Under the pieces are notes generated by a model. It saw only the letters and a program-made list of their open reading frames with translations. It was not told the DNA's origin and made no database searches. A stretch of DNA of 64,000 nt from a virus. Its lineage: Duplodnaviria; Heunggongvirae; Uroviricota; Caudoviricetes. Made by a program: the position numbers and the translations under genes. Location of the stretch: the IMG/VR virus record IMGVR_UViG_2596583652_000001, positions 1 through 64,000 of that record. The stretch is one strand, 5' to 3'. Of the stretch, positions 1 to 64,000 are shown one piece after another (the stretch's first letter is position 1; the number at the start of each line of letters is the position of its first letter).

Positions 1-128
1 CACGCGCGGAGGCGGCTCAGCGCATCGTCGAGGAAATGGACTCAGCGATCGCCTGGGCCCGGGAATCTCGCCGCAAGGCCATGCGTGTCCTGCGGCGGGA
101 ACGCGCAAAAGGACACGCCAATGACTGA
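1..128 (+). CDS. 3' end of an upstream CDS (partial, hypothetical)
   Basis: Frame 3 is open from base 1 to a TGA at 126-128 with a coherent non-Arg-rich translation (...AEAAQRIVEEMDSAIAWARESRRKAMRVLRRERAKGHAND). Its stop overlaps the next ATG in the ATGACTGA pattern used throughout this operon. Confidence 0.35.
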   Translation, partial: RAEAAQRIVEEMDSAIAWARESRRKAMRVLRRERAKGHAND

Positions 129-441
129 ACAGCACGGTCTGCTCCTGCTGACGCTCCTCGCCGCGCATTGGATCTGTGACTACCCACTGCAGGGCGAGTT
201 CCTGGCGCGCGCCAAGGCCGAGGGTCCGCTGCGCGTCTATCACCTGATCGCACACGCTGGCATTCACGCCGGCGCCGTCGCTCTGATCACCGGATCGCTG
301 GCCCTCAGTCTGATGGAGCTGGTTCTTCACACCATGATCGACCAGCTGAAAATCGCCGGCCGCTATTCGTTCGCCCGCGACCAGTTCATGCACATCATCT
401 GCAAGGTCATCTATGTGGCGATTCTGGCGGCCGCGCCATGA
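121..441 (+). CDS. small polytopic membrane protein, DUF3307-like
   Basis: ORF-track frame 85..441. The ATG at 121 (MTEQHGLLLLTLLAAHW...) is preferred over the GTG at 85. Hydrophobic helices; family assignment is from memory of DUF3307. Confidence 0.45.
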   Translation: MTEQHGLLLLTLLAAHWICDYPLQGEFLARAKAEGPLRVYHLIAHAGIHAGAVALITGSLALSLMELVLHTMIDQLKIAGRYSFARDQFMHIICKVIYVAILAAAP

Positions 442-656
442 ACGCCTATTACGTCCTGAACGGCCACACCCTCGGCTACATTAACCCCGCCCAGCCGAAC
501 GTCTTTGGCATCCTGCACGCATCCGTGCTGCGCGGCAGCACCTTCGGCCGGCTCGACTGGTTCACCATCACGGCGCCAGGTGTCGACCGTCTGGAGCCCG
601 CAACCCTCGCGGACTTCGACGCCTTCCGCGTCTGCCCGAAAGGGCACCTCTCCTGA
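438..656 (+). CDS. hypothetical protein
   Basis: 72-aa ORF whose ATG overlaps the upstream stop (ATGA). Same strand as the rest of the operon. Confidence 0.4.
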   Translation: MNAYYVLNGHTLGYINPAQPNVFGILHASVLRGSTFGRLDWFTITAPGVDRLEPATLADFDAFRVCPKGHLS

Positions 657-715
657 GCACACCTGCGTAGCCGTTGCTTTTCCCTGTCGAGCTCCAACTC
701 AGATCGCTATATCGT

Positions 716-742
716 CTTCTGAGTGAGCACATACTTAGCGAG
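716..742. promoter_or_regulatory. copy of the recurring GTGAGCACATACTTA-type palindromic motif
   Basis: tctgagtgagcacatacttagcgagc lies about 10 bp upstream of the ATG at 752. Confidence 0.4.
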
Positions 743-751
743 CGCACAGTG

Positions 752-979
752 ATGGATGAGCCTCCCTGCAAGATCGGCGACGAGATCGTGCTCGTCTTCA
801 TGGGCAACGATCCGTGCCCGATTCCGCCCGGCACCCGCGGAAGGGTGCGGAGCGTCAACAAGCTCCTCTTCTGTCAGAGCGACCGCTACCAGATCATGGT
901 CGACTGGCAGATCGAGCGCAGCCTGATGCTGGTGTGGCCGGCCGACCAATTCCGGGTGGTGCCACATGCCGCTTCGTGA
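752..979 (+). CDS. DUF4314-like small protein
   Basis: Internal ATG of track ORF 674..979 (MDEPPCKIGDEIVLVFMGNDPCPIPPGTRGRVRSV...). The GD.V.......DP.PIP.GT.G.V signature matches my recollection of DUF4314. Confidence 0.45.
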   Translation: MDEPPCKIGDEIVLVFMGNDPCPIPPGTRGRVRSVNKLLFCQSDRYQIMVDWQIERSLMLVWPADQFRVVPHAAS

Positions 980-1202
980 GCGACTGATCCGGTTTCTCAA
1001 CTGGTGGAATGGCTGGCGCCTCGACCTCGACGATTGGTGGGTTCGGGCCCGGCGCGAGAGTGACCCGTCCAATCTGCCGTCGAGCATCGGCTTCCTGGAA
1101 GAGGCTTGCATCGTCGTGCGGACGCCCGAGCAGGCCCGCGAGGTGGACACCGGCGCGATCGCTGAGCGCGAGGAAGTCTATTACGAGCCGCGGGAGTTGT
1201 GA
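966..1202 (+). CDS. hypothetical protein
   Basis: 78-aa ORF overlapping the upstream stop. The competing 1009..1470 frame is Arg/Ser-rich and read as an artefact. Confidence 0.35.
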   Translation: MPLRERLIRFLNWWNGWRLDLDDWWVRARRESDPSNLPSSIGFLEEACIVVRTPEQAREVDTGAIAEREEVYYEPREL

Positions 1203-1203
1203 C

Positions 1204-1470
1204 ATGGCATTCGACAAAGAGCCTCGCACTGGCTTTGACGGCGGCGCTGCGATAGCGGCGGTCTGCCTGCTCGCGATCGGCGCATTCTTCTACAGCGCTG
1301 CTGATTTTGGCGAGCGGGAGGCAAGATACGCCGAGCAGCAGCGCCAGAAGGAAGCCATCTGCGGACGGATCGGCGCTGAATATGTGGAGCAGCGCAAGGG
1401 TATGCCGCTCTGTGTGTTGGCCGACGGTCAAGTGTTCCTCTTTCGATCTGTTAAGGAGCGATTCCAATGA
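1204..1470 (+). CDS. hypothetical N-terminally membrane-anchored small protein
   Basis: ATG at 1204 in frame with track ORF 1009..1470 (MAFDKEPRTGFDGGAAIAAVCLLAIGAFFYS...). One transmembrane helix. Confidence 0.4.
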   Translation: MAFDKEPRTGFDGGAAIAAVCLLAIGAFFYSAADFGEREARYAEQQRQKEAICGRIGAEYVEQRKGMPLCVLADGQVFLFRSVKERFQ

Positions 1471-1892
1471 TCTCCAAGCACTTCGTCGAGTTCCACTCGC
1501 CGGGCACGTTCCTCAGTGAGGTCTCCACCCGCGAGGTCGAGTCCTGGAACGTCGAGCTTGCCCTCGAGATGGCGAAGACGATCAAGGAGGGGCACGGCGC
1601 CGTGCCCTATGGCTTCTGCTTCACGACCCGCTCGCGTGGCGACAAGGATCTCGACAGCTCGGAGTCGGCGCGCAGCCATTTCCACTACCTCGGCGGCACC
1701 GTGCGGACCTATGAGCAGGTCGTGGCAGACGATCTGCCCGATGAGAAGGACCTTCGCGCCTACATGAAGCGCCGCGAGATCGACCGGATCATCGTGAACA
1801 CCAACTCCTGGAAGACCACCCGGCCGCTGGAGCCTGATGATGTGGTGCTGGAGTGGCCGCCGGCACCCGTCGAGAAACCTTCAGCCGCCTGA
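1467..1892 (+). CDS. hypothetical protein
   Basis: 141-aa ORF with ATGA overlap to the upstream gene. Normal composition. Confidence 0.5.
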   Translation: MISKHFVEFHSPGTFLSEVSTREVESWNVELALEMAKTIKEGHGAVPYGFCFTTRSRGDKDLDSSESARSHFHYLGGTVRTYEQVVADDLPDEKDLRAYMKRREIDRIIVNTNSWKTTRPLEPDDVVLEWPPAPVEKPSAA

Positions 1893-1910
1893 ATCGATCC
1901 ATCGTGCTCG

Positions 1911-1936
1911 CTGTTATAAGTGAGCAGTCACTTACG
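1911..1936. promoter_or_regulatory. palindromic motif copy (TTATAAGTGAGCAGTCACTTA)
   Basis: Perfect inverted repeat TAAGTGA-gcag-TCACTTA in the gap between 1892 and 1954. An identical 23-mer recurs at 7363. Confidence 0.5.
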
Positions 1937-1953
1937 AGACGAGAGCGCAGAGC

Positions 1954-2370
1954 ATGTGGATCAACCTGACAGACCAGGAGCGCGGGCTCATTAGCGTGTG
2001 TCTCAACGCACTCACGGTGCCCGAAGCCAAGGCGCTGATCGCGCGCCTCAACGAGCCGGCCGATCCCACGGACGGGACTTTCGTCGAGCGAGCGCGCGAG
2101 GACTACGAGTTCGGCTCGGATGGCGATGTGGACATTGACGATACGCCGGTCGTCTCGCGCAGCGAGAATGGCGCCTACGTCATGATGTGGGGCTGGGTGT
2201 CCAACGAGGACGCCGGCCTTGATGACGAGAGCGAGGACTTCTCGGTCGAGGCGCTGCAGGACGGCCGCTGGAAGTCGATCTTTCCCAAGCGCCTCTCCCA
2301 CCTCAATTCCGAACACGCGACCCATGCGGAAGCCTGGGCGCACATTCAGGAGCACGAAGACAATGAGTGA
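1954..2370 (+). CDS. hypothetical acidic protein
   Basis: 138-aa ORF. Confidence 0.5.
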   Translation: MWINLTDQERGLISVCLNALTVPEAKALIARLNEPADPTDGTFVERAREDYEFGSDGDVDIDDTPVVSRSENGAYVMMWGWVSNEDAGLDDESEDFSVEALQDGRWKSIFPKRLSHLNSEHATHAEAWAHIQEHEDNE

Positions 2371-3082
2371 CCCGAAGGCGCCCGTGGCGCACCCCACCCT
2401 TCCCGGCTTCATCGAGATGGGCCACGTCGATGTGGACGCTGGCTCCATCTGGATCGGCGACGGCTGCTACGTGCTGAAGGACGCGGACGAAAAGCGCCCC
2501 ACGGACCTCGGCGAGGACTGGCACGGCATATGTGAGCGGTTCTTCGGCCGGAGCGGTTACCGGCATCAACAGATCGAGTGGAGCCGCTGGTCCGGCGCGC
2601 GAGAACGGGATCTTTTTGACAGCCCGGAGTGGAAAGCCTGGGTCGAGAAGTGGGGTTTGAGACATCCCGACACCCACAAGTCCGACACCATCTGCTACGC
2701 CGAGAAGCACGAGGCGATGCAGCGGCACTACGAGCGCTATTCCGCGGAGCATCCGTTCCAGCCGACGTCCGTCGACACCGGCTTCGCCCAGTTCAACCAC
2801 GATCTCGGTCATGCCGGCATGGGTGTGATGGTCTCGACCTTCTACGGCGACGGGACCTACCCCGTCTATGTCGAGTATGGCGAGGGCGGTCGCCCGCGGC
2901 GCGTGCTGATCGACTTCGATCCCGGCGCCGAGAATGAGCTGGTGCGCGGGTCGCCGGCGGACATCTTCCGGGTGCTCAGCAGCCATTATCCCGAGCTTGC
3001 TTCCGGCGATCGCAACATCGCGCCGATGTGCAGGAAGATCTCCGACATCGGCTTCCCCGATCTTTCCGCCGAGGCGGCGTAA
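2363..3082 (+). CDS. hypothetical protein
   Basis: ATG at 2363 (MSDPKAPVAHPTLPGF...) in frame with track ORF 2219..3082. ATGAGTGA overlap with the upstream stop. The upstream extension is Arg/Ser-rich. Confidence 0.5.
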   Translation: MSDPKAPVAHPTLPGFIEMGHVDVDAGSIWIGDGCYVLKDADEKRPTDLGEDWHGICERFFGRSGYRHQQIEWSRWSGARERDLFDSPEWKAWVEKWGLRHPDTHKSDTICYAEKHEAMQRHYERYSAEHPFQPTSVDTGFAQFNHDLGHAGMGVMVSTFYGDGTYPVYVEYGEGGRPRRVLIDFDPGAENELVRGSPADIFRVLSSHYPELASGDRNIAPMCRKISDIGFPDLSAEAA

Positions 3083-3349
3083 GTGCAGCGCTTCCTACTC
3101 GCCGTCAGCCCATCCGGCCACTCGATGGTGCTGGGCCTCGAGGCCCGCACCAAAGCTGAGTGCGACCAGGTCATCCGATGGATGCACATCGCCCAGTTCC
3201 AGATGGACTACGTCATCGCGACCTATGACCGCGAGCACGATCACTTCGTCAGCGAAAGCGGACGTTCCTACCGGCCCGGCTCGTCGTTCTACACGGCGCA
3301 GGCTTGGGCCCGCTTCCAGCAATCACTCAGAGGAGAAAAGCATGCCTGA
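3083..3349 (+). CDS. hypothetical protein
   Basis: 88-aa ORF with a GTG start immediately after the upstream TAA (TAAGTG). Confidence 0.35.
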   Translation: MQRFLLAVSPSGHSMVLGLEARTKAECDQVIRWMHIAQFQMDYVIATYDREHDHFVSESGRSYRPGSSFYTAQAWARFQQSLRGEKHA

Positions 3350-3857
3350 CGTGAATTCGGTTGTCGCCGACAGCCTGGCCTCGATCCTGGCGATCAACAC
3401 CAAGATCGAACGCCTCAACGAAGAAGCCAAGACCGAGCGCCAGAAGGCCCTCGCTCCGTTCCTCGAGGCTCTGGCGAAGTCCGGCGAGGTCTCGGCGATC
3501 ATCGTCCGCGGCTACACGCCGGGCTTCAATGACGGCGAGCCCTGCGAGCACTCCGCGGACGTCTTCGTCAATATCGAGGAGATCTACGGAGAAGACCTGC
3601 AGGATACTGATGCCGGCGGCAACCTGCCGGAAGAGCTCTTCGAGGAACTCTCCTATGGCTCCGCCGACGCCAATCGGGAGCTGTGCACCAAGTTCGGCCA
3701 TGTCTACGACAAGCCGTCGGCGGAGATCATGAACGCCATCCGGACCCTGATCTTCGCGACCGCCGAGGAGGAGAACAGCACCAACTACTTCCTCTCTTAC
3801 GTGCTCAAGGACGGCAAGTTCGAGATCGCCTCGGGCGAATACGACTGCGGCTATTGA
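3342..3857 (+). CDS. hypothetical protein
   Basis: ATG at 3342 preceded by AGGAGAAAAG. In frame with track ORF 2934..3857 (MPDVNSVVADSLASILAINTKIERLNEEAK...). Confidence 0.5.
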   Translation: MPDVNSVVADSLASILAINTKIERLNEEAKTERQKALAPFLEALAKSGEVSAIIVRGYTPGFNDGEPCEHSADVFVNIEEIYGEDLQDTDAGGNLPEELFEELSYGSADANRELCTKFGHVYDKPSAEIMNAIRTLIFATAEEENSTNYFLSYVLKDGKFEIASGEYDCGY

Positions 3858-3878
3858 TCGAGCGCGGGTAGACGCACC

Positions 3879-4478
3879 ATGACCAAGATGATTTTCAACG
3901 CCCACAAGCCAGTCGTCACCCATTTGGGCGCCTTGCCTGCGATCGGTGACGACTGGCCGGTCGATGATTGGAAATATGCGGACGTGGAGTTCGTCTACCC
4001 GCGCACGACCGATCTTGTCCGGACGGTCATCGACCGTGCGCCGATCACGGGCAAGTTCAAGCGGGTCCTGATCGACGTGAAGGTGCAGGATCTCACACCC
4101 GAGTTCTGCTCCTGCATTCCCGGTTGGCATCTCGACGGCGCTTTTCCCAAGCCGGGTGCGCTGCCAGACCATCACCACCTGTTCGTGATGAACGGGCCGC
4201 TGACCGAGTTCATCGACGAGCCAGTGGCCTGCGAGGTGAGCTATCCCGTCGACATGCCGGCGATCCTGCGGCAGATCCCGCGGAATGTCCGGATCGGCAC
4301 CTGCGCGCCGAATGCCATCACGACCTTCACCAGCTACGACTTCCATCGTGGCGTCACGGCGAGCGCGCCAACGCGCCGCCTGCTTGTGCGGCTGACCGAG
4401 ACGAACACGGTCTTCGCAAGGAACACTCCGAAGGCGCCGAGCCAGGGCGCCCGGACACTCATTGGAGAGGCCGCATGA
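3879..4478 (+). CDS. hypothetical protein
   Basis: 199-aa ORF. Confidence 0.5.
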   Translation: MTKMIFNAHKPVVTHLGALPAIGDDWPVDDWKYADVEFVYPRTTDLVRTVIDRAPITGKFKRVLIDVKVQDLTPEFCSCIPGWHLDGAFPKPGALPDHHHLFVMNGPLTEFIDEPVACEVSYPVDMPAILRQIPRNVRIGTCAPNAITTFTSYDFHRGVTASAPTRRLLVRLTETNTVFARNTPKAPSQGARTLIGEAA

Positions 4479-4699
4479 TTGGGGAGTCTCGCTCATCCAG
4501 GCGGCGCTTCTTCATTAGGTTCGCCTGGCAGGAAAAGGCCGGCGATCACTACAAGCTCCGCAAGTTCGCCGTCTGGCCCATCCTGTTCGAGACCGCGGCG
4601 GATGCCTGGGCCTTCCTCAGCAGTTTGCCGGACCCGTTCCGGAACCTGCACGGGCGGCGAAAGCTGTCCCTCACCGTGAGATCTGTGAAGCTGCCATGA
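4475..4699 (+). CDS. hypothetical protein
   Basis: ATG at 4475 overlapping the upstream stop, in frame with track ORF 3968..4699 (MIGESRSSRRRFFIRFAWQEKAGDHYKLRKFAVWPILFE...). Confidence 0.4.
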   Translation: MIGESRSSRRRFFIRFAWQEKAGDHYKLRKFAVWPILFETAADAWAFLSSLPDPFRNLHGRRKLSLTVRSVKLP

Positions 4700-5148
4700 C
4701 CAAGATCTGCCAACCCGGCACCCTCGAGCGTGCCATCGTCATCGCGACCGAGGCGCATGCCGGTCAGACTGACAAGGCGGGCCAGCCTTACATCCTGCAT
4801 CCGCTACGGGTCATGACGAGCCTCGGCGTGAATGCTGGGCAGCCTTTGCGCATCGTGGCTGTGCTTCATGACGTGCTTGAGGACTGCGAAGCCTGGACGC
4901 CCAACCTGTTGCGCGCCGAGGGCTTTGACCCGCGGATCGTCGAGGCGGTCGAGGCGATCACCAAGCGCAAGCACGTCGAGACCTATGGCGAGTATATCCA
5001 GCGAGTTCGGGCTAACCCCCTCGCTCGCCTCGTGAAGATCGCCGACATCGAGGACAATCTGCATCCCGATCGCGCGTGGAGACTGAACCCTGATCAATGC
5101 TGGAAGTATGGACTCGCTATTGGCGAACTGCGCCGGCCCAACCTCTGA
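4696..5148 (+). CDS. HD-domain hydrolase of the RelA/SpoT type (small alarmone hydrolase-like)
   Basis: Translation carries the HD hydrolase signature: EAHAGQTDKAGQPYILHPLRV...AVLHDVLED...LVKIADIEDNL, corresponding to the H..HD..D metal-binding motifs of SpoT/Mesh1-type hydrolases. 150 aa with no synthetase domain. Confidence 0.7.
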   Translation: MTKICQPGTLERAIVIATEAHAGQTDKAGQPYILHPLRVMTSLGVNAGQPLRIVAVLHDVLEDCEAWTPNLLRAEGFDPRIVEAVEAITKRKHVETYGEYIQRVRANPLARLVKIADIEDNLHPDRAWRLNPDQCWKYGLAIGELRRPNL

Positions 5149-5155
5149 GGAAAAC

Positions 5156-6595
5156 ATGATCAACGGAAACACCCTCATCGAGTGGGGCTTCGAGCCGGGC
5201 CCGCTCTTTGGCCAGATGCTGCGCGACGCCAAGGCCCTCGCCGAGATCGGGATGACCAACGAAATGATCCGCGAGGAGCTGCGCATGCGCACGCCGGCTC
5301 CCGTGCCCGAGATCGCCTATCGCACCAACTCCATCCCGTTCAACGTCTTCCTCGACGCTGAGAATGACGACGAGCGCGCCAACAAGGCCGCGGTCGAGGC
5401 GCACATGGACGTGCTGATGCGCGTGCCGACGATCAAGCACGGCGCAGTGATGCCCGACGCCTGCCCGTCCGGCAGCGCGCCCGGCACCATTCCCGTCGGT
5501 GGCGTCGTCGCCGCGGAGAACGCGATCCATCCGGGGTTTCACTCGGCCGACATCTGCTGCTCGATGGCGATCTCCGTCTTCAAGCGCGACATGCCCATCA
5601 GCACGGTGATGGACACGGCGATGAAGACCACCCATTTCGGGTTCGGGCTCAACCCGCACCATGACCGCAGCGAGCTGCCGCCGGCGCTCGTCGGTCTGGT
5701 CAACCAGTTCGCCGACAACCCCTTCCTGAAGGATCTCGAGCGCTATGCGGTCGACCTGTTGCTGACCCAGGGCGACGGCAACCACTTCCTCTATGTCGGC
5801 CATCTCAGGTCGACCGGGCAGCTGGCGCTCGTCACGCACCACGGCTCGCGCGGCCTGGGCGCCCAGCTCTACAAGCGCGGCATGGCCGCGGCGCAGAAGC
5901 ACACCGCGAAGGTCGCTCCGCGCGTTCCGCTGCACAATGCCTGGCTCGAGGCATTCTCGGAAAGCGGCCAGCACTATTGGAAGGCCCTGCAGATCGTGCG
6001 GGAGTGGACGCGGCTGAACCACTTCGCGCTGCACCGCCTGATGCAGCAGCGGCTCGGGAATGCCATCGTCCACCAGTTCTGGAACGAGCACAATTTCGTC
6101 TTCCAGAAGTCGGATGGGCTGTTCTATCACGCCAAGGGCGCGACGCCCGCCTACAAGGGCTTCAGCAGCGACGACAGCGGCCAGACGCTCATTCCGCTGA
6201 ACATGGCCGAACCGATCCTGATCGCCAGTCCCTGGCCGGTTATGCGGCCCACAGCGCTGGAATTCGCACCGCATGGTGCCGGCCGCAACCTTTCGCGCTC
6301 CGGCCATATGCGCAAGCTGGCCGAGGAGTTCGGCGCCGACTCCCGCGGGCTCTCGGCGCGCGACAAGCTCGCCGTCGCCATGCGTGAGGTCACGGCGCGC
6401 GGTGTGGACGCCCGCTTCTACTGCGGCCACATCGACCTGTCGGAGCTGCCCAGCGCCTACAAGAACGCCCAGGCGGTGCAGGCGCAGATCGAGAAGTATC
6501 GGCTGGCCCATATCGACGACATGGTGCTGCCGGGCGGCGCGATCATGGCCGGCGATATCCAGCCCACCTGGCGCAAGAAGAAGCCGGCGAAATAG
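5156..6595 (+). CDS. rtcB: RtcB-family RNA ligase
   Basis: ATG at 5156 with a GAGGAAAA ribosome-binding site, in frame with track ORF 5108..6595. RtcB hallmarks are present: the Cys/His metal-site region MPDACPSG, HHGSRGLG, and the C-terminal APHGAGRN motif containing the guanylylated His. 479 aa. Confidence 0.75.
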   Translation: MINGNTLIEWGFEPGPLFGQMLRDAKALAEIGMTNEMIREELRMRTPAPVPEIAYRTNSIPFNVFLDAENDDERANKAAVEAHMDVLMRVPTIKHGAVMPDACPSGSAPGTIPVGGVVAAENAIHPGFHSADICCSMAISVFKRDMPISTVMDTAMKTTHFGFGLNPHHDRSELPPALVGLVNQFADNPFLKDLERYAVDLLLTQGDGNHFLYVGHLRSTGQLALVTHHGSRGLGAQLYKRGMAAAQKHTAKVAPRVPLHNAWLEAFSESGQHYWKALQIVREWTRLNHFALHRLMQQRLGNAIVHQFWNEHNFVFQKSDGLFYHAKGATPAYKGFSSDDSGQTLIPLNMAEPILIASPWPVMRPTALEFAPHGAGRNLSRSGHMRKLAEEFGADSRGLSARDKLAVAMREVTARGVDARFYCGHIDLSELPSAYKNAQAVQAQIEKYRLAHIDDMVLPGGAIMAGDIQPTWRKKKPAK

Positions 6596-6681
6596 CCTGC
6601 GCTTTGGCGCATAGCGCCTCCCGAAATCCAATCTGAAATGCAGCATCTTGATAGTCGACGCTATCGAGACAGGAGAGCTCT

Positions 6682-7335
6682 ATGAGCTACACTTACGTCA
6701 TTGGCGATATTCACGGCCGCGCCGATCTCCTCACGCTCGCCCTGCGCAAGATCGCCGACCATGCCCAGGAGCCGGGCACCATCATTACGCTCGGCGACTA
6801 CACCGACCGCGGCCCGGACAGCAAAGGCGTGGTGACGCGCCTGATGGCTGGCGTCAGCGACGGCTGGAAGATGATCAACCTCATGGGCAACCACGAGCAG
6901 ATGGTCTTCTGGACCTACCGCGGGAAGACCAAGCCCGATTGGTGGATCGACAACGGCGGCGACGCGACGATCGCCTCCTATGGCGGATCCCGCGAGAACA
7001 TCCCGGTGGAGCACATCGAGTGGATGGAGCAGCTGCCGCTCTTCCACGAGGATGAGCACCGGGTCTATGTCCACGCCTGGGTGGATCCCCACCTGCCCCT
7101 CAAAGAGCAGTCGGATTCCAGCATGCTCTGGGTGCGCTATCGCACGCCCTGGGAAGGCGGTTGGAACGACAAACACGTCGTTCACGGCCACACGCCGGTG
7201 CGGGGCGGACCTGCCATCTTCGAGCATCGCACCAATCTCGACACCGGCGCATTCGCCAGCGGTCTCCTCGCCGTGGGTGTTTTCGATGACGCCAAGCCGG
7301 GCGGACCTGTTCTCATTTTCAACATGACCGCCTGA
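6682..7335 (+). CDS. Ser/Thr protein phosphatase, lambda-phosphatase-like metallophosphoesterase
   Basis: The GDIHG, GDYTDRG and GNHE motifs in canonical order. Ribosome-binding site AGGAGA upstream. Confidence 0.8.
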   Translation: MSYTYVIGDIHGRADLLTLALRKIADHAQEPGTIITLGDYTDRGPDSKGVVTRLMAGVSDGWKMINLMGNHEQMVFWTYRGKTKPDWWIDNGGDATIASYGGSRENIPVEHIEWMEQLPLFHEDEHRVYVHAWVDPHLPLKEQSDSSMLWVRYRTPWEGGWNDKHVVHGHTPVRGGPAIFEHRTNLDTGAFASGLLAVGVFDDAKPGGPVLIFNMTA

Positions 7336-7362
7336 CGCCTGCGCGATCCCAGCACGCTCATC

Positions 7363-7388
7363 GTTATAAGTGAGCAGTCACTTATTAA
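7363..7388. promoter_or_regulatory. palindromic motif copy (GTTATAAGTGAGCAGTCACTTATTAAATGAGAG)
   Basis: Identical to the 1913 copy. Lies 12 bp upstream of the ATG at 7400. Confidence 0.5.
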
Positions 7389-7399
7389 ATGAGAGCCCG

Positions 7400-7513
7400 A
7401 TGCAGTTCCTCGCCGCCATTGGCGCCCTCGTGGTCGCCACCCTCCTTCTGGCCGGCGCGATCAAGATCGCGTCCGAGCTGACCTTCAAGCCTGACAAGAA
7501 AGGGAAGAAATGA
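7400..7513 (+). CDS. 37-aa hydrophobic peptide
   Basis: MQFLAAIGALVVATLLLAGAIKIASELTFKPDKKGKK. Below the ORF-track cutoff. Its stop overlaps the ATG of the SPFH gene (ATGA) and it directly follows the motif site. Confidence 0.3.
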   Translation: MQFLAAIGALVVATLLLAGAIKIASELTFKPDKKGKK

Positions 7514-8364
7514 AGCGCTTTACCCTCGGCCTGTTCGCCTTTGGCGCCCTCGCCGTTCTCGTGACCATCCTCGGCACCTACTACACCATCAATGAACGCG
7601 AGCGCGGCGTCATCCTGCGCAACGGCGCTGTCGTCGGTGACGCCGGCCCGGGCGCTCACCTCAAGGTGCCGTTCATCGACGACGTGGTCACGGTCTCGAT
7701 CGAGACCCAGAAGCAGCTCTACACCACGGCCGCCTACACGTTCGACCAGCAGCCGACGGATATCGCCCTGTCGGTCATCTACAGCGTGCCGGCCAGCCAG
7801 GTGAAGGCGCTCTATGCGCGCTTTGGCAGCATTGAGCGGATGATCGACAGCGTGGTCACGCCCAAGGTCATGGAGCAGACCAAGAACGTCCTCGGCGGCT
7901 ACACCTCGACGACGGCGGTGCAGAACCGCGCCAAGCTCAACAATGACGTCACCACGGCCATCTATCACGCCATCAAGGAGCTCAACGCGCCGATCCTCGT
8001 CGAGGCGGTGCAGATCGAGAACATCGACCAGAGCGACGCCTTCGAGCGGTCGGTCGAGGAACGCATGCTGGCCCAGGTCGAGGTCGAGAAGCTCAAGCAG
8101 AACGCGGAGCGCGAGAAGGTGCAGGCGCAGATTGTCGTCACCAAGGCCCAGGCTCAGGCGGACAGCCAGTTGGCCGTGGCAAAGGCGACCGCCGATGCCA
8201 CTCGTCTGCAGGGTGAAGCGGCCGCTGATGCGATCCGGGCCCGGTCCAAGGCACTCGCCGACAATCCGGCGCTGATCGAGCTCACCAAGGCCGAGAAGTG
8301 GAACGGAGCGATGCCGACCACCATGCTCCCCAACACGGCGATGCCCTTCTTCTCCCCGAAGTAA
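7510..8364 (+). CDS. SPFH/band-7 (prohibitin/HflKC-like) domain membrane protein
   Basis: N-terminal transmembrane helix. SPFH core (ERGVILRNGAVVG...LKVPFIDDV...) followed by a long Ala/Gln/Glu-rich coiled coil. Confidence 0.7.
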   Translation: MKRFTLGLFAFGALAVLVTILGTYYTINERERGVILRNGAVVGDAGPGAHLKVPFIDDVVTVSIETQKQLYTTAAYTFDQQPTDIALSVIYSVPASQVKALYARFGSIERMIDSVVTPKVMEQTKNVLGGYTSTTAVQNRAKLNNDVTTAIYHAIKELNAPILVEAVQIENIDQSDAFERSVEERMLAQVEVEKLKQNAEREKVQAQIVVTKAQAQADSQLAVAKATADATRLQGEAAADAIRARSKALADNPALIELTKAEKWNGAMPTTMLPNTAMPFFSPK

Positions 8365-8440
8365 GCCAGCATCGCCGGATCCACCACTATCAAGCGAGGG
8401 CGCCTCCGGGCGCCCTTTTCTTTTAGCTCGCGAACAGGGG

Positions 8441-8656
8441 TTGGAAATGTCCCGCCATACAGAGTGCGAGGCGCGTGTCCTTGGTCACGCCGATCAGCTG
8501 ATCCATCGGATCAAGGGCGGATCCCTTAACCGATCAGCATTCGAGCATCTGATGGAGAGTTTCGTGGAGGTGCCGGGTATCGACGCGATCTGGCGCGGGC
8601 GCCTGGTCGACGCAGCGCTTGCCCGGCTTGATGCCGCCGTCCCGGAGGGTGCATAA
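8441..8656 (+). CDS. hypothetical protein
   Basis: 71-aa ORF, the last before a terminator-like hairpin. Confidence 0.3.
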   Translation: MEMSRHTECEARVLGHADQLIHRIKGGSLNRSAFEHLMESFVEVPGIDAIWRGRLVDAALARLDAAVPEGA

Positions 8657-8837
8657 CCCTGCCGCGCTCCAAACGTCGATGCGCTATGATTGAGAGATTC
8701 GAGAGCGAAAGCAGCAGCGCCGGTCAAGGGCGGCGCGACCGGGAAGATGGGCTTTCCCGGCTGTGGCGACAGCCTCGCTCTCGAGACTGGAGGTGCGCTG
8801 TGTGGTTCCCACTTAGCATCACCTTAGTGTGGGAAAA

Positions 8838-8880
8838 GACCCGGACGTCCCTGAAAATGACCGTCCGGGTCCAATTCTTC
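8838..8880 (+). terminator. hairpin, candidate intrinsic terminator
   Basis: Perfect 10-bp stem GACCCGGACG-(14 nt)-CGTCCGGGTC followed by the T-rich run caattcttcat. A second hairpin CCCAC...GTGGG sits immediately upstream (8803-8836). Confidence 0.4.
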
Positions 8881-9027
8881 ATCTAAGAAACGAGGGGTCG
8901 GGCGAAAGCTCGGCCTCTCACTCCAGACTGAAATATAGCACTACCGAGCGGGCTTTCAATGCCGCTCGACACCAGCCGCTTTCGTGCATCGCTCATGCGA
9001 CAATGACAAGTCATCAGGAGACTTGCG

Positions 9028-9303
9028 ATGCACTTCTATTCCCCAACACCAGAGCCCCTGGGCCATGCGATCGATACTCACCGCATGGACGGAACAAAGC
9101 AGTGGTTGAAGCACTACAGCAACCTGCTGGTCCTATCGTTCTTTGCTAAGAACGGCACACGCAAAGAGCGTGCCGACGCCGAAGCCGAGATCATTATTTG
9201 CAGACGCAAGCTGACTTACTGGGAGCGGCATCATAATTACGATGCGGCTGCGGCACGCGAGGGAGCGATGGCGCTAAAGAAGACCTGGGAGGCTCCTCGC
9301 TAG
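9028..9303 (+). CDS. hypothetical protein in a lower-GC island
   Basis: AGGAGA ribosome-binding site 8 bp upstream of the ATG. Codon usage is visibly more A/T-rich than the flanks. Confidence 0.45.
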   Translation: MHFYSPTPEPLGHAIDTHRMDGTKQWLKHYSNLLVLSFFAKNGTRKERADAEAEIIICRRKLTYWERHHNYDAAAAREGAMALKKTWEAPR

Positions 9304-9595
9304 CGAAAACCTCGGCGCCATAGAACAGAGCCTCGGCACACGTCTGGGTTAGATCCGCAGACGTGTGCCGGAGGAACAGCGCGGCGTCGAAGCGGTGCCC
9401 CATTTGGGTGATCTCGTTCTGGATCGTGGCGAGCACGCTGCTGCGCAGCCTGGCGACCATGAGATTTATTTCCTCAACCGTCATTCCCCTCATCATCCTC
9501 AGCCTCATCTAGGAGTTTGTTCCTACTATGTTCTCATAGCCGCCGCAAGCCCCGGCGATTCATTCCTGAACGCACCAGAGTCATCCCAAGTCTAG

Positions 9596-9645
9596 ATCAT
9601 GTATTTATCTAGATATCATAAATGCAGATTTAGCTAATTAGCTAA
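9596..9645. promoter_or_regulatory. operator-like palindromes in an AT-rich promoter region
   Basis: TCTAGAT-N9-ATCTAGA followed by the perfect 16-bp palindrome TTAGCTAATTAGCTAA, just upstream of the 9650 ORF. Shares GATTTAGCTA with the repeats at 21750. Confidence 0.45.
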
Positions 9646-9649
9646 TTCC

Positions 9650-10072
9650 TTGCGTGTCATGGAGATAATCGTGCGTCTTACAGATTTTCGGAACGCGAGT
9701 CACCGCATTCTTTCAAAGGCAATCGCTGAGGCGCTCGAGCCCGTTGCGGCCAAATACGGAGTGACTCTTACCCCCAACGGCGGCTTGATTGGCGCCTCGA
9801 GCGGCATGATTAAGATCAAGGTGGAACTCGAGGCGGCTCCTGGTCAACCGGCGCGCTCGGACACCCTCTTTGGCTATCACGCCCCGCTGCTCGGCCTGCA
9901 GGCGTCCGACAAGGGGCGCTCCTTCTCCTACAAGAGCGTCCTCTACACCATCAAGGATCTCAACCCCCGCGCGCCGAAGTTCCCGGTCATCGCCGAGCGC
10001 GTCCGGGACGGCGCTCCCTTCAGATTCCCCATCGACGTCGTCAAGCGCGGGCTGCCGGCGCGCGCGGCCTGA
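9650..10072 (+). CDS. hypothetical protein
   Basis: 140-aa ORF. Confidence 0.5.
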   Translation: MRVMEIIVRLTDFRNASHRILSKAIAEALEPVAAKYGVTLTPNGGLIGASSGMIKIKVELEAAPGQPARSDTLFGYHAPLLGLQASDKGRSFSYKSVLYTIKDLNPRAPKFPVIAERVRDGAPFRFPIDVVKRGLPARAA

Positions 10073-10075
10073 CGC

Positions 10076-10306
10076 ATGAACACGGTTCTGGTTCTCGCGA
10101 CCATCATCACGATCTTCCAGGGCGGCAAGCTGGAACCCCGCGTGACCGTGGTGGAAGCGATGACCCCGGCGCAGTGCGAAAGCTGGAAGTCGATGAGCCG
10201 CGGCAAGACGCCGCTTGTCGACTACAGCACCAACCGGGCGGTCTCGGCGCAGCACTATGTCTGCGCCGCGGTCGACGCGAAGGTGCTGCCGGCCGGCGTG
10301 CGCTGA
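10076..10306 (+). CDS. hypothetical protein
   Basis: 76-aa ORF with an N-terminal hydrophobic segment. Confidence 0.4.
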   Translation: MNTVLVLATIITIFQGGKLEPRVTVVEAMTPAQCESWKSMSRGKTPLVDYSTNRAVSAQHYVCAAVDAKVLPAGVR

Positions 10307-10710
10307 TGGAACTTTCTCAGCTCCATCAGCGCCTCGCTATATCTGAACAAGACGCACTCACGCGCATGCAGGACACGTTCATGACCAACCAGCCGGCAAA
10401 TGCTCTCACCGCCCTTCGCCCGGACGCCAAGAAGCCGGACAGGGTGTTTGATGATGGCGATGTTGCCCTGATCCTCAAGGCCGACGGCTCGATCAACATG
10501 CTCACCAGCAACATTGATCCGTCGCGGCTCGCGGCCGATCCCGCGACGTGGACGGAAGCGGACCACAAGGCGGCGCTCGCCGGCTCGAGGATCTTCGCGC
10601 TCAGCTTCGCCGCCGGCCATCCGGTGCTGATGGACATGCTCATGCAGATCGCCAACGACCCGGAGATCGTGGACTTTGACAAGCTCGCCCAGTCCACCCG
10701 GCCCCACTGA
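10306..10710 (+). CDS. hypothetical protein
   Basis: ATG at 10306 overlapping the upstream TGA, in frame with track ORF 10174..10710 (MELSQLHQRLAISEQDALTRMQ...). Confidence 0.45.
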   Translation: MELSQLHQRLAISEQDALTRMQDTFMTNQPANALTALRPDAKKPDRVFDDGDVALILKADGSINMLTSNIDPSRLAADPATWTEADHKAALAGSRIFALSFAAGHPVLMDMLMQIANDPEIVDFDKLAQSTRPH

Positions 10711-11065
10711 CCTCGAGACGGCGGCGCAGGTGATCCGCGCCGCGCTCGACGCCAATCCTCGCCTGGCATCATCCCTGGTGCCGGGCTGGGTTCTGGTCCG
10801 CCCAACCCGGCCCAAGCGCGTGGCCTCGGCCGGCAATCTGAGCGTGGCGCGCGCCGCGCGCACAGCGGCGATCCGGCGCCATGCCACGGAGACGATGAGC
10901 ATCATCCGCGGCATTCGCAGTGACCACCCCGGCATCAGCGTCGCCGGGCTCTACTACGAGCTGAACAAGGCTCGCCACCTGACCTTCAACAAGCAAGCCT
11001 GGACGGTCAGCCGCGTCCAGCGGTTCCTGGAGACCTATGATGACGATCAATCGCCAGCGCCTTGA
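10676..11065 (+). CDS. hypothetical protein (start uncertain; TTG at 10676 or GTG at 10730)
   Basis: 129-aa track ORF with no ATG near its 5' end. Confidence 0.35.
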   Translation: MTSSPSPPGPTDLETAAQVIRAALDANPRLASSLVPGWVLVRPTRPKRVASAGNLSVARAARTAAIRRHATETMSIIRGIRSDHPGISVAGLYYELNKARHLTFNKQAWTVSRVQRFLETYDDDQSPAP

Positions 11066-11306
11066 GTTCGCCGTCGCCGGGCTGATGGCCGAGATGCGGC
11101 GGCAGTTCATGACGATCCAGCCGGAGAGGGAGTGTCCGATCAAGCCGCTCGCTGCCTACAGCCCGCAGCACCGCTCGGCGCTCATGGCCGGCGTCGCCAA
11201 GGCCATTGAGCTGGCCGGCGCCGAGCACGACAAGACCTTCGAGGCGTGGGTCGCCCGAAGCCGGGAAGAAGCCGCCGCTGCCCAGCAGCAACCCAATTTC
11301 GGCTGA
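11037..11306 (+). CDS. hypothetical protein
   Basis: 89-aa ORF. Confidence 0.45.
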   Translation: MMTINRQRLEFAVAGLMAEMRRQFMTIQPERECPIKPLAAYSPQHRSALMAGVAKAIELAGAEHDKTFEAWVARSREEAAAAQQQPNFG

Positions 11307-11310
11307 GCTA

Positions 11311-11335
11311 CATTATCAGTATGTGCATACTTCGG
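11311..11335. promoter_or_regulatory. palindromic motif copy (CAGTATGTGCATACTTCGG)
   Basis: Fills the 31-bp gap between the stop at 11306 and the ATG at 11338. Confidence 0.45.
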
Positions 11336-11337
11336 AG

Positions 11338-11688
11338 ATGAAGATGCTTGAAGCCCTACTTGGAAAAGCCGTCGCCGAGCGGCGCCTGACGTTCGCCGTC
11401 GTCAACAACGAGGCGACGCTGTTTGTGCGCCTGTGCGGCGTCACGGTGCCGCTCGTGCGAGTGACGCGGGCCGAGCTCGACACGGGCGAGCTGACCATCG
11501 TGCCCTACGCGCCGCCGCGCGGACGCGGCACCATCCGGCATGCCGCGCCGCCCGCGCCGGCGCCGGCAGCCTGGCCGCTGCGCGCCGTGGTCAAGCGCCT
11601 TGTCGAGAAGGGCGACAACGTGCTCGCCTTCTGCCAGCGCCAGCCCGTCAATCCCTACGCGCCGAACGGCGGAGGAGACGCGGCATGA
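11338..11688 (+). CDS. hypothetical protein
   Basis: ATG at 11338 (MKMLEALLGKAV...) in frame with track ORF 11206..11688. The upstream extension would read through the motif. Confidence 0.45.
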   Translation: MKMLEALLGKAVAERRLTFAVVNNEATLFVRLCGVTVPLVRVTRAELDTGELTIVPYAPPRGRGTIRHAAPPAPAPAAWPLRAVVKRLVEKGDNVLAFCQRQPVNPYAPNGGGDAA

Positions 11689-12206
11689 CAGCATTTCGCG
11701 GCTCGGTGCTGACGGTCGAGACTCTGCGTGAGATAGAGCGCTCAATGGCCGCCTCTTTGGAAAGGGCTTACTACGTCGAACCCATGCGCCTCTGGGGCAA
11801 GAGCGTGGCGCCCTTAACCCAGTCGATCGCCGGAATCGACACTGCCTTCCGCTCGGCTGATAGCGCCCTTCGCGGCATGAGTGCCCAGCTGGTGCTCGAA
11901 GATGAGCTGGCAGGCTATCGACCCAGACGCTCGATCTCCCCTGCAGCCTCCTTTTCCGATCCGCATCTGGCCGGCACCAAGGTCGAGCTCTTCCTCGAGG
12001 AGATGGGCAAGCGCGATCCGCGCCATCCTAACCCAAAGGCGGGCCCGATCCAGATCGTCACCCTGATGGTGAACGGCGAGCGCCGCCCTGCCGGCCAAAT
12101 GTCCATGAAACGAGCCGTCAACCTGGCAAAGGCTACTCACCTGCGACTGGTGAAGGACGCCAAGGCCCGGCTCGCGGCCAACAATCCGAACTATGGGAGG
12201 TTCTGA
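11685..12206 (+). CDS. hypothetical protein
   Basis: ATG at 11685 with a GGAGGAGACG ribosome-binding site and ATGA overlap (MTAFRGSVLTVETLREIER...). Confidence 0.45.
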   Translation: MTAFRGSVLTVETLREIERSMAASLERAYYVEPMRLWGKSVAPLTQSIAGIDTAFRSADSALRGMSAQLVLEDELAGYRPRRSISPAASFSDPHLAGTKVELFLEEMGKRDPRHPNPKAGPIQIVTLMVNGERRPAGQMSMKRAVNLAKATHLRLVKDAKARLAANNPNYGRF

Positions 12207-12544
12207 TGAGCAACGACCCCGCGATCGTGGCCAAGATCCGCGAGCTGAACGACCAGCTCCGCACGACGGCAACCGGCGGCAAGATCGTAATCGTTGGCGC
12301 CCTGAGCGGTCAGCCGCTCTCGGAACACGCCGCGGCGTTGTCGCATGTCCGGCGCTTCGACAAGTTCGACGAGGGCAATGATCCCTATGGCGAACACGAC
12401 TTCGGCGCGTTCGAGATCGACGGGCAACGCTATCACTGGAAGATCGACTATTTCGCCCTCGACGAGATGTCGGGCTCGGAACACCCCGAGGATCCCAATG
12501 TCACCGTGCGGGTGCTCTCGATCTATTACGCCGAGGACCAGTGA
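12206..12544 (+). CDS. DUF3768-like protein
   Basis: 112 aa; ...SGSEHPEDPNVTVRVLSIYYAEDQ resembles the conserved C-terminus of DUF3768 plasmid/phage proteins. Recalled, not searched. Confidence 0.45.
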   Translation: MSNDPAIVAKIRELNDQLRTTATGGKIVIVGALSGQPLSEHAAALSHVRRFDKFDEGNDPYGEHDFGAFEIDGQRYHWKIDYFALDEMSGSEHPEDPNVTVRVLSIYYAEDQ

Positions 12545-12573
12545 GGGCCGTCCGGCACAGCCCTGCGCCCCAT

Positions 12574-12595
12574 CATCCGTATGTGCATACTGAAC
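12574..12595. promoter_or_regulatory. palindromic motif copy (CCGTATGTGCATACTGAAC)
   Basis: 8 bp upstream of the ATG at 12604. Confidence 0.45.
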
Positions 12596-12603
12596 TGGCT
12601 CCC

Positions 12604-12837
12604 ATGAACGACACACGGCGAAGACGCGAGATCCTGGACCTGGCCCGGAGCTTCTGCCCGACCGCCGTCGGCGAGATGACGCGCCGCGGGCATTTCCGGA
12701 TCACCTTCCGCGGACCTGCGGGCAAGCGGGTGCTTATCGCCTCAATGACCCCGTCCGACCACCGAGGCGACCTCAATATGAGGACATCCATGCGCCGGGC
12801 CGCCCAAGCGTGTGGTCTAGCCGAGCAGGAGGGATAG
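12604..12837 (+). CDS. hypothetical basic protein
   Basis: ATG at 12604 (MNDTRRRREILDLARSF...) in frame with track ORF 12541..12837. Confidence 0.4.
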   Translation: MNDTRRRREILDLARSFCPTAVGEMTRRGHFRITFRGPAGKRVLIASMTPSDHRGDLNMRTSMRRAAQACGLAEQEG

Positions 12838-13374
12838 ATGAGCACGTCAGAGGATGAGGTTCTCGAGACCCAGACCGATGGGGTCTATACCCTGTCGCTG
12901 ATCTCGAGATCCTCGACCGAATTTGCCGGGGTCGCCACCTATATCGTCCGGATCGAAAAGGACGGCGGCGAGGGTGAGCGCAGCTTCCCGGACCACGAAA
13001 CGGCATGCCGCGCCTATCACGAGACACGGATCCTATGCGGCCTCCCCTACCGCGCGCCGGTCTTCGCCTCACCCCCGGCGCCGCAGGTCGAGCCCACTTT
13101 GCTCAACTGCGCCACGGCGGAAGAGGTGATCGCCCACTTCACGCGCAAGCTCCGGCGCTACCGCCCCGGCAGCGAGGAGGTGTTTGCGATCCGGGAGGAA
13201 ATGATCGCGTGCGAGGCGCTGCGCGCCAATACCGGCGAGATCGCCGCGCTTTGCGTTGGCAGCGACTGGGCCGCTGCCACGATCCGCGTCGTGTGCAAGC
13301 GCCTTGGCCTCACCCAGCAGCAGGCGGCCGTCGACAAGCTCTCCTCGGTGCCGGGCTTTGGCGCCTTCGGCTGA
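12838..13374 (+). CDS. hypothetical protein
   Basis: 178-aa ORF starting 1 bp after the upstream stop. Confidence 0.5.
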   Translation: MSTSEDEVLETQTDGVYTLSLISRSSTEFAGVATYIVRIEKDGGEGERSFPDHETACRAYHETRILCGLPYRAPVFASPPAPQVEPTLLNCATAEEVIAHFTRKLRRYRPGSEEVFAIREEMIACEALRANTGEIAALCVGSDWAAATIRVVCKRLGLTQQQAAVDKLSSVPGFGAFG

Positions 13375-13428
13375 GCGCCGCCCATCAACCCATAAATGCG
13401 TAACTAGCTATCCAAGGATTTACAGATC

Positions 13429-13650
13429 GTGGTCGACCTCATTCGTGACTACCTGCCGTGGCTACTCTCGCTGATCACCTTGTGGTCGATCGTTCTCGCC
13501 GGCCACGGCCAGCCCGGCGCCTGGCTCCTCGGCGCCGCCAACCAGGTGCTGTGGATGATCTGGATCGTCGCCAGTGCCAGCTGGGGTCTGATGCCGCTCA
13601 CCGTGGCGCTGGGCGCCGTCTACCTGCGCAACCACTTCAAGCAAGGGTGA
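13429..13650 (+). CDS. small membrane protein with two transmembrane helices (GTG start)
   Basis: LPWLLSLITLWSIVLAG...LWMIWIVASASWGLMPLTVALGAV. Confidence 0.4.
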   Translation: MVDLIRDYLPWLLSLITLWSIVLAGHGQPGAWLLGAANQVLWMIWIVASASWGLMPLTVALGAVYLRNHFKQG

Positions 13651-13653
13651 GCC

Positions 13654-13962
13654 ATGCGCGCGGGAACGCCTGATCTCCCTGACGGCTGGGAGCGCCGGCG
13701 CGGCATCACCGGCGGCGGTTGGGAGATCTATGCCTGCCTCGCACCGCACGGGCACATCGCCTACCAGCACGCGATCTGGTGGCGCAACGCCACGAGCGAG
13801 GGCTGGCACAAGGGCCGCACTTACCAGACCCTACGCGACGCCTTCGATGCGATCGAGGACGTAAAGAGCCAGGTGCATCACCTGGGCTTTGCTGACCTCG
13901 ACCACGATGCACTGCGTCTGGAGGACGCGCCGCTCGACGTGGCCGGCTTCGGTCGGTTCTAG
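13654..13962 (+). CDS. hypothetical protein
   Basis: 102-aa ORF. Confidence 0.45.
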   Translation: MRAGTPDLPDGWERRRGITGGGWEIYACLAPHGHIAYQHAIWWRNATSEGWHKGRTYQTLRDAFDAIEDVKSQVHHLGFADLDHDALRLEDAPLDVAGFGRF

Positions 13963-14305
13963 GGCTTCCCAATACCGGCGGCGGCATCAGCAGCAGCGGC
14001 CGCGCTGGTCGCCGGCCAGCAGCTGGCGAAGACCAGCTTGTCTCCGTTCTGCACACCAGGCGTGGCGCGCATGTGCTGACCCACGGCATCGCAAAGCGCG
14101 CGCGTCTCAAACGGGCCCGTCGACATGGACGTCTGCACCTCGTTGCGCGCCCCAATGACGATGAAAACCAGAAACCAGCCCATGACGCTCTCCCTAGGGT
14201 AACAGGCCGCGAATCCCACATCGCGGCGCCGATTACAACCTGCCGCTTTCCATTCTTCGACATGCGACACTTTCAAGTATAGCGAAGCAACGGAGAGACT
14301 TTCGC

Positions 14306-14446
14306 ATGAACAATATTTCCGTTTATATCACCGAGGGCTTTAAGCTCTGCGTTGTGCTTGCCCTTGGCTTCGGGCTCTACATCGCCACGCCCGCGGACGA
14401 CGAAGTCGCCAATGCCGGCGCCAAGCAGGTGATCGTTAAGCGCTGA
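14306..14446 (+). CDS. 46-aa hydrophobic peptide
   Basis: MNNISVYITEGFKLCVVLALGFGLYIATPADDEVANAGAKQVIVKR. Below the track cutoff, with GGAGAG upstream. Confidence 0.2.
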   Translation: MNNISVYITEGFKLCVVLALGFGLYIATPADDEVANAGAKQVIVKR

Positions 14447-14604
14447 CCTCGAACCGGACCAGGAGCCACGCCGCTATAAATGACCCAAGGCATCCGCCGG
14501 CCGGGTTCTATGTGAGCGCATCCTTATGTCCAGCGAAGACCCCTGCCGCGTTCCATCTGTGCAGATGCTAGAAGTAATATAGTAGTCACAGAGAGTTAAC
14601 GGCA

Positions 14605-14919
14605 ATGAACTCAGCGCACTACGTCTCCTTCGAGCGCCGTTTCAACGGCGCAGGACTCGTCCGCCAGCTGCTGCTGGATGCCGAAGCCGTTGGCTTCCGG
14701 TTCAAGGTCCGGCATGGCGATCGGGTCGACTATGTCGGCGCGCGCCGCGCCGAAGCCTTCGAGTCCATCACCGCCCAGATGCAGCCCGAGCTGGAGCTGA
14801 TCGACGGCGATGGCTTCCCGGTCGGCGCCGTCGCGCTCGATGGAACGCGCGAGGGAATGGACGCCGTGCGCCGCTGGTGCGGCGGCTGGATCACCGCCTG
14901 GCTGCGCCGGCGCCGGTGA
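14605..14919 (+). CDS. hypothetical protein
   Basis: 104-aa ORF with a GAGAG ribosome-binding site. Confidence 0.45.
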   Translation: MNSAHYVSFERRFNGAGLVRQLLLDAEAVGFRFKVRHGDRVDYVGARRAEAFESITAQMQPELELIDGDGFPVGAVALDGTREGMDAVRRWCGGWITAWLRRRR

Positions 14920-15037
14920 TGGGTCATCGCCACCACACCCACTGCGCCTGGGACCACAACACGAGCGGGCTTGGCCTGCTCGCCGTGCTGATCCTCGGCG
15001 TCATTCTGCTCTGTTTCCTCAACCTGTGAGGCCCGCT

Positions 15038-15391
15038 ATGGACATCCAAGCCCTGAAGATCCTCGTCGAAGTCGCCGAGACCATGATGCCGGATGAGGAT
15101 CCCGGCGAGGGCCTGCCGACCGTGGAGCAGATCCAGAACGCCGTGGCGCGCGCCAAGGAGCAGATCGCGGAAGCGGCCGGGCCGGCCCAGTTCACCACGG
15201 CGGATCTCGGCTTCGCCATTCGTGACAGCATCGAAAATGCCCTCATCACCCAGATCACGTTCGACTCCAACGACGTTCCGCATGAGGGCGTGCAGGGCGA
15301 CATCAGCTTCGTGGATGTCGGCGATCCGAACAATCCCGAGGTGGAGCTGTCCAGTGGTCAGCGCTTCCGGATCTCGATCGTCGCCATCTGA
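15038..15391 (+). CDS. hypothetical acidic protein
   Basis: ATG at 15038 (MDIQALKILVEVAETMMPDED...) in frame with track ORF 14810..15391. The upstream part is Arg/Pro-rich. Confidence 0.45.
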   Translation: MDIQALKILVEVAETMMPDEDPGEGLPTVEQIQNAVARAKEQIAEAAGPAQFTTADLGFAIRDSIENALITQITFDSNDVPHEGVQGDISFVDVGDPNNPEVELSSGQRFRISIVAI

Positions 15392-15453
15392 TCCCTCCCG
15401 ATCTCCAGCGCTGACGATGCGACACTCGATCATCAGCAATGAGGAGCCGAGAC

Positions 15454-15711
15454 ATGACGGATTCGCCTCTCAAAGGCGCTCTCAACGGCAACTGCAATCT
15501 CTCGGCGTGCCAGAGACCCGGCGCCGCCTACTTTAACACCTCGACACGCGCCTACTATTGCCGGAGCTGCGCCGAGAGCATCAACGGCTGGGCGAAGCGC
15601 GACGCGGGTTTCTTCATCTGCTTCCTGACCCAAGGAGCCGAGGCGGATCAGCGTCTCAAATATGGGCCCGAAGCCGAGCGCCAGCTTCTCGCGACGGAGA
15701 GCCAGCCATGA
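15454..15711 (+). CDS. Cys-rich small protein (possible zinc ribbon)
   Basis: ATG at 15454 with GAGGAG upstream. Contains CNLSAC...CRSC. Confidence 0.4.
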   Translation: MTDSPLKGALNGNCNLSACQRPGAAYFNTSTRAYYCRSCAESINGWAKRDAGFFICFLTQGAEADQRLKYGPEAERQLLATESQP

Positions 15712-15989
15712 ACGTCGCCAAGGAAATCATCAAGCGCGCCTTCGACCAGGGGCTCATTGTCCTCGTGGATGACGGCGACGGCTCCAAGATCGCCTACGGC
15801 TCGCTCGGGGAAGCCTGGGCCGCCATCGAGGCGGTCGAGGAGGCCGACGTGTTCGTCAGGATGCCCGGCGCCGAGAACGCCGAGGAGTGGATGAAGGTCA
15901 TCCCGCACGGCGTCGCCGAGGATGAGACGGTCTGCAACTGCACCGCGGATGGGTGGATCGATGCCCTTCATCACGATCTGATCTTCTAA
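15708..15989 (+). CDS. hypothetical protein
   Basis: ATG at 15708 overlapping the upstream stop (ATGA) (MNVAKEIIKRAFDQGLIVLVDDGDGSK...). Confidence 0.4.
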   Translation: MNVAKEIIKRAFDQGLIVLVDDGDGSKIAYGSLGEAWAAIEAVEEADVFVRMPGAENAEEWMKVIPHGVAEDETVCNCTADGWIDALHHDLIF

Positions 15990-16194
15990 GGCGAGCAATG
16001 ACCGATAATGGAAGGTTATCGGACATTGCTGCCGCCTGACATGTCGTGCGGTTTCAGGGCCCATAGAGCCCCCTAAGCGCACGGCGCCTGGGCGATTAGG
16101 TCATGGGCGGATCGTGCTCTGCCTATACGCACCAGTCTCATTCCATTGTTCTTGCTGTCATATTCTCAATATCAGCAACAGAGAGACGACGCCG

Positions 16195-16500
16195 ATGCTC
16201 TTCAAGGACGAGAATTTCTGGGACATCGATGTCCATGCGTCGTCGGAATGCTGCGAGCTTTTCCTGCGCGAACTCGGGCTGCACCTCGAAACGAGCTGCT
16301 GCGGAAACGACGAGGGACTGTTCTACCTCACCGAGGTCGCGATCGTTCCCATCTCGTCGGGCATCATTCGCCTGTCCGAGGGCGGTGTCGATCCGCATCG
16401 CACGCCGATCAGCTATCACCGGCACACCTCGCTGCCGGAGGTCCACGCCTTCTACCTCACCCAGATGCAACTGATGAAGGCTCCGGAGGTGGACATATGA
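16195..16500 (+). CDS. hypothetical protein
   Basis: ATG at 16195 with GAGAGACGAC upstream (MLFKDENFWDIDVHASSECCELF...). Confidence 0.4.
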   Translation: MLFKDENFWDIDVHASSECCELFLRELGLHLETSCCGNDEGLFYLTEVAIVPISSGIIRLSEGGVDPHRTPISYHRHTSLPEVHAFYLTQMQLMKAPEVDI

Positions 16501-16700
16501 GGACGACCCTCATCACCAGTATCGAGCTGCTCGCGCCTGGTCAGGGCGCGACGGACAGCTTCAAGTTCCGCGGGGTCGCCTCAACCGCCGAGGGCGAGGT
16601 GATCCAGATCGTCGAAGCCGACACCTTGGATGTCGTCGTTGAGACGCTCACCGAGGCTCTCAAGAGCCAGTTCGAGAACGCCATCGAGGAGAGTGCGTGA
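16497..16700 (+). CDS. hypothetical protein
   Basis: ATG at 16497 with ATGA overlap, in frame with track ORF 16146..16700. Confidence 0.35.
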   Translation: MRTTLITSIELLAPGQGATDSFKFRGVASTAEGEVIQIVEADTLDVVVETLTEALKSQFENAIEESA

Positions 16701-16974
16701 TCGCACCCCGAGCGGGCAGCGGGCGGATCCCGCTGCCCCTTCCGTTCAGTTTCGGAGGGTTCGTTCCCCTCCCGTGCGCAGCCGCCGGTCGTGCGACCCA
16801 ACAACAGCGGCAGCCCGAGGCTGTGTGTCTCCGCAGCTGATCGAGCCGAGTGGCGCCGTATAGCGCCGGGCACCTGGAGACGACATCGCCTCCAGGTGCC
16901 CTCTTCCCATTTTCAACCCGTGCTGGCCTGTGGCATGAAACTGAGAGTTGTCAGTTTCGAGCAGGACAGTGCCG

Positions 16975-17418
16975 ATGAATATCCGCCTCGCCGTCGCCCT
17001 CTGCAGCGTCCTGCTGGTCTCCCCTACCCTCGCCCAGAACGCCACGCGGCCCAAGGGCGACCTGTTCGGGAACATCACGTCCAAGCAGGAGGCACTCTCC
17101 ACGGCGCGGCCGGCGTCACCGCAGATCCGCATGGCGATCGTCGAGGCGGCCAGGAACTTCCTGTTCGACCCCTACTCCATCCGCGACGTGCAGATCTCGC
17201 CGCAGGTCGATCTCAGGGTCGACGGGAGCTACTCCATCGTGTGCGTGCGCTACAACGCCAAGAACCGCATGGGCGCCTATGCCGGCCGCACCACGACCGG
17301 AATCTTCATCGGCGATCGCGGTCAGATTCTGAACTCCACGGACAGGGCGCCCGGGTGCTTCTGGCCGGAGATGCCCTATGGTCCCTTCCCGGAGTCGGAC
17401 ATCCTGAAGAAGCTGTAA
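16975..17418 (+). CDS. secreted/periplasmic protein with a cleavable signal peptide
   Basis: MNIRLAVALCSVLLVSPTLAQ-NAT... The hairpin TGAAACTGA-gagttg-TCAGTTTCGA (16936-16960) sits just upstream. Confidence 0.5.
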   Translation: MNIRLAVALCSVLLVSPTLAQNATRPKGDLFGNITSKQEALSTARPASPQIRMAIVEAARNFLFDPYSIRDVQISPQVDLRVDGSYSIVCVRYNAKNRMGAYAGRTTTGIFIGDRGQILNSTDRAPGCFWPEMPYGPFPESDILKKL

Positions 17419-17429
17419 GGAGAACGCCA

Positions 17430-17696
17430 GTGACGGCCACCCGAGCCAAATGCGCGACGATCGCTTGGAAGCAAGGCGAAGGCGCCACTATCGAGCTCCA
17501 GCTCGCCGACGGCAGCACGACCTCCTTTCTGATCGACCACCCCGACGCGGATTTCGGGATGAGGATCCAGCCAGGCCACCCAAAGCCCACGGAGCAAATG
17601 GCCGCGATCATCAGCCACGGGCTATCGAGGGATGAAATGCGGGGCGTGCTGGACGCGGTCGCTCCGCTGAATGGTCCGATGGCTGTCGTCGAATGA
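17430..17696 (+). CDS. hypothetical protein (GTG start)
   Basis: AAGGAG ribosome-binding site 7 bp upstream of the GTG at 17430. Confidence 0.4.
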   Translation: MTATRAKCATIAWKQGEGATIELQLADGSTTSFLIDHPDADFGMRIQPGHPKPTEQMAAIISHGLSRDEMRGVLDAVAPLNGPMAVVE

Positions 17697-17989
17697 ACCC
17701 GCACGACATCCAGCCAACCGGCGCCTGGACCAAGCCCTTTCCCGAGAGCGTCTGCATCCTGCTCAGCTATAAGGATTACGAGGCGAGGGTCATCGATCAC
17801 GGCACACTGGGTTTTCTCGCTATGGTCTCGCACGGCCTCGAGTGCCTCTATGAGGCGCGGTTCACCGTCGAGCAGGGCCAGCTACGCGCTCAGAAATGGG
17901 CCGAGAGCGCTCTCCGCGCCCACTTGAAGAAGGACTCGCCGCCGGCTCCGGCCGCTCTCACCGCCCTCCCCAACTTCGGCAGGTTCTGA
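17693..17989 (+). CDS. hypothetical protein
   Basis: 98-aa ORF with ATGA overlap. Confidence 0.45.
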   Translation: MNPHDIQPTGAWTKPFPESVCILLSYKDYEARVIDHGTLGFLAMVSHGLECLYEARFTVEQGQLRAQKWAESALRAHLKKDSPPAPAALTALPNFGRF

Positions 17990-18027
17990 TACCACCGGGT
18001 TCTCTCCATGGAAGAAGCCGAGGGCAT

Positions 18028-18306
18028 ATGAGCGCCGCCGAGATTGCCCAGCTCCATCAGACCATCCGCCAGCACCGGGCCCGACTGATCGACCTGCTCC
18101 AGAACGATCCCGTCCTGGTTCTTGAGCATGACGGCCTTCGGCTGCCCATTCTGCCCGGCAGAGATCTCCTCCATCCGGCAACCGGTCTGGCCTTCTCCTA
18201 CGAAGAGGCGCGCCGGGAGGAGCTGACGCACGAACTCAACCAGATCACCATGGCTCTCACCCGGCTGAAGGAGCTCGACGCGCCCACTCTCCTCGGGAAG
18301 ATCTAG
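18028..18306 (+). CDS. hypothetical protein
   Basis: ATG at 18028 in frame with track ORF 17896..18306 (MSAAEIAQLHQTIRQHRARLIDLLQ...). Confidence 0.4.
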   Translation: MSAAEIAQLHQTIRQHRARLIDLLQNDPVLVLEHDGLRLPILPGRDLLHPATGLAFSYEEARREELTHELNQITMALTRLKELDAPTLLGKI

Positions 18307-19458
18307 CCCACGGGATCCGCCCGCACACCTTCCCGGCGCCAACATAATGTAAAGCTCTGCGTCAAACTCCGCCTCACCAGGCCCGAAAAGACCCCTCCCC
18401 TCTTCCCCGGAAATTCTCCGTCTATCTACCCGGATAGATAGAAGTGTTACGCTATGTTGTCGGAGTTTTACCTAAATCGGCCATTTCGGCCCTTTTCAGC
18501 GAAATGACCCAGTTTCGCGTCGTCACTCTAGAGCGATAGATAGACGCGAACCTGATTTACAGATCTAGCTAGATAGCTAGAGACGCATGCACAGCGTCGG
18601 GATGCACTCAGAGCAGCGCAGATAGCTATCGACGCATCCGCAGCGCTCAGCGACGCGCTCTGACGATCTCAGCACGCGAACCACTGAGAAAGCTAGACCT
18701 GCATCTAGCTAGATAGCTATTCCCTCAGAGAGCACAGACACGAGAGAGCGCGACGCTCAGACGGTGTGCCTCTAGTGAGAGAACGGCCATATGCGTGCAC
18801 TGGACGTGTGACGAGAGCCGGTCGCGAGTGTGTAGCCGCTCGGTGTGAGCAGATATGAGATCGGTGTGAGAGAGTGGTGGGTTCCGCGCCGCGGTTCTCC
18901 TAGGCTTCCCACGGCAAACCATGGCACCTCCGAAAACCCAACCGGACCCATGGAACCGGAATGGCTCGCTCCGCACCTAGGCCCAGCCAGACCCGTCGCC
19001 GCAGCGGAACAGGCAGTCCTGAGCCGGAGAGTCTCTACGCCGGAACATCGCCAGGCTTCTACGCCGGAGAGCCTCGGGAAAGAGGAGGTTTTCCTGACTA
19101 ATTACAAACCCTTTAAGAAGCATACATACTATACAGGCGATGGCACGGGACGTTAGGTCCGGATCGGTCCTATTCCGCACGAGCGGTCCATGGCACATCC
19201 ATGGCTCTCCATGGTTCCGGCTCGCGCGACGGCGGCGCTCCATGGATCAGACCCTTTCGGTGCAGTCATTCCATGGTGAACCATGGGCCGCACAGTATCG
19301 GTTACAGGTTTCGGCGGCTCCCATGCGTGCGCCCTGCGTATTACGACCCTGCCTGCACCTGTCCAACCCAAATATTCACCCATGATTGTTTCGTCTATTC
19401 TCTAATCATCGAAACGCAAGACGCTTTCGACGCAACAGAGAGAAAACGGAGCAAGACA
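18307..19458. repeat. ~1.15-kb noncoding repeat tract (iteron-like; candidate origin or immunity region)
   Basis: No credible ORF. Contains the palindrome TCTATCTAcccggaTAGATAGA (18421-18443), GCGATAGATAGACGCG, three copies of CTAGCTAGATAGCTA-type repeats (18561-18582, 18619-18638, 18689-18720), a CCATGG array (18920-19290), and composite element A (19035-19152). Confidence 0.55.
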
Positions 19459-20316
19459 ATGAGCGACAACACCACCACCGAGAACGAAGCCCTACTGAAC
19501 GTCGCCGATCTCCTCGCCATCGAGGACATCGTGTCCGGTCTCGAGAACGAAGCCGAAGCGCTCGCCGAGACCGAACGCCTGCAGCAGGCTGAGAGCCAGG
19601 CCCAGGCCGAGGTTCAGAACCAGGCCAGCACGGACGAGGCCTCGGCCGAGGCGGGCGACACCGAAGAGCCGGTGCCCACCGAGGCCACCCATGTGCCCGG
19701 CGACCTCAAGGAGATGATGGACGCGGTGCCCCAGGAGGACGTCGACATCAAGATCGCCGCCACTGAGACCGAGTTCAGCGTCCGCGCCGCCTTCGAGAAG
19801 GCGAAGAACCCCTCGAACCTGAAGATGCAGCAGAACCTCACCGCCTACGGCAAGCGGCTCGCTTCGCCGATCGCCGCCAAGGTGCTGTGTGCGACCGATG
19901 TCGATCCGGAGTTCCTCAACCGCGAGATCTCGAACGGCTCGCGCTTCAACGTCTACGCGATGGACAAGGTCGCGGACCTGGTGACGGCACTCTCCGGCGG
20001 CGTGATGCAGAACGCGATCAATCGCGCGATCACCCGCTCGATGTTCAAGTTCCGGGCGGCCGGTGTTCCCTTCACCGGGATCGCGGCCCAGGCGGCGTCC
20101 TCGGACAAGGTGAAGGTCGATCGCAAGCTCGCCCAGCTCCTGATCCGGCACACGGTGAGCGCCGCGACCGCGCCCACCCAGACCTCGAGCACCATGTCGG
20201 CGCTCGCCGTCATGGGCATCGTGCGCAACACGGGCTCGCAGAAGTATCCGGTCTACGAGCTGACCGACACGCCCCAGACGCGGCGTCTGGAGGAAGTGCT
20301 CGCCAAGGCGGCGTAA
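19459..20316 (+). CDS. hypothetical protein with an acidic low-complexity N-terminus
   Basis: ATG at 19459 in frame with track ORF 19201..20316. Preceded by the leader ATCGAAACGCAAG...GAGCAAGACAATG that is shared with the next two cassettes. Confidence 0.55.
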   Translation: MSDNTTTENEALLNVADLLAIEDIVSGLENEAEALAETERLQQAESQAQAEVQNQASTDEASAEAGDTEEPVPTEATHVPGDLKEMMDAVPQEDVDIKIAATETEFSVRAAFEKAKNPSNLKMQQNLTAYGKRLASPIAAKVLCATDVDPEFLNREISNGSRFNVYAMDKVADLVTALSGGVMQNAINRAITRSMFKFRAAGVPFTGIAAQAASSDKVKVDRKLAQLLIRHTVSAATAPTQTSSTMSALAVMGIVRNTGSQKYPVYELTDTPQTRRLEEVLAKAA

Positions 20317-20340
20317 GACCGCACACGAGCACAGCGCGAA

Positions 20341-20368
20341 GGGCGAGGGTTTCTCTCGCCCTTTTTGC
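20341..20368 (+). terminator. rho-independent terminator
   Basis: GGGCGAGGGtttctCTCGCCC stem followed by TTTTTG, directly after the stop at 20316. Confidence 0.6.
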
Positions 20369-20559
20369 GTTGCGGGCGGACGGGACGGGGAACGGCGCAC
20401 CATATGGGCTCCGCCGAAGGGTGGGGAACGGGGAATGGCTCGCTCCGGGCCTAGGGGCGATCAGGTCCCCATTTCCATGGTTCGCCGTGGAGATCCATGG
20501 GTGCGGCGCCGGATGAGGGCACGGATAAGGGTTCCGGGGGTGTGGCCGGCGCCCTGGCT

Positions 20560-20639
20560 GCGCCGTTACACACCTGCCGCAATCCGTGACGTGCGCTCGC
20601 TATAGTTTCAGCATCGAAACACAAACGAGAGACACGACA
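20560..20639 (+). promoter_or_regulatory. promoter/leader cassette copy 2
   Basis: CCGCAATCCG-N-GCGCTCGCTATAGTTTCAGCATCGAAACACAAACGAGAGACACGACAATG, about 85% identical to 21038-21107. TATAGT resembles a -10 hexamer. Confidence 0.4.
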
Positions 20640-20939
20640 ATGCAAGAGATCAGCCGTCAGCAGTTCGATGAAGCTCTGTCCGTTTCGCTGACTGAAGTGT
20701 TCGACGGATTCTTCGGCCGTCATCACATCGAAGTTCTCAAAGGCGACGAGAGGCTCGTCATGCTCGTCGCTGACTGCGAGAAAACCGACTATCACAACTC
20801 GTCATATTTCTACGCGCAGGGCGCGCGTGAGCGCAGCGAGAAGCTGATCGTCACCCGCTACTACGCGCTCAATGCCCTGAGCGAAGCGTATGAGCTGATC
20901 GCCCGCATCACGAACGCGCATTACGAACAGGTCCTGTGA
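20640..20939 (+). CDS. hypothetical protein
   Basis: ATG at 20640 in frame with track ORF 20586..20939. Confidence 0.5.
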   Translation: MQEISRQQFDEALSVSLTEVFDGFFGRHHIEVLKGDERLVMLVADCEKTDYHNSSYFYAQGARERSEKLIVTRYYALNALSEAYELIARITNAHYEQVL

Positions 20940-21037
20940 CCTGTTCGAGCCGCTGCTGGCCACAGGGCGTCACTGCCCTGTGGCCGATCCCTGTTCCTGG
21001 CGCGCCCTCTCCTCACCTGCCGGCGCCTGGCTGACCC

Positions 21038-21107
21038 TCCCGCAATCCGCAGATGCGCTCGCTATAGTTCAATCATCGAAACGCAAGAGCGAGACGCGAG
21101 AAACGCC
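21038..21107 (+). promoter_or_regulatory. promoter/leader cassette copy 3
   Basis: CCGCAATCCGCAGATGCGCTCGCTATAGTTCAATCATCGAAACGCAAGAGCGAGACGCGAGAAACGCCATG. Confidence 0.4.
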
Positions 21108-21404
21108 ATGTCCAAGATCTTCATCACCGATGTCGAGCACGATCACGAAGAAGACCACACCGACGTCATCCTGACCAACGAGCACGACAACGAAGTCGCC
21201 GTGCGCATGAGCTATGACGAGAACCTGCGCGTGACCATCACCGTGCTGCGCTCCGAGAAGTTCGCCGCCTTCCCCACGCCCTACGTCAACGACGCCGTCT
21301 TCGCCGCCGCCGTGATCATGAAGCTCAACGAGCTGACGACGCCCGAGACCGCGATTCCCCTCGTCGTCGACATCACCGAGCCCTTGCTGCTCGTCGAGTT
21401 CTGA
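21108..21404 (+). CDS. hypothetical acidic protein
   Basis: 98-aa ORF. Confidence 0.5.
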   Translation: MSKIFITDVEHDHEEDHTDVILTNEHDNEVAVRMSYDENLRVTITVLRSEKFAAFPTPYVNDAVFAAAVIMKLNELTTPETAIPLVVDITEPLLLVEF

Positions 21405-21822
21405 ACCGGCCACCATCAGGCCAAGGCGAGGCCAGGCCATTGCGGACCAGGCCAGCCACCTCTCCGGTGGAGCAGGCATCGCCTCCCCTGCCCCACTGAG
21501 CGCCCTGCCGGGTCATGGACCGCCCGGCAGGGTATTTCGCACCTCGGGCAACAGGGCACAGGGCGGATCCCTTGGATTTCCATGGGTGCCCAGAAATGGC
21601 CGCTGACGGGCGCCCGGCATTTGCGGCCCGTTGCTGCTCGCGACCCCTCCTTGCCAGCCAGCGCCCGGCTGTGGCGTCCCCTGCCCCAATATCACGCCCA
21701 CAGCTCGCCCTACCCTGCCGAGCCCGCACAGACCCCTCCGCCACCCAGATTTAGCTAGATACAGATTTAGCTAAACTGTGACTGTCAGCGAATGAGCGCT
21801 GACATCAATCGGAGCAACGACA

Positions 21823-22137
21823 ATGAACCGCACTCTCGACACGCTCGCCGCTCGTGCCGCCAACGACCTCGACATCCTCGAGGCGTGCAAGAACCACACG
21901 GTGCCGCCGGTCGCCGAGAAGCGCCGGGCGCTCGCCGATCTCGTGCGCAAGTCGGGCGACAGCTTCCGGGCAGCGCACGAGCAGTCGGGCGTGACGCTCA
22001 CCGAGTTCCTCGATCTCGCGAGCACGAAGCTGCGTGACATCCGGCGCGGCCGGGCGGCGCTCGCCAAGGAACGCCTCGCGCGCATCGAGCAGGCGAAGCT
22101 CGAGCGGGAAGAGCTGATGGCCGGGCTCGCCGTCTGA
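21823..22137 (+). CDS. hypothetical protein
   Basis: 104-aa ORF. Upstream direct repeats GATTTAGCTAGATACAGATTTAGCTAAA (21750-21778). Confidence 0.45.
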   Translation: MNRTLDTLAARAANDLDILEACKNHTVPPVAEKRRALADLVRKSGDSFRAAHEQSGVTLTEFLDLASTKLRDIRRGRAALAKERLARIEQAKLEREELMAGLAV

Positions 22138-22711
22138 CGCAGCGATGGGGCGCTCGACATGGGCGCCCCTTCATTGCGCCAGGGCAACAGGGCACGGTTC
22201 AGGGCTCCGCCGATTAGGTATGGCTTGGATCAGTGGGATCCCTGGTCGGGCCGCCCGCGCGCCGTGCAGGTCACGGGCGCCGCAGGGGCCCGGGGAAGGT
22301 TCTTGTGAACCTTCCCCTTAGGCGAAGGGCACCCTGAAGACGCCCGAAAGCCGCGGTCCAGGCGAACCGCGGCTTTACAGATTCAGCTATTTGCAGGAAT
22401 GCAGGTTCAGCTATTCAGCTGGAATGGCGCATGTGGCGCCCAGCCCGACCAGGCGGTAGACATCGTCCAGCTCCGGGCCGGCGAGACCGTCTTCCAGGCA
22501 GTCATCGCTCGGCAGCCGGCTCGGCGTGGCAAGGCTGGTCTGCCGGCGCCAGCGGTCGAGATGCCGGCGCTCGGACGTGGTGGTGGCGAGGCTGGAGCGC
22601 ATGCCATCGCCATAGGCGGTGCGCTTGCTGGCGTGTGGGGTTCTAGGCATTTCTGTATCCAGCTATTTGCAGGAATGGCTATATGCAGGAATGGCTGAAG
22701 CTGGATGCCGG

Positions 22712-22903
22712 TCAGGCCAGGCCGAGGTCCTGAAGGATGCGCCGGCGCTTGGCCTCCAGGCTCATGCGCTGGCTCATGAGGCGAAACACGCCATAGACGT
22801 CCTGACTGTTGCAGGCTTCCCGGGCCTGGTTGGTGATGGCGTTGGCGATGGTGTCGAATGCCTTGGTGATTTCGTTCTCGGTCTTGGTGCGGTGCATAGC
22901 CAT
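22712..22903 (-). CDS. small protein, candidate DNA-binding regulator
   Basis: 63-aa minus-strand ORF with GGAGAC upstream. It is the only coding sequence inside a ~1.3-kb tract of GATTYAGCTA, TTCAGCTAT and GCAGGAATG repeats (22375-22700). Confidence 0.35.
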   Translation of the reverse strand: MAMHRTKTENEITKAFDTIANAITNQAREACNSQDVYGVFRLMSQRMSLEAKRRRILQDLGLA

Positions 22904-23055
22904 GGTGGTGTCTCCGGTTGGTGTGCCCGTGGGACGCCCGGTAGGGCGTAGGGGTGAGGTCTGGCTGGCTTTTGGGGCAGGGCAGGCGAGGGAGGCGGGG
23001 ATGCGCTTTTCGAGAGAGCTAGAGCGCTTTGCAGCGCTCTAGCGTGTCTCGCGCG

Positions 23056-23616
23056 TCACGCGTCGACTTTCTCGCTCTGAATATCGAACGCTTCACAGAG
23101 CGCTTTCGCGAGCTTGTTCACGTTGACGCGATACGTTGCGCGCTTGTCTGCAACGTCAACGAGAATGTTCAGCGTCTTAAGAGCGTCGATCGACGTTTGA
23201 ACTTGCGCAGCGATCGTGCTTTCGTCTTGCGTCACGTTACGCTGATAGACAAGCGCACTCTTGTCATCAGCGATCTTGCGAGACTTTGAAAGCGACGCTT
23301 CGCAATCGCTCTTAGTCAGTTCAAGCGACGATTGAGCGTGCAACATTGCAGTTCTGAAGATCGCATACGTGTTTTCGTTAAGATCGCTCGCGTCGCGCAC
23401 GATAGCTTGATGCGCGAACTTGACGACTTTCTCGCTCGCATACATTGCGCGAGCGAAGCGCTGCGCGTCGACTTTTGCGCTTGTCATGAGCTTCACAAAC
23501 TTGTCATTCGTGAAACGCTTAATCATGTTTTCGAGTTTCTTAATATTCGTCGCGCTTGCATTCTTCTCTTTCGCAACGACGATGCGAGCTTCGAGTGCAG
23601 CGATATAAGCGTTCAT
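23056..23616 (-). CDS. hypothetical all-helical protein encoded in a low-GC island (moron)
   Basis: 186-aa minus-strand ORF. A/T-rich codons, clearly lower GC than the flanks. Convergent with surrounding + strand genes. Confidence 0.5.
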   Translation of the reverse strand: MNAYIAALEARIVVAKEKNASATNIKKLENMIKRFTNDKFVKLMTSAKVDAQRFARAMYASEKVVKFAHQAIVRDASDLNENTYAIFRTAMLHAQSSLELTKSDCEASLSKSRKIADDKSALVYQRNVTQDESTIAAQVQTSIDALKTLNILVDVADKRATYRVNVNKLAKALCEAFDIQSEKVDA

Positions 23617-23905
23617 GATCTTGTCTCTCGTTTGCTTGTCTGCAATGCGTCATTGCTTGCTGACAATTTGATAATAGCGAAGTCTTAGAACGGAACAATG
23701 CAGTTGATGGGGATGCCTATACAACCCCGCGACTTCCCCGGTCCTATCCTCCACTATGCGAGACCGTGTCACCCCGCTGCCCGACGCCCTCTGCCCAGCT
23801 GTCCGCCCTTGCGCACATGAGGCGGCTCCCACCCCAGGAACCGATGCGAGATTTCATGGAACCTCCGCTCTAGCTATCTAGCTGGATAGCTGAATCTGCA
23901 TCGCC

Positions 23906-23933
23906 GAATGTAAGTATGTATTGACTTACTTTC
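23906..23933. promoter_or_regulatory. palindromic motif copy (GTAAGTATGTATTGACTTAC)
   Basis: Lies between the low-GC island and the ORF at 24015. Confidence 0.4.
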
Positions 23934-24014
23934 TGACGGGGAATAGCGTCCTCACCCGTTGCAAATGCTCACTCTGCGCAGCCGCTGCTGCCCGCTCCAG
24001 CACAGGACCCGCCC

Positions 24015-24401
24015 ATGTCCATCACCGATCCGTTCGCCGGCAAGCCGCCCTACCGCGATGACGAGACGCCCCTTCCCTTCGTGCCGTCGATCGAGAAGCA
24101 GCTGCTGGCCGAGCGCCGAGCCCAGATCGCCCAGCTGGGTCGTCCCATCAAGCACCCGGGCCTGCCCGTCGCCGGCTACACCGCCCAGGACCCGGCCAAG
24201 ATCGCCGCGGTGAACGTCAACAAGGAGCTCGAGGAGCGCGTCCTGCGCCAGATCGACAAGCTCAAGCTCGACCAGGAGGGCCTCGAGCCCGATCAGTGCC
24301 TCATCGCCATCGCCCACACCCACATGCAGATCGCCTTCATGGTGCTGAACCGGGCGATCTTTAAGCCCGAGCGCATCAAGCTGCCGGAGGACGGCCAGTG
24401 A
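24015..24401 (+). CDS. hypothetical protein
   Basis: 128-aa ORF. Confidence 0.5.
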   Translation: MSITDPFAGKPPYRDDETPLPFVPSIEKQLLAERRAQIAQLGRPIKHPGLPVAGYTAQDPAKIAAVNVNKELEERVLRQIDKLKLDQEGLEPDQCLIAIAHTHMQIAFMVLNRAIFKPERIKLPEDGQ

Positions 24402-24598
24402 CCCTCATCGGCTGGTGGCTGCTGCCGCTCGTCATCACCGTGCTCGCCTATGGCTGGGCGCTCACCCACATCCTCTCCCTGCGCCAGCTGCTGGCTGATC
24501 CGCTAGGGCCGTTCCTCGTGATCGTGGTCGGCGTGTTCTGCGTCAGCATCGCGACCATCATCACCTTCGCCGCCTGGGCGCTTTGGGCCGTGGCATGA
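24398..24598 (+). CDS. small membrane protein with two transmembrane helices (GTG start)
   Basis: MTLIGWWLLPLVITVLAYGWAL...FLVIVVGVFCVSIATIITFAAWALW. Confidence 0.4.
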   Translation: MTLIGWWLLPLVITVLAYGWALTHILSLRQLLADPLGPFLVIVVGVFCVSIATIITFAAWALWAVA

Positions 24599-25155
24599 GC
24601 ACCATCGCCTATCGCGCCGGCGTCATGGCCGCCGACACAAGGGCCTATTCGGGCTCCAAGGTGCCGATCGGCAACAAGGTGAAGATCTGGCGCATCGAGG
24701 GCGGTGCGCTCATCGGCGTGGCCACAGCCAAGCCCGGGCAGGGCGAGATGTTCGTTCAGTGGGTGCGCGACGGCGCGGACCCGCACAATGCACCCACGAG
24801 CGCGCCGGACTTCGAGGCGCTGCTGGTGCGGCCCAATGGCGAGGCGCTGTTCTTCTACGACAGCTTCCTGCCGTCCGGGCCGCTCATTGCGCCCTACTTC
24901 GCCATCGGCTCGGGCTCGCAATACGCGCTGGGTGCCCTGGCCGTCGGTGCTGGCGCCGAGGCGGCCGTGGCTGCGGCCGTCGAGCTCGACCAGTTCACCG
25001 GCGGTCTGGTGACGCGCCTGGAGCATTTCGAGCCGCTGCCGGACGAGCCGGAGTGTCGCACTGGTGATGATTGGAGTGATCCGGACAGCGATGCCTCTCA
25101 CGAGATCGGCGCCAATCCCGCTTTCGACCCGGTGCCCGCCGATGCCGGCTCCTGA
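24595..25155 (+). CDS. proteasome/HslV-like Ntn-hydrolase family protein
   Basis: ATG at 24595. N-terminus MSTIAYRAGVMAADTRAYSG parallels the 20S beta/HslV signature (TTI....GVVLAADTRAT). AIGSGSQYALGAL parallels HslV AIGSGGPYA. Acidic C-terminal tail. Confidence 0.55.
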   Translation: MSTIAYRAGVMAADTRAYSGSKVPIGNKVKIWRIEGGALIGVATAKPGQGEMFVQWVRDGADPHNAPTSAPDFEALLVRPNGEALFFYDSFLPSGPLIAPYFAIGSGSQYALGALAVGAGAEAAVAAAVELDQFTGGLVTRLEHFEPLPDEPECRTGDDWSDPDSDASHEIGANPAFDPVPADAGS

Positions 25156-25351
25156 CGTCGAAGCGGTTCATCTCGCGCGCCGGCTGGTGCTGCTCGACAA
25201 CGGCACGGTGCGGCCGATCGCGACGCTGCTGGATTGTCTGGGAGAGGAGACGGCGGCCGAGCGCGAGGCGGTGTCGGCGATTGTCGAGGCAATGCCAGGT
25301 GTCTGGCTATGTGTGGATCTCCGGACGTTCGAGGCCGCGCCGCTGCACTAG
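25142..25351 (+). CDS. hypothetical protein
   Basis: ATG at 25142 in frame with track ORF 25064..25351. Confidence 0.3.
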   Translation: MPAPDVEAVHLARRLVLLDNGTVRPIATLLDCLGEETAAEREAVSAIVEAMPGVWLCVDLRTFEAAPLH

Positions 25352-25430
25352 CTAGATAGCTATTCCTGCATTCAGTCATTTCTGTATCTAGCTGGAGCTG
25401 GGTTCAGCTATCGAGCTAGATGCGATCGAA
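25352..25430. repeat. centromere-like repeats (candidate parC/parS)
   Basis: CTAGCTAGATAGCTATTCCTGCATTCAGTCATTTCTGTATCTAGCTGGAGCTGGGTTCAGCTATCGAGCTAGATGCGATCG, immediately downstream of the ParG-like gene. The same repeat families occur at 18561-18720, 23865-23895, 26405-26440 and 27485-27520. Confidence 0.45.
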
Positions 25431-25490
25431 CGTCCGGAGATCACCGAGTCTGCGAGGGGAGGGTGGGGGCTCCTACCCATGATCGACAGC

Positions 25491-25757
25491 TCAGTCCTTC
25501 AGCTCCTTCTGCCGTGCTTCCCACGCCTCGAAGGACTGAATCAGGAGATCCTTCATGGACAGGTCGTGCATCGAAGCCGTCGCCTTGAACCGGCGGTGCC
25601 AGGTCTTGGGCATGTTGAAGGTCATGGCGGTGTAGGGCTCACCGTTCATGTTGTTCGCCGCTTCCTTCGGCGCCGCGGCGATCGCGGCCGCGCCTAGGAA
25701 AGACGCCTTCTGCGGCCGCACCGGCGCCGCCTTCGTCTTCGGCTTTTCCTCGCTCAT
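25491..25757 (-). CDS. small basic partition protein, ParG/ribbon-helix-helix-like centromere binder
   Basis: 88 aa with a Lys/Ala/Pro-rich flexible N-terminus and a short C-terminal structured region. Overlaps parA by 4 bp (ATGA). Confidence 0.5.
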   Translation of the reverse strand: MSEEKPKTKAAPVRPQKASFLGAAAIAAAPKEAANNMNGEPYTAMTFNMPKTWHRRFKATASMHDLSMKDLLIQSFEAWEARQKELKD

Positions 25758-26404
25758 AGTCGGTTCTCCGTCAGTCGGTTGACCCGGTCGACGATCTCCG
25801 CAGCAAGGGTGTCCGCCTTGTCGTTCAGGCTGGGGTATTTGCTCTCGGAAGGAGCGCGACCGGTGTTTTGGGCCATCGCGTAGCCCGTTTTGGCGGATAG
25901 ATCCTGCTCGGCCACCAGATAGAGCGACCCCTGCAGGATATATTGCCGCGCTTCGCTCACCGCCAAGTCGCTGTCCGTGGTCTTGTTGAGCACGAACATG
26001 ATCCGCTCCCTGGCGATGCCTTTGGCCACCAGCTCATTGGCAAATAGGAGCTGGGGCTTCAGATCGTCCAGCGTGAGGCCGGTCGGCACGACCACGAGCG
26101 TGGCCGCGCGAGCGATCTCGAGGCTCGACTGATCCGAATCCGGACGTCCGTCCGCCACGACGCAGTCGAAAGGCTCGCGCTTCATGGAGGAGGGGGAGTT
26201 GTAGGGCTCGGCGACGATGATGGGTTCGACGCCTTGAGCCGCGCGCATGGCGCACCAGTCGACAGAGGTCTTCTGCCGCGTGTTGAAGTCGCAGATCTTC
26301 ACCGACCAGCCCGCTGCGGCATAGGTGCGGGCCATGAGCCGGGCGATGGTCGATTTCCCGACCCCGCCTTTCTGCGAGAGACACCCGATGATCAGGTCAG
26401 CCAT
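25754..26404 (-). CDS. parA: ParA-family (type Ib, small) partition ATPase
   Basis: Deviant Walker A GCLSQKGGVGKST. 216 aa with no N-terminal HTH, i.e. the short ParF/Soj-like form. Confidence 0.85.
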   Translation of the reverse strand: MADLIIGCLSQKGGVGKSTIARLMARTYAAAGWSVKICDFNTRQKTSVDWCAMRAAQGVEPIIVAEPYNSPSSMKREPFDCVVADGRPDSDQSSLEIARAATLVVVPTGLTLDDLKPQLLFANELVAKGIARERIMFVLNKTTDSDLAVSEARQYILQGSLYLVAEQDLSAKTGYAMAQNTGRAPSESKYPSLNDKADTLAAEIVDRVNRLTENRL

Positions 26405-26464
26405 TTCTGTATTTACCTATTCAGCTATAGCTGTATATGGCTACCCGATTTGCGTTAACGATGT

Positions 26465-26707
26465 CTATACCGGATCGAAGTCCTTGTAATCGAACAGCTT
26501 TTCATAGGTCGCCGCATCGGTGCCCAGATCGAGGCAGTCCCATTCGAGAATGGTCCGGTCCCGCACCGGATCCTTAATGGTGGTTAATCCCTCGGCCGGG
26601 ATCTTGTTCGCACGGCCGAACTGGACCAGGGCGTTCGGATCAACCGTAAGCCGGTAGTTGTCGATGGCGAGGCGCCGCTTGCGAATGGGCACCTCGTAGC
26701 TGCTCAC
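26465..26707 (-). CDS. hypothetical protein (GTG start)
   Basis: 80-aa ORF. GTGA overlap with the upstream small ORF. Confidence 0.35.
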   Translation of the reverse strand: MSSYEVPIRKRRLAIDNYRLTVDPNALVQFGRANKIPAEGLTTIKDPVRDRTILEWDCLDLGTDAATYEKLFDYKDFDPV

Positions 26708-26865
26708 GCTTGCCTCGATCTGGGCCCGGACGGGGTGTCATAGATCTCCCAGATGTCGCCCGGGTCAGGAATATCGGACACCACCCAACGAAAGGCGCGC
26801 CGTGCCATGCTCTCGCGTGGCACGCGCAGCTCGCCGACCAACTGGTCGCGGTAATAGACCTGCAT
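26704..26865 (-). CDS. 53-aa hypothetical protein
   Basis: MQVYYRDQLVGELRVPRESMARRAFRWVVSDIPDPGDIWEIYDTPSGPRSRQA. Its ATG overlaps the kinase stop (ATGA) and its TGA overlaps the next GTG. Below the track cutoff. Confidence 0.25.
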   Translation of the reverse strand: MQVYYRDQLVGELRVPRESMARRAFRWVVSDIPDPGDIWEIYDTPSGPRSRQA

Positions 26866-27413
26866 CACAGGGCCAGCGCGCGCACGAGCTTGGCCCGCAG
26901 ATCGGCCCGAGCCTCCTCGACCGGCAGATGCCGGGCCAGACCGTTATTGATGATCACCGAATGCACGGCGCTGCGGTCGAAGCTGTCGAACTCGAAGGCG
27001 GAAGGGCCGGCGAGGGGATTGACGATCTCGAGGACGCGCGCGCCCTGCTTGCGCCAGAACAGACCCTGCTTCCGGCGCACCGAGCCGAACACGTAGCGCT
27101 TGGCCGGATCCAGCAGCCGGGAGGACATCAGCGGGATGATGTCGCCGCCGAACTTCTCCTCGAAGGCGTTGCCGAGCTCGCCGAGGATCTCGCGCACCTG
27201 GATACGCCGGCCGTTCAGCTCGACGAATTCCAGCTTGCCTTCCTGGGTGTAGACCTGGTCGCGGGTGAGGCCGAGATACTCGATGGCGATCTGGCGCAGC
27301 GGCCGGCCGTCATCGACGAGTTCATAGCCGAACTCGGCGAGAATGCGCGCGGCTTCGGTCTTGCCGGAGGTGGGATTGCCGCACAGGGCGACGAGACGGG
27401 GAGGGAAGGGCAT
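26865..27413 (-). CDS. P-loop NTPase, deoxynucleoside monophosphate kinase-like
   Basis: N-terminal Walker A LCGNPTSGKT at residues 9-18. ~180 aa, typical of phage dNMP kinases. Confidence 0.5.
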   Translation of the reverse strand: MPFPPRLVALCGNPTSGKTEAARILAEFGYELVDDGRPLRQIAIEYLGLTRDQVYTQEGKLEFVELNGRRIQVREILGELGNAFEEKFGGDIIPLMSSRLLDPAKRYVFGSVRRKQGLFWRKQGARVLEIVNPLAGPSAFEFDSFDRSAVHSVIINNGLARHLPVEEARADLRAKLVRALAL

Positions 27414-27426
27414 AGCAAGCTCTCAA

Positions 27427-27455
27427 CAAAGTATGTGATTGCTTACTTATATCGG
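27427..27455. promoter_or_regulatory. palindromic motif copy (AAGTATGTGATTGCTTACTTAT)
   Basis: 14 bp upstream (minus-strand sense) of the kinase-like gene start at 27413. Confidence 0.4.
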
Positions 27456-27512
27456 TGCCCCTCAGAGCTTGATTTTCCCGATGCAGAACCAGCTATTCAG
27501 CTAGACCTGCAT

Positions 27513-27743
27513 CTAGCTAACGCTGTGATTACCGCTTTCTGTATCGTCGGCGTCGTCCTCGGCCTCGCCGGCGCCCAGCAGCTTCAGCCGCCGGACCATG
27601 CGAGCGAGCTTGCCGCGCAGCTCCTCATTCTCGTCGGTGAGCCGATCATTCTCCTCCGAGAGCCAGGCGAGGGTGACGACCGGCTCGCCGAGCTCGTTGA
27701 AGAAGTGGATCGGGTCGATCTTGCGGGAGGGGAGGGCGCTCAT
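27513..27743 (-). CDS. hypothetical protein, acidic with a coiled coil
   Basis: 76-aa ORF overlapping the helicase stop by 4 bp. Confidence 0.4.
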   Translation of the reverse strand: MSALPSRKIDPIHFFNELGEPVVTLAWLSEENDRLTDENEELRGKLARMVRRLKLLGAGEAEDDADDTESGNHSVS

Positions 27744-29336
27744 GCGGCAATTCCTTCAGCGGCGCCGCGGTTGGCAGCAAAGATGGACCAGTCGAAGTCC
27801 TGCCCGGCCGGCAGAATGCCCTCGACGAAGCCGGGCGTGTTGCGAACGATGTTCTCGCGCTGCCGGGCGTGGTCGCGCAGATAGGTGTTCAGGTTGCAGC
27901 TGTAGTCGGCGATGAAGGTGACGTTCGGCCCGCGCTTCTTGCGCCGCAGACCGCGGCCGATCCGCTGGCGCAGCTGCACCTCGGCCTTCATGCCGCCGAT
28001 GAGCTGGACGAGGGCGATCGCCGGCACGTCGACGCCGACGTCAAGAATGGTGGTGCCGATCACGCCATCGAGCTTGCCGGCGGCGAGGCGCTTGAGCTGG
28101 GTGCGCCGGGCGTCCTGGTCATCCTCGCCCTTGAGGAACTCGTAGGTGAGCCCGGCGTCCTTGTAGAGCTTGAGCAGGTTCGTGCCGTGCTTCTTGCGCG
28201 CGATCAGCGTGAGCACCGGCAGCCGGTAGATCGCGGCCATCTTGGCGTCGGTCACGGCCTGGGCGTGCATGTGCGGGTTCTCGACATAGCCGAGCTCATA
28301 GGCGCGCTCGAAGGGCGAGGTCTTGCGCAGCTTCTCGGGCGCGGGCACGTCGGCGAACTTGAAGATCGGCTTGGCGAGAATGCCGCGCTGGATGAGCAGC
28401 TCCTCGGGGATATTGATGAGGATCGGCCCGAAGGCGGCCATCAGGCGCATATTGTCGGCCGCCGAGTCGCGCATGAACGGCGTCGCCGTGAGCGCGACCC
28501 GGATCGTGGCGTTCTTGCAGTGGCGCAGGATCTCGTAATAGCTGTCGCCGCCGGCCTCGTGCGCCTCCTCGCCGATGACGACCTCGATCAGGGACAGGAT
28601 CTGGAGCACCTCGTTGCGCCGGCGCGTCTTGCGATCGAACGCCTCCTGGGCGAGCCGGGTGATCTCCTCATTGCTCATGTCGGCGTTCTTGTTCTTCGAC
28701 AGGTGGATCGATTTCACGATCGCCCGGCGCTCGACGCCGAGATCGGGCACCTGCAGCGCCTGCACCAGCGTCTGAACCATGCCGAGATTGACGCCGCGCA
28801 CGACGCGCATCTCGCCGTCGCCGATCTGCCCGGTGTTGAGGCCGATCGCCTTGAGCTGGTCGTCCATCTGGTAGAGGAGAATGCCGCGCGTGGTCAGGAA
28901 CAGCGTCATGCGTCGGTAGCGCGCCATGATCAGCTTGGCGATCTTCGACTTGCCGCCGCCGGTCGCCACCCGAATGATGCCGGCCCCGTGCTTCTCGACC
29001 TGGCGCAGCGCCTTCATCTGGTAGTCGTAGTCGGGATCGTCATTGCCGAACTCGTCGACGATCGGATTCTCCGGACCGAGCGGGCTCGCATGCGGCCGGC
29101 AGATACGGTTGACCGTGTGCCCGATGCGCGTCAGCTCCGCCTGCATCAGATGCACGAAGCCGGCCGGAAAGGTGTTCGTGATCACGTCGTAGAAGGACGA
29201 CTTGCCGCTCCAGGAGCCGCCCAGCCCCGCATCGACCTGATAGGACAGCAGCGATGTGGCGAATGCGGCGACCTCGCGGGACGGGTCGATCAGCTTCGCA
29301 ACGACCGCATTATGAGCGAGCTGGACGGTGGCCATG
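27740..29336 (-). CDS. DEAD/DEAH-box (SF2) helicase
   Basis: ATG at 29336 (MATVQLAHNA...). Walker A VATGGGKSKI, DEAH box IGEEAHEAG, motif III LTATP, and a C-terminal RecA-like domain with QLRQRIGRGLRR. Confidence 0.8.
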
Positions 29337-29373
29337 GAGATTCCTTCGGGTTGCCTATTGCCTTGTGGTCCGA

Positions 29374-29400
29374 ATATAGTAAGTAAGCACATACATCATT
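29374..29400. promoter_or_regulatory. palindromic motif copy in a divergent promoter region
   Basis: TAGTAAGTAAGCACATACATCAT lies between the minus-strand helicase start (29336) and the + strand ATG at 29415. Confidence 0.45.
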
Positions 29401-29414
29401 TGGACCTATTCCGC

Positions 29415-30143
29415 ATGCTCAAGCCTGAATTTTCCAGCGTTTCCGTCGGGCTCCTGCGGCCGAATCCCTGGAACACCAACCGCGTCGCCGCCGACAATGA
29501 GGCCAAGATCCGCGCCTCGATCGAGCGCAACGGTCTGTTCAAGCCGATCGTCGTCCGCCAGGTGAAGGATGTTGCGGGCTACGAGATCATCGGCGGCGAG
29601 CATCGCTGGGAGCAGGCCAAGGAACTCGGCATGACCGAGGTCCCGATCTGCAATCTCGGCTTCATCAGCGAGAAGCAGGCCAAGGAAATCGGCGTCATCG
29701 ACAATGCGCGCTACGGCGCCGATGACACGCTGTCCTTCGCCGAACTTCTGAAGGAGCTCGGCGATGCGGATGAGCTGCAAGAATTCCTTCCCTACGGCGA
29801 GACCGATCTGAATGCGATCTTCTCTGCATCAGATATAGCGCTGGACTCGTTGGAAATTGACGAGAGCTTCGAGCGCGAGGCCGAGGCCGCCGAGGAGGAA
29901 GGTCCCGTCACCCGCCCGGCCAAGACCCATGCCGTGATGCGCTTCAAGCTCAGCCTGGGCGACGCCGAGCGCGTCACTGCCCTGATCTCCCGGACCCAGA
30001 AGGAGCAGGGCCTCACCACGGCCGACGACCTCACCAATGCCGGCGACGCTCTCGTTCACCTGCTGCAGAGCCTTCTGCCCAAGCCCGTTCACCTCGCGGA
30101 CGAAGACGAGATCGACGCCGCGCTCCAGGAAATCGCGTCATGA
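29415..30143 (+). CDS. ParB-like nuclease domain protein (paralog 1)
   Basis: ATG at 29415 in frame with track ORF 29328..30143. ParB/Srx fold signature: PNPWNTNRV...IIGGEHRWEQAKELG. Confidence 0.65.
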   Translation: MLKPEFSSVSVGLLRPNPWNTNRVAADNEAKIRASIERNGLFKPIVVRQVKDVAGYEIIGGEHRWEQAKELGMTEVPICNLGFISEKQAKEIGVIDNARYGADDTLSFAELLKELGDADELQEFLPYGETDLNAIFSASDIALDSLEIDESFEREAEAAEEEGPVTRPAKTHAVMRFKLSLGDAERVTALISRTQKEQGLTTADDLTNAGDALVHLLQSLLPKPVHLADEDEIDAALQEIAS

Positions 30144-30814
30144 GCCACACGTCGTCGATCGAGATTTGGGATATCGAGAAGATCATCCCCTATGAGGCGA
30201 ACGCCAAGAAGCACCCCAAGGAGCAGGTGAAGAAGCTTGCCCAGGCAATCACCAAGTTTGGCTGGACTCAGCCGATCGTGGTCGATGTTGATGGCGTGAT
30301 CATCGCCGGCCACGGCAGGCGTCTCGCCGCGCTGGAGCTGAAGCTCACCAAGGTGCCGGTCATTCACCGGGCCGACCTGACCAAGGCCGAGGCGGACGCG
30401 CTGCGCCTCGCCGACAACCGGGTGGCCTCGACCGATTACGACCAGGCGCTGATCCAGGACGAACTGCGCCGGCTCGCGGATGAGCTCGAGGGCTCCCAGA
30501 TCACGCTCCTCGATATCGGCTTCGACGAGAAGGAGCTCGAATTCACCATGAGCGACCTGGGCGAGGTCAATGACGACTTCTTCGTCGAGGACGTCGGCGA
30601 GGCGGTCGAGCAGCAGAAGAAGGAGAACGCCAAGGCGATCGAGGCGACGGACGACGTCGCCGCGCCGATCGGTGACGCCTTCGGCTTCAAGCGTGTCTCC
30701 ATTGCCCAGTCGCGCGCCATCCGCGAAATGATGAGCACCATCGAGACCTCGACCGGCAAGGTGGGGCCCGAGGCGCTGATCCTGTTCCTTTCCGACGCCC
30801 TCAATCGTAAGTGA
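30140..30814 (+). CDS. ParB-like nuclease domain protein (paralog 2)
   Basis: IIPYEANAKKHPKEQ...IIAGHGRRLAALEL is the classic ParB N-terminal box. ATGA overlap with paralog 1. Confidence 0.65.
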   Translation: MSHTSSIEIWDIEKIIPYEANAKKHPKEQVKKLAQAITKFGWTQPIVVDVDGVIIAGHGRRLAALELKLTKVPVIHRADLTKAEADALRLADNRVASTDYDQALIQDELRRLADELEGSQITLLDIGFDEKELEFTMSDLGEVNDDFFVEDVGEAVEQQKKENAKAIEATDDVAAPIGDAFGFKRVSIAQSRAIREMMSTIETSTGKVGPEALILFLSDALNRK

Positions 30815-30828
30815 GCGCATACTTATGG
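30804..30828. promoter_or_regulatory. palindromic motif copy (CGTAAGTGAGCGCATACTTATGG)
   Basis: Occupies the whole 10-bp gap between the stop at 30814 and the ATG at 30825. It overlaps both codons. Confidence 0.45.
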
Positions 30829-31241
30829 ACCCGATGCCGGCCAGCAATGTCATCTCGCTGAAGTCCCGCAAGCCGCTCGAGGTCGAGCAGGCCGAGCTCC
30901 TCGCCGCGGCCGAGATCAATGCCGCCGAAGCGGCCCTGCAGCAGGCCGACTGTGAGGAGCACCAGCTCCAGGCGCTCACCGACATCCGCGAGCGCCTGAT
31001 GAAGGGTGATATCACCGGCTTTGTCGTGGTCGCGCTGTCGCCGAGCGGCGTCTTTCTCACCGAGGTCGCCATTCCCGCCTCCGCCAAGCCGGTCGAGGTC
31101 ATGGCCTATTCGGGCGCGCTCAACGCGGTGAACCTCGAGCTCACCGACATGGCCCAGATGCTGCCCCAGATGCTCAATGACGGCAGCATCATCACGCCGG
31201 AGGAGCCGATCTACGAGGAAGCCTACGAGGATGACGTCTGA
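30825..31241 (+). CDS. hypothetical acidic protein
   Basis: 138-aa ORF. Confidence 0.5.
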   Translation: MDPMPASNVISLKSRKPLEVEQAELLAAAEINAAEAALQQADCEEHQLQALTDIRERLMKGDITGFVVVALSPSGVFLTEVAIPASAKPVEVMAYSGALNAVNLELTDMAQMLPQMLNDGSIITPEEPIYEEAYEDDV

Positions 31242-31900
31242 TGGCCCGCTACGTCATCAATCGCTCCTTCACCTCCTCGGTCATGCGCACGCCGCGCGTG
31301 CTGGAGATCGCCGAAGGTTTCGGGCTCGGTCTCACCGACAAGCAGTTCGTCGTCTATGACAACCTCGAGCTCGAGATCGAGCAGGGCGACGTCGTCTACA
31401 TCAACGGCCAGTCCGGCTCGGGCAAGTCGCTCCTGCTGAAGGATCTTGCGACTCAGATGCGCCGGGACGGACTGCGCGTCACCGACCTCAACGAGGTGGT
31501 GCTGGAGGAAAAGCCGGTCATTGAGCTGGTCGGCCGCACCATCAGCGAGGCGACCGATCTCCTGGCCAAGGCCGGCATCTCCGACGCCTGGATCTACATC
31601 CGCAAGCCCAGCGAGCTCTCGGACGGCCAGCGCTATCGGCTCAAACTCGCCAAGGTCATGGAATCCGACGCCGATGCCTGGATCGCCGATGAGTTCGGCG
31701 CCGTGCTCGACCGCGTCACCGCCCGCGTCGTCGCCTTCAACATGACCAAGGTCGCCCGACGCATGGGCAAGACGCTCATGGTCGCCACCACCCACACCGA
31801 TCTCAAGGACGAGCTGGCGCCCAGCCTGATCGTGACCAAGCGCTTCCGCGAGAAAGTCGAAACCGAGCGCGGTGTCGCTCAGCTTGGAGAAGCAGCATGA
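31241..31900 (+). CDS. ABC-type ATPase domain protein
   Basis: Walker A GQSGSGKS, ABC signature LSDGQRYRLKLA, Walker B DAWIADEF, and an H-loop ATTHTD. Confidence 0.65.
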   Translation: MARYVINRSFTSSVMRTPRVLEIAEGFGLGLTDKQFVVYDNLELEIEQGDVVYINGQSGSGKSLLLKDLATQMRRDGLRVTDLNEVVLEEKPVIELVGRTISEATDLLAKAGISDAWIYIRKPSELSDGQRYRLKLAKVMESDADAWIADEFGAVLDRVTARVVAFNMTKVARRMGKTLMVATTHTDLKDELAPSLIVTKRFREKVETERGVAQLGEAA

Positions 31901-32199
31901 ATTTCGGCGAAGCACTGAAGCAGGTGAAGCTCGGCTATCGGGCAGCGCGCGGGTCCTGGAACGGCAAGGGCATGTTCGTCTATCTCGAGCATGGCTCGGC
32001 GCCGACCAGCTTCCACCAGCTTGCCGAGCGCGGCACCATCAATGGCGTCTCCTCGCTGCTGTTCGAGGTCGGCCATGAGGGCACGACCGTCCGCATGCCG
32101 CATCTCAGCCTGAAGGCCGCCGACGGCTCGCGCGTCACCGGCTGGCTCGCCTCCCAGACCGACCTGCTGGCCGAGGACTGGGTGGTCTATCCCGGCTGA
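31897..32199 (+). CDS. DUF2829-family small protein (Tad2-like candidate)
   Basis: 100 aa. N-terminus MNFGEALKQVKLGYRAARGSWNGKGMFVYLEHGS matches the DUF2829 hallmark (M.F.EAL.A.K.G..V.R..W.GK..F) as I recall it. Confidence 0.55.
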   Translation: MNFGEALKQVKLGYRAARGSWNGKGMFVYLEHGSAPTSFHQLAERGTINGVSSLLFEVGHEGTTVRMPHLSLKAADGSRVTGWLASQTDLLAEDWVVYPG

Positions 32200-32480
32200 T
32201 GCGCGGCTATCTCCTCACTCTCGGCACGGCGCTGAGTGTCCTCGTCAACGCGCTGCTCGCCGGGCAGCCGACCGAGACGCTCTGCTACCGCGCGGCCAAG
32301 GCACGGCGAGCCGGGCGAGGGTGGGGCTGCGTCTTCTGCCAGCTGGCCGACCTGTTCGACCGCGACCATTGCGGGAACACGCTGCGCTGGTGGGAGACGC
32401 GACGCGAGCGCGACATGCAGAGCAATGATCGCGCGGACGCAGCAGGGATCGACAGGGATGAGCGAGGGCTGGCGCCGTGA
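32199..32480 (+). CDS. hypothetical protein
   Basis: 93-aa ORF with an N-terminal hydrophobic helix and several Cys. Confidence 0.35.
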   Translation: MRGYLLTLGTALSVLVNALLAGQPTETLCYRAAKARRAGRGWGCVFCQLADLFDRDHCGNTLRWWETRRERDMQSNDRADAAGIDRDERGLAP

Positions 32481-33349
32481 TGCTTTCTGACACCGAGACA
32501 CTGATCGAGCGCATCGACAGCCCTCGCGCGTTCTTCTCGCTCGCGGACGAGATGTTCGTGGAGCGCGGAACCATCGACGACTGGTATCTGCTCCACGATC
32601 TCCACTACAAGGCCGAGAAGCTGCCCATTGGCCCGCGCTTCTGGCGCCTGGTGCTCGCCGGCCAGACCATCGGCGTCCTCGTCACCGGCACGCCCAAGGG
32701 CATGCTGCGCGAGCGGCACATCGTGTTCCCGAACCTGAAGCCACGCTCGGGCGACACGCGGCTGACCAACACCAACCGCTACCACTACATCAACGCCAAT
32801 TTCCGGGTGATCTCGCGCTTCGTGATCGACACGATGTTCCGCGGCATCGGCGCCGGCTACCGGATGATGAACCTGGTCTCGCGCATGGAGGGCAACACCT
32901 TCATGGAGATCCAGTCGTCCATGTCGAAGTTCAACGCCTTCGGCCAGAAGGCCGGCTTCAAGTTCGTCAAGCCGATGAACGCCAACAAGTATGACCAGGT
33001 GCTGCGGTTCTTCCGCTCGCACTTTGCCGCCAGCCCGCAGGATTTCGAGGCCATTCTCGCCGAGATCGCTGCCAAGCCGCCGGCCGAGCAGCAGCGGCTC
33101 GCCGAGATCTGCACCGACTTCTATTTCCGCAACTCAGCGCTCGAGAACACCTCCAATGGCGGCGCGGCGATGGAGCAGCGCCGGGCGTCGATGAGCCTGC
33201 GCGATGCGGTGAAGGGCATTCAGCAGATCGGGCTTGCCTCGCCCATGTATGGGATCTGGAAGTGCCCGGACCCGAAGGGCAGCGTTCCTGAGCGCCTCGC
33301 TCTGACCCAGTTCGACCGGCAGGGGCCAAGCGAGAGGCTGCGCCTGTGA
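32477..33349 (+). CDS. hypothetical protein with a GNAT-like motif
   Basis: 290 aa. VIDTMFRGIGAGYRMMNLV resembles the acetyl-CoA-binding motif A of GNAT acetyltransferases. Confidence 0.45.
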   Translation: MMLSDTETLIERIDSPRAFFSLADEMFVERGTIDDWYLLHDLHYKAEKLPIGPRFWRLVLAGQTIGVLVTGTPKGMLRERHIVFPNLKPRSGDTRLTNTNRYHYINANFRVISRFVIDTMFRGIGAGYRMMNLVSRMEGNTFMEIQSSMSKFNAFGQKAGFKFVKPMNANKYDQVLRFFRSHFAASPQDFEAILAEIAAKPPAEQQRLAEICTDFYFRNSALENTSNGGAAMEQRRASMSLRDAVKGIQQIGLASPMYGIWKCPDPKGSVPERLALTQFDRQGPSERLRL

Positions 33350-33597
33350 TCAAGACCCGCAAGCAGCGCGAGATCATGAGCCTCATCCTGGCCGGTGTGG
33401 CCAGGTGCAAGCTCTACACCGCCGAGGAGATCAACCAGAAGGTCTCCTTTGCGTGCAGCGAGGGTGCGACCCGTGTCTCGCTTCGCTTCCTCGTCGCGCA
33501 CGGCATCCTGGTGAAGAAGAGAGTGGGCCGGAACGTGATCTACAGTCCAACGCCGCAGGCGTATGTGGATTTCTATGTGCTTCCAGAGCACGCATGA
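33346..33597 (+). CDS. winged-helix DNA-binding protein
   Basis: 83 aa (GTG at 33346 or ATG at 33376). ...VSLRFLVAHGILVKKRVGRNVIY is a typical wHTH recognition helix plus wing. Confidence 0.4.
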   Translation: MIKTRKQREIMSLILAGVARCKLYTAEEINQKVSFACSEGATRVSLRFLVAHGILVKKRVGRNVIYSPTPQAYVDFYVLPEHA

Positions 33598-33601
33598 GGA
33601 T

Positions 33602-33726
33602 CCAACGCCGGAACCTCATCCCGTTCCTTCGCCTGTCTTATAATAGAATATAAGTTACAACATACTTATATTAGTATATAGACAGGCGAAGGAACGGGAT
33701 TTCCTGGTCCAACTCTCCGGCGTTGG
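33602..33726. repeat. composite palindromic element B (GC-rich arms, AT-rich core with TATAAT)
   Basis: Outer arms CCAACGCCGG/CCGGCGTTGG. Inner 21-bp perfect arms ATCCCGTTCCTTCGCCTGTCT (33618-33638) and AGACAGGCGAAGGAACGGGAT (33680-33700). The 41-bp core is cttataatagaatataagttacaacatacttatattagtat. It lies 60 bp upstream of terS. Confidence 0.6.
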
Positions 33727-33759
33727 AAATACGTATGCGGTAACTTACATGGTGAAGAG

Positions 33760-34440
33760 ATGACGTCTCCGGCGGAGGAAGAGAACGAGGTTGAAGGAAC
33801 CGGCGCTGAAGACGCATCCGGTCCCGGCCGGCGTTTGACCGATGCCGAGTTTGCCGAGATCCGGGAGCTCTATGAGCTCGGCAAGGCCGGGCTGAGCGAG
33901 CTCGCCACCACCTACAAGATCTCGCGCCAGACGCTCTCCCGGCGTTTCAAGGATGTCGGCGCTAAGAAGGGCTCGCGGGCCCATGAGCTGGCTGCTGCGG
34001 CCAAGAAGGCCGCGGTCGCGGCGACGGGTGTTTCCGCCGGCGCCACCATCGAGCGCTTCGCCGACCGGCGCGCCGAGTGGATCGAAGAGACCCGGATGAA
34101 CGGCTACCAGGCGCTCAAGGAAGCGCGCCTGATCGGCCGCAAGATCATGTCGGAGAACCTGCGCGCGACGCCTCCGCGGCCGATGGCGCATATCGACGAC
34201 GATCTGAAGGCGCTCGCCCGCTACAACAAGCTGCTGATCGACAACATCGCCGCCAGCATCGAGCTGCTGCAGGCCAACGACCATGTCGATGAGACCACGC
34301 TGCCCTCGCTGTCGATCGAGGATCTCACCGACGACGACATCCTCGAGCACCACAAGAACATCGGCGCGCTCCCCGAGGATGCGACGGTCGCCGACATGCT
34401 CGCGGAGAATGATGAGGATGGCGAGGAGGGCTCGCCGTGA
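33760..34440 (+). CDS. terS: terminase small subunit (candidate)
   Basis: 226 aa. N-terminal HTH (LSELATTYKISRQTLSRRFKDVG). Its stop overlaps the GTG start of terL. Confidence 0.55.
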   Translation: MTSPAEEENEVEGTGAEDASGPGRRLTDAEFAEIRELYELGKAGLSELATTYKISRQTLSRRFKDVGAKKGSRAHELAAAAKKAAVAATGVSAGATIERFADRRAEWIEETRMNGYQALKEARLIGRKIMSENLRATPPRPMAHIDDDLKALARYNKLLIDNIAASIELLQANDHVDETTLPSLSIEDLTDDDILEHHKNIGALPEDATVADMLAENDEDGEEGSP

Positions 34441-35705
34441 GGAGCGGGCTCTCGCTGAAGCTGCACAAGCTCCAGAAGCTGGTCCTGCGCGATCCCCGGC
34501 GCTTCCGGGTGATCGTCGCCGGCCGGCGCTGGGGCAAGACGCAGCTCTCCAAGATCTCCCTGATCCGCTTCGCCACCGAAAAGCAGAAGCAGCTGGTCTG
34601 GTATGTGGCGCCGACCTATCAGATGGCGCGCGACATTCTCTGGGACGACCTGAAGGCGTCGATCCCGGCCCAGTGGGTCCTGAAGATCCACGAGACCCGT
34701 ATGGTCATCTGGCTGATCAACGGCTCGCGCATCCATCTCAAGGGGGCCGACAAGCCCGACACGCTGCGCGGCGTCGGCCTGAACTTCCTCGTCATGGACG
34801 AGGCCCAGGACGTCAAGCAGGAGACCTGGGAGCTGGTGCTGCGCCCCACGCTCGCCAGCACCGGCGGCCGGGCGCTGTTCATCGCCACCCCGAAGAACTT
34901 CAACTGGCTCCACGCCATCTATGTGCTCGGTCAGCGCGGCGCCATCGTCGAGGATGAGCGCGGGCGCCGGGTGCCCAATGACTGGAAGAGCTGGCAGTTC
35001 CCGACCATCACCTCGCCCTTCATCCCGAAGAGCGAGATCCGTCAGGCCCGGCGCGACATGGATCCGCGCTCCTTCCGCCAGGAGTTCGAGGCGAGCTTCG
35101 AGACCATGTCCGGCCGGGTCTATTACCCGTTCGAGCGCGGCGAGCATGTGGGCGACTATCCCTACAATCCGGCGCTACCGATCTATGTCGGCATGGACTT
35201 CAACATCGACCCGATGTCGATGATCATCATCCAGGAGCAGCACAATGGCGAGATCTGGGTGGTGGATGAGGCGGTGCTGCCGGGCTCCAACACCCAGGAA
35301 GCGGCCGACGAGCTCGGCCGGCGCTACTGGAAGCGGATGAACGCACTCTCGATCTATCCCGATCCGGCCGGCAACAATCGCAACCATGACCGTGGCGAGT
35401 CCTCGCTCGACATTCTGCGCGAGGCCGGCTTCCGCAACATCTACTACAAGCGCAAGCATCCGCTGGTCATGGACCGGGTGAACGCCGTCAATCGCCTGCT
35501 GCGCACGGCCGAGGGTCAGGTCCGCCTGCGCGTCGATCGCAAGTGCCGCAAGTTCATCGATAGCCTCGAGCAGACCATCTACAAGGAAGGCTCGCGCGAG
35601 GTCGACAAGAGCAAGGGCACCGAGCACGCGGCGGACGCTTTCGGCTATTACGCTGACTTCCGGCACCCGGTGATCAAGCCGAAGATCCTCGGCATATCTC
35701 TTTGA
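34437..35705 (+). CDS. terL: terminase large subunit
   Basis: Walker A VIVAGRRWGKTQ, Walker B LNFLVMDEAQDV, and a C-terminal RNaseH-like nuclease region with acidic residues (GMDFNIDP...DEAV). Confidence 0.9.
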   Translation: MRSGLSLKLHKLQKLVLRDPRRFRVIVAGRRWGKTQLSKISLIRFATEKQKQLVWYVAPTYQMARDILWDDLKASIPAQWVLKIHETRMVIWLINGSRIHLKGADKPDTLRGVGLNFLVMDEAQDVKQETWELVLRPTLASTGGRALFIATPKNFNWLHAIYVLGQRGAIVEDERGRRVPNDWKSWQFPTITSPFIPKSEIRQARRDMDPRSFRQEFEASFETMSGRVYYPFERGEHVGDYPYNPALPIYVGMDFNIDPMSMIIIQEQHNGEIWVVDEAVLPGSNTQEAADELGRRYWKRMNALSIYPDPAGNNRNHDRGESSLDILREAGFRNIYYKRKHPLVMDRVNAVNRLLRTAEGQVRLRVDRKCRKFIDSLEQTIYKEGSREVDKSKGTEHAADAFGYYADFRHPVIKPKILGISL

Positions 35706-35708
35706 GCT

Positions 35709-35736
35709 TGCTTATAAGTGAGCACATACTTATTAT
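35709..35736. promoter_or_regulatory. palindromic motif copy (CTTATAAGTGAGCACATACTTATTATG)
   Basis: Lies between terL and portal. Confidence 0.5.
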
Positions 35737-35765
35737 GACGGCTCTTTAGGCAGGGTGATTGAACA

Positions 35766-37403
35766 ATGTCGGGTCCAGATCAGGATGTTCTGCGGGCGTT
35801 TTACGAGCGCCGGCACCCGGCCTATGCCGATCTTGTTCATCACTGGTATTTCCTCGAGGCGGCCTATCGCGGCGGCCGCGCCTGGTTCGAGACCAATATC
35901 TTCCGCTATTACAAGGAAGGCTCGAAGGAATTTAAGGCCCGTCTCGACCGGGCCTATCGCTTCAACCACACCCGCGAAGTCGTCGAGCTCGTCCAGAAAT
36001 ACCTGTTCAAGGCATCCGCCTCGCGCAATTCCGATGCGCCCCAGGTCATTGTGGATTTCTGGAAGAAGGCGACCCTGTCAGGGCTGCCGATCGACCAGCT
36101 GATGCGCTCGGCCTCCGTCGCCAACTCGATTGGCGGCCGCGTGGCCATCGTGGTGGACAACAACTTCGTCAATCAGGTCGAGGTCGCAGGGGAGGGCGGT
36201 CAGGTTCGCCGGCGCGCTCTGTCGATCGCCGAGGCCAAGCAGCAGAAGTTCTCGATCTACGCCTATCTCGTCGCCACCAAGGACATCCTGGACTATGCCT
36301 GGGATGAGGATGGCTCGGGCGGCCTGCTGTGGATCAAGCTGCGCGAGACCGTTCGCGACGACGCCGACCCGATCCATTCGAGCGGTGACCTGATCGACCG
36401 CGTCCGGCTGTGGACGCGCACCGACGTTACGCTGTTCGAGGAGCGTGACACCGGCCAGACCAAGATCGTCAACGGCCGCTCCGTGCCGGTGAAGACCATC
36501 AATGTGCTCGAGCATCGCCAGCACGATCTCGGCATGGTGCCGGTGGTGCTGGCCGATCACACGATCGGTGAGGATCCCTACCGGGTTCCCGGCCTGATCG
36601 ATGACATCGCCTATCTGGACCGCGCCGTCGCCAATTATCTGTCCAACCTCGACGCCATCATCCAGGACCAGACCTTCTCGCAGCTGGCTATTCCCGCCCA
36701 GTCGCTGCTGCCGGGCGAAGACGCCTACAAGAAGATGCTGGAGATGGGCACCAAGCGGGTGTTCGTGTTCGACGCCTCCGCCGGCTCGGCGCGCCCGGAA
36801 TATCTCTCGCCCGATCCCAAGCAGGCCGGCGTGATCCTCACGGTGATCAACAAGATCATCAACGAGATCTACCACACGATCGGACTCGCCGGAGAGCGCA
36901 CGAAGGAAGACAACGCGGTTGGTATCGACAATTCGTCGGGCGTCGCCAAGGCGTATGACTTCGAGCGCGTCAACTCGCTGCTCCTGTCCAAGGCGCAGTC
37001 CTGCGAGTCGGTCGAGAACAAGCTGATCAACATCGTGCTTGCCTGGGCCGGCGAGGCGCCGCCCAAGGACAAGCTCGTCTCCTATCCCACCACGTTCGAC
37101 GTGATGCGCCTGGTTGACGATCTCGTCACCGCCGAGGCGCTCGCCAAGCTCGCCGCGCCCGTGGAGGTCCGGCGCGAGCAGATGCGCGGTCTTGTCGACA
37201 AGCTGTTCCCGCAGCTGAAGGCGGACCTGCGCTCCAAGCTCGCCGCCGACATCGAGACCTGGCTCGACGACGCGGACATCGCTCTCACCCCTCCGACCAA
37301 CTTCGGCAGCTCCAAGCCTGCTGCGTCACCCAATCGCCAGGGCGAGGTGACGGCTGACACCCCCTCGAAGACCAAGGGCGCCGCTTCCCGCAAGGCGTCC
37401 TGA
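35766..37403 (+). CDS. portal protein
   Basis: 545 aa, placed between terL and scaffold/capsid. Typical size. Assigned on position and size, not on motif. Confidence 0.7.
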   Translation: MSGPDQDVLRAFYERRHPAYADLVHHWYFLEAAYRGGRAWFETNIFRYYKEGSKEFKARLDRAYRFNHTREVVELVQKYLFKASASRNSDAPQVIVDFWKKATLSGLPIDQLMRSASVANSIGGRVAIVVDNNFVNQVEVAGEGGQVRRRALSIAEAKQQKFSIYAYLVATKDILDYAWDEDGSGGLLWIKLRETVRDDADPIHSSGDLIDRVRLWTRTDVTLFEERDTGQTKIVNGRSVPVKTINVLEHRQHDLGMVPVVLADHTIGEDPYRVPGLIDDIAYLDRAVANYLSNLDAIIQDQTFSQLAIPAQSLLPGEDAYKKMLEMGTKRVFVFDASAGSARPEYLSPDPKQAGVILTVINKIINEIYHTIGLAGERTKEDNAVGIDNSSGVAKAYDFERVNSLLLSKAQSCESVENKLINIVLAWAGEAPPKDKLVSYPTTFDVMRLVDDLVTAEALAKLAAPVEVRREQMRGLVDKLFPQLKADLRSKLAADIETWLDDADIALTPPTNFGSSKPAASPNRQGEVTADTPSKTKGAASRKAS

Positions 37404-37481
37404 CCGACCAAGGCATACCGGATCGAGACACTGATCCATCACGACCGAAGCGCCCGAGATAATGGGCAAAGGAGAAGACCG

Positions 37482-38408
37482 ATGATGAAGACTCGCATGA
37501 CTGCGCTCGCGTCCACGCGCATGTTCTTTCCCGAGCTGCCCGGCATGCCGCGTGTGGCCTACGACAAGGATGATGGCGCCGGCGCCGGCGGTGATGCCAA
37601 TGAGACGAATGCTGCCGCGGAAGCCGCCGCGGCTGAAGAGACCGCTGCTCGCGAGCTCGCCGAGGCTGAAGCCGCGGCCGAGGCGGCCGCCGAAGCGCTT
37701 GCCGCCGGCTCCGACACGTCGAAGGACGGCAAGGAGAAGGCCGCTCTCCTGCGCGAGGTGATGGACAAGAAGAGCAAGCTGAAGGACGCCGAAAAGCGCG
37801 CCACTGATGCCGCTGCCGCGCTCGCCGCCTATGGCGGCGTCGATCCGCAGAAGGTGCGCGACCTGATCAAGCGCGAAGAGGAGGCCGAGCGTGCGGCGGC
37901 CGAGGCCAAGGGCGACTTCGATCGCGTCAAGGCCATGATGATCGAGGAGCACAACAAGGAGAAGTCGACGCTTCAGTCCGAACTTGAGGCTGAGCGCGCC
38001 GCCCGCGCGGTCGATCAGAAGCGCATCGATGACCTGACCGTCGGCAATGACTTCGGCAACTCCAAGTTCATCCAGGAAAATCTGACCCTGACGCCGGCCA
38101 AGTCGCGCAAGCTCTACGGCGCCCATTTCGAGGTCGTCGACGGGCGCACCGTCGGCTACGACAAGCCGGCCGGCGCGAAGGATCGCACGATGCTCGTCAA
38201 TGCAAAGGGCGATCCTCTGGGTTTCGATGAAGCATTCAAGCGGATCATCGACGCCGATCCGGAGAAGGAGACGCTGCTGAAGGCGAAGATCTCGCCCGGC
38301 GCGGGCTCTCGCTCGGAGAACCTGCTGAAGACTCCGGCCAAGAAGAGCGCCGATAACCTGTTCGGCATGGCCCGTCTTCGCGCTGCGTTGGACAACGACG
38401 TAGACTAG
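37482..38408 (+). CDS. scaffolding protein (candidate)
   Basis: AAGGAG ribosome-binding site. Long Ala/Glu-rich coiled coil between portal and capsid. Confidence 0.55.
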   Translation: MMKTRMTALASTRMFFPELPGMPRVAYDKDDGAGAGGDANETNAAAEAAAAEETAARELAEAEAAAEAAAEALAAGSDTSKDGKEKAALLREVMDKKSKLKDAEKRATDAAAALAAYGGVDPQKVRDLIKREEEAERAAAEAKGDFDRVKAMMIEEHNKEKSTLQSELEAERAARAVDQKRIDDLTVGNDFGNSKFIQENLTLTPAKSRKLYGAHFEVVDGRTVGYDKPAGAKDRTMLVNAKGDPLGFDEAFKRIIDADPEKETLLKAKISPGAGSRSENLLKTPAKKSADNLFGMARLRAALDNDVD

Positions 38409-38472
38409 GCGAAGAATTATAGCGGGTTCGGTTCTGGGTTCGGATTTTTTTCCTTGCCATTCTGTCGCTCTT

Positions 38473-38500
38473 GGATAATAAGTGAGCACATACTTATTCT
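38473..38500. promoter_or_regulatory. palindromic motif copy (GGATAATAAGTGAGCACATACTTATTCT)
   Basis: 28 bp upstream of the capsid ATG. Confidence 0.5.
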
Positions 38501-38528
38501 CCACGGGACAAGATAGGAACCGAACCCA

Positions 38529-39431
38529 ATGCCGCTTCTCATGACCGAAGCCGCAAAGCTGGCGGAAGATGACCGGCAGCGCGGTATTATCGAAGAGCTG
38601 ATCGACAAGGACGAGCTGTTCGCCCTTGTCCCGTTCGTCCGCTCCAAGGATGACGTCTACGCCTATGATCGTGAGAAGACCCTGCCGGGCGCGGGCTGGA
38701 TCGATCCGTATGACGACATCGAGGAGAGCACCGCGACCTTCGAGCCCGTCACCGCGCGCATCAAGATTCTGGCTGGCCAGGTCGACATCGCCAACTTCAT
38801 CTCCGAAGTGAAGTCCGACCTTTACGACCAGGTCGCCGTGCAGCTCGCTGCCAAGGCCAAGGGCGTCGGTCGCGACTTCCGTCAGGCTCTGGTGAACGGC
38901 GACAGTGCCGTCAATCCGAAGCAGTTCGACGGCCTGAAGAAGTTCGTGACCGCGGGTCAGACCCTGACCGCCGGCGCCAACGGCAACGCCCTGTCCTACT
39001 CCATGCTCGACGAGCTGAAGGACGCGGTGAAGCTCGGCGCGGACTGTCTGATGATGCGCCAGGGCACCTGGCGTGCGCTGCGCCAGCTCAATCGTCTTCA
39101 GGGCGGCAACACCGCCGACATGATGATGATCGAGAACTTCGGCGTCCCGGTGAAGGCGTATGATGGCACCCCGGTGATCATCAACGACTATATCGGCGCC
39201 GACGAGACGCAGGGCGACAACGACGCCACGACCTCGATCTACGCGCTGCGCCTGAATGAGGCCGATGGCTTCCACGGCCTCTATGCGGGCGACGCCGCCG
39301 GCATCCGGGTCGAGAAGGTCGGTCTGAACTTCGGCAAGGACAGCACCCGCTGGCGTCTGAAGTGGTATTGCGCCGCGGCGCTCAAGGCCACGCATGCGGT
39401 CGCCCGCCTCAAGGGCGTTACCAACATTTGA
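38529..39431 (+). CDS. major capsid protein (HK97-fold size class)
   Basis: 300 aa directly after the scaffold gene. Assigned on position and size. Confidence 0.7.
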   Translation: MPLLMTEAAKLAEDDRQRGIIEELIDKDELFALVPFVRSKDDVYAYDREKTLPGAGWIDPYDDIEESTATFEPVTARIKILAGQVDIANFISEVKSDLYDQVAVQLAAKAKGVGRDFRQALVNGDSAVNPKQFDGLKKFVTAGQTLTAGANGNALSYSMLDELKDAVKLGADCLMMRQGTWRALRQLNRLQGGNTADMMMIENFGVPVKAYDGTPVIINDYIGADETQGDNDATTSIYALRLNEADGFHGLYAGDAAGIRVEKVGLNFGKDSTRWRLKWYCAAALKATHAVARLKGVTNI

Positions 39432-39435
39432 TCTT

Positions 39436-39464
39436 GCACATAAGTATGTGCATACATAGTATGG
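39436..39464. promoter_or_regulatory. palindromic motif copy (CACATAAGTATGTGCATACATAGTATGG)
   Basis: Immediately downstream of the capsid stop. Confidence 0.45.
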
Positions 39465-39506
39465 GCGGGAGCAATCCCGCCCATTGCTGTTTGCGGACCT
39501 CTTTTC

Positions 39507-40175
39507 ATGGACAACGAACCAATGAAGCATCTCAAGATCGTCGACGGCGCGTGGGCAGGCTATACCGGCATCCTCGGCCGGTTCGAGTTCGTCGAGGGCG
39601 TCTCGGTGCTGAAGCTGCATCGCTGCGACCGCGATCTCCTCGCTTCCGTCGCCAACTTCGTGGAGCTCGAGGACGACGGCGGTGAAACCCCGGCCGGCGT
39701 GACCCATCGTCTGGCCACAGAGGCGCAGCTTCGTGCGCCGGTCGCCGCGCCGCTTGCGCGGCAGACGGAGACTGACAAGAAGGCTGAGGCCATCATGGCC
39801 GCCGCCGCGGCCAACAAGGCCCCGACCGAGTTCCACACCAAGCCTGAGCTCGAGGCTGTGGCCGACAAGTCCGGCATCAAGGGTCTGCGCGCGATCGGTG
39901 ACAAGTGGAACGTCAAGAGCCGCTCCATTCCGATCCTGATCGAGATGATCCTCGACGCCCAGGCCAAGTTCATCCTCAAGCGTGATCAGCGGATGCAGAG
40001 CGAACCGGCGCCGGCCACCGAGCCCGCTCCGGTGGAGACGCCCGCATCTGCGCCCGCTGCTGAAGTGGAGGAGGACTTCACCGAAGCCCAGATCGAGACG
40101 ACCGAGGTGTCGCTCGAGGAGGCCGCGGCGACCGGCAATCTCGCCGCAGCGATCAGCGACGACGGTCAGGAGTGA
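39507..40175 (+). CDS. head protein with a Rho-N-like / Ala-Pro-rich region
   Basis: 222 aa, with a low-complexity acidic C-terminus. Confidence 0.45.
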   Translation: MDNEPMKHLKIVDGAWAGYTGILGRFEFVEGVSVLKLHRCDRDLLASVANFVELEDDGGETPAGVTHRLATEAQLRAPVAAPLARQTETDKKAEAIMAAAAANKAPTEFHTKPELEAVADKSGIKGLRAIGDKWNVKSRSIPILIEMILDAQAKFILKRDQRMQSEPAPATEPAPVETPASAPAAEVEEDFTEAQIETTEVSLEEAAATGNLAAAISDDGQE

Positions 40176-40178
40176 TCC

Positions 40179-40979
40179 ATGAACGTCTATCCGGAGGATT
40201 ATGAGGTTCGCCTGACCGTCGCCTTCACGGACCTGAACGGCGCGCCGGTGCTACCGAGCGCGATCCGCGCGGCTCTCTATGACGGCGAGGATCGGCTCCT
40301 GGTCGATTTCGGTGACCTGCCCTTCGACACCGAGCTCGGGCACAAGGAGATCGTCATCCCGGCGGCGTTCAATGCGCTGTCGGCCGGCGAGCTCTCCAGC
40401 CCGCGCATCCTCCGGGTTCAGATCGTCACGGCTGCCGGCATCATCCGGCGGCCCTTCTCCTATCTGATCGAAGGCGAGTTCCGGCTCGCGCTGCTCGAGA
40501 ACACCTTCATCACCTATGAGGCGGCCGAACTGCTGGCGCGCGACATGGCCGACACCTCGGCCTGGGACAATGCCGAGCCCGATCGCCGCCAGGCCGCCCT
40601 GATCGAGGCGTTTCGCCGTCTCTCGGCTATCCCGCTGCGCTTTGCCCATGAAGATGAGCACGGCCGGATCATCGACGAGGAGGAGACCATCCTCATCAGC
40701 GGCGCCTGGGACAATATCAGCGAGGAGGAGTATTTCGGGTTCCCCGCGCGCTTCCGGCGTCTGCTGCGCACCGCCCAGCTGGTGGAGGCGATCGAACTGC
40801 TGGCCGGCGACACCACGGCGCGCAAGCATCGGGCCGGCATCGTGTCCGAGACGATCGGCGAAAGCTCCGTGCGGCTCCAGCCGGGCGCCGGCGGCGCCGT
40901 CGACTATGGCGTGTCGGCCCAGACCCTCTCCCACCTCAAGGGCTACGTCTATTACAGCTCGCGGATCTTCCGGGCATGA
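40179..40979 (+). CDS. head-tail connector/adaptor (candidate)
   Basis: Assigned by position after the head genes. 266 aa. Confidence 0.4.
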   Translation: MNVYPEDYEVRLTVAFTDLNGAPVLPSAIRAALYDGEDRLLVDFGDLPFDTELGHKEIVIPAAFNALSAGELSSPRILRVQIVTAAGIIRRPFSYLIEGEFRLALLENTFITYEAAELLARDMADTSAWDNAEPDRRQAALIEAFRRLSAIPLRFAHEDEHGRIIDEEETILISGAWDNISEEEYFGFPARFRRLLRTAQLVEAIELLAGDTTARKHRAGIVSETIGESSVRLQPGAGGAVDYGVSAQTLSHLKGYVYYSSRIFRA

Positions 40980-41737
40980 TCGCCAACCGGCTGAGCGAGG
41001 AGGCCGAGCGCGCCGCCGAGCGCTACGCTCTGGTCACGAAGGAGTGGCAGCGCCTCTATGACGAAGCGCTCGGCGCCGACGACTTCGGTTCGGCCGCTCT
41101 TACGGCCCGCATCATGGCCGCGGCCTATCAGGTCAGCCTCCGGCACATCGCCGATGAGGATGCGCACATCGAAGGCGCTCTTAGCGCCATTGCCCAGAGC
41201 GCACGCGAGACGACGCTTTCACAGATCGCGAGCATCGAAGCGTCTGACCTGTCGGACGACGCCCTCGAGCACCTGGCGCAATCCCAGAGCTATCTCATCA
41301 ACGAGATCGCAGCCCAGATGCAGCGCGATCTCGCGACGCTGCGTCAGAAGCTGCAGGCCGCGGCGCTCGCTGTTCGCGCGAGCGTTCGCACGCGGCGCAT
41401 GAATGAGCGCATGGCGATGCTCGACTACCGGATGTCCTCCTTCGGCAAGCTGGAATTCACCTTCTACGACCGGCGCTCCTATCGCTGGATCTCGCGCAAG
41501 TTCGTTCGCACCGTTTGGCGTCACACGCTGCTCGCCGCCTACAACGAGATGGTCCTGATGACGGCTGCCGATCACGGCCATGCCGAGATCGCCGTGGTTA
41601 CCGAGAGCGAGGGCGTTCTCCAGACCCAGGGTCAGGTGTCGCTGCGCGATGACGCGCTGGGCTACGCCGCGGCGTGCGAGCACTTCTTCCATCCGAACAG
41701 CACCTGTTTCCTGTCGATGGAGGCGGGCCATGTTTGA
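40976..41737 (+). CDS. hypothetical structural protein
   Basis: 253-aa ORF in the head-tail joining region with ATGA overlap. Confidence 0.45.
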   Translation: MIANRLSEEAERAAERYALVTKEWQRLYDEALGADDFGSAALTARIMAAAYQVSLRHIADEDAHIEGALSAIAQSARETTLSQIASIEASDLSDDALEHLAQSQSYLINEIAAQMQRDLATLRQKLQAAALAVRASVRTRRMNERMAMLDYRMSSFGKLEFTFYDRRSYRWISRKFVRTVWRHTLLAAYNEMVLMTAADHGHAEIAVVTESEGVLQTQGQVSLRDDALGYAAACEHFFHPNSTCFLSMEAGHV

Positions 41738-42074
41738 GCCCAACAATGTCGGCTGGCTCTCGCGCAAGATCGGCCGGAATGTCCATGCCCAGGTGACCTA
41801 CGCGCCGCCGGTGAAGTGCCCCTTCGCGCCGGTGAACCTCAGCGTCGGTGCCCAGAAGACCTCGGTGCGCGCCGACAGCTCCGCCTCGCGCGGCGCCGCC
41901 GATGAAATGGCCGCCATGCGCGCCAAGATCCTCGTCGCCAATTTCGTGAAGATCGAGATCGGCGATCGCTTCGAGTTCGACGGTCAGACCTACCGCATCG
42001 AGACCAAGCACACCCGGCGCTCGGTCGCCGGCGTCATCGACCATTTCGAGTGCGATATGGAGCTGCTGCCGTGA
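41730..42074 (+). CDS. head-tail joining protein (candidate)
   Basis: ATG at 41730 in frame with track ORF 41580..42074. Confidence 0.4.
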   Translation: MFEPNNVGWLSRKIGRNVHAQVTYAPPVKCPFAPVNLSVGAQKTSVRADSSASRGAADEMAAMRAKILVANFVKIEIGDRFEFDGQTYRIETKHTRRSVAGVIDHFECDMELLP

Positions 42075-42544
42075 TCAAGATGAAGGTCACGGGCCTGGCG
42101 CCGGCGATCCTTCGTCTGCGCAACATCGCCGACACGGTGCCCTCGACCGCACGCAAGCAGATGACGCGCTCGGCCGAGCGCATCGTGAAGGTGGCCAAGA
42201 TCCTGGTGCCTCGCGATACGGGTCTGCTGGAGGAGTCGATCCGGATCGAGAAGAGCTATGGCACGCGCGGCCGCCTGCAGATCGACATCGTCGCCGGCGG
42301 CACGGGCGAGGTGCTTCGCGGTGATGGCTACATCACTCTGGACCAGTATGCCTCCGTGGTTCATGAGCACTATGAGGACTGGGTCATTCGAACGAACGGC
42401 ATGGGTCCGAATACGCTGGCCAAGCAGGCCGCGAACCCCGAGCACGTCATCGGCTCGAAATTCCTTGAGCGCGCGGCCGTGGCGGAAGAGCCGAAGCTCG
42501 AGCGCAACATCATCCAGTCCATTCTGCAGGTGACCGAGCAATGA
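42071..42544 (+). CDS. HK97 gp10-like tail component
   Basis: ILVPRDTGLLEESIRIEKS matches the PRDTG.L..S motif of the HK97 gp10 family. Confidence 0.55.
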   Translation: MIKMKVTGLAPAILRLRNIADTVPSTARKQMTRSAERIVKVAKILVPRDTGLLEESIRIEKSYGTRGRLQIDIVAGGTGEVLRGDGYITLDQYASVVHEHYEDWVIRTNGMGPNTLAKQAANPEHVIGSKFLERAAVAEEPKLERNIIQSILQVTEQ

Positions 42545-42954
42545 TCTTCGACATCCTTGAGCACAAGATCGCCGCCGCCGGCCTTGGCGTGCCAGGTGAA
42601 AGCCTGTTTCGCGGCACCATGCCGGCCGAATGCACGGTTGGCGTGCTCTTTCGCATGCCGCTCGAGGGCATCCCCGTCGATCCGCACATTGTCGGCTGGC
42701 ACAAGCCGCGTCTGCAGGTGATCGTGCGCCACACCGACCCGGTCCAGGGCGAGGCGCTCGCCAACAAGGTCATCAAGACGCTGCTGGTCGAGCACCCGGA
42801 AGATCACCCGGCGACCGCGGAGCGGGGCAGGGCGCGCATCACGGTGTTCTACCCGGCCCAGCTGCCGATCCAGTTTCCGATGCTGGAAGGCAATGCCATC
42901 GAGTGGTCGCTGAACTTCCGCACGGCCTTTTCTGTCGAGCCGGCCTGGAAATAG
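42541..42954 (+). CDS. tail completion protein (candidate)
   Basis: Assigned by position immediately before the major tail protein. Confidence 0.45.
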   Translation: MIFDILEHKIAAAGLGVPGESLFRGTMPAECTVGVLFRMPLEGIPVDPHIVGWHKPRLQVIVRHTDPVQGEALANKVIKTLLVEHPEDHPATAERGRARITVFYPAQLPIQFPMLEGNAIEWSLNFRTAFSVEPAWK

Positions 42955-42996
42955 CTACATACAGGTGTAGCTATTTGCGTGGACTTCCCACGGATG

Positions 42997-43026
42997 TTAA
43001 AGTATGTATGTGCATACTTTCTAATT
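42997..43026. promoter_or_regulatory. palindromic motif copy (AAAGTATGTATGTGCATACTTTCT)
   Basis: 26 bp upstream of the major tail protein ATG. Confidence 0.5.
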
Positions 43027-43051
43027 CCGCTTCTACAGAGGATCTCCGTCC

Positions 43052-43885
43052 ATGCCTTCGTCCGCCGAAAACGTTAAGCTCGGCGTCTGCAACGTTCTCT
43101 TCGACGGCCGCAACCTGGGCTATACCAAGGGCGGTGTCGAGGTGGAGGTGACGACGTCGACCCATCCCGTGACCGTCGACCAGACCGGCGAGACGCCGAT
43201 CGGCGAGCTCGTCACCGGTCGTCAGGTCAAGGTGACCGCGCCGCTCGCCGAGACCACGCTCGACAATCTCGTGGCTGTGATGCCTGGCTCGACCCTGATC
43301 ACCGACGGCGCTAAGGCGTCGGGCTCCGTGACCTTCAAGACCGCGGCCCCGGTCAATGGCGACAAGATCGTTCTGGCCAGCACCACGATCACCTTCAAGA
43401 CCGTTCCCGCGGGTCCGTTCGATCTGCCGATTCCGGCGACCATCGGCGCTGCGGCCTCGGCGCTTGCTGATGTGATCAACGCCTCCAACCTGCCCTTCGT
43501 CGCCTCGGCAAATGCGGGGGTCACCACGATCACCGCCAAGACGCGCGGTGTGGCCGGCAACGTCGCCCTGGTTGCCACCTTCGTAACCGCGGCCAACGTC
43601 ACGGCCGTGGCCCTGACCGGCGGTGTCGATGTCACCAAGGCACAGGTGAAGGTCTCGACCGGCGTGAACATCAACCTGCTGTCGGTGGCCAAGACTCTGG
43701 TCCTGCGCCCGATCGGCACCACGGGCGCTGACGACTTCACCGTCTACAAGGCCGCCTGCCCGGGCGCGATCAACTTCACCTACCAGCAGGACGCCGAGCG
43801 CATCTATTCGGCGGTCTTCACCGGCTACGCCGCCGACGACGGCGGTCTGTTCGCCGTCGGCGACGTGACCGCCACGGGCGCCTGA
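43052..43885 (+). CDS. major tail (tube) protein
   Basis: 277 aa, Thr/Val/Ala-rich and beta-type, followed by the chaperone with frameshift and the tape measure gene. Canonical order. Confidence 0.7.
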   Translation: MPSSAENVKLGVCNVLFDGRNLGYTKGGVEVEVTTSTHPVTVDQTGETPIGELVTGRQVKVTAPLAETTLDNLVAVMPGSTLITDGAKASGSVTFKTAAPVNGDKIVLASTTITFKTVPAGPFDLPIPATIGAAASALADVINASNLPFVASANAGVTTITAKTRGVAGNVALVATFVTAANVTAVALTGGVDVTKAQVKVSTGVNINLLSVAKTLVLRPIGTTGADDFTVYKAACPGAINFTYQQDAERIYSAVFTGYAADDGGLFAVGDVTATGA

Positions 43886-43973
43886 CCTTTGGCCCTTCAG
43901 GGCTGATGCCAGTCAACGGCCGGCGCTCACGAACAGGGCGCCGGCCATTTTGTTCTCCACCAGCGGATCCATC

Positions 43974-44315
43974 ATGACCAAGATCATCAACCTCGATGCC
44001 TTCGTGAAGCCGAGCCCCGTCACCCTCGACATTGACGGGGTCAAGCACCCCATGGCGACGGCCACCCTCGATACCTTTTTCGCCAATGCCAAGGATCTCG
44101 AGGATCTGAAGCTGGATGGCGGCCCGGTGAAGGAGCTCCAGGTCATGATCCGCATGATCAACCGCGCCTTCCCCTCGCTCACCGAAGCGCAGATCCGCTC
44201 CTGGAGCCTCGAGCAGCTGAACGGCATCGCCGAGATCGCCCGCACGGCCAGCGGCGAGGTCGTCGAGGAGGCGCCGGCGGCGGACCAGGTGGGAAAGGCC
44301 CCCAGCGCGAGCTGA
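43974..44315 (+). CDS. tail assembly chaperone (lambda G equivalent)
   Basis: ATG at 43974 in frame with track ORF 43950..44315. Ends at ...VGKAPSAS with the slippery heptamer near its 3' end. Confidence 0.65.
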   Translation: MTKIINLDAFVKPSPVTLDIDGVKHPMATATLDTFFANAKDLEDLKLDGGPVKELQVMIRMINRAFPSLTEAQIRSWSLEQLNGIAEIARTASGEVVEEAPAADQVGKAPSAS

Positions 44316-44677
44316 AGTCCGCTGATCTCGGATTTCTGTTCGCCAAGGTCCTGCGGGAGTTCCGGCTCTCCTGGGACGAGATGATGGCGATGCCGGTGCG
44401 TCGCTTCTGGTTCCTCCTGAGCCAGATCGACCGACTCCGGGCGGAGGATGGCCTCGAACAGCTGGCGCTGCTGGCCGCCGTGACCAACGAGGAGGGCTAC
44501 AAATCCCTTCACGGAAGTCTCGGGAAGCAGATCGGGGAGATCTACGTCTACGAGCCGATCCGCACTGGCGAGATCCAGATCGTGGGTGGTGTGGCGCTCA
44601 CTGACGAGGGTCTTGATCCCAGCTTCGACCGCGCCGGGCTCATGGCGCTCAAACGGCGCATTCAGTCCGGCGGGTAA
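44291..44677 (+). CDS. -1 frameshift extension of the tail assembly chaperone (lambda GT equivalent)
   Basis: Slippery heptamer G GGA AAG at 44291-44297, identical to lambda G/T. The -1 frame is open from 44282 through the track ORF 44381..44677 (...GKGPQRELKSADLGFLFAKVLREFRLSWDEMMAMPV...). Confidence 0.6.
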   Translation, partial: GKGPQRELKSADLGFLFAKVLREFRLSWDEMMAMPVRRFWFLLSQIDRLRAEDGLEQLALLAAVTNEEGYKSLHGSLGKQIGEIYVYEPIRTGEIQIVGGVALTDEGLDPSFDRAGLMALKRRIQSGG

Positions 44678-44703
44678 TATCAGTATCTACATACTTACTT
44701 TGG
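44676..44703. promoter_or_regulatory. palindromic motif copy (ATCAGTATCTACATACTTACTTTGG)
   Basis: 11 bp upstream of the tape measure ATG. Confidence 0.4.
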
Positions 44704-44713
44704 TGCAGGGATA

Positions 44714-47700
44714 ATGACGGCAATCCGCGTTGAACTCACGCTCGCAGACGGCTCGTTCGTTACGGGAATGCTGCGCGCTGGCCAGACGATGGCCGACTTC
44801 AACAAGCAGCTTCTCCTCACCAATCCTGCCCTGCAGAACCTGGCGGCCGCGAACGGCAACGTCGTTCGCACCATCAATCGTGCCGAGGTGGCCTCCAAGG
44901 GCTTCCTCGGCACTCTGCGCGACGTCTCGATCGTTGCCGGCCTGGTCTCGCTCGGCCTGTCTAAGGCATCCGGCGCTGCCAATGGCTGGCTCGGCGACAT
45001 CGTGCGCGTCAATGCCGAGATGGAGCGCCTGACGTTCCAGATGCGCGGCATGTCGGACGCCGCCGATCCGATCAAGGACGCGGCCGACAGCGTGGCTTAC
45101 CTGCGCGAGCAGGCCAAGCAGATGCCGTTCTCGCTGAAGACCATCACCAACGGCTTCGTGAAGCTGAAGGCCACGGGAACCGACCCGCTCGACGGCTCGC
45201 TCAAGGCGATCGCCGACGGTGTGGCTGCCTTCGGCGGCAGTGACGACGCCTTCAACCGGATCGTGCTGGGTATCTCCCAGATGTCCGGCAAGGGCGTCAT
45301 CCAGATGGAAGAAATGCGCCAGCAGCTCGCGGAATCGATGCCGCGGGCGATGGAGCTGATGGCGCGCTCCATGGGCGTGTCCATGGGCGATCTGGTGACC
45401 GCTATCGGCTCGGGCACGGTCGCGGCAAAGCCCGCTCTCGAGGCATTCTACGCCGAGATCGAGCGCACCTTCGGCGGTCGCGCCAAGGCGATGATGATGA
45501 CCTTCGACGGTCAGATCTCGCAGATGAAGACCTCGCTGCAGAACCTGGCGACAGGGGAGGGTGGTGGCGCCTTCTTCGCCCAGGTGAAGAACCAGCTGGT
45601 CGACCTGAACGACTTCCTCGCCGGCCCGGTCGCCCGGACGCTGGCGACGGATATGGGCAATGCGCTCGGCCGGATGATCGCCGGCCTGCGCGAGACGATC
45701 GATTTCGTCGTTACCTTCCGCGGCGAGATCGGCCGCACGGCTCAGGTGCTCGCTGCGGGTTTCGGCATCATGGCGGCGACGCGCGCGCTGGGCAGCCTGC
45801 GCCTGGCCCTGCAGGGCAACATCGCCGATCTGCGCATGTTCGCGACCAACTGGCGCTCGGCGGCGGCCGATATCGCCCTGGGCGCTTCCGGGCTGCGCAA
45901 TATGTCGACCGCCTCCACAGGCGTGGGCGTCGCTCTGATGGGTGCGCGCGGGGCCATGGCTGCGCTGCTCACCGGTGCCGGCGCGATCATGCCCTGGATC
46001 ACCGCGCTCGGCCTCGCGGTCTATGGAGCGTCCGAATATTTCGGCCTGATGTCGAACAAGGTCGACGACGCCTACGAGTCGCTGAAGAAGTATGGCGCCG
46101 AGAGCCGCCGTCAGGCCGAGACCGCAGTCTCCGACAAGCGCAAGGAGATCGAGGACAGGATCGGCGGCCTGCAGTCGCGGCTCCGCGATACCAACGACCC
46201 CAATTCCGGCCTTCTCCGGCGCTACTCGCCCGTAACGGTCGCCAAGATGCGGGCGGAGGTGGCGCAGCTGCTGGCCGACGCCCGCCAGGAGCTCTACGAG
46301 CTGGAGCGCTCGGCTCCCGACCTCATCGGTGATGCTGTCGAGCGCCAGGATGCCACGGCGCTGCGCCAGCTTCAGCGGCGCGCTGATGAGCGCCAGGCTG
46401 AAATCTCCCGTGAGTATGACGAGCGCGGCAAGGCACTTCAGGAGGAGATGCTCCGCGAGCGCGAGCTTGCGGTGAAGAACGGAACGGCGATCGTCGAGGT
46501 CGAGCGCGAGAACACCAGCAAGATCCTCGAAAACCGGCTCGACCGGAATAGCAAGATCCGCGAGTTCATCGCGCAGGAGACCGCCTACGCCAAGCGCGAG
46601 ATGGAAACTGGCGACGTCGATCGCCAGCGCCAGATGCAGAAGTGGGTCAATCAGCTCGCGCAGATGGACACGACGGCCATCGCCGAGCGCAACGAGATCC
46701 TCAGCACCAAGCTCGGTATCCAGCACCTCGACAAGCTCCCCAGTGAGGAGAAGTCGATCGATCGCGGCCGCAAGCAGCTCGGTTCCCTCACGCAGGAGGT
46801 CGCCGGGCTCGAGGCCAAGCTGAAGGGCACGTCGTCCACCTTTGCCGAGCTCCAGGCGCGCATCTCGCGCGGCGACTTCGGCACGATCAAGGAAGGCGGC
46901 GAGGCCGTCCGGCAGATGCACGAGGAGATGCTCTCCCTCGCGCGTCAGTCCGACATTCTGAACAAGCTCGCCAAGGGGCAGTCGAAGGCTGACAACGACG
47001 TCCAGTCCGCGCGTATGAAGCTCCTCGAGGAGGAGATGGAGCTGCGTGAGAAGCTCGCCGGTCGGGATCTGACCGAGGGCGAGCGTATCCAGCTGCGGCT
47101 CGACAATGGCTATTACGAGGGCCTTGGCCCGACCGACAAGATCCAGCAGGCGCTGAGCGAGGTCATCACCTCCTTCACCGCGCAGGGCGAGCTTGCCAAC
47201 CGCGTCGGCGAGGTGATCCGGTCGAATACCTTCGGCCAGCAGACGGTGCAGCGGGTCGATACGGTCACGGCAGCCCTGGCCCGCATGACGGCGGAGCTCG
47301 GCAACATCCAGAGTGGCCTGCTCGGCGCGAACTTCTCCCAGCTCGGTCGCGGCCTGTCGACCGACCTCATGACGGCCATGCAGGGCGGCATGACGCCGGC
47401 CATCGACAGCCTGTCGCAGGAAGTCGTCACCCGCATGCAGGTCGCCATGCAGCACCTGCAGGCGAAGGGGTGGTCGCGCACGGTCGCCTCCGGCATCGTC
47501 GGCAATCTGGTTGCCGAAAGCGGCATGAACCCGAATGCGATCGGGGATAATGGCAACGCCTTTGGCCTTGCCCAGTGGAACGACCGCGCCGACGAGATGA
47601 AGGCGTTCCTGACCGCACAGGGCAAGCAATGGAACGACTTCCTCGGCCAGCTGGACTTCGTGGATTACGAGCTGCGCAACAAGGAGCGCAAGGCCGCCGC

Positions 47701-49345
47701 CGTAGCCGGTCTGTCGGCCAATCCCGCCCAGGCTGCCAATGCCATCATGGACCATTACGAGCGCCCGGCCGACTGGGCGAAGATGGAGTCCATGGGACGC
47801 CGGCAGAGCGCCGCGCAGCGTGCCTACGACATGGCCGGCAGTGCCGTGCCGACCTTCAATGCCGCCGAGGTCCCTGGGCTTCGCACCTACAACGAGCTTC
47901 TCGAGAACCGCAAAAAGGCGACCGAGGGCATCCGCAAGGCTGCCGAGGAGCTGACCCAGCAGGAGCGCAACACCAATGAGCCGCTGCGCTATCAGGAAGC
48001 GCGCGTCGAGTTCCTGAAGGAAACCCAGGCCCAGATCGAGAATGTCGGCCAGGACGCCGACGAGCTCGGCCGGAACTTCGCGCGCCTGCAGAAGCAGGTC
48101 AGCGCCGGCAAGTTCGGCAAGAGCACCGATATCAACGCCGACGAATACAAGGACATCGTCGCGGCGGTGAAGGAGCTCGACGCGGTCGAGAAGACCCGCG
48201 CCGAGACCAAGCGCGCCCAGAGCGCCTCCGAGGAGCAGCTGAAGAAGCTCGAGGAGCAGCGCCTCGACATCAACCGGCAGCTCGCCGAGGCCCAGAAGCA
48301 GGCGCAGAACCCCGACTATCAGGGTGACACGGATCAGTATCGCCGGCTGAACCAGGAGCTTGAGAGCTACCTGGACAACGTCAAGCACGTCTACGGGCAG
48401 GACAGCGCCGCCTACCGGCAGGCGATGCAGGTCAAGCAGGGCATGCTCTCCGGCCAGCTTCAGCTGGAGACCACGCAGACGCTGGCCGCCTACAATCTGC
48501 GCACGCGCGAGTTTCAGGACTCGCTGCTGACCCAGACCCAGTTGCGCCAGGTCCAGATGGAGCGTGACTTTGCTCTCATCGACCAGTGGGCCGAGCGCAT
48601 GCGCCGGGCCGGCATGAGCGAAGTCGATATTGTCCGCGAGGTCGAGGCGCAAAAGGGCAGTATTCGGGCCCAGTATGCCGCCCAGGCCAATCCGCTGCAG
48701 CGTCAGATGCGCGAATGGAGCGATATCCAGGGGCAGCTGGCGCAGCAGTCCACCCAGTGGATGGATAACCTCGCCGGTGGTGTCAGCGGCCTGATCATGG
48801 GCACGGGCGACCTGCGCACGGCGATCAACGGCATCATCCAGGATCTGTTGAATGTCAGCCTGAAGGGCATGCTGTCCAGCGTCGTCGGCAAGGGTGGATC
48901 GGGCAAGCTGCTCAACCTGTTCGAGGAGGGTGGCTACACCGGTGACGGCAATCGCTCGGCGCCGGCCGGTGTCGTGCACCGCGGCGAATATGTGATGCCG
49001 AAGAAGGTGGTCGAGCGCATCGGCCTCAAGAACCTCGAGGCGATGCACATGGGCGCACTCCGTGGCTACGCCTCTGGTGGCCTTGTCACCAGCGTTCCTG
49101 CTCCCCGCACGTCAAGCCTGGCAGCCCGGCCGACCGCTATGCCGGCTCTGGTGCCGGGCGCGAGCGGCGGCATGACGATCAACGCACCGATCACGGTCAA
49201 TGGCAGCGCCGGGACGCCGGAGCAGAACAACGACCTCGCCAAGAAGATGGCCAAGCAGATGGAGAACACGATGCGCGGCGTTGTCGTGGACGAAATCCGC
49301 AAGCAGCAGCGGCCCGGCAACCTCTTCAACAACCGCGGTTTGTGA
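44714..49345 (+). CDS. tail tape measure protein with an internal lytic transglycosylase-like domain
   Basis: 1543 aa with long coiled coils. Around 47440-47800, GWSRTVASGIVGNLVAESGMNPNAIGDNGNAFGLAQW resembles a phage tail lysozyme/transglycosylase domain. Confidence 0.85.
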   Translation: MTAIRVELTLADGSFVTGMLRAGQTMADFNKQLLLTNPALQNLAAANGNVVRTINRAEVASKGFLGTLRDVSIVAGLVSLGLSKASGAANGWLGDIVRVNAEMERLTFQMRGMSDAADPIKDAADSVAYLREQAKQMPFSLKTITNGFVKLKATGTDPLDGSLKAIADGVAAFGGSDDAFNRIVLGISQMSGKGVIQMEEMRQQLAESMPRAMELMARSMGVSMGDLVTAIGSGTVAAKPALEAFYAEIERTFGGRAKAMMMTFDGQISQMKTSLQNLATGEGGGAFFAQVKNQLVDLNDFLAGPVARTLATDMGNALGRMIAGLRETIDFVVTFRGEIGRTAQVLAAGFGIMAATRALGSLRLALQGNIADLRMFATNWRSAAADIALGASGLRNMSTASTGVGVALMGARGAMAALLTGAGAIMPWITALGLAVYGASEYFGLMSNKVDDAYESLKKYGAESRRQAETAVSDKRKEIEDRIGGLQSRLRDTNDPNSGLLRRYSPVTVAKMRAEVAQLLADARQELYELERSAPDLIGDAVERQDATALRQLQRRADERQAEISREYDERGKALQEEMLRERELAVKNGTAIVEVERENTSKILENRLDRNSKIREFIAQETAYAKREMETGDVDRQRQMQKWVNQLAQMDTTAIAERNEILSTKLGIQHLDKLPSEEKSIDRGRKQLGSLTQEVAGLEAKLKGTSSTFAELQARISRGDFGTIKEGGEAVRQMHEEMLSLARQSDILNKLAKGQSKADNDVQSARMKLLEEEMELREKLAGRDLTEGERIQLRLDNGYYEGLGPTDKIQQALSEVITSFTAQGELANRVGEVIRSNTFGQQTVQRVDTVTAALARMTAELGNIQSGLLGANFSQLGRGLSTDLMTAMQGGMTPAIDSLSQEVVTRMQVAMQHLQAKGWSRTVASGIVGNLVAESGMNPNAIGDNGNAFGLAQWNDRADEMKAFLTAQGKQWNDFLGQLDFVDYELRNKERKAAAVAGLSANPAQAANAIMDHYERPADWAKMESMGRRQSAAQRAYDMAGSAVPTFNAAEVPGLRTYNELLENRKKATEGIRKAAEELTQQERNTNEPLRYQEARVEFLKETQAQIENVGQDADELGRNFARLQKQVSAGKFGKSTDINADEYKDIVAAVKELDAVEKTRAETKRAQSASEEQLKKLEEQRLDINRQLAEAQKQAQNPDYQGDTDQYRRLNQELESYLDNVKHVYGQDSAAYRQAMQVKQGMLSGQLQLETTQTLAAYNLRTREFQDSLLTQTQLRQVQMERDFALIDQWAERMRRAGMSEVDIVREVEAQKGSIRAQYAAQANPLQRQMREWSDIQGQLAQQSTQWMDNLAGGVSGLIMGTGDLRTAINGIIQDLLNVSLKGMLSSVVGKGGSGKLLNLFEEGGYTGDGNRSAPAGVVHRGEYVMPKKVVERIGLKNLEAMHMGALRGYASGGLVTSVPAPRTSSLAARPTAMPALVPGASGGMTINAPITVNGSAGTPEQNNDLAKKMAKQMENTMRGVVVDEIRKQQRPGNLFNNRGL

Positions 49346-49353
49346 GAGAATAA

Positions 49354-49707
49354 ATGTCCCTTCGCACCTTCAAGCCGCCGGTCGGACCCTCTCCGGGCAC
49401 GGCCCACAAGCCGAAGATCAACCTCTACAAGGCCGAGTTCGGGGAGGGCTACACCCAGCCCACCCCGGCCGGCATCAACCACATCCGCAAGACCGTGGCG
49501 CTGCGCTGGGAGGCGCTGCTCGAAGACCAGATGCACGCCATCATCGACTTCTTCGAGCTGCACCAGGGCACACGCGCTTTCTATTTCGCGCCCTATGGCG
49601 AACGCTCGCCGCGCAAATGGACCTGCGAGGAGTGGGACGCCAAGACAGAGGATGGCATCTGGATGGTGACGGCCAACCTTGTTCAGTCCTTCACGCACGA
49701 GACCTGA
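49354..49707 (+). CDS. minor tail protein, lambda M homolog
   Basis: FGEGYTQPTPAGIN aligns with lambda M FGDGYSQRAPAGLN. Size is similar. Confidence 0.7.
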   Translation: MSLRTFKPPVGPSPGTAHKPKINLYKAEFGEGYTQPTPAGINHIRKTVALRWEALLEDQMHAIIDFFELHQGTRAFYFAPYGERSPRKWTCEEWDAKTEDGIWMVTANLVQSFTHET

Positions 49708-49740
49708 CCGTGAAGTAAGCAGGTGCTTATTTCGTCCTTG

Positions 49741-49769
49741 CTATATGTGAGCACATACTTATTATGAGG
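49741..49769. promoter_or_regulatory. palindromic motif copy (CTATATGTGAGCACATACTTATTATGAGG), with a second, degenerate copy at 49709-49733
   Basis: Overlaps the ATG at 49764. Confidence 0.45.
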
Positions 49770-50501
49770 ACTCCGCAGAGAGCCCTCATGACCAGTCAGA
49801 TCAACGCCGAATCCCAGAGCCTGCAACCGAGCGCCACCATCTCGCTGTTCGTCCTGGACACGAGCTTTCTTGGCGGCCCGCTGCTCTATTTCGTCCAGGG
49901 TAGCGAGCACCGCGGCAATGTGCGCTTTGGCGGCATCGAATATGTCGCGATGGATGTCGAGTTCTCTGGGCTCGAGGTATCGGGCGCTGGCGGTCTTCCC
50001 ACGCCCAAGATCCGGCTCGCCAACACTGACGGCCTGATCCAGGCGATCATCAACACCTGGGGCGATCTCGTCGGCTGCACGCTTCACCGCGTCCGGACCT
50101 TTGAGCGCTTTCTCGACGGACGCCCGGACGCCGATCCTGAAGCCTTCTACGGCCCCGACACCTTCCGTATCGAGCGGAAGGCGCTCGAAACCCAGCCCTT
50201 CATTGAATGGGACCTGTCGGCGGCGATCGACCAGGAGGGCAAGCAGATCCCGGGCCGGCAGGTGATCCGCGATACCTGCCTGTGGCGCTACCGGATCTGG
50301 AACGAGAACACGCACGCCTTCGACTACGCCAAGGCCCAGTGCCCCTACGCGGGCCTTCAGTCCTACGACATTAACGACCAGCCGATCTCTGATCCGTCCA
50401 AGGACGTGCCCTCGCGGCGGCTGAGCTGCTGCCGGGCCCGCTTCGGCGCCGGCAATCCGCTGCCCTTTGGCGGCTTCCCGGGTGTGGCGAGGACCAGCTG
50501 A
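49764..50501 (+). CDS. minor tail protein, lambda L homolog
   Basis: IRDTCLWRYR...AQCPYAG and C-terminal SRRLSCCRARFGAGNPLPFGGFPG parallel lambda L LANTCTWTYRGDECGYSG and CSKCLSGCKFRNNVGNFGGF. Confidence 0.75.
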   Translation: MRTPQRALMTSQINAESQSLQPSATISLFVLDTSFLGGPLLYFVQGSEHRGNVRFGGIEYVAMDVEFSGLEVSGAGGLPTPKIRLANTDGLIQAIINTWGDLVGCTLHRVRTFERFLDGRPDADPEAFYGPDTFRIERKALETQPFIEWDLSAAIDQEGKQIPGRQVIRDTCLWRYRIWNENTHAFDYAKAQCPYAGLQSYDINDQPISDPSKDVPSRRLSCCRARFGAGNPLPFGGFPGVARTS

Positions 50502-51274
50502 TGATTGACCGTTTCCCGGAGGCGTTCGCCGCCGCCGCCGCGCACGCGCGCGCTGAGTATCCCAAGGAGTCCTGCGGCCTCATCGTCGCCGGCGTCTATC
50601 AGCCGGCGGCCAATCTCGCCGACGACCCCATGAACGACTTCGTCCTCGATCCTGCTGTCATCAATCCGCTTCTGTTCGCCGGCGCAATGCGAACCGTTGA
50701 CGCGATCGTTCATTCGCATCCGGGCGGCCCGCACTGGCCCTCGAAGGCCGACATGGAAGGTCAGATCCAGACCGATCTTCCCTGGGCGATCATCCCGCTC
50801 GACGAGGACCGCACCTACAAGCCGCTGGTCTGGGGCGCCAGCACGCCGATCCCGCCGATGATCGGTCGTGAATTCGTTCATGGCGTCACCGATTGCTACT
50901 CGCTGATCCGCGACTGCTTCCGGTTGGGCGCTGACGCACTGGCCGCCCAGGGCGTCACGAATGCCTGGCCGTTCATTCCGATCGAGCTGGAAGAGATCCC
51001 GCGCGAGGATAGTTGGTGGGCCGGCGACGCCGACCTCTACTCCGGCAATTTCGCGCGTATGGGCTTCGTCGTGGTGAAGATGCCCGACGTCCGGCCGGGT
51101 GACGTGTTCCTCACGAAGATCCGCTCGGAGAAGTTCAATCACGGCGGCCTGCTCGTCGGTAACGACCTGATCCTGCATCACCTTCCGGCCCGCCTCTCGC
51201 GCCGGGAGCCGGCCGGACTTTGGGGGCGCCAGGCTGGACTGTGGATCCGCTACGAGGGTCCGACCGATGCGTAA
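50501..51274 (+). CDS. tail assembly protein, lambda K homolog (JAB/MPN plus NlpC/P60 domains)
   Basis: ESCGLIVAG...HSHPGG is the JAMM motif. C-terminal Cys/His region (TDCYSL...H) is consistent with NlpC/P60. Confidence 0.8.
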   Translation: MIDRFPEAFAAAAAHARAEYPKESCGLIVAGVYQPAANLADDPMNDFVLDPAVINPLLFAGAMRTVDAIVHSHPGGPHWPSKADMEGQIQTDLPWAIIPLDEDRTYKPLVWGASTPIPPMIGREFVHGVTDCYSLIRDCFRLGADALAAQGVTNAWPFIPIELEEIPREDSWWAGDADLYSGNFARMGFVVVKMPDVRPGDVFLTKIRSEKFNHGGLLVGNDLILHHLPARLSRREPAGLWGRQAGLWIRYEGPTDA

Positions 51275-51911
51275 GGTCCATCTGCACGGCTCGCTCGGCA
51301 AGACCTATGGCCGCACGTTCGAGCTCGAGGTGGCGACGGCCGGCGAGGCTATTCGCGCGCTCTCGGTGAACTTCCCGGGCTTCCTGCAGACCATTCGCGA
51401 CGGCGCCTGGCACATCGTGCGCGGCAAGAGCGTCGATAAGGGCTTCGACCTTGGCGAAGCGGAGATCGGCACGTTTCGGCTGGGTAAGGGCGATCTGCAC
51501 ATTGTGCCCGTTGTCGCCGGCTCCAAGCGCTCGGGCATGCTCAAGATCGTGCTGGGTGTTGCGGTCGCCGGCGCCGCCTTCTTTCTGGCGCCCGCTGCCG
51601 GCGGCCTGTCCGCCGCTATCGGCCCGGGCATGCTGTCCGGCATCACCTACGGCAATATGGCGATGTTTGGCGCCGCCCTCGCGCTTGCCGGCGCCTCGAG
51701 CCTGCTCTCGCCTGAAGAGAAGGACAACGGCGACGATAGCGGCTCCTTCACCTTCACCGGGCCCGGCAATGCCTATGCTCAGGGATCGCCGGTGCCGCTC
51801 GTCTATGGCGAGGTCATCACCGGCGGCGTGATGATCTCCGGCGGCATGGATGTCGAGCGCATCCCGGTCGGGAACGGCGCTTATGTCGGCTCCTATGGAG
51901 GCAAGAAGTGA
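51267..51911 (+). CDS. tail assembly protein, lambda I homolog
   Basis: By position after K. Gly-rich membrane-like C-terminal half as in lambda I. Confidence 0.65.
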   Translation: MRKVHLHGSLGKTYGRTFELEVATAGEAIRALSVNFPGFLQTIRDGAWHIVRGKSVDKGFDLGEAEIGTFRLGKGDLHIVPVVAGSKRSGMLKIVLGVAVAGAAFFLAPAAGGLSAAIGPGMLSGITYGNMAMFGAALALAGASSLLSPEEKDNGDDSGSFTFTGPGNAYAQGSPVPLVYGEVITGGVMISGGMDVERIPVGNGAYVGSYGGKK

Positions 51912-54900
51912 ACGCCCATACCCCCATGGGCGCGCGCGCTCTTGCCGATGCTGTTCCTCTCGTGCGGGGCTCTGGCGGCTCCAGCAAGGGCGGTGCCGCT
52001 CCGAACGCCCCCAATACGCTGCGCTCGCGCGCCCGGGCCAAGTTCATTGAGGCCATCTCGGAGGGTCCGATATGGGGCCTTGTTGACGGCGAGCGCTCGA
52101 TCTTCTTCGACCAGACCCCGATCCGAAACGCGGACGGCACCTACAACTTCAAGGATGTCATCTGGGAGGACCGCAAGGGCAACCCCGACGACGCGCACTT
52201 CACCGGCCATTCGGCCGTGGAGACGCCCTTTGACGTCGAGGTGCAGGTCAAGAACGCCAACGGGCCGACCCAGCGCACCATCGTTGATCAGAACGCCGAT
52301 GCCGTCCGGCTGATCCTTCGGATCCCGGCTCTCTTTCGCGCGGATGAAGAGACCGGCGCCATGCTGCCGGCCTCGCTCTCCTACGCCATCGACGTGCGCG
52401 CCTATGGCGGCGAATGGCAGGAGATGGTGGTCAAGCACTGGTTCAACCAGAAGACCACCTCGCCGTTCCAGGTGGCTCACCGCATCGATCTGCCGTTCCA
52501 GGGCTCGCCCTGGGATGTGCGCGTGCGCCGGCTGACCGCCGACTCGCCGACCGACAAGCTGCAGAACGAGCTCTACTGGGAGAGCTACATCACCCTCGTC
52601 GAGGGCAAGTTCACCTATCCCTTCACCGCGGCCGTCGGCATCGAGGTCAATGCGGAGGATCTGGGCTCCTCGATCCCGGCGCGGTCTTACCATGTCAAGG
52701 GCCTGCTGATTAACGTGCCCTCCAACTACGACCCGGAGACCCGCATCTATTCGGGCATCTGGGATGGCACGTTCAAGATCGCCTGGACCAATAACCCGGC
52801 CTGGGTCTTCTACGATCTCATCGTCAATGACCGCTACGGGCTCGGTGAGTTCATCTCGGCGGCTATCGTCGACAAGTGGTCGCTCTATACAATCGCCCAG
52901 TATTGCGATCAGCTGGTGCCGTCCGGCTACAAGAATGGCGACACGCAGGACGATATTTACGAGCCGCGCTTTACTTTCAACGGCGTGATCAACTCGCGCG
53001 ACGATGCCTTCAGTGTGCTTCAGAGCATCACGAAGGTCTGGCGCGGCATGGGCTACTGGTCGCTCGGTCAGCTTTTCGCCACGGCCGACATGCCGGCCGA
53101 TCCGGTCAAGGTGATCTCGCCGGCCAACATAATTGGTGGCGAGATCACCTATTCCGGCACCGCGATGAAGGCCCGGCACTCGGTCGTGGTCGTCTCCTGG
53201 AACGATCCGAACGACTTCTTCCGGCCGTCCAAGGAAGTCGTGATCAATCAGCAGATGCTCAACCGCTTTGGCTGGCGCGAGAAGTCGCTCCAGCTGACCG
53301 GCTGCACCTCGCGCGGTCTCGCCCATCGATACGGTAAGTGGGTCCTCGACACCGAGCAGAACGAGACCGAGACAGCTGAATACCAGGCGAGCTGGGACCA
53401 CGCCGACGTCCGCCCGGGCGACATTATTGCGGATGCGAACCCTCACAGGGCGCGGGTTCGCCTGGGTGGCCGCATTGTTAGTCATCGCGGCCTGCGTGTC
53501 GAGCTCGACCACGATTTCGAGCCGGGCGAGGGCCACACCTACAAGCTCAAGCTCACCATGCCCGATGGGGCACTGGTGACGCGCGACATCGCGTCCTTTC
53601 TCGATGGACGCAATCTGCTGCTGGCGGACCCGTTTCCAGCCGAAGCCCTGCCGAATGCGATGTTCGCCATCACCGGCACGGACATCACGCCGCCTCTCTT
53701 CCGCGTGATTGCGCGCGAGGAGGTTGAGCCGAACATCTTCAAGATCTCGGCGCTTCAGCATGACCCGCAGAAGTTCGACCGCATCGAGCGCGGCATCGTT
53801 TTTGAGCCGCTGCCGGTGTCGCGACCCTCGACCACCGTGCCGGCGCCGACCAATCTGTCCGTGCGCGAGACCGGCTATGTCACCAACGGCCAGAGCTACC
53901 ACTCACTGCTGCTCTCCTGGACGCCGCCGATCGACGTCGTCACCCGCGGCTTTCTCGTCTCGGCCGACACGCCCGAGGGGCAGCACATTGTTCTCGGCAC
54001 GGTGCAGGGCTCCTCGCTGGAGCTGAGCAACACTCTGTCGGGTGAATACAAGTTCTACGTCCAGACCATCAACTTCACCGGCGTCGTCTCCGATCCGGCG
54101 GAGTTCGTGTTCGAGGCCGCGGGTCCACTCGGCTTCGCCCCGCCCGTCGTCACGGATTTGCGGCTGACGGAGCACCCGACGGCGAGCGAGTTCGCCGGCC
54201 GCGACCTGCGCGTGACCTGGCACAACCTGTTCGCCAATTCGACCGATGCCACGAGCGAGGGCGGGGCGCCGGCGCATGTCGTCTCGCCGAACTACTCCCA
54301 CAACGTGGTCAGCGTCTACCACGGCGGCACGGGCGAGCTGCTGCGCCAGGTGACGGTGCGCGCCGAGGAGTTCCTCTACGACTACGGCTCCAACACGCTC
54401 GACAATGACGCCCTGGGTCGCGCCTATCCCTCGCGCTCCATCCGCATCGATGTGCAGGCGTTTGACGTCTTCGGCCGCTCCTCTGCCGTTGTCTCGCGGG
54501 TCTTTTCCAATCCCGTGCCGATGGCGATCGTGCCGAGCTACAATGTCGTCGGCTCGACCATCTTCCTGAGCTACTCGAAGGTCCCCGATCCTGACTTCGA
54601 GGGTATCCTGCTGTGGCGCTCGACCACGCCCGGCACGATCAATGTCCTGACCGACGCACCCTATTACGACGGTGCCAACAACCCGCTCACCATCTCTGGC
54701 GAGCCGGAGACCGGCTACTATTTCCGCATCGCCGCCTATGACGGCTTCGGCCCGGTCGATCTGAACTACTCGACCGAATTCACCATCACCACGCTGAGCG
54801 AGGGTGCTGATCTCGACCCCCCGGCCGTGCCGACGGGTCTTGCTGCGACCTCGGCCCTCCTGTCGAACGGCCGGGCCCGGGTGGGTGTCACCTGGAACGC

Positions 54901-56593
54901 CAACACCGAAGATGACCTCGCTGGCTATGACCTCGAGGTGCGCCAGAGCGGCGGCGCCTATGTCGCCTTTCCGACGACCACCAATCGCTACGAGTTCGAT
55001 GGGCTGCCGGGCATCGTCTATCAGATGCGCCTGCGGGCCCGCGACAAGGCCGGCAATGCGTCGAACTTCACCGCGGTGCTCAACCACACCGCGTTCAAGG
55101 ATGAGGTCGCGCCGGCGGCCGTGACGGCGGTCAGCGTGCAGCCGGGTCTGACCTCGCTCTGGCTGACCTGGACCAATCCGGCCGACGCGGATTTCGCCCA
55201 TGTCGAGGTCTGGGAAGGCGCGAGCGCCCAGCAGTCGTCGGCGACCCTCATCGGCACCACCTCGTCGGGCTCCTTCCCGCGCACGGGCCTTGGGCACAAC
55301 GTCCAGCGCTTCTATTTCCTGCGCGCGGTCGACACGTCCGGCAACAAGAGCGGCTTCGTTACGGCATCGGGCACCACGGCCCAGATGACGGCGCCCACGC
55401 GCTTGTCGATCAACGGCCTGGTGCTGACACCAAACAGCCCGGACGAAAACCGCGTCGCCTGGCCGACCTTCTCCATCACCTATGGCGAGCCCGGTCTTGC
55501 GCCGACCACGCGCGTGGTCGCCGCCGGCAATGCGCTGTGGACGGCGAACTCGCTGCATCTCTTCTATGTCGAGGGCGAGACGGTTCTGCGCGCCAGCACC
55601 AACGTCGCCGACGTCTTCACCAATCGCGGCTACCTGATCGGCATCTACCGCGGCGGCACCGATGTGCAGCTCGCCGAGGGCAAGGCGATGATCGACGGCG
55701 CCAATGTGCTCGCCGGCACGGTCGGCGCCAATCAGCTGGTGGCGAACGACGCCATCATCACCAACACGCTGCAGCTCGCCAATGGCATCATCACCGACGC
55801 CAAGATCGAGAGTCTCGATGCGTCCAAGCTGAAGGCGAACAGCGTTCTCGCCGACACCATCCAGGTGGGCGGCAGCACGCTCGGTGACATCCGGGAGTGG
55901 GCAAGTGACCCCGCGGCGCAGGTGAATGCCGGCGTGACCGCGATCGCGCCGGGCCGCATTCTGATCGGCGGCACGACCACCCTGTCGAACTGGATCTCGG
56001 GCTCCGACGTCACCAAGATCGACGGTGGCTCGATCGCGGCGAATTCGATCGCAGCGAACGCCGTCACCATCGGCATGCGCGGCCTGACGCTCGAGGGTAT
56101 CGAGTTCGAGCACAACAAGCCGGCGGTGAATGACGTCGCCTGGACGGCCGGCACCATTTTCTACACGGACGACACCGGCGCGAACGCATCGGCGGCGATC
56201 GCCGCCGGCTCGGTCAGCTGGACGGCCGGGATCGTCTATATCTACTGGACGCAGGGCGCGGCGGCGCTCTCGACCACGACCTCCTTTGCGACGGCGAACG
56301 CCGCCAACAACGTGATCCTGGCGACCTATCGCGGCGCGGCGTGGCTGTTTGCCTCCTATGGCCGCACCGTCATTGACGGTGGCCAGATCAAGGCCCAGTC
56401 GATCGATGCTGCCCAGCTGAAGGCTGGCTCCATCACGGCGCAGATGCTGAGCGTCACCTCGCTCTCTTCGCTATCGGCGAACCTCGGCACGGTCACGGCC
56501 GGCCGGATCATGAGCGCCGACGGGTCGGTCGACTTCAATCTGGACGAGAAATACCTCGATTTCTGGTCCATGCCGCCGGGGACAGGCGCATGA
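51908..56593 (+). CDS. central tail fiber / host specificity protein, lambda J homolog
   Basis: 1561 aa. N-terminus ...KFIEAISEGPIWGLVDGERSIFFDQTPI parallels lambda J VIDAISEGPIEGPVDGLKSVLLNSTPV. Fibronectin-III-like repeats sit mid-protein. Confidence 0.85.
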   Translation: MNAHTPMGARALADAVPLVRGSGGSSKGGAAPNAPNTLRSRARAKFIEAISEGPIWGLVDGERSIFFDQTPIRNADGTYNFKDVIWEDRKGNPDDAHFTGHSAVETPFDVEVQVKNANGPTQRTIVDQNADAVRLILRIPALFRADEETGAMLPASLSYAIDVRAYGGEWQEMVVKHWFNQKTTSPFQVAHRIDLPFQGSPWDVRVRRLTADSPTDKLQNELYWESYITLVEGKFTYPFTAAVGIEVNAEDLGSSIPARSYHVKGLLINVPSNYDPETRIYSGIWDGTFKIAWTNNPAWVFYDLIVNDRYGLGEFISAAIVDKWSLYTIAQYCDQLVPSGYKNGDTQDDIYEPRFTFNGVINSRDDAFSVLQSITKVWRGMGYWSLGQLFATADMPADPVKVISPANIIGGEITYSGTAMKARHSVVVVSWNDPNDFFRPSKEVVINQQMLNRFGWREKSLQLTGCTSRGLAHRYGKWVLDTEQNETETAEYQASWDHADVRPGDIIADANPHRARVRLGGRIVSHRGLRVELDHDFEPGEGHTYKLKLTMPDGALVTRDIASFLDGRNLLLADPFPAEALPNAMFAITGTDITPPLFRVIAREEVEPNIFKISALQHDPQKFDRIERGIVFEPLPVSRPSTTVPAPTNLSVRETGYVTNGQSYHSLLLSWTPPIDVVTRGFLVSADTPEGQHIVLGTVQGSSLELSNTLSGEYKFYVQTINFTGVVSDPAEFVFEAAGPLGFAPPVVTDLRLTEHPTASEFAGRDLRVTWHNLFANSTDATSEGGAPAHVVSPNYSHNVVSVYHGGTGELLRQVTVRAEEFLYDYGSNTLDNDALGRAYPSRSIRIDVQAFDVFGRSSAVVSRVFSNPVPMAIVPSYNVVGSTIFLSYSKVPDPDFEGILLWRSTTPGTINVLTDAPYYDGANNPLTISGEPETGYYFRIAAYDGFGPVDLNYSTEFTITTLSEGADLDPPAVPTGLAATSALLSNGRARVGVTWNANTEDDLAGYDLEVRQSGGAYVAFPTTTNRYEFDGLPGIVYQMRLRARDKAGNASNFTAVLNHTAFKDEVAPAAVTAVSVQPGLTSLWLTWTNPADADFAHVEVWEGASAQQSSATLIGTTSSGSFPRTGLGHNVQRFYFLRAVDTSGNKSGFVTASGTTAQMTAPTRLSINGLVLTPNSPDENRVAWPTFSITYGEPGLAPTTRVVAAGNALWTANSLHLFYVEGETVLRASTNVADVFTNRGYLIGIYRGGTDVQLAEGKAMIDGANVLAGTVGANQLVANDAIITNTLQLANGIITDAKIESLDASKLKANSVLADTIQVGGSTLGDIREWASDPAAQVNAGVTAIAPGRILIGGTTTLSNWISGSDVTKIDGGSIAANSIAANAVTIGMRGLTLEGIEFEHNKPAVNDVAWTAGTIFYTDDTGANASAAIAAGSVSWTAGIVYIYWTQGAAALSTTTSFATANAANNVILATYRGAAWLFASYGRTVIDGGQIKAQSIDAAQLKAGSITAQMLSVTSLSSLSANLGTVTAGRIMSADGSVDFNLDEKYLDFWSMPPGTGA

Positions 56594-57912
56594 GCCTTGG
56601 TCAGTCCCTCGTCGAGATCAATGGCATCCTTCGCTACCGCACGGTGCTTCCTGGTTACAACGCCAAGGATCCGGCCCTCGATCCGCGCTATGTCACCTTC
56701 GACAGCACCTGGCAGAATACGCTGAGGCTGATGGCGAGCGGGACAGTCGCCGGATCCAGTCTTTCGACGAGCATCTACCAGTTCCGGAACAGCGCGATAG
56801 GCGGCACGGTCATTGCCAACCGCATCGTGCGTGTAATCCCGGTGCCTGGTGCAACTGTCAAAACGCCGGCCCTGGTGTGGGCGGTCGCACCAGCTGGTAA
56901 CGTGCAGAAGTTGACGGTTGTCGGCAACCAAGTATTTCAGACCCCGGTGCCCTTTCAGAAGGGGTATCGCATGTGCTCGGTCAACTTGAAGAACGACGCC
57001 ATTCATGTGTCGCCCTCCTACAATAATCGGGACTACACCTACCTCGTCTTCAAGACCGACCCGACAACCACCGAGGAATCGGGTGGGAACGGCGCGCGTA
57101 TTGGCCTGCATCCGCTCTATGGTATGGGCGCGTTCTTCTCAAGACCGGGCTTCAATCATCTCACCTGTTCGCTCGATGACATGATGCTGACGAGCGCCCG
57201 CAACATGGCGCAGGTCTATGAGACTGGCTATGTGACGGTGGATGCAACCTATTCGGGGGAGCCTTTCGGCAATAGCGGTGGTGGCGGGACGATCGTGAAC
57301 CTGCGCGGCTCCTATCCCGACTTTCCGCCTGTCATTGCCTTTCGGACCTCTACGGGCGCTATCAGCCGGCTGATGTCCGTCTTCTGGCTGAGCCCGAGCC
57401 AGATTTTGGTCACGGGTGCTTCGAGCGGCAATCAGGTTCGCTTTGCTGTTCTCTCGGCTACGCCCGACTACATTCCTGATCCCGACACGCGCGCGGTCAG
57501 GCGCGTTCGTATGGTGAATGGCTCACTCGACATCACCAAGCGAAACATCGACTGGTCGGAGGCGACGAGCGACGCGGATTTTCTGTTCCGCTCGAGCCGC
57601 CAGACAGCGCAGTTCAACGGTATGCTGCCCTTTCCGACGGTCCTGAACAGCGGCTTCTACCCGCTGCACACCCCTTCTCCGGCAGGCGCCGGCCCGCCCT
57701 TCGTGTTCATGCTCGCCTTTGAGGCGACCTGTGGCTGGTGGTGTGGCTGTGGTTATGTCGACACTCAGGATATCGTCGGTATTACCCAGCAGTTCAATCC
57801 GCGCTTCCGCGGCGCCGTGATCAGCAACACCCATTATCAGTGGTATCGCGACTCGCAATACAGCAACAACATCAACGGCTGGGTCACCACGATGAACATC
57901 TCGGACTTCTAG
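56590..57912 (+). CDS. tail fiber-associated protein (hypothetical)
   Basis: 440-aa ORF coupled to J (ATGA overlap). Confidence 0.45.
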   Translation: MSLGQSLVEINGILRYRTVLPGYNAKDPALDPRYVTFDSTWQNTLRLMASGTVAGSSLSTSIYQFRNSAIGGTVIANRIVRVIPVPGATVKTPALVWAVAPAGNVQKLTVVGNQVFQTPVPFQKGYRMCSVNLKNDAIHVSPSYNNRDYTYLVFKTDPTTTEESGGNGARIGLHPLYGMGAFFSRPGFNHLTCSLDDMMLTSARNMAQVYETGYVTVDATYSGEPFGNSGGGGTIVNLRGSYPDFPPVIAFRTSTGAISRLMSVFWLSPSQILVTGASSGNQVRFAVLSATPDYIPDPDTRAVRRVRMVNGSLDITKRNIDWSEATSDADFLFRSSRQTAQFNGMLPFPTVLNSGFYPLHTPSPAGAGPPFVFMLAFEATCGWWCGCGYVDTQDIVGITQQFNPRFRGAVISNTHYQWYRDSQYSNNINGWVTTMNISDF

Positions 57913-57993
57913 GCGTGGCGCGATACCTCTGGCGATGAAAAGGCACGGCCGCGTGAGTGTTCTGCAGCCGTGCTTATGGACACTCCTCACCAT

Positions 57994-58024
57994 CTAATGT
58001 ATGTGTGTGCATACTTACTTTGAC
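57994..58024. promoter_or_regulatory. palindromic motif copy (CTAATGTATGTGTGTGCATACTTACTTTGAC)
   Basis: 15 bp upstream of the first lysis-cassette ORF. Confidence 0.5.
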
Positions 58025-58038
58025 GGGTGATTAGGGTC

Positions 58039-58341
58039 ATGCCAAGCGAGCCGAGCATCAGCCTGAACCAGAAGACGCTCGGCTTCTTCCTGGCCCTGGT
58101 CGCGGTCGTGACCCTGGGCTGGAACGCCGTCGCCTACTTCAAGGGCATCGAGCACAAGAACGTCGAGCAGGACATTCGCCTCGATCGCACCGACGAAGAC
58201 CGACAGATCCAGAAGGAGCTGATCAAGGAGACCGGCGCCCTCAAGGAAGCAGTTGTGAAGCTCACCGGCGTCATCGAGCAGGCGCCGGGCCGCAAGGCGG
58301 AGATCCGCCCCAGCTCGCCCTCCTTCTTCGGGATGCCGTGA
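58039..58341 (+). CDS. membrane protein with one transmembrane helix, holin/antiholin candidate
   Basis: ATG at 58039 (MPSEPSISLNQKTLGFFLALVAVVTLGWNAVAYF...). First gene of the lysis cassette. Confidence 0.4.
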   Translation: MPSEPSISLNQKTLGFFLALVAVVTLGWNAVAYFKGIEHKNVEQDIRLDRTDEDRQIQKELIKETGALKEAVVKLTGVIEQAPGRKAEIRPSSPSFFGMP

Positions 58342-58342
58342 C

Positions 58343-58561
58343 ATGAAGCTCCTTCCGAACTGGCGCGAGATTCTCTTCAAGGCGTGGAGCGTGCGGCTCC
58401 TGATGCTCGCCATGCTGCTGACGGCCATCGAGGCCGTCCTGCCGCTCATCACCTTCATCCCCATTCCGCCTGGCTATTTCGCCGTCCTCTCCGGCCTCGT
58501 GACCGGCGCCGCCTTTGGCGCCCGGCTGCTCGCCCAGAAGAACCTCAGCGCCGGCGAGTGA
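58343..58561 (+). CDS. holin candidate with two transmembrane helices
   Basis: 72 aa. LLMLAMLLTAIEAVLPLITFIPIPPGYFAVLSGLVTGAAFGA. Confidence 0.5.
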   Translation: MKLLPNWREILFKAWSVRLLMLAMLLTAIEAVLPLITFIPIPPGYFAVLSGLVTGAAFGARLLAQKNLSAGE

Positions 58562-58595
58562 CCGCCCTGTAGCCCTTGCACCAACAGGAACCCTG

Positions 58596-59183
58596 ATGCC
58601 CGTCTCCAAGCTCCGTCCCACCAAGCGCGCCTCCGCTGCGATCGCCGCTGTCATGGCCATGGCGGTGTCGATCGGTGGCGCCCTGTTCGTGACGGCTCCT
58701 AACGGCAAGCAGTATCCCGCAGCCGTCGTGCTGGCCGCCGAGCACATCGTCAAGGACTGGGAGGGCCTGCACCTCACCGCCTATCGCGACATGGTCGGCA
58801 TCTGGACCATCTGCTACGGCGAGACGCTCGGTGTGAAGCCGGGAATGCGCAAGACCCGCGCCGAGTGTGAGGCGATGCTCTATGAGCGCCTCCATCGCGA
58901 CTTCTACCTCGCCATCGTCAAATGCGCGCCCCAGCTCGCCGCAGCGCCGATCTCCGTGCAGGCGTCCATGCTGTCGGGCTCCTTCAATTTCGGCGTCGGC
59001 GCCTGGTGCCGCTCGACCGCCTCGCGGCACATCCGGGTCCGGGCATGGCGTCCGGCCTGTGACGCCCAGACCCTCTTCAACCGCGCCGGCGGCCGCGTCG
59101 TTCAGGGTCTCGTGAACCGCCGTGAGATGGGCGATGCCCAGCGTCTTGGCGAAGGCGAACTCTGCGTGTCGGGAATCAAGTGA
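58596..59183 (+). CDS. GH24 lysozyme with an N-terminal signal-anchor-release (SAR) domain
   Basis: ATG at 58596 in frame with track ORF 58515..59183. SAR helix ASAAIAAVMAMAVSIGGALFVTA, then the T4/P21-type lysozyme core EGLHLTAYRDMVGIWTICYGET. Confidence 0.8.
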   Translation: MPVSKLRPTKRASAAIAAVMAMAVSIGGALFVTAPNGKQYPAAVVLAAEHIVKDWEGLHLTAYRDMVGIWTICYGETLGVKPGMRKTRAECEAMLYERLHRDFYLAIVKCAPQLAAAPISVQASMLSGSFNFGVGAWCRSTASRHIRVRAWRPACDAQTLFNRAGGRVVQGLVNRREMGDAQRLGEGELCVSGIK

Positions 59184-59581
59184 TGCTGTCGTTTCTCGGT
59201 ATTTCCCCGCTCAAGCTTGCCGTCGCCTGCGGCGCGATTCTGGTAGTCCTCGCCAGCATCTTTGGCGCCTTTTCCTATGTGCGCTCGCTCACCCGCGAAC
59301 TCGCCAGCACGCAGTCCCAGCTCGCCGTGGAAACCCAGCTGCGTGAGCGCACCCAGGCCGAGCTCACCCTCGTGCGCGCCGCCCAGCTGAAGCAGATCCA
59401 GGACATCAAGACCCTCGACGCGCTCAATACGGCCTCGGCCGTCGCTTGGGGCGAGGTCGAGCGCGAGGTCGAAACCATCAACACGAAAGGGCCGGCCGAT
59501 GCGCTCGCTGCTGATCTCAACCGTCTCAATCGCGCTGCTAACGGCATGCTCCGGAAAGCCGCCGGAGCCGGTGACCGCTGA
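59180..59581 (+). CDS. inner-membrane spanin (Rz-like)
   Basis: N-terminal transmembrane helix then a long coiled coil. Contains an embedded out-of-frame lipoprotein gene. Confidence 0.65.
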   Translation: MMLSFLGISPLKLAVACGAILVVLASIFGAFSYVRSLTRELASTQSQLAVETQLRERTQAELTLVRAAQLKQIQDIKTLDALNTASAVAWGEVEREVETINTKGPADALAADLNRLNRAANGMLRKAAGAGDR

Positions 59582-59777
59582 GCCGATCGCGCGCTATCAC
59601 CCGCCCGTTCCGGCGGCGCCGCGGCTGGACGATGTCGATTACAAGTCCTGTGAGAGCGGAAAGATGATCTGCCTCACGCCGGAAGAGGCGCGAACCGAGA
59701 TCGCCAACAAGGTGCGCGTCGGGGTGTTTATCGACAAAGCGATGAACGTGATCCGCTATTACCGCCTGCAGGACTAG
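59499..59777 (+). CDS. outer-membrane spanin lipoprotein (Rz1-like), partly embedded in the Rz-like gene
   Basis: Lipobox LLTAC-SGKPPEP; Pro-rich. Overlaps the C-terminus of the Rz-like gene in another frame. Confidence 0.65.
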   Translation: MRSLLISTVSIALLTACSGKPPEPVTAEPIARYHPPVPAAPRLDDVDYKSCESGKMICLTPEEARTEIANKVRVGVFIDKAMNVIRYYRLQD

Positions 59778-59780
59778 ACT

Positions 59781-59866
59781 ACGCCGGAACATCCCGTTCC
59801 ATCGCGTGTCTATTACTGTAATCTCTTAGATAACTATTATACTATACAGGCGAAGGAACGGGATGA
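59781..59866. repeat. composite palindromic element C
   Basis: CTACGCCGGAACATCCCGTTCCATCGCGTGTCT - AT-rich 32 bp - ATACAGGCGAAGGAACGGGATG. The right arm abuts the ATG at 59867. Related to elements B (33602) and A (19035). Confidence 0.5.
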
Positions 59867-61783
59867 ATGCCCGGTAACGAGTTCGAGAACCGCTTCGCCC
59901 AGATCTACAACGACATCTCTGCCTACCCGACGCTCCGGGATGTGGCCCGCGGCCTCGGCAAGAGCGTCAAGACCGTGCGCAACTACTCGGCGCTGCTGCG
60001 CCGGCGCACGGAGGCGGGCAGGGCGGTTCCCGGGCTAATCTGGCGTGGCCCGGCGAGTGATGCGCCGGCCTATGCCCTGAAGATCGACGCGGCGCCCGAA
60101 TTGTCCTCGGCCGATCATGCCCACCGGCGTGCCAGCCAGCTCGCCAACGACGTCTCCTCGCTTCTCCTGGCCTCGCGTTATCCGGTCATCAACCCTGAAG
60201 CCATGGTGGTGCGCTCGCACATGGTCCGGCGCTACGACCGCGCGCTCGGCGACTATGTCGAGGTTGAAGGATCTCCGCGGACCTGGCTGACCGACACGCT
60301 GCGTGTCGCCGGCGTAGACAAGCCGGCCGGCCGGACCTTCCTGTTCACCGGCGCCCAGAACGATGCTCCGGTGGATCAGGACTTCTGGCGCAACCTCAAC
60401 GCCTATGCCCAGTGGCTTGGCGCGGAGATCGTCGTAGGACCCTGGACCTACGAGACCAATTGGTGGGATGAGAACAACCCGGCCAGTCGTGACTACGACC
60501 CGGTCCTGATGCCGCATCTGTGCTTCGGCCAGATGGAGATCGGCCCGGATTTCGTCTTCTGCGGCGAGATGAACACGCTGCCGACGGCCGCGCGGCCAAT
60601 CTCGGATCTCACCACCTATTCGCGCGGGCGCTGGGCGGTGTTTCCGCACGCCAAGCTCCAGCTGCTCTCGATCCCCTCGACCGATCCGCACACGCCCGCC
60701 CATCAGATCATGACGACCGGGTCGGTCACTCGGCCAATGGTGATCCCGCGCAAAGCCGGCGTGAAGTCGCTGTTCCATCACGTCATCGGCGCCACCATCG
60801 TAGAGTTCGACGAGGACGGCACCTTCTTCTGCCGCCAGCTCAGCGCGGATGAGAACGGATCCTTCTACGATCTGGACGTGCTGGTGAAGGCGGGAGAGAT
60901 CTCGACCGGGCACCGCGCGCTCGCCATGACCGCGGCCGACATTCATGCCGCCAAGCTCGACCGCGGCAATTGTCTGACCACATTCGGCTTCGACCCGAAG
61001 ACCCAGGCGCGGCGCTCGGACAGCCTGCTGGATACGGTTCGGCCCGAGCACCTGCTGATCCACGATCTCCATGACCAGGAGAGCCGGAACCATCATCACG
61101 AGGACGACGTCAGCCACAATTTCGAGATGGCCGTGCGCGGCCGCGAGAGCGTGATGGGCGAGGTGCAGCGCGCCGTCGACTTCCTTTTGAGCATCAAGGC
61201 GCCCGAGACAGAGATCATCGTCGTGGAGTCGAACCATGACTTGGCGCTGGAGCGCTATGTGAGGGAAGGGCGCTACCGCATGGACGGTGTGAACTTCCGG
61301 GTGGGACTGACCCTGGACGCGGCCTATCACGACTGGCGCGCCGAAGTCGCAAAGGCGCTTGACGGCAATCTGCCGGCGCCGACCTTCTCGCTGCTCGAAT
61401 GGACCATGCGCTTTCTCGCGGGTCCGAAGCTGCACCACGTCAAATGGGTGCATGACGGCCAGTCCCTTGTCATCGATGGCGTTCAGGTCGGCGCACACGG
61501 CTTCCGCGGCGCCAATGGAGCCAAGGGCACGGTCGCCGGCTATGCCCGGCTCGGTCAGAAGATGTCGATCGGCGACAAGCACTCGCCGGCGATCCTGGAC
61601 GGGGTCTACGTCGCCGGCGTGATGCAGCTGAACCACGGTTACAACAAGGGTCCGTCCGGCTGGTCGGTGACCCATATCCTGCAGTATCGCAACGGGAAGC
61701 GGGCGCTCGTCACACTGCGCAACGGGCGCTTTCGGGCGTCGCGCCCGCGCATAAGCCTTGCAAATCCGTGCCCTGCTGTGTAA
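59867..61783 (+). CDS. large protein with an N-terminal HTH and a C-terminal metallophosphoesterase-like motif set
   Basis: 638 aa. HTH TLRDVARGLGKSVKTVRNY. Later HDLHD...HEDD...VVESNHD...GAHGF resembles the calcineurin-like phosphoesterase motifs D.H / GD / GNH[DE] / GH. Confidence 0.55.
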   Translation: MPGNEFENRFAQIYNDISAYPTLRDVARGLGKSVKTVRNYSALLRRRTEAGRAVPGLIWRGPASDAPAYALKIDAAPELSSADHAHRRASQLANDVSSLLLASRYPVINPEAMVVRSHMVRRYDRALGDYVEVEGSPRTWLTDTLRVAGVDKPAGRTFLFTGAQNDAPVDQDFWRNLNAYAQWLGAEIVVGPWTYETNWWDENNPASRDYDPVLMPHLCFGQMEIGPDFVFCGEMNTLPTAARPISDLTTYSRGRWAVFPHAKLQLLSIPSTDPHTPAHQIMTTGSVTRPMVIPRKAGVKSLFHHVIGATIVEFDEDGTFFCRQLSADENGSFYDLDVLVKAGEISTGHRALAMTAADIHAAKLDRGNCLTTFGFDPKTQARRSDSLLDTVRPEHLLIHDLHDQESRNHHHEDDVSHNFEMAVRGRESVMGEVQRAVDFLLSIKAPETEIIVVESNHDLALERYVREGRYRMDGVNFRVGLTLDAAYHDWRAEVAKALDGNLPAPTFSLLEWTMRFLAGPKLHHVKWVHDGQSLVIDGVQVGAHGFRGANGAKGTVAGYARLGQKMSIGDKHSPAILDGVYVAGVMQLNHGYNKGPSGWSVTHILQYRNGKRALVTLRNGRFRASRPRISLANPCPAV

Positions 61784-61812
61784 GTATGCCCTCACTTATT
61801 TCATGAGTGAGC
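61778..61812. promoter_or_regulatory. palindromic motif copy (TAAGTATGCCCTCACTTATTTCATGAGTGAG)
   Basis: Lies between 61783 and 61820. Confidence 0.4.
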
Positions 61813-61819
61813 CAGCCCG

Positions 61820-62170
61820 ATGGATTACACCCAGTATCTGCCCGGCAAGGCCATTCAGACCGGCTGCGAGTGGCGTCTGAAGATCAAGATCACTTCCGCC
61901 GCGCTGGAAGCGTTTCCGGAGACCGCGACCTTTCTGGCTCAGATTCGTGATGACGTTGAAGGCCCAATAAAAGCCGCTCTCTCGACCGCACTCGGCTCTA
62001 TCGTGCGTGCTGATGCCAATACAATCGAACTGCGGCTGAGCGGCGCGGCCACGACCGAGTGGCGCGCAGGAACTGTGGTGATGGACGTCGTTCGGACTGA
62101 TCTTGTGCAGCCTGTTCATCTCGGCTTCGACCTCGAGATCCCGGTCAAGCGCTCCATTACGAGGCTCTAA
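61820..62170 (+). CDS. hypothetical protein
   Basis: 116-aa ORF. Confidence 0.45.
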   Translation: MDYTQYLPGKAIQTGCEWRLKIKITSAALEAFPETATFLAQIRDDVEGPIKAALSTALGSIVRADANTIELRLSGAATTEWRAGTVVMDVVRTDLVQPVHLGFDLEIPVKRSITRL

Positions 62171-62637
62171 TGACCGATACGCTCGCCATCAATTATTCAT
62201 CCGACATTGTGGTGCGCACGCGTCACAATCAGGAAGTCTATGTCGAGCTCTCCAAGGAAGGTGTCGAGGGCCCTCGTGGAATTCAGGGCCCCAAGGGAGA
62301 CCCCGGTTCGCCGGGCGAGCCGCTGGTGCTGGCGGTGAGCGATGCGGCGGACATCGCGCCGGGCGGCTGGTGGGCGACGCGGGATTATCATGGCGTTGCG
62401 ACCTTCACTCGCCTCCGCGCGGAAATGCTGGCCGGCGCCGCCGAAGGCGTGAGTCTCTATATCGAGAAGAACGGCCTGCCCTTCGCCGGCCCATTTGCAC
62501 TCTCCAGCGCGGCGCCGACGATTATCACCGGCCTGACCCTCGTCCTCGCGCCCGGCGACAATGTCTCGGCCTATCGCGTGGGCGGCACGCTGGCCGGGCC
62601 GTGGCTGATGCTCCTGCAGCTGGACGGGAGGTCCTGA
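62170..62637 (+). CDS. collagen-repeat (G-X-Y) fiber-like protein
   Basis: GPRGIQGPKGDPGSPGEP triple-helix repeat near the N-terminus. ATGA overlaps on both sides. Confidence 0.55.
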   Translation: MTDTLAINYSSDIVVRTRHNQEVYVELSKEGVEGPRGIQGPKGDPGSPGEPLVLAVSDAADIAPGGWWATRDYHGVATFTRLRAEMLAGAAEGVSLYIEKNGLPFAGPFALSSAAPTIITGLTLVLAPGDNVSAYRVGGTLAGPWLMLLQLDGRS

Positions 62638-63899
62638 TGCCGTCGATTAATTACAATGGCCTCGGCAAGCCGGCCCTCGAGCTGCCCGTCGCTGAAATGC
62701 TGCGGGGTCAGCCGGGCCTCGCTCTCGATTTCTCCAATCAGCGGCGCGCGCTCTCAACCATCCCCGGCACCGAGTATCTTGGCCCGGTGGCCGGCCTGCC
62801 GGGTCTGAGCTTCGTCCGCGCCTCGGCCGCCTCTTACATTGATGCAGCTGGTCAGATCCAGTTTGCGGCGAGCGGTCAGCCGCGCTTCGATCATGACGCG
62901 ACGACCTTGGCGCCGCTCGGCTTTTTGGCCGAGGCGGCCCGGGCGAATGCACTCGTAAATCCCACCTGGAGCGGGCCGATCATCCCGACGTCGTGGAATT
63001 CCTATGATCCTGCGGGCGTGTCGATCGTCCCGTCTAAATTCGGACCAGCCGTCTCTGCGCGCAGGTTCACGGCCGAGTCCAGTCGCCCGCGACTGCACCA
63101 GGCAGTGACCCTGTCGGCCGGCGTCACCTATACCTTCAGTATCGAGGTGGAGAGTGTAAGCGGCGGTATAGCCACCGGGCACGCGGTCAACACCTTGACA
63201 CCCGGCACGACGGTGACCTTCCCGGTATGCCCCGCGAATCCTGCGGGGGGCACGAGCGGGGCGGTAGGTGCGGGGAAGCTGGTCTACACCGTGGTGTCCG
63301 CTACAACGCAGGCGGTGTCCATTCAGATGGGCGCCGGCATCATGCACAATCTCGTCGGCATGGTTATTGATTTCTCGATGCCGCAGCTAGAAGCTGGCGG
63401 CTGGCCGACGTCTTTTATCCCAGGTGGGGCAAGGGCGGGCGAGCGGCTTTCCACGGCACTTCCCGATGGCCTCGATACCGAAGGTTTCACCTTGGCCATT
63501 CGCGGACGAGGGCCCCGCGATTATTCCCCAAGCGGAAACATGTTGGTGGCTTTCAGCCAAGGCGGCTCATTCACCAATCGGTTTCAGATCTATGGCCTGA
63601 ACGGGTCAGTTGTTCTCCAACCAAACCCGACGGCCTATCCGACGACGGGCCTTAATGTCGGTGCGGTAAGGTCTCAGGATTTCCGCCTAGTCCTCGACTG
63701 GACCCCCGGTCGCCCTTGGCGGGCTTCACTGAATGGCGGAGCTATCCTCGAGCTCGCCGGGACGCCCTTGGCGTCCGGTCTCGATACGTGGGACTTCGGC
63801 GGGCTCAACACTTTGCAATGGGGTGGAAGCATCGCGGCGCAAGCCCTTTGGCGCGGTGCGCCGTTCAGTGAGACCGAGCTCAGGGGGCTGCTGGTATGA
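62637..63899 (+). CDS. tail fiber / receptor-binding-like protein (hypothetical)
   Basis: ATG at 62637 in frame with track ORF 62103..63899. Gly/Thr/Ser-rich beta-type composition. Confidence 0.5.
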   Translation: MPSINYNGLGKPALELPVAEMLRGQPGLALDFSNQRRALSTIPGTEYLGPVAGLPGLSFVRASAASYIDAAGQIQFAASGQPRFDHDATTLAPLGFLAEAARANALVNPTWSGPIIPTSWNSYDPAGVSIVPSKFGPAVSARRFTAESSRPRLHQAVTLSAGVTYTFSIEVESVSGGIATGHAVNTLTPGTTVTFPVCPANPAGGTSGAVGAGKLVYTVVSATTQAVSIQMGAGIMHNLVGMVIDFSMPQLEAGGWPTSFIPGGARAGERLSTALPDGLDTEGFTLAIRGRGPRDYSPSGNMLVAFSQGGSFTNRFQIYGLNGSVVLQPNPTAYPTTGLNVGAVRSQDFRLVLDWTPGRPWRASLNGGAILELAGTPLASGLDTWDFGGLNTLQWGGSIAAQALWRGAPFSETELRGLLV

Positions 63900-64000
63900 T
63901 CGACCATCTCCTGCGGTATCCCGACGAGGCGACGGCCATGGCCGCGCTGCCGGCCTATGCGAGCGAGGGCATCGAGCCGGGCGTCCGGATCTGGGACATG
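63896..64000 (+). CDS. 5' end of a downstream CDS (partial)
   Basis: ATG at 63896 overlapping the upstream stop (MIDHLLRYPDEATAMAALPAYASEGIEPGVRIWDM...). Runs off the window. Confidence 0.35.
   Translation, partial: MIDHLLRYPDEATAMAALPAYASEGIEPGVRIWDM

Follow-up and report, generated by a model that had tools for sequence, protein, structure and literature searches.

Some plasmids use a global regulator that doubles as their centromere-binding protein, as do KorB of RK2, which acts at OB sites, and omega of pSM19035, which acts at heptad arrays. KorB belongs to the ParB family and contains a helix-turn-helix rather than a small ribbon-helix-helix, and omega reads 7-bp heptads. In plasmid R1, the parC site consists of two sets of ~11-bp direct repeats around a promoter core and is coated cooperatively by ParR, and N15, a plasmid prophage, carries several centromere sites across its genome. 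The ParG protein of TP228 recognizes ACTC boxes that are separated by 4-bp AT-rich spacers, with one dimer per box, and has both operator (OF) and centromere (parH) activity (PMC3130281). Among tailed phages, T5-like phages contain a 1.2-1.7-kb untranslated region of ordered repeats, inverted repeats and palindromes, which is conserved where the neighbouring genes are not (bioRxiv 10.1101/866236). The genome of the siphophage B1VFA measures ~122 kb and has fixed ends with direct terminal repeats of 3.6 kb (PMC12509600), and the replicon of the RHEph10/pLM21S1-type family is of the RepC type (PMC4447125).

RHEph10/pLM21S1-type elements are phage-plasmids of ~115-122 kb that are found across the order Hyphomicrobiales, with Rhizobium, Sinorhizobium, Shinella, Methylobacterium and Ancylobacter as hosts, and almost nothing is known about their maintenance and switching. 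We analysed a 64,000-nucleotide stretch of DNA (the window) that comes from a ~114-kb element of this type in Ancylobacter rudongensis. A 285-aa protein encoded in the window is 100% identical to one from a 114,107-bp A. rudongensis contig, the portal protein is 62-69% identical to those of Rhizobium phages RHph_X66, B1VFA and RHEph10, and ParA is 58-64% identical to the annotated ParA proteins of related 115-119-kb plasmids, pLM21S1 included. Positions 46-106 kb of pLM21S1 are colinear with the window. The most conspicuous conserved non-coding feature of these elements is a tract directly upstream of the gene for the 285-aa protein, in which we observed the following features, with the strand given where one was assigned:

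18307 to 19458: coding-free tract, from the stop codon of a 92-aa ORF (18306) to the ATG of the 285-aa winged-helix gene (19459).
18421 to 18442: palindrome TCTATCTA-CCCGGA-TAGATAGA, with two inverted ATAGATAGA words.
18533 to 18548: GCGATAGATAGACGCG, a third copy of the ATAGATAGA word.
18559 to 18583: tetramer-box array 1 (ACAG-ATCT-AGCT-AGAT-AGCT-AGAG), in 8-bp phase.
18620 to 18631: short box element AGATAGCTATCG.
18690 to 18723: tetramer-box array 2 (AGCT-AGAC-CTGC-ATCT-AGCT-AGAT-AGCT-ATTC), which aligns with TAGCTATTTCC of the Shinella plasmid tract.
18724 to 18883, plus strand: T-poor zone turning G-rich, with NAGAG and GTGAG words, the equivalent of the YAYAGAG words spaced by ~16 nt in relatives.
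18884 to 18924: palindrome CCGCGCCGCGG (18884-18894), opening a four-unit CCNNGG array in 10-bp phase (18889-18924).
18948 to 18981: single CCATGG followed by motif GGAATGGCTCGCTCCGCACCTAGG, which is repeated at 20432-20455 with 92% identity and has the counterpart CCGGAATTTAGGAACGG in relatives.
19089 to 19140: AT-rich island (28 of 40 bases AT, compared to a genome GC content of 63%), between GAGGAGGTT to its left and GATGGCACGGGA to its right.
19188 to 19286: six CCATGG words (19188, 19199, 19209, 19240, 19271 and 19281).
19374 to 19446, plus strand: conserved promoter-like and leader block TCTATTCTCTAATCATCGAAACGCAAGACGCTTTCGA, the second block that is similar to relatives; related copies lie at 20592-20640 and 21054-21102.
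19459 to 20316, plus strand: gene for the 285-aa winged-helix protein, assigned by predicted fold and family alignment.

The initial annotation held that no plausible ORF lies in the tract, and ORF, tblastn and PGAP comparisons bear this out. Twenty-six stop-free stretches of at least 35 codons overlap 18250-19520; none of these has a tblastn match (E<=1e-3) in ~90 related loci, in which the flanking gene does match. The homologous gap is CDS-free by NCBI PGAP in five of six related plasmids, the sixth being the M. oryzae plasmid, which has one small minus-strand ORF there. In 12 relatives, annotated or gene-called, the same gene is preceded by a syntenic gap of 1.1-1.5 kb. Megablast and blastn searches with the tract in collections of phages and plasmids yielded zero matches and one trivial match, and since the window has no close relative, fine-scale comparison is ruled out. 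At greater distance, 54 non-identical tracts share a common layout in which only two short blocks align in sequence. Tract length, position and element order are kept in more than 50 relatives, among which the flanking protein is merely 35-60% identical. The left part runs in the order T-poor, G-rich, palindrome, C-rich. One of the two alignable blocks, at 18884-18924, marks the switch from G-rich to C-rich, and its palindrome CCGCGCCGCGG is exactly conserved in 10 lineages. This switch would fit a dif-like or KOPS-like polarity around the palindrome, although there is no Xer-type site.

The tract contains two kinds of repeated word. The first consists of TAGCTA/CWG tetramer boxes in 8-bp phase with AT-rich spacers. 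The previously described palindrome at 18421 and GCGATAGATAGACGCG are both present in the sequence, as are the three CTAGCTAGATAGCTA-type repeats (18559-18583, 18620-18631 and 18690-18723). The ATAGATAGA word or its complement was counted just twice in the 64 kb, both times within the tract (0.0 in shuffles). The ATAGATAGA words of the palindrome at 18421-18442 resemble the ATAG-phased boxes of relatives' parA operators, and the B1VFA parA operator has ATAGATAG. We observed 16 TAGCTA words in the window, compared to 1.8 +/- 1.3 in dinucleotide shuffles (maximum 6), with 5 in the tract and 11 in 18-28 kb, and 10 copies of AGCT-N4-AGCT compared to 1.0 in shuffles. In most relatives, the last 1350 nt of the tract contain merely 0-2 TAGCTA or TAGCGA boxes, which indicates that the box layer is not the conserved core of the tract.

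Box arrays extend well beyond the tract, to a total of ~13 intergenic arrays across at least 33 kb. All of the recurrences that had been listed were found (20465-20500, 21575-21590, 21750-21780, 22375-22700, 23865-23895, 25352-25430, 26405-26440 and 27485-27520), and the picture of 18-27.5 kb as a lattice of binding words separating small genes is an accurate description. Three arrays (~9624-9647, 13398-13425 and 42945-42975) add to that list. The principal arrays outside the tract, and the partition genes that they surround, are:

9624 to 9647: outlying box array GCAGATTTAGCTAATTAGCTAATT, just ahead of the gene at 9650.
21746 to 21775: box array ahead of the gene at 21823, in which two ACAGATTTAGCTA units are spaced by 16 bp.
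22375 to 22700: two box arrays (22375-22425 and 22645-22700) flanking a doubtful 79-aa ORF.
23865 to 23905: tetramer-box array in a divergent intergenic region.
25343 to 25425: largest array, with ~11 boxes, directly downstream of the ParG-like gene.
25491 to 25757, minus strand: ParG-like 88-aa protein (RHH_10 E=0.005; UniRef name 'ParG protein').
25754 to 26404, minus strand: ParA-type partition ATPase of 216 aa, assigned by profile and homology.
26393 to 26445: box array across the parA start codon and upstream of it, in 8-bp phase.
27481 to 27525: tetramer-box array between two minus-strand genes.
42945 to 42975: outlying box array between two structural genes.

The 216-aa ParA matches Pfam CbiA (28.1 bits, cut-off 25.4) and MipZ (24.6 bits, cut-off 20.7), and NCBIfam ParA_partition at 9.7e-19 and 67.7 bits, which is below the curated cut-off of 180. 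It is a small Walker-type protein and has the size (~200-220 aa) and the lack of an N-terminal DNA-binding domain that characterize type Ib. The ParG-like gene overlaps the parA stop codon, and its product consists of a disordered N-terminal tail, an extended MTFNMP stretch and two helices with a G-x-S/N turn; its match to the ribbon-helix-helix profile RHH_10 is weak (E=0.005), and a sequence search of the PDB did not return ParG. In ~45 relatives, parA is preceded by TAGCTA or TAGCGA boxes. Both there and locus-wide, the sequence of the boxes varies in step with the beta-strand of the ParG-like protein: loci with the MTFNMP strand have 8-18 TAGCTA per ~13-19 kb, and loci with the LNFKV strand have 0-4 TAGCTA and 7-29 TAGCGA. 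This co-variation suggests that the TAGCTA-type boxes are most likely the binding sites of the ParG-like protein. Since the array at 26393-26445 overlaps the parA start, it is presumed to be the operator, and the array at 25343-25425 is the best candidate for the main centromere. The 8-bp-phased ParG-type boxes, the arrays upstream of parA and the co-change of box and strand all support the partition role that had been proposed for this region. We also considered the NAGAG words as weak ParG boxes and rejected this by eye on the alignment, as they do not change with ParG type; elements with TAGCGA boxes, RHEph10 among them, keep TAGAG-type words in this zone.

The second kind of word is CCNNGG. 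An array of eight or more CCATGG words had been reported for the tract, and there are exactly eight (18919, 18948, 19188, 19199, 19209, 19240, 19271 and 19281), in clusters. Their number in the whole window, 24, does not exceed that in shuffles (20.1), and the signal thus lies in the clustering (8 in 1.15 kb compared to ~0.4 expected). Comparison with shuffled sequence, which had been suggested as a check on all of the repeats, upheld TAGCTA and AGCT-N4-AGCT as 9- to 10-fold enriched and did not uphold the CCATGG total. Arrays of at least three CCNNGG words at 10-11 bp are found three times in the window (18889-18924, 19188-19214 and 20475-20500), compared to 0.09 in shuffled sequence, and the first two sit on either side of the AT-rich island. 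The six CCATGG words at 19188-19286 are spaced by 11, 10, 31, 31 and 10 bp, so that they all face the same side of the helix. A second copy of the GGAATGGCTCGCTCC motif is followed by a three-unit CCNNGG array at 20432-20500, in the next intergenic region. The phasing is shared by the 54 relatives, in which spacings of 10 bp and 11 bp number 116 and 34 in the last 700 nt of the tract and 131 and 44 in the 2.5 kb beyond it, compared to 18 and 14 in the remaining 491 kb of locus DNA. It is therefore confined to the tract and the 2.5 kb that follow it. Within the phased unit, CC and GG are the only conserved positions. The words do not behave as a methylation or restriction target, as their middle bases vary and they are clustered rather than avoided.

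The gene that follows the tract encodes a member of a family of at least 126 proteins without a Pfam domain. The 285-aa protein has no match in Pfam, PHROG or NCBIfam, and the same is true of most of the small neighbouring proteins. It combines a variable acidic N-terminus with a conserved C-terminal part that contains the winged-helix domain, and the only structures that its confident model (pLDDT 87) resembles are winged-helix folds of a generic kind. The most conserved stretch of the family is the putative recognition helix, TxxTQxSSTMxAL, which hardly varies. Given that it is adjacent to the CCNNGG arrays and shares their invariance, this protein is the best candidate to bind them.

Between the arrays, the AT-rich island is present in nearly all relatives, 130-370 nt before the gene, with 27-36 of 40 bases AT in DNA of 55-63% GC. 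The gene has a promoter-like element and a conserved leader ~55 nt before its ATG, and the island, ~300 nt further upstream, is therefore not needed as its promoter. Its left flank, GAGGAGGTT, was considered as a Shine-Dalgarno sequence and dismissed, as neither the window nor the relatives have a start codon after it. A GGAAT...GGAAC motif was judged by eye to have the wrong spacing for a sigma-54 or ECF-type promoter.

Taken together, our tentative reading, which we hold to be a little short of probable, is that the tract is a conserved control region and a landing pad for at least two DNA-binding proteins, comprising partition boxes, phased arrays and the left part. The tetramer boxes (TAGCTA, CWGC and ATAG) would be bound by the ParG-like, putatively ribbon-helix-helix protein, with one dimer per box as in TP228, and the tract boxes and about a dozen further arrays would give ParA a multi-site partition complex. 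Bound to the boxes, the ParG-like protein might also repress adjacent promoters in the plasmid state, by the logic of KorB (RK2) and omega (pSM19035). The anatomy of the tract, its statistics and conservation, the co-change of box and strand and the terminators of relatives are observations, and from them we infer which protein binds where, the repression, the centromere activity and any role of the AT-rich island. The CCNNGG words, spaced by helical turns, would be coated on one DNA face by a protein with a DNA-reading surface that is invariant in its family. In this way, the winged-helix protein could regulate its own gene and the small genes downstream. In most relatives, the left part would be transcribed rightwards as a terminator-closed non-coding unit. 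This explanation leaves the AT-rich island unaccounted for.

The island is the starting point for a competing account, in which the core of the tract is a second (e.g. lytic) origin: the island would unwind, the CCNNGG words would be initiator sites and the winged-helix protein would be the initiator. A G-rich transcript from the left part could activate or prime it through an R-loop, as in ColE1 and T4 origins. The positional conservation of the island and of its flanks in nearly all relatives fits this account, as do the one-helix-face arrays on both sides, the conserved DNA-binding gene directly downstream and the fact that the island is superfluous as a gene promoter. The non-template strand upstream is G-rich and C-poor, and in most relatives transcription is predicted to stop just before the island. 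Furthermore, the elements encode their own DnaB-like helicase, primase and DnaE, which implies that a phage-mode origin must exist somewhere. However, the initial annotation's proposal of a replication origin here was not confirmed. The documented replicon is RepC-type (PMC4447125), and its repC gene, which pLM21S1 carries at ~55 kb from the tract, does not occur in the window, so that the tract is not the RepC origin of the plasmid. DnaA-type and CtrA-type boxes number zero in the window, and the cumulative GC skew, for which a check had been proposed along with DnaA boxes, does not turn at 18-19 kb. The 10-bp unit with only four fixed bases is unlike classical iterons of 17-22 bp, the 285-aa protein has generic winged-helix folds and no Rep-family match, and the arrays are found again in the two or three intergenic regions that follow, where there is no AT-rich island, which makes a regulatory role look likelier. 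We regard a second origin as a real but doubtful possibility. A related and rather unlikely proposal is that the tract represents a new kind of phage-plasmid control locus, in which the winged-helix protein would polymerize along one DNA face on the CCNNGG words to the left and right of the island. Together with a long G-rich, C-depleted non-coding transcript that ends shortly before the island, it would form either an R-loop-assisted second origin or a lysis-lysogeny switch, in either case distinct from the RepC plasmid replicon. An immunity function had also been suggested, and we found no evidence for it, having identified neither a repressor-type gene nor an operator signature in the tract. 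In pLM21S1, genes for an HTH regulator and an RHH protein are adjacent to repC, and the window lacks counterparts of them.

Another account makes RNA the product: the left 0.7-0.9 kb would be a long non-coding RNA gene, whose transcript acts as a protein sponge, an antisense regulator or an anti-defence RNA. Its features would be the T-poor composition, the YAYAGAG/GTGAG repeats, a GC hairpin clamped by GGAGG...CCUCC, and a terminator. In ~32 of the 54 relatives, canonical intrinsic terminators are present on the plus strand 340-570 nt before the gene start, with stems maintained although the sequences differ, and their internal position suggests a non-coding transcript. In pLM21S1, the one case examined, the upstream gene has a terminator of its own, which implies that the unit is transcribed independently. 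On the plus strand, a hairpin at alignment columns 185-215 has compensatory and G-U changes, the base composition of that strand is consistently biased (A > T), and there is no conserved ORF. The window itself offers much less. A scan found no terminator inside its tract, and it lacks the ~220-nt hairpin and terminator segment of the Rhizobium group; a sigma-70 scan recognized no promoter in its tract or in that of pLM21S1. Rfam 15 gave no match at the gathering score for the whole window and none at E<=1 for 18200-19600, and a tRNA search found nothing. Folding z-scores are close to zero in the conserved core; at the palindromes they fall to between about -2 and -3, on both strands. Neither folding of the core nor a sliding-window scan gave a strand-specific signal. 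The RNAalifold covariation term for 11 relatives is ~0, and the primary sequence has almost wholly diverged. The earlier suggestion of a structured RNA is consequently weak for the window and partly upheld for the family, by its terminators, and we consider it unlikely that RNA is the product. A role in DNA entry or packaging, as an analogue of the T5 injection stop or as a terminase site at a terminal-repeat boundary, has a precedent in the T5-like untranslated repeat region (bioRxiv 10.1101/866236), and the relative B1VFA has fixed ends and 3.6-kb terminal repeats (PMC12509600). Nevertheless, the B1VFA tract lies at 38.8-40.3 kb, at neither end of the record, although the record start may not be the physical end. 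DnaA boxes, the proposed defining feature of the T5 region, are missing from the tract, the terminase gene (34416-35705) is 15 kb away and the phased arrays reach into adjacent promoter regions, which together make this role very improbable. Least credible of all is that the tract has no function of its own and is decayed coding or spacer DNA with a few chance regulatory words. Poor conservation of the primary sequence and unremarkable RNA folding of the core would fit such DNA, but the extreme phasing and enrichment statistics, the palindrome CCGCGCCGCGG, identical in 10 lineages, and the lengths, positions and order of elements maintained in more than 50 relatives would not.

If the tract is a control region as we tentatively propose, the ParG-type box lattice would be the working surface of a global regulator and centromere-binding protein inside a tailed phage. 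The two variants, TAGCTA with MTFNMP and TAGCGA with LNFKV, predict incompatibility or immunity groups. The CCNNGG arrays and the uncharacterized winged-helix family would provide a defined protein-DNA pair for biochemistry, and the arrays and the tract are candidate stability or replication modules for rhizobial and methylotroph vectors. Were the AT-rich island an origin, it would reveal the way in which replication in plasmid mode and in phage mode is kept apart in a phage-plasmid.

Compared to the described systems, the tract resembles the 1.2-1.7-kb T5-like region as a conserved series of ordered repeats and palindromes in a ~120-kb siphophage (10.1101/866236), whereas the T5 region lies at the inner end of a terminal repeat and has 8 DnaA boxes, of which there are none here. 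With iteron origins (pSC101, P1 oriR and lambda ori) it shares an AT-rich island beside phased repeats and a winged-helix gene; in contrast to them, its unit is 10-11 bp rather than 17-22 bp, DnaA boxes and a Rep-family protein are lacking, and the RepC replicon lies elsewhere. The arrays at 18889-18924 and 19188-19286 flank the AT-rich island much as the repeats of R1 parC flank its core, a likeness of geometry only. Unlike in parC, CC and GG alone are fixed per 10-bp unit and the arrays extend into adjacent intergenic regions, and none of the neighbouring proteins scanned matches the actin-like (ParM) family. As in N15, several candidate centromere sites are dispersed through a plasmid-type prophage.

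The partition module is most readily compared with TP228 ParF-ParG (type Ib), in that the gene for a small ParA-type ATPase is followed by one whose small product has a predicted flexible tail and a C-terminus that may be ribbon-helix-helix-like. The boxes agree in geometry only, being degenerate 4-bp units with 4-bp AT-rich spacers, direct and inverted, in arrays of 3-12 (PMC3130281). In both, one array lies across the promoter and start region of the operon (26393-26445 here). The box itself differs (AGCT/CWGC/ATAG compared to ACTC), the arrays occupy ~13 intergenic sites over at least 33 kb instead of one 20-box block upstream of the operon, and the host element is a tailed phage-plasmid. 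In this dispersal the locus would resemble KorB and omega, with one partition adaptor and many operator sites in the promoter regions of the element. The word TTTAGCTAAA, as at 21750-21772, is also similar to the KorB site TTTAGCSGCTAAA. Spreading the sites of an adaptor through promoters in this way would couple segregation to gene silencing.

The coding-free tract at 18307-19458, bounded by a 92-aa ORF and by the ATG at 19459 of the gene for a 285-aa winged-helix protein, is a conserved feature of this phage-plasmid family. In 12 of 12 annotated or gene-called relatives, a 1.1-1.5-kb gap without a CDS, or with just one doubtful small CDS, precedes the homologue of the 285-aa gene. None of the stop-free stretches of at least 35 codons overlapping the tract had a protein-level match in ~90 related loci, so its coding-free status, proposed in the initial annotation, holds. 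We tentatively read the tract, at not quite an even chance, as a compound control region in which the ParG-like protein encoded just after parA and a second protein, probably the winged-helix protein, would bind in ordered arrays. Such binding would link partition to regulation of the winged-helix gene and of the small genes after it.

The window (GC ~63%) is colinear with ~46-106 kb of pLM21S1, and no tRNA or Rfam match was found anywhere in it. The portal protein shares 62-69% identity with that of the Rhizobium siphophages RHph_X66, B1VFA, V1VFA-S and RHEph10; for ParA, identity is 58-64% with the ParA of 115-119-kb plasmids (Pararhizobium, Shinella, Sinorhizobium pLM21S1, Rhizobium) and ~51% with that of two Methylobacterium plasmids. 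The 285-aa protein is 100% identical to one on a 114,107-bp Ancylobacter rudongensis contig. pLM21S1 and RHEph10 have been described as archetypes of a plasmid-like prophage group with a RepC-like replicon (PMC4447125), and the siphophages B1VFA and V1VFA-S carry parA, parB and repC (PMC12509600).

All the repeated words named in the initial annotation were found, in place or within 1-2 bases. TAGCTA occurs 16 times in the window, compared to 1.8 in shuffles, and AGCT-N4-AGCT 10 times, compared to 1.0; the only two copies of ATAGATAGA or its complement in 64 kb both lie inside the tract. CCATGG shows no overall over-representation (24 in the window, 20.1 in shuffles); the tract has 8 in 1.15 kb, with ~0.4 expected. 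GANTC, a CcrM/HinfI-type site, is ~5-fold depleted in the window (1-64000; 74 vs 359 ± 18 in dinucleotide-preserving shuffles) and occurs just once in the tract.

The TAGCTA-type words stand in an 8-nt register of 4-bp boxes (AGCT, CTGC/GCAG, ACAG/CTGT, ATAG) and 4-bp AT-rich spacers, with 3-11 boxes per array and every array intergenic.

Box arrays and the ParA/ParG-like pair
Three places in the tract, and ~9624, 13398, 21746, 22375, 22645, 23865, 25343, 26393, 27481 and 42945: box arrays
26393-26445: box array overlapping the start of parA (25754-26404, minus strand)
25491-25757, minus strand: 88-aa ORF (ParG-like), overlapping the parA stop codon

The 88-aa protein matches RHH_10 weakly, is named ParG in UniRef, and is modelled with a disordered tail, an extended segment and two helices; fold and sequence searches against solved structures gave no confirmation. 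Comparison of relatives offers the strongest evidence on the box binder. Those whose ParG-like protein has an MTFNMP strand carry TAGCTA boxes upstream of parA (8-18 TAGCTA per locus), whereas those with an LNFKV strand have TAGCGA instead (7-29 per locus) and few TAGCTA. Because box type tracks the strand in this way, we take the boxes to be predicted sites of the ParG-like protein. The partition role initially proposed is thus supported by the ParG-type boxes, the array over the parA start and the co-change of box and strand. Since the final 1350 nt of the tract contain few such boxes in most relatives, this layer is not its conserved core.

Several other features lie among or near these arrays. 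A GTTAAC palindrome just upstream of the parA array (26440-26460) is conserved in most relatives, ~45-60 nt upstream of parA. Two consecutive plus-strand genes with a ParB N-terminal domain (29316-31200), divergent from a DEAD/ResIII helicase gene (27740-29392), stand apart from the ParA/ParG-like pair. The array at 23865-23905 lies 250 bp upstream of a 186-aa gene (23056-23616, minus strand) that has no family match and sits in the kilobase where GC falls lowest in the window (52.8% vs ~63%); genes of similar composition are visible in the Methylobacterium plasmids. Within the box lattice, adjoining an HslV-like peptidase gene (24583-25155), 24015-24401 (plus strand) encodes a 128-aa protein with an Acb2/Tad1 hairpin domain (PF24729, E=4.6e-15), likely a sponge for anti-phage signalling nucleotides. 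An unmatched 79-aa ORF, with much R, S, T and P in its product, lies between two arrays (22411-22650, minus strand), and the ~220 bp there may be non-coding.

We compared 54 non-identical tracts drawn from genomes, IMG/VR and metagenomes. Sequence alignment with the window is confined to two short blocks (18876-18931 and 19374-19446 of the window), yet the tracts share an order of elements.

Order of elements in the tract, 5' to 3'
Tract 5' end: repeated short words, varying by sub-group
T-poor zone: NAGAG words, most often spaced by 14-18 nt
G-rich stretch
Palindrome CCGCGCCGCGG: present without mismatch in ten tracts, that of the window included
C-rich stretch
GGAAT...GGAAC-type motif
AT-rich island: 130-370 nt before the ATG, flanks conserved
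Clusters of CCNNGG words
Conserved leader (ATCATCGAAA)

At the 5' ends in L003, L009, L010 and L013, a sub-group-specific 8-11-bp word is repeated 4-7 times: GACCTTTAC in the pLM21S1/B1VFA group, ATGTTGACA in the RHEph10 group and GGGACATCC in Methylobacterium. These words resemble specificity or incompatibility determinants. In L018 (Chelativorans composti, ~3680-3930) and L061, the G-rich zone before the palindrome is a nearly C-free run of >200 nt built of GTGAG, GAGAG and GGGGTGAG words (G minus C of +40 to +54 per 100 nt), beyond which the sequence turns strongly C-rich.

Within the final 700 nt of the 54 tracts, the spacing of CCNNGG words has sharp peaks at 10 bp (116 pairs) and 11 bp (34 pairs), and further ones at 20, 30-31, 40-41 and 50-51 bp. 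Like spacing is seen in the 2.5 kb that follow the winged-helix gene (131 and 44) but not in the other 491 kb of locus DNA (18 and 14). With CC and GG as the sole fixed bases, the repeat unit is CCNNGG plus 4 bases. Shuffles yield 0.09 arrays of at least three units per window.

CCNNGG arrays and island
18889-18924: four-unit array, starting within the conserved palindrome
19089-19140: AT-rich island, with the four-unit array on one side and the six CCATGG words on the other
19188-19281: six CCATGG words, spaced by 11, 10, 31, 31 and 10 bp
20475-20500: third array, one intergenic region further on, adjoining a copy of the motif GGAATGGCTCGCTCC with 92% identity

This helical phasing implies a protein that binds along one face of the DNA, and the invariance of CC and GG across the family points to a binder whose predicted DNA-reading surface is equally invariant. 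No known domain was found in the 285-aa protein (Pfam, PHROG, NCBIfam); its confident model (pLDDT 87) has a winged helix within the conserved C-terminal part, and the putative recognition helix TxxTQxSSTMxAL is conserved more strongly across the family than any other stretch. It fits as a candidate CCNNGG binder, which we infer from adjacency only. Further downstream, two near-identical promoter/leader segments (20570-20640 and 21040-21102; CCGCAATCCG-N7-TGCGCTCGCTATAGTT-CA-TCATCGAAAC-CAA) each run up to the ATG of a small plus-strand gene; their -35 region is not sigma-70-like, and related elements carry a sigma factor gene of their own.

The left part of the tract might instead, or in addition, give rise to a long non-coding RNA, which we consider rather improbable. 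About 32 of the 54 relatives carry a canonical intrinsic terminator on the plus strand, placed 340-570 nt ahead of the gene start and immediately 5' of the AT-rich island, with stems kept and sequences unrelated. Because these terminators close the left 0.7-0.9 kb and, in pLM21S1, where checked, a separate one follows the upstream gene, that part looks like a putative non-coding transcription unit in those relatives. The case for a structured RNA is thin: one hairpin shows compensatory and G-U changes, and the RNAalifold covariation term is ~0. The window tract lacks an internal terminator and ~220 nt of the hairpin segment seen in the Rhizobium group, and its folding z-scores are near 0 in the core and drop below 0, on both strands, only at DNA palindromes. 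Together with the missing Rfam match, this leaves the structured-ncRNA alternative of the initial annotation weak for this window.

The replication origin it proposed is possible rather than established, and no evidence was found for an immunity function. A RepC plasmid origin was rejected, since repC of pLM21S1, the neighbouring RHH/HTH genes and the sigma factor gene, ~55 kb from the tract there, have no counterpart in the window. A second, phage-mode origin at the tract, although on balance unlikely, stays a serious rival, because the winged-helix gene already has a leader-proximal promoter-like element and the AT-rich island is left unexplained by partition and gene control; against it, no DnaA or CtrA boxes were found and cumulative GC skew shows no turn at 18-19 kb. 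A role in DNA entry or packaging by analogy with T5 (10.1101/866236) would be a long shot: the tract lies at neither end of the B1VFA record, whose start may differ from the physical terminus. B1VFA has direct terminal repeats of 3.6 kb (PMC12509600). A second gene-poor stretch in pLM21S1 (L006, 30.4-32.7 kb) may be a terminal-repeat or packaging region, since it is the counterpart of 1-520 of B1VFA (L091), where that record starts.

The tentatively favoured reading, partition coupled to gene control, has parallels in known systems. In TP228, the OF operator and the parH centromere consist of ACTC boxes regularly spaced by 4-bp AT-rich sequences, and ParG loads as one dimer per box (PMC3130281). 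The window is alike in having an array over the parA start and an 88-aa ORF overlapping the parA stop. With the boxes read as ParG-like sites, the scattered arrays would act at once as operators and as a partition complex with multiple sites, a double role with precedents in KorB of RK2 and omega of pSM19035.

Follow-up and report, generated by a model that had tools for sequence, protein, structure and literature searches.

The E. coli REP-IHF-REP elements (RIB/RIP, of the BIME class) consist of inverted GC-rich palindromic units around an AT-rich centre of ~30–40 bp, and occupy the 3' ends of transcription units. In phage lambda, cosB, beside Nu1, has gpNu1 sites in inverted orientation that flank a bendable centre; it is single-copy, lies next to the nicking site and is IHF-dependent. 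In the phage-plasmid P1, many promoters have C1 operators, which are asymmetric, 17 bp long, and either stand alone or form inverted pairs. Finally, the promoter-early stem-loops (PeSLs) of T4-type phages are ~100-bp intergenic elements in which a promoter is joined to a stem-loop that can halt transcription arriving from upstream (PMC2839356, PMC4122927).

In this study we analyzed 64,000 nucleotides of a caudoviricete genome (IMG/VR record IMGVR_UViG_2596583652_000001, positions 1–64,000; hereafter the window). The phage is a member of the RHEph10/V1VFA-S clade, which consists of SSU5-type phage-plasmids of ~115 kb. The alphaproteobacterial branch of the SSU5-type phages infects rhizobia. 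A preliminary description had listed three copies of a composite palindrome, here called A, B and C, and had remarked that such an organization is not described for lambda-like phages. The sequences and coordinates that it quoted are all correct (Table 1); the remark on lambda-like phages misses the point, the genome being SSU5-like.

Elements B and C are copies of a conserved regulatory element of ~80 bp that is apparently undescribed: no account of it was found in Rfam or the searchable literature, and there was no Rfam match at or above the gathering threshold in the whole window. We hypothesize, tentatively and with somewhat less than even confidence, that it is a boundary cassette, in which the arms close the upstream transcription unit, transcription of the downstream operon begins from a −10-like box in the core, and recombination homogenizes the copies.

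Elements A, B and C in the window

The inner arms of B are 21-mers of perfect complementarity, and as RNA the element has a predicted fold of −72.4 kcal/mol (z = −12.9). The arms of C differ from those of B by two bases and one base and pair with three internal mismatches (A.A, G.G and C.T); its core is not palindromic, and its predicted RNA fold is −32.6 kcal/mol (z = −5.6). Just TTT, and no longer T-run, follows the right arm of B, and no T-run lies 3' of the right arm of C. Both are thus true composite palindromes. Element A, which had been counted as a third, was however missed by the scans, and of its left arm only CATCGCC is left. It retains only the leader (CTACGCCGGAACATC, 15/15 identical to C), this remnant and a right arm with 4/21 mismatches (RNA fold −36.7 kcal/mol, z = −3.7), and is a decayed copy of the cassette. 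Searching the window for the 21-mer arms with at most three mismatches returned exactly four, those of B and C, where shuffles lead one to expect none; B and C were likewise the only hits of an inverted-repeat scan and of a covariance model that had been derived from relatives.

Table 1. Features of the three elements and of neighboring genes (positions in the window).
Feature	Position	Strand	Remarks
A, whole element	19035–19152		
A, leader CTACGCCGGAAC and left-arm remnant (7 nt)	19035–19052	+	~10 nt of arm missing
A, second leader copy	19058–19068		
A, TACTAT box (19127–19132) and right arm ATACAGGCGATGGCACGGGAC	19127–19151	+	Arm 17/21 identical to that of B
83-aa winged-helix gene	33346–33597	+	Always directly 5' of B-type cassette in relatives
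B, outer left arm CCAACGCCGG	33602–33611	+	Part of leader CNACGCCGGAAC, common to A and C
B, palindrome	33618–33700		
B, inner left arm ATCCCGTTCCTTCGCCTGTCT	33618–33638	+	Starts 21 nt past stop codon of 83-aa winged-helix gene
B, core	33639–33679	+	41 bp, AT-rich (~86% AT)
B core, TATAAT	33639–33644		
B core, quasi-palindrome AAGTTACAACATACTT	33652–33667		Copy of window-wide 'D1' motif
B, inner right arm AGACAGGCGAAGGAACGGGAT	33680–33700	+	Purine-rich; 59 nt 5' of terS-like ATG
B, outer right arm CCGGCGTTGG	33717–33726	+	
terS-like HTH gene (phrog_867)	33760–34440	+	First gene of virion module
TerL	34437–35705		
Portal gene	35766–37403		
Lysis cassette	58515–59777	+	Endolysin 58515–59183, spanin-like gene 59499–59777; ends just 5' of C
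C, leader CTACGCCGGAAC	59779–59790	+	Starts 2 nt past stop codon of spanin-like gene
C, composite palindrome	59791–59864		
C, left arm ATCCCGTTCCATCGCGTGTCT	59791–59811	+	
C, core	59812–59843	+	AT-rich; contains CTCTTAGAT, common to orthologous cores of relatives
C, TACTAT	59840–59845		−10-like box adjoining right arm
C, right arm ATACAGGCGAAGGAACGGGAT	59844–59864	+	Contains likely Shine-Dalgarno AAGGA (59853–59857)
638-aa gene (phrog_1745, 'DNA transfer protein')	59867–61783	+	ATG at 59867; directly downstream of C

Positions of the cassette in SSU5-type genomes

The cassette architecture occurs at the same two positions in all relatives examined, namely V1VFA-S, RHEph10, pLM21S1, plasmids of Pararhizobium, Shinella and Methylobacterium, and ~40 loci from IMG/VR and metagenomes. 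One position is directly 5' of the terS-like gene (B-type) and the other directly 3' of the lysis cassette (C-type), ~26 kb apart. The left arm starts 0–21 nt past the upstream stop codon, and the right arm of C carries the likely Shine-Dalgarno sequence and adjoins the ATG of the 638-aa gene. This gene, whose product has no Pfam or PDB match, is missing in V1VFA-S, where the cassette is retained, and the gene content directly after the C-type cassette varies among relatives. Among SSU5-type relatives, the cassette ranges from phages of Rhizobium to plasmids of E. coli and Yersinia, with 2–3 copies per alphaproteobacterial genome at conserved positions, 2–6 per genome overall, and three in SSU5. 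In the SSU5-type plasmids of enterobacteria, Y. pestis pMT1 among them, the cassette is shorter, and T-runs follow some copies (directly 3' of SSU5 copies 2 and 3 and of one Klebsiella copy); the alphaproteobacterial copies are without T-runs.

The preliminary description had judged the location of B to fit a pac or cos recognition site. As a terminase site, B would be pac, or a cosB-like R3-I1-R2 arrangement beside terS; it lies directly 5' of the terS-like gene in all relatives, and the GenBank record of SSU5 begins inside its own cassette copy. However, that start may be a mere assembly break at a palindrome, and the near-identical copies at other conserved sites (C, and the three in SSU5) mean that the site is not unique. 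Further, the inner arms are hypervariable, unlike the HTH recognition-helix region of the TerS-like protein, which is conserved, and the IHF consensus (WATCAANNNNTTR) has no match in any core, with only four loose matches in the 29 elements. In the relative B1VFA, the ends are fixed and have a direct terminal repeat of 3.6 kb, as opposed to cos ends or a pac series (PMC12509600). A role in packaging is therefore unsupported, and we regard it as very improbable.

Inverted terminal arms and several copies, one of them decayed, are also features of a MITE-like mobile element or of sites for a site-specific recombinase or telomere resolvase, and hybrid arm combinations (SSU5 copy 3, the Klebsiella terS copy and IMG/VR contig 3300037566_000044) suggest exchange between copies. 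Yet the elements occupy orthologous positions across very divergent genomes rather than being scattered, the flanks of B and C have no target-site duplication, and the site is occupied in all relatives. For a recombinase core or telRL, the cores of 32–45 bp, non-palindromic in C, and the lack of an adjacent recombinase or protelomerase gene are contrary evidence. An origin of this kind thus appears highly unlikely.

Arm pairing and arm variation among relatives

The preliminary description had proposed to check arm conservation and pairing in relatives. The arms vary widely between genomes yet remain complementary in all relatives, through many compensatory substitutions. RNAalifold finds both-sided changes in 15 of the 16 pairs. 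In an arms-only alignment, 82% of the cells are paired, compared with 63% in shuffles (0/500 shuffles as high), both-sided changes occur at 14/18 pairs, and pairing drops to 34–50% when the partner is slid. Compensatory changes can be copy-specific, as in the Pararhizobium C-type copy (CTCTCTTC/GAAGAGAG) and in a Klebsiella copy (CTTTCG/CGAAAG). Since the arms pair in all relatives despite so many substitutions, the element must be functional. The copies within a genome, moreover, evolve in concert: arm identity is 14–17/18 between copies of one genome and ~8/18 between genomes. At least 8–10 different inner-arm sequences occur among close relatives; from one lineage to another, the outer part (TTCCSG) is partly conserved.

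Arm mismatches (G.T, 25; A.C, 16; other, 51) have no clear sense-strand G.U bias, and therefore pairing at the RNA level is not specifically favored over symmetry at the DNA level. The elements might then act as DNA, by extruding a cruciform or by unwinding, and in this way serve as a replication origin or as a switch that senses supercoiling; the easily melted AT-rich centre between GC-rich arms and pairing that is equal on both strands are consistent with this. However, the RepC-type replicon of the relatives is located away from the cassettes, loops of 32–45 nt disfavor extrusion, the elements are without iterons or DnaA-type boxes, and the copies are placed precisely at gene boundaries. 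Accordingly, we give little credence to a function of this type.

Alternatively, the arms could be ~20-bp asymmetric operators, set in inverted orientation, of a genome-specific DNA-binding regulator that co-regulates the virion operon and the operon that follows C. Candidate regulators are the prophage repressor, a late activator and the adjacent 83-aa winged-helix protein, and co-evolution of protein and sites, of the kind seen for immunity specificities, would make the arms differ from phage to phage. The concerted arm identities are in line with operators, as are the semi-conserved outer part, the mismatches without G.U bias, the one recurrent mismatch position tolerated in mid-arm, cores with only a −10-like box as in activator-dependent late promoters, and the variable winged-helix gene that always adjoins the B-type cassette. 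Further, copies with only a right arm persist: the left arm is decayed in A and in the C-type copies of V1VFA-S and pLM21S1, and the right arms are still 17/18 identical. On the other hand, the many inner-arm sequences among close relatives would need equally many specificity switches, copy-specific compensatory double changes exist, the inverted orientation is universal although unneeded for independent binding, and the complete V1VFA-S genome has no further arm copies elsewhere, for example, at a repressor gene. Cooperative bridging across less than 90 bp is disfavored by the inter-arm span, which ranges over 72–84 bp and shows no helical phasing; given this variable, unphased span and the absence of an IHF site, a loop fits better than a protein bridge. 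Operators are thus possible, but we consider them less than likely.

Two points are not predicted by a pure cis-pairing model, namely this retention of right arms, and complementarity in trans, between the left arm of one copy and the right arm of another copy in the same genome, which is about as good as that in cis. It is conceivable, although rather doubtful, that the arms serve each genome as its own 'address', recognized in trans, and that this address would couple the virion operon to the next operon and set the specificity of lytic control or immunity. Candidate readers are a fast-evolving phage protein, such as the 83-aa winged-helix protein, a candidate trans factor, or an RNA complementary to the right-arm leader.

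Transcription signals and proposed function

Simple scans found no consensus sigma-70 promoter and called no canonical intrinsic terminator at B or C, and the loops of these elements are 32–41 nt long, compared with the 3–8 nt expected for an intrinsic terminator. A TAnTAT box adjoins the right arm in 13–15 of 18 elements, and the core of B has a TA-rich −10-like box in this place. The predicted helix of B and C is very stable and covarying, the promoter-like core lies inside it, and T-runs are enterobacterial only.

As a boundary cassette, which is our preferred reading, each copy would extend from just past the last stop codon of one transcription unit to shortly before the opening gene of the following unit, with B at the head of the packaging and virion operon and C, after the lysis genes, at the head of the next operon. 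In read-through RNA, the GC-rich arms would form a helix of 19–21 bp, by which the upstream transcript may be closed off or processed; the helix of C would also hide the ribosome-binding site within its right arm. We infer that the −10-type box in the AT-rich core may start the downstream operon, in which case new transcripts would carry the right arm only and be free of the helix. The core of B additionally carries an operator-like motif, TAAGT..ACTTA, that is found genome-wide. We propose that copies share arms within a genome because homologous recombination exchanges sequence between them; the hybrid arms and the variable genes after the C-type copy are hints of such exchange. As a fallback to packaging, the preliminary description had suggested a regulatory hairpin or operator, or a recombining repeat, which pointed in the right direction.

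Implications

SSU5-type phage-plasmids are abundant: searched with 81 bp of the E. coli form of the cassette, PLSDB yields 799 plasmids (Klebsiella, Escherichia, Enterobacter, Yersinia and Salmonella). A strongly covarying cis-element at the heads of the main lytic operons throughout the family offers a handle on the silencing of the 26-kb virion and lysis operon in the plasmid state and on its switching on, and could sharpen the annotation of operon boundaries in these phage-plasmids. If the arms were indeed an address read in trans, they would set lytic-control or immunity specificity in a family that includes Y. pestis pMT1. On the same reading, the copies, as direct repeats on either side of the whole virion and lysis module, could also excise this module by exchange with each other and convert a phage-plasmid into a plain plasmid.

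Comparison with known systems

Like lambda cosB, element B has inverted repeats around a bent AT-rich centre directly 5' of a small-terminase gene; it differs in being multi-copy, in lacking an IHF site, and in belonging to a group whose relatives have long terminal repeats. RIB/RIP elements share with the cassette the inverted GC-rich units, the AT-rich centre and the location at the 3' end of transcription units. However, their centre is an IHF site, whereas here it has no IHF consensus and is promoter- or operator-like, and their arms are host REP sequences, whereas here the arms are specific to the phage lineage. The C1 operators of P1 resemble the arms in that they belong to a phage-plasmid, are asymmetric and ~17–20 bp long, and occur at several promoters, single or in inverted pairs. 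By contrast, paired operators overlap in P1, while the arms described here, for which protein binding is putative, lie 32–45 bp apart and flank a promoter-like core.

PeSLs and the cassette are both intergenic composites that are repeated in the genome, with recombination-grade similarity between copies and variable gene content nearby. A PeSL, however, has a short G/C stem-loop in or beside a consensus sigma-70 early promoter (−35, −10 and upstream AT tract), whereas no such promoter was found here and arms of 19–21 bp enclose the whole promoter-like core. PeSLs occur in dozens of copies in the hyperplastic regions of T4-like myoviruses and mediate gene shuffling there, while the present cassette occurs in 2–6 copies per genome at conserved operon heads of siphovirus phage-plasmids.

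Genomic Setting of the Elements

The terminase and portal region of the window shares 70–74% identity with Rhizobium phages V1VFA-S, RHph_X66, B1VFA and RHEph10, has more distant relatives in Pseudomonas phage nickie and Salmonella phage SSU5, and also matches plasmids of ~115 kb from Rhizobium, Sinorhizobium, Pararhizobium, Shinella and Methylobacterium as well as hundreds of enterobacterial plasmids. The matched genomes are SSU5-type phage-plasmids with RepC, ParA and ParB-like genes. Around the ParA-like gene of the window (25754–26404, minus strand), ATCTAGCTAGATAGCTA-type repeats are scattered in direct and inverted orientation (table); they are candidates for centromere or iteron sites in the plasmid-prophage.

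Element B separates an 83-aa winged-helix gene from a terS-like HTH gene, the first of the virion module, with TerL and the portal gene next in line. Element C follows the last lysis gene (Rz-like spanin, phrog_812) and precedes the gene of a 638-aa "DNA transfer protein" (phrog_1745), whose ATG, at 59867, is two bases past the end of C. Therefore, the packaging, virion and lysis block as a whole lies between the two elements. Each relative has its own gene content from the C-type (post-lysis) cassette, i.e., arms plus core, to phoH (no gene, tail-like genes, a DNA-transfer-protein gene, or the two together), and thus this cassette borders a hyperplastic spot. The 638-aa protein had no match in Pfam or PDB, and it is ruled out as a required partner of the cassette, since V1VFA-S lacks the gene and retains the cassette.

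Coordinates of the elements and associated features (L-numbers denote retrieved sequence stretches)
Feature	Sequence	Position	Strand	Remark
Element A	window	19035-19152		
B inner arms	window	33618-33638 and 33680-33700		perfect 21-bp complementarity
B outer arms	window	33602-33611 and 33717-33726		10 bp
C arms	window	59791-59811 and 59844-59864		2 and 1 bases different from those of B
Winged-helix gene	window	33346-33597		
Winged-helix orthologues	L001; L003; L029; L075	1718-1972; 1850-2086; 1805-2071; 6721-6987		
C-type cassette to phoH	L021; L023; L024	15254-15461; 23828-25801; 28107-34478		
C-type cassette to phoH	L025; L026; L027	33610-33801; 29369-33561; 29058-33760		
ATCTAGCTAGATAGCTA-type repeats	window	18424-18719, 22658-22696, 23868-23904, 25345-25396, 27486-27519		
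16-bp quasi-palindrome	window	23912, 27429, 30809, 33652, 35716, 38480, 43000, 49745, 57997	+	
16-bp quasi-palindrome	window	29377, 39442, 61782	-	

Anatomy of the Elements

All three stretches read exactly as in the preliminary description, which counted three copies of a palindrome. Two of these, B and C, are full copies, and A is a single decayed one, undetected both by an inverted-repeat scan and by a covariance model built from relatives. The core of B is 41 bp long, ~86% AT, and contains TATAAT and the quasi-palindrome AAGTTACAACATACTT. The arms of C differ from each other by three mismatches (A.A, G.G, and C.T). Searching the window with up to three mismatches returned exactly four arms, those of B and C, where chance alone would give none, and single-strand folding gave −72.4 kcal/mol for B (z = −12.9) and −32.6 kcal/mol for C (z = −5.6). 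Element A has a 15-nt leader in common with C and a right arm with 17 of 21 positions kept (4/21 mismatches), and only CATCGCC is left of its left arm. It sits in a 1.1-kb non-coding gap alongside about ten (T)CCATGG motifs (18919–19290), three of them spaced 10–11 bp apart at 19187–19217, which may constitute a protein-binding array.

The centre of B is one copy of a 16-bp quasi-palindrome, AAGTRNGNNCATACTT (TATAAGTGAGCACATACTTAT), that occurs at least 12 times in the window, at distances of 2–35 nt before start codons; the portal gene and other virion genes are among those it precedes. It is also found in relatives, with the form TAAGTnACTTA in SSU5 and E. coli plasmids, and is probably the phage's own promoter/operator motif. 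A weak covariance-model match in V1VFA-S (108518–108589, L022 8518–8589; E = 0.44) has TAAGT..ACTTA directly before a Shine-Dalgarno sequence and GTG start, flanked by short CCCGTC/GACGG arms, and may be an intermediate between the plain motif and the full cassette. A 49-nt repeat (CGCTATAGTT..CATCGAAAC..) upstream of successive small genes (20592–20640 and 21054–21102), with a similar leader at about 19385–19440, is a second, putative kind of repeated promoter/leader, unrelated to the palindromes.

Conservation and Pairing in Relatives

In all relatives examined, the architecture is found at corresponding positions, but the arm sequences differ. For example, the terS-upstream arms are TTCCCGTCCATTCACTGTC...GACAGTGAAAGGACGGGAA in V1VFA-S and TTCCGGTCCGTCTCCCTTC...GAAGGGAGTTGGACCGGAA in RHEph10, and this architecture recurs in ~40 IMG/VR and metagenome loci. 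The post-lysis cassette is present in RHEph10, in Pararhizobium, Shinella and Methylobacterium plasmids, and in pLM21S1 and V1VFA-S, the last two with a decayed left arm. The version CCTGCTTCCG-TATATA...TAAGTGACTTA...TATATA-CGGAAGCAGG lies upstream of the terS-like gene in E. coli pLAO4 and in SSU5, and SSU5 has two further copies at other gene boundaries (33456–33515 and 78304–78360). An 81-bp query of this version matched 2–6 places in each of 799 PLSDB plasmids, Y. pestis pMT1 among them.

RNAalifold predicted 16 arm pairs from 25 terS-upstream elements, with both sides changed in 15 of them. When the arms alone of 26 elements were aligned, 82% of cells were paired, compared with 63% in shuffles (0/500 as high) and 34–50% with slid partners, and double changes occurred in 14 of 18 pairs; in Methylobacterium-type elements, a C-G, U.G, U-A series is visible. 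It had been proposed that arms not conserved or not pairing in relatives would speak against the element; pairing is instead retained through double changes, which argues in favor of function.

Possible Functions of the Cassette

The preliminary description noted that the location of B next to terS fits a pac or cos site. This reading is unlikely, as are mobile-element, telomere and origin readings, because the cassette is multi-copy at conserved sites, its cores have no IHF consensus, target duplications are lacking, the core of C is non-palindromic, no recombinase gene is nearby, RepC is located elsewhere, and the terminal repeat of B1VFA is 3.6 kb long. The B1VFA and V1VFA-S records start at different, non-homologous places. 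The SSU5 record (NC_018843, linear in GenBank) starts and ends inside the terS-upstream palindrome, ~9 bp off its centre (L030 position 1 and L032 end), which may reflect either a real physical end or a hairpin at which the assembly broke.

Taken together, we tentatively hypothesize, with somewhat less than even confidence, that the element is a hairpin-plus-promoter cassette whose copies are homogenized by recombination. Its position at operon heads, the −10-like box in the AT-rich core, and the T-runs after SSU5 copies 2 and 3 and one Klebsiella copy point to such a boundary role, and a TAnTAT box adjoins the right arm in most elements. Scans for a sigma-70 consensus promoter and a canonical terminator at B and C called neither. 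In this model, the paired arms would insulate or terminate the upstream transcription unit, and the core would start the downstream operon. The right arm of C carries a likely Shine-Dalgarno sequence, which would be sequestered in read-through RNA and free in RNA with a proposed start at ~59852. Mismatches among the arms (G.T 25, A.C 16, other 51) had no significant sense-strand G.U bias, and thus give no clear sense-strand RNA signature.

Alternatively, the arms might be a pair of operators, the main rival reading, which we consider less likely. The two copies within one genome share 14–17 of 18 arm positions, compared with ~8/18 between lineages, complementarity in trans is about as good as in cis, and right arms are still 17/18 identical where the left arm has decayed (V1VFA-S and pLM21S1). 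A trans-acting reader, or frequent exchange between copies, explains this concerted evolution and the kept single right arms better. Across the range from rhizobial phages to plasmids of E. coli and Yersinia, the gene immediately before the terS-upstream cassette is always a small winged-helix gene; its product varies far more than the TerS-like protein does and is therefore a candidate arm-binding factor. Between lineages with entirely different inner arms, the TerS-like protein keeps a conserved recognition-helix region, and scanning the genome contigs with the TerS alignment identified a single locus. However, the hypervariable yet complementary inner arms, their universal inversion, unphased spacing (no helical phasing was found across elements; arm-to-arm span 72–84 bp) and copy-specific compensation favor pairing. 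Two cis-specific double changes are clear, in the Pararhizobium C element and in the Klebsiella copy (CTTTCG/CGAAAG).

Cores are position-specific, with TAAGT..ACTTA in those upstream of terS and TCTTAG(AT) common to the core of C and two orthologous cores. Some enterobacterial copies are hybrids, with left and right arms from two different variants, which suggests crossovers within the core; together with the variable genes that follow the C-type cassette, these hybrids lend some support to exchange between copies. In pMT1, no module loss at the cassette was found, and the virion genes are still present.

Comparison with Known Systems

Rfam had no matching family in the whole window, and nothing relevant came up when the full-text literature was searched for SSU5 palindromes or for the arm and core sequences of SSU5. 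REP-IHF-REP elements, lambda cosB and P1 C1 operators have a geometry partly like that of the cassette, but for each, at least one tested defining feature is absent here or the match is putative. The cassette is a family-wide, strongly covarying cis-element, with a putative mechanism, at lytic-operon control points of a very common phage-plasmid group. The nearest described kind is PeSL of T4-type phages, likewise a composite promoter/terminator cassette that recombines. However, PeSL has a small stem-loop inside a consensus sigma-70 promoter and numerous copies, whereas here the promoter-like core is enclosed by long arms, and the few copies keep conserved positions.
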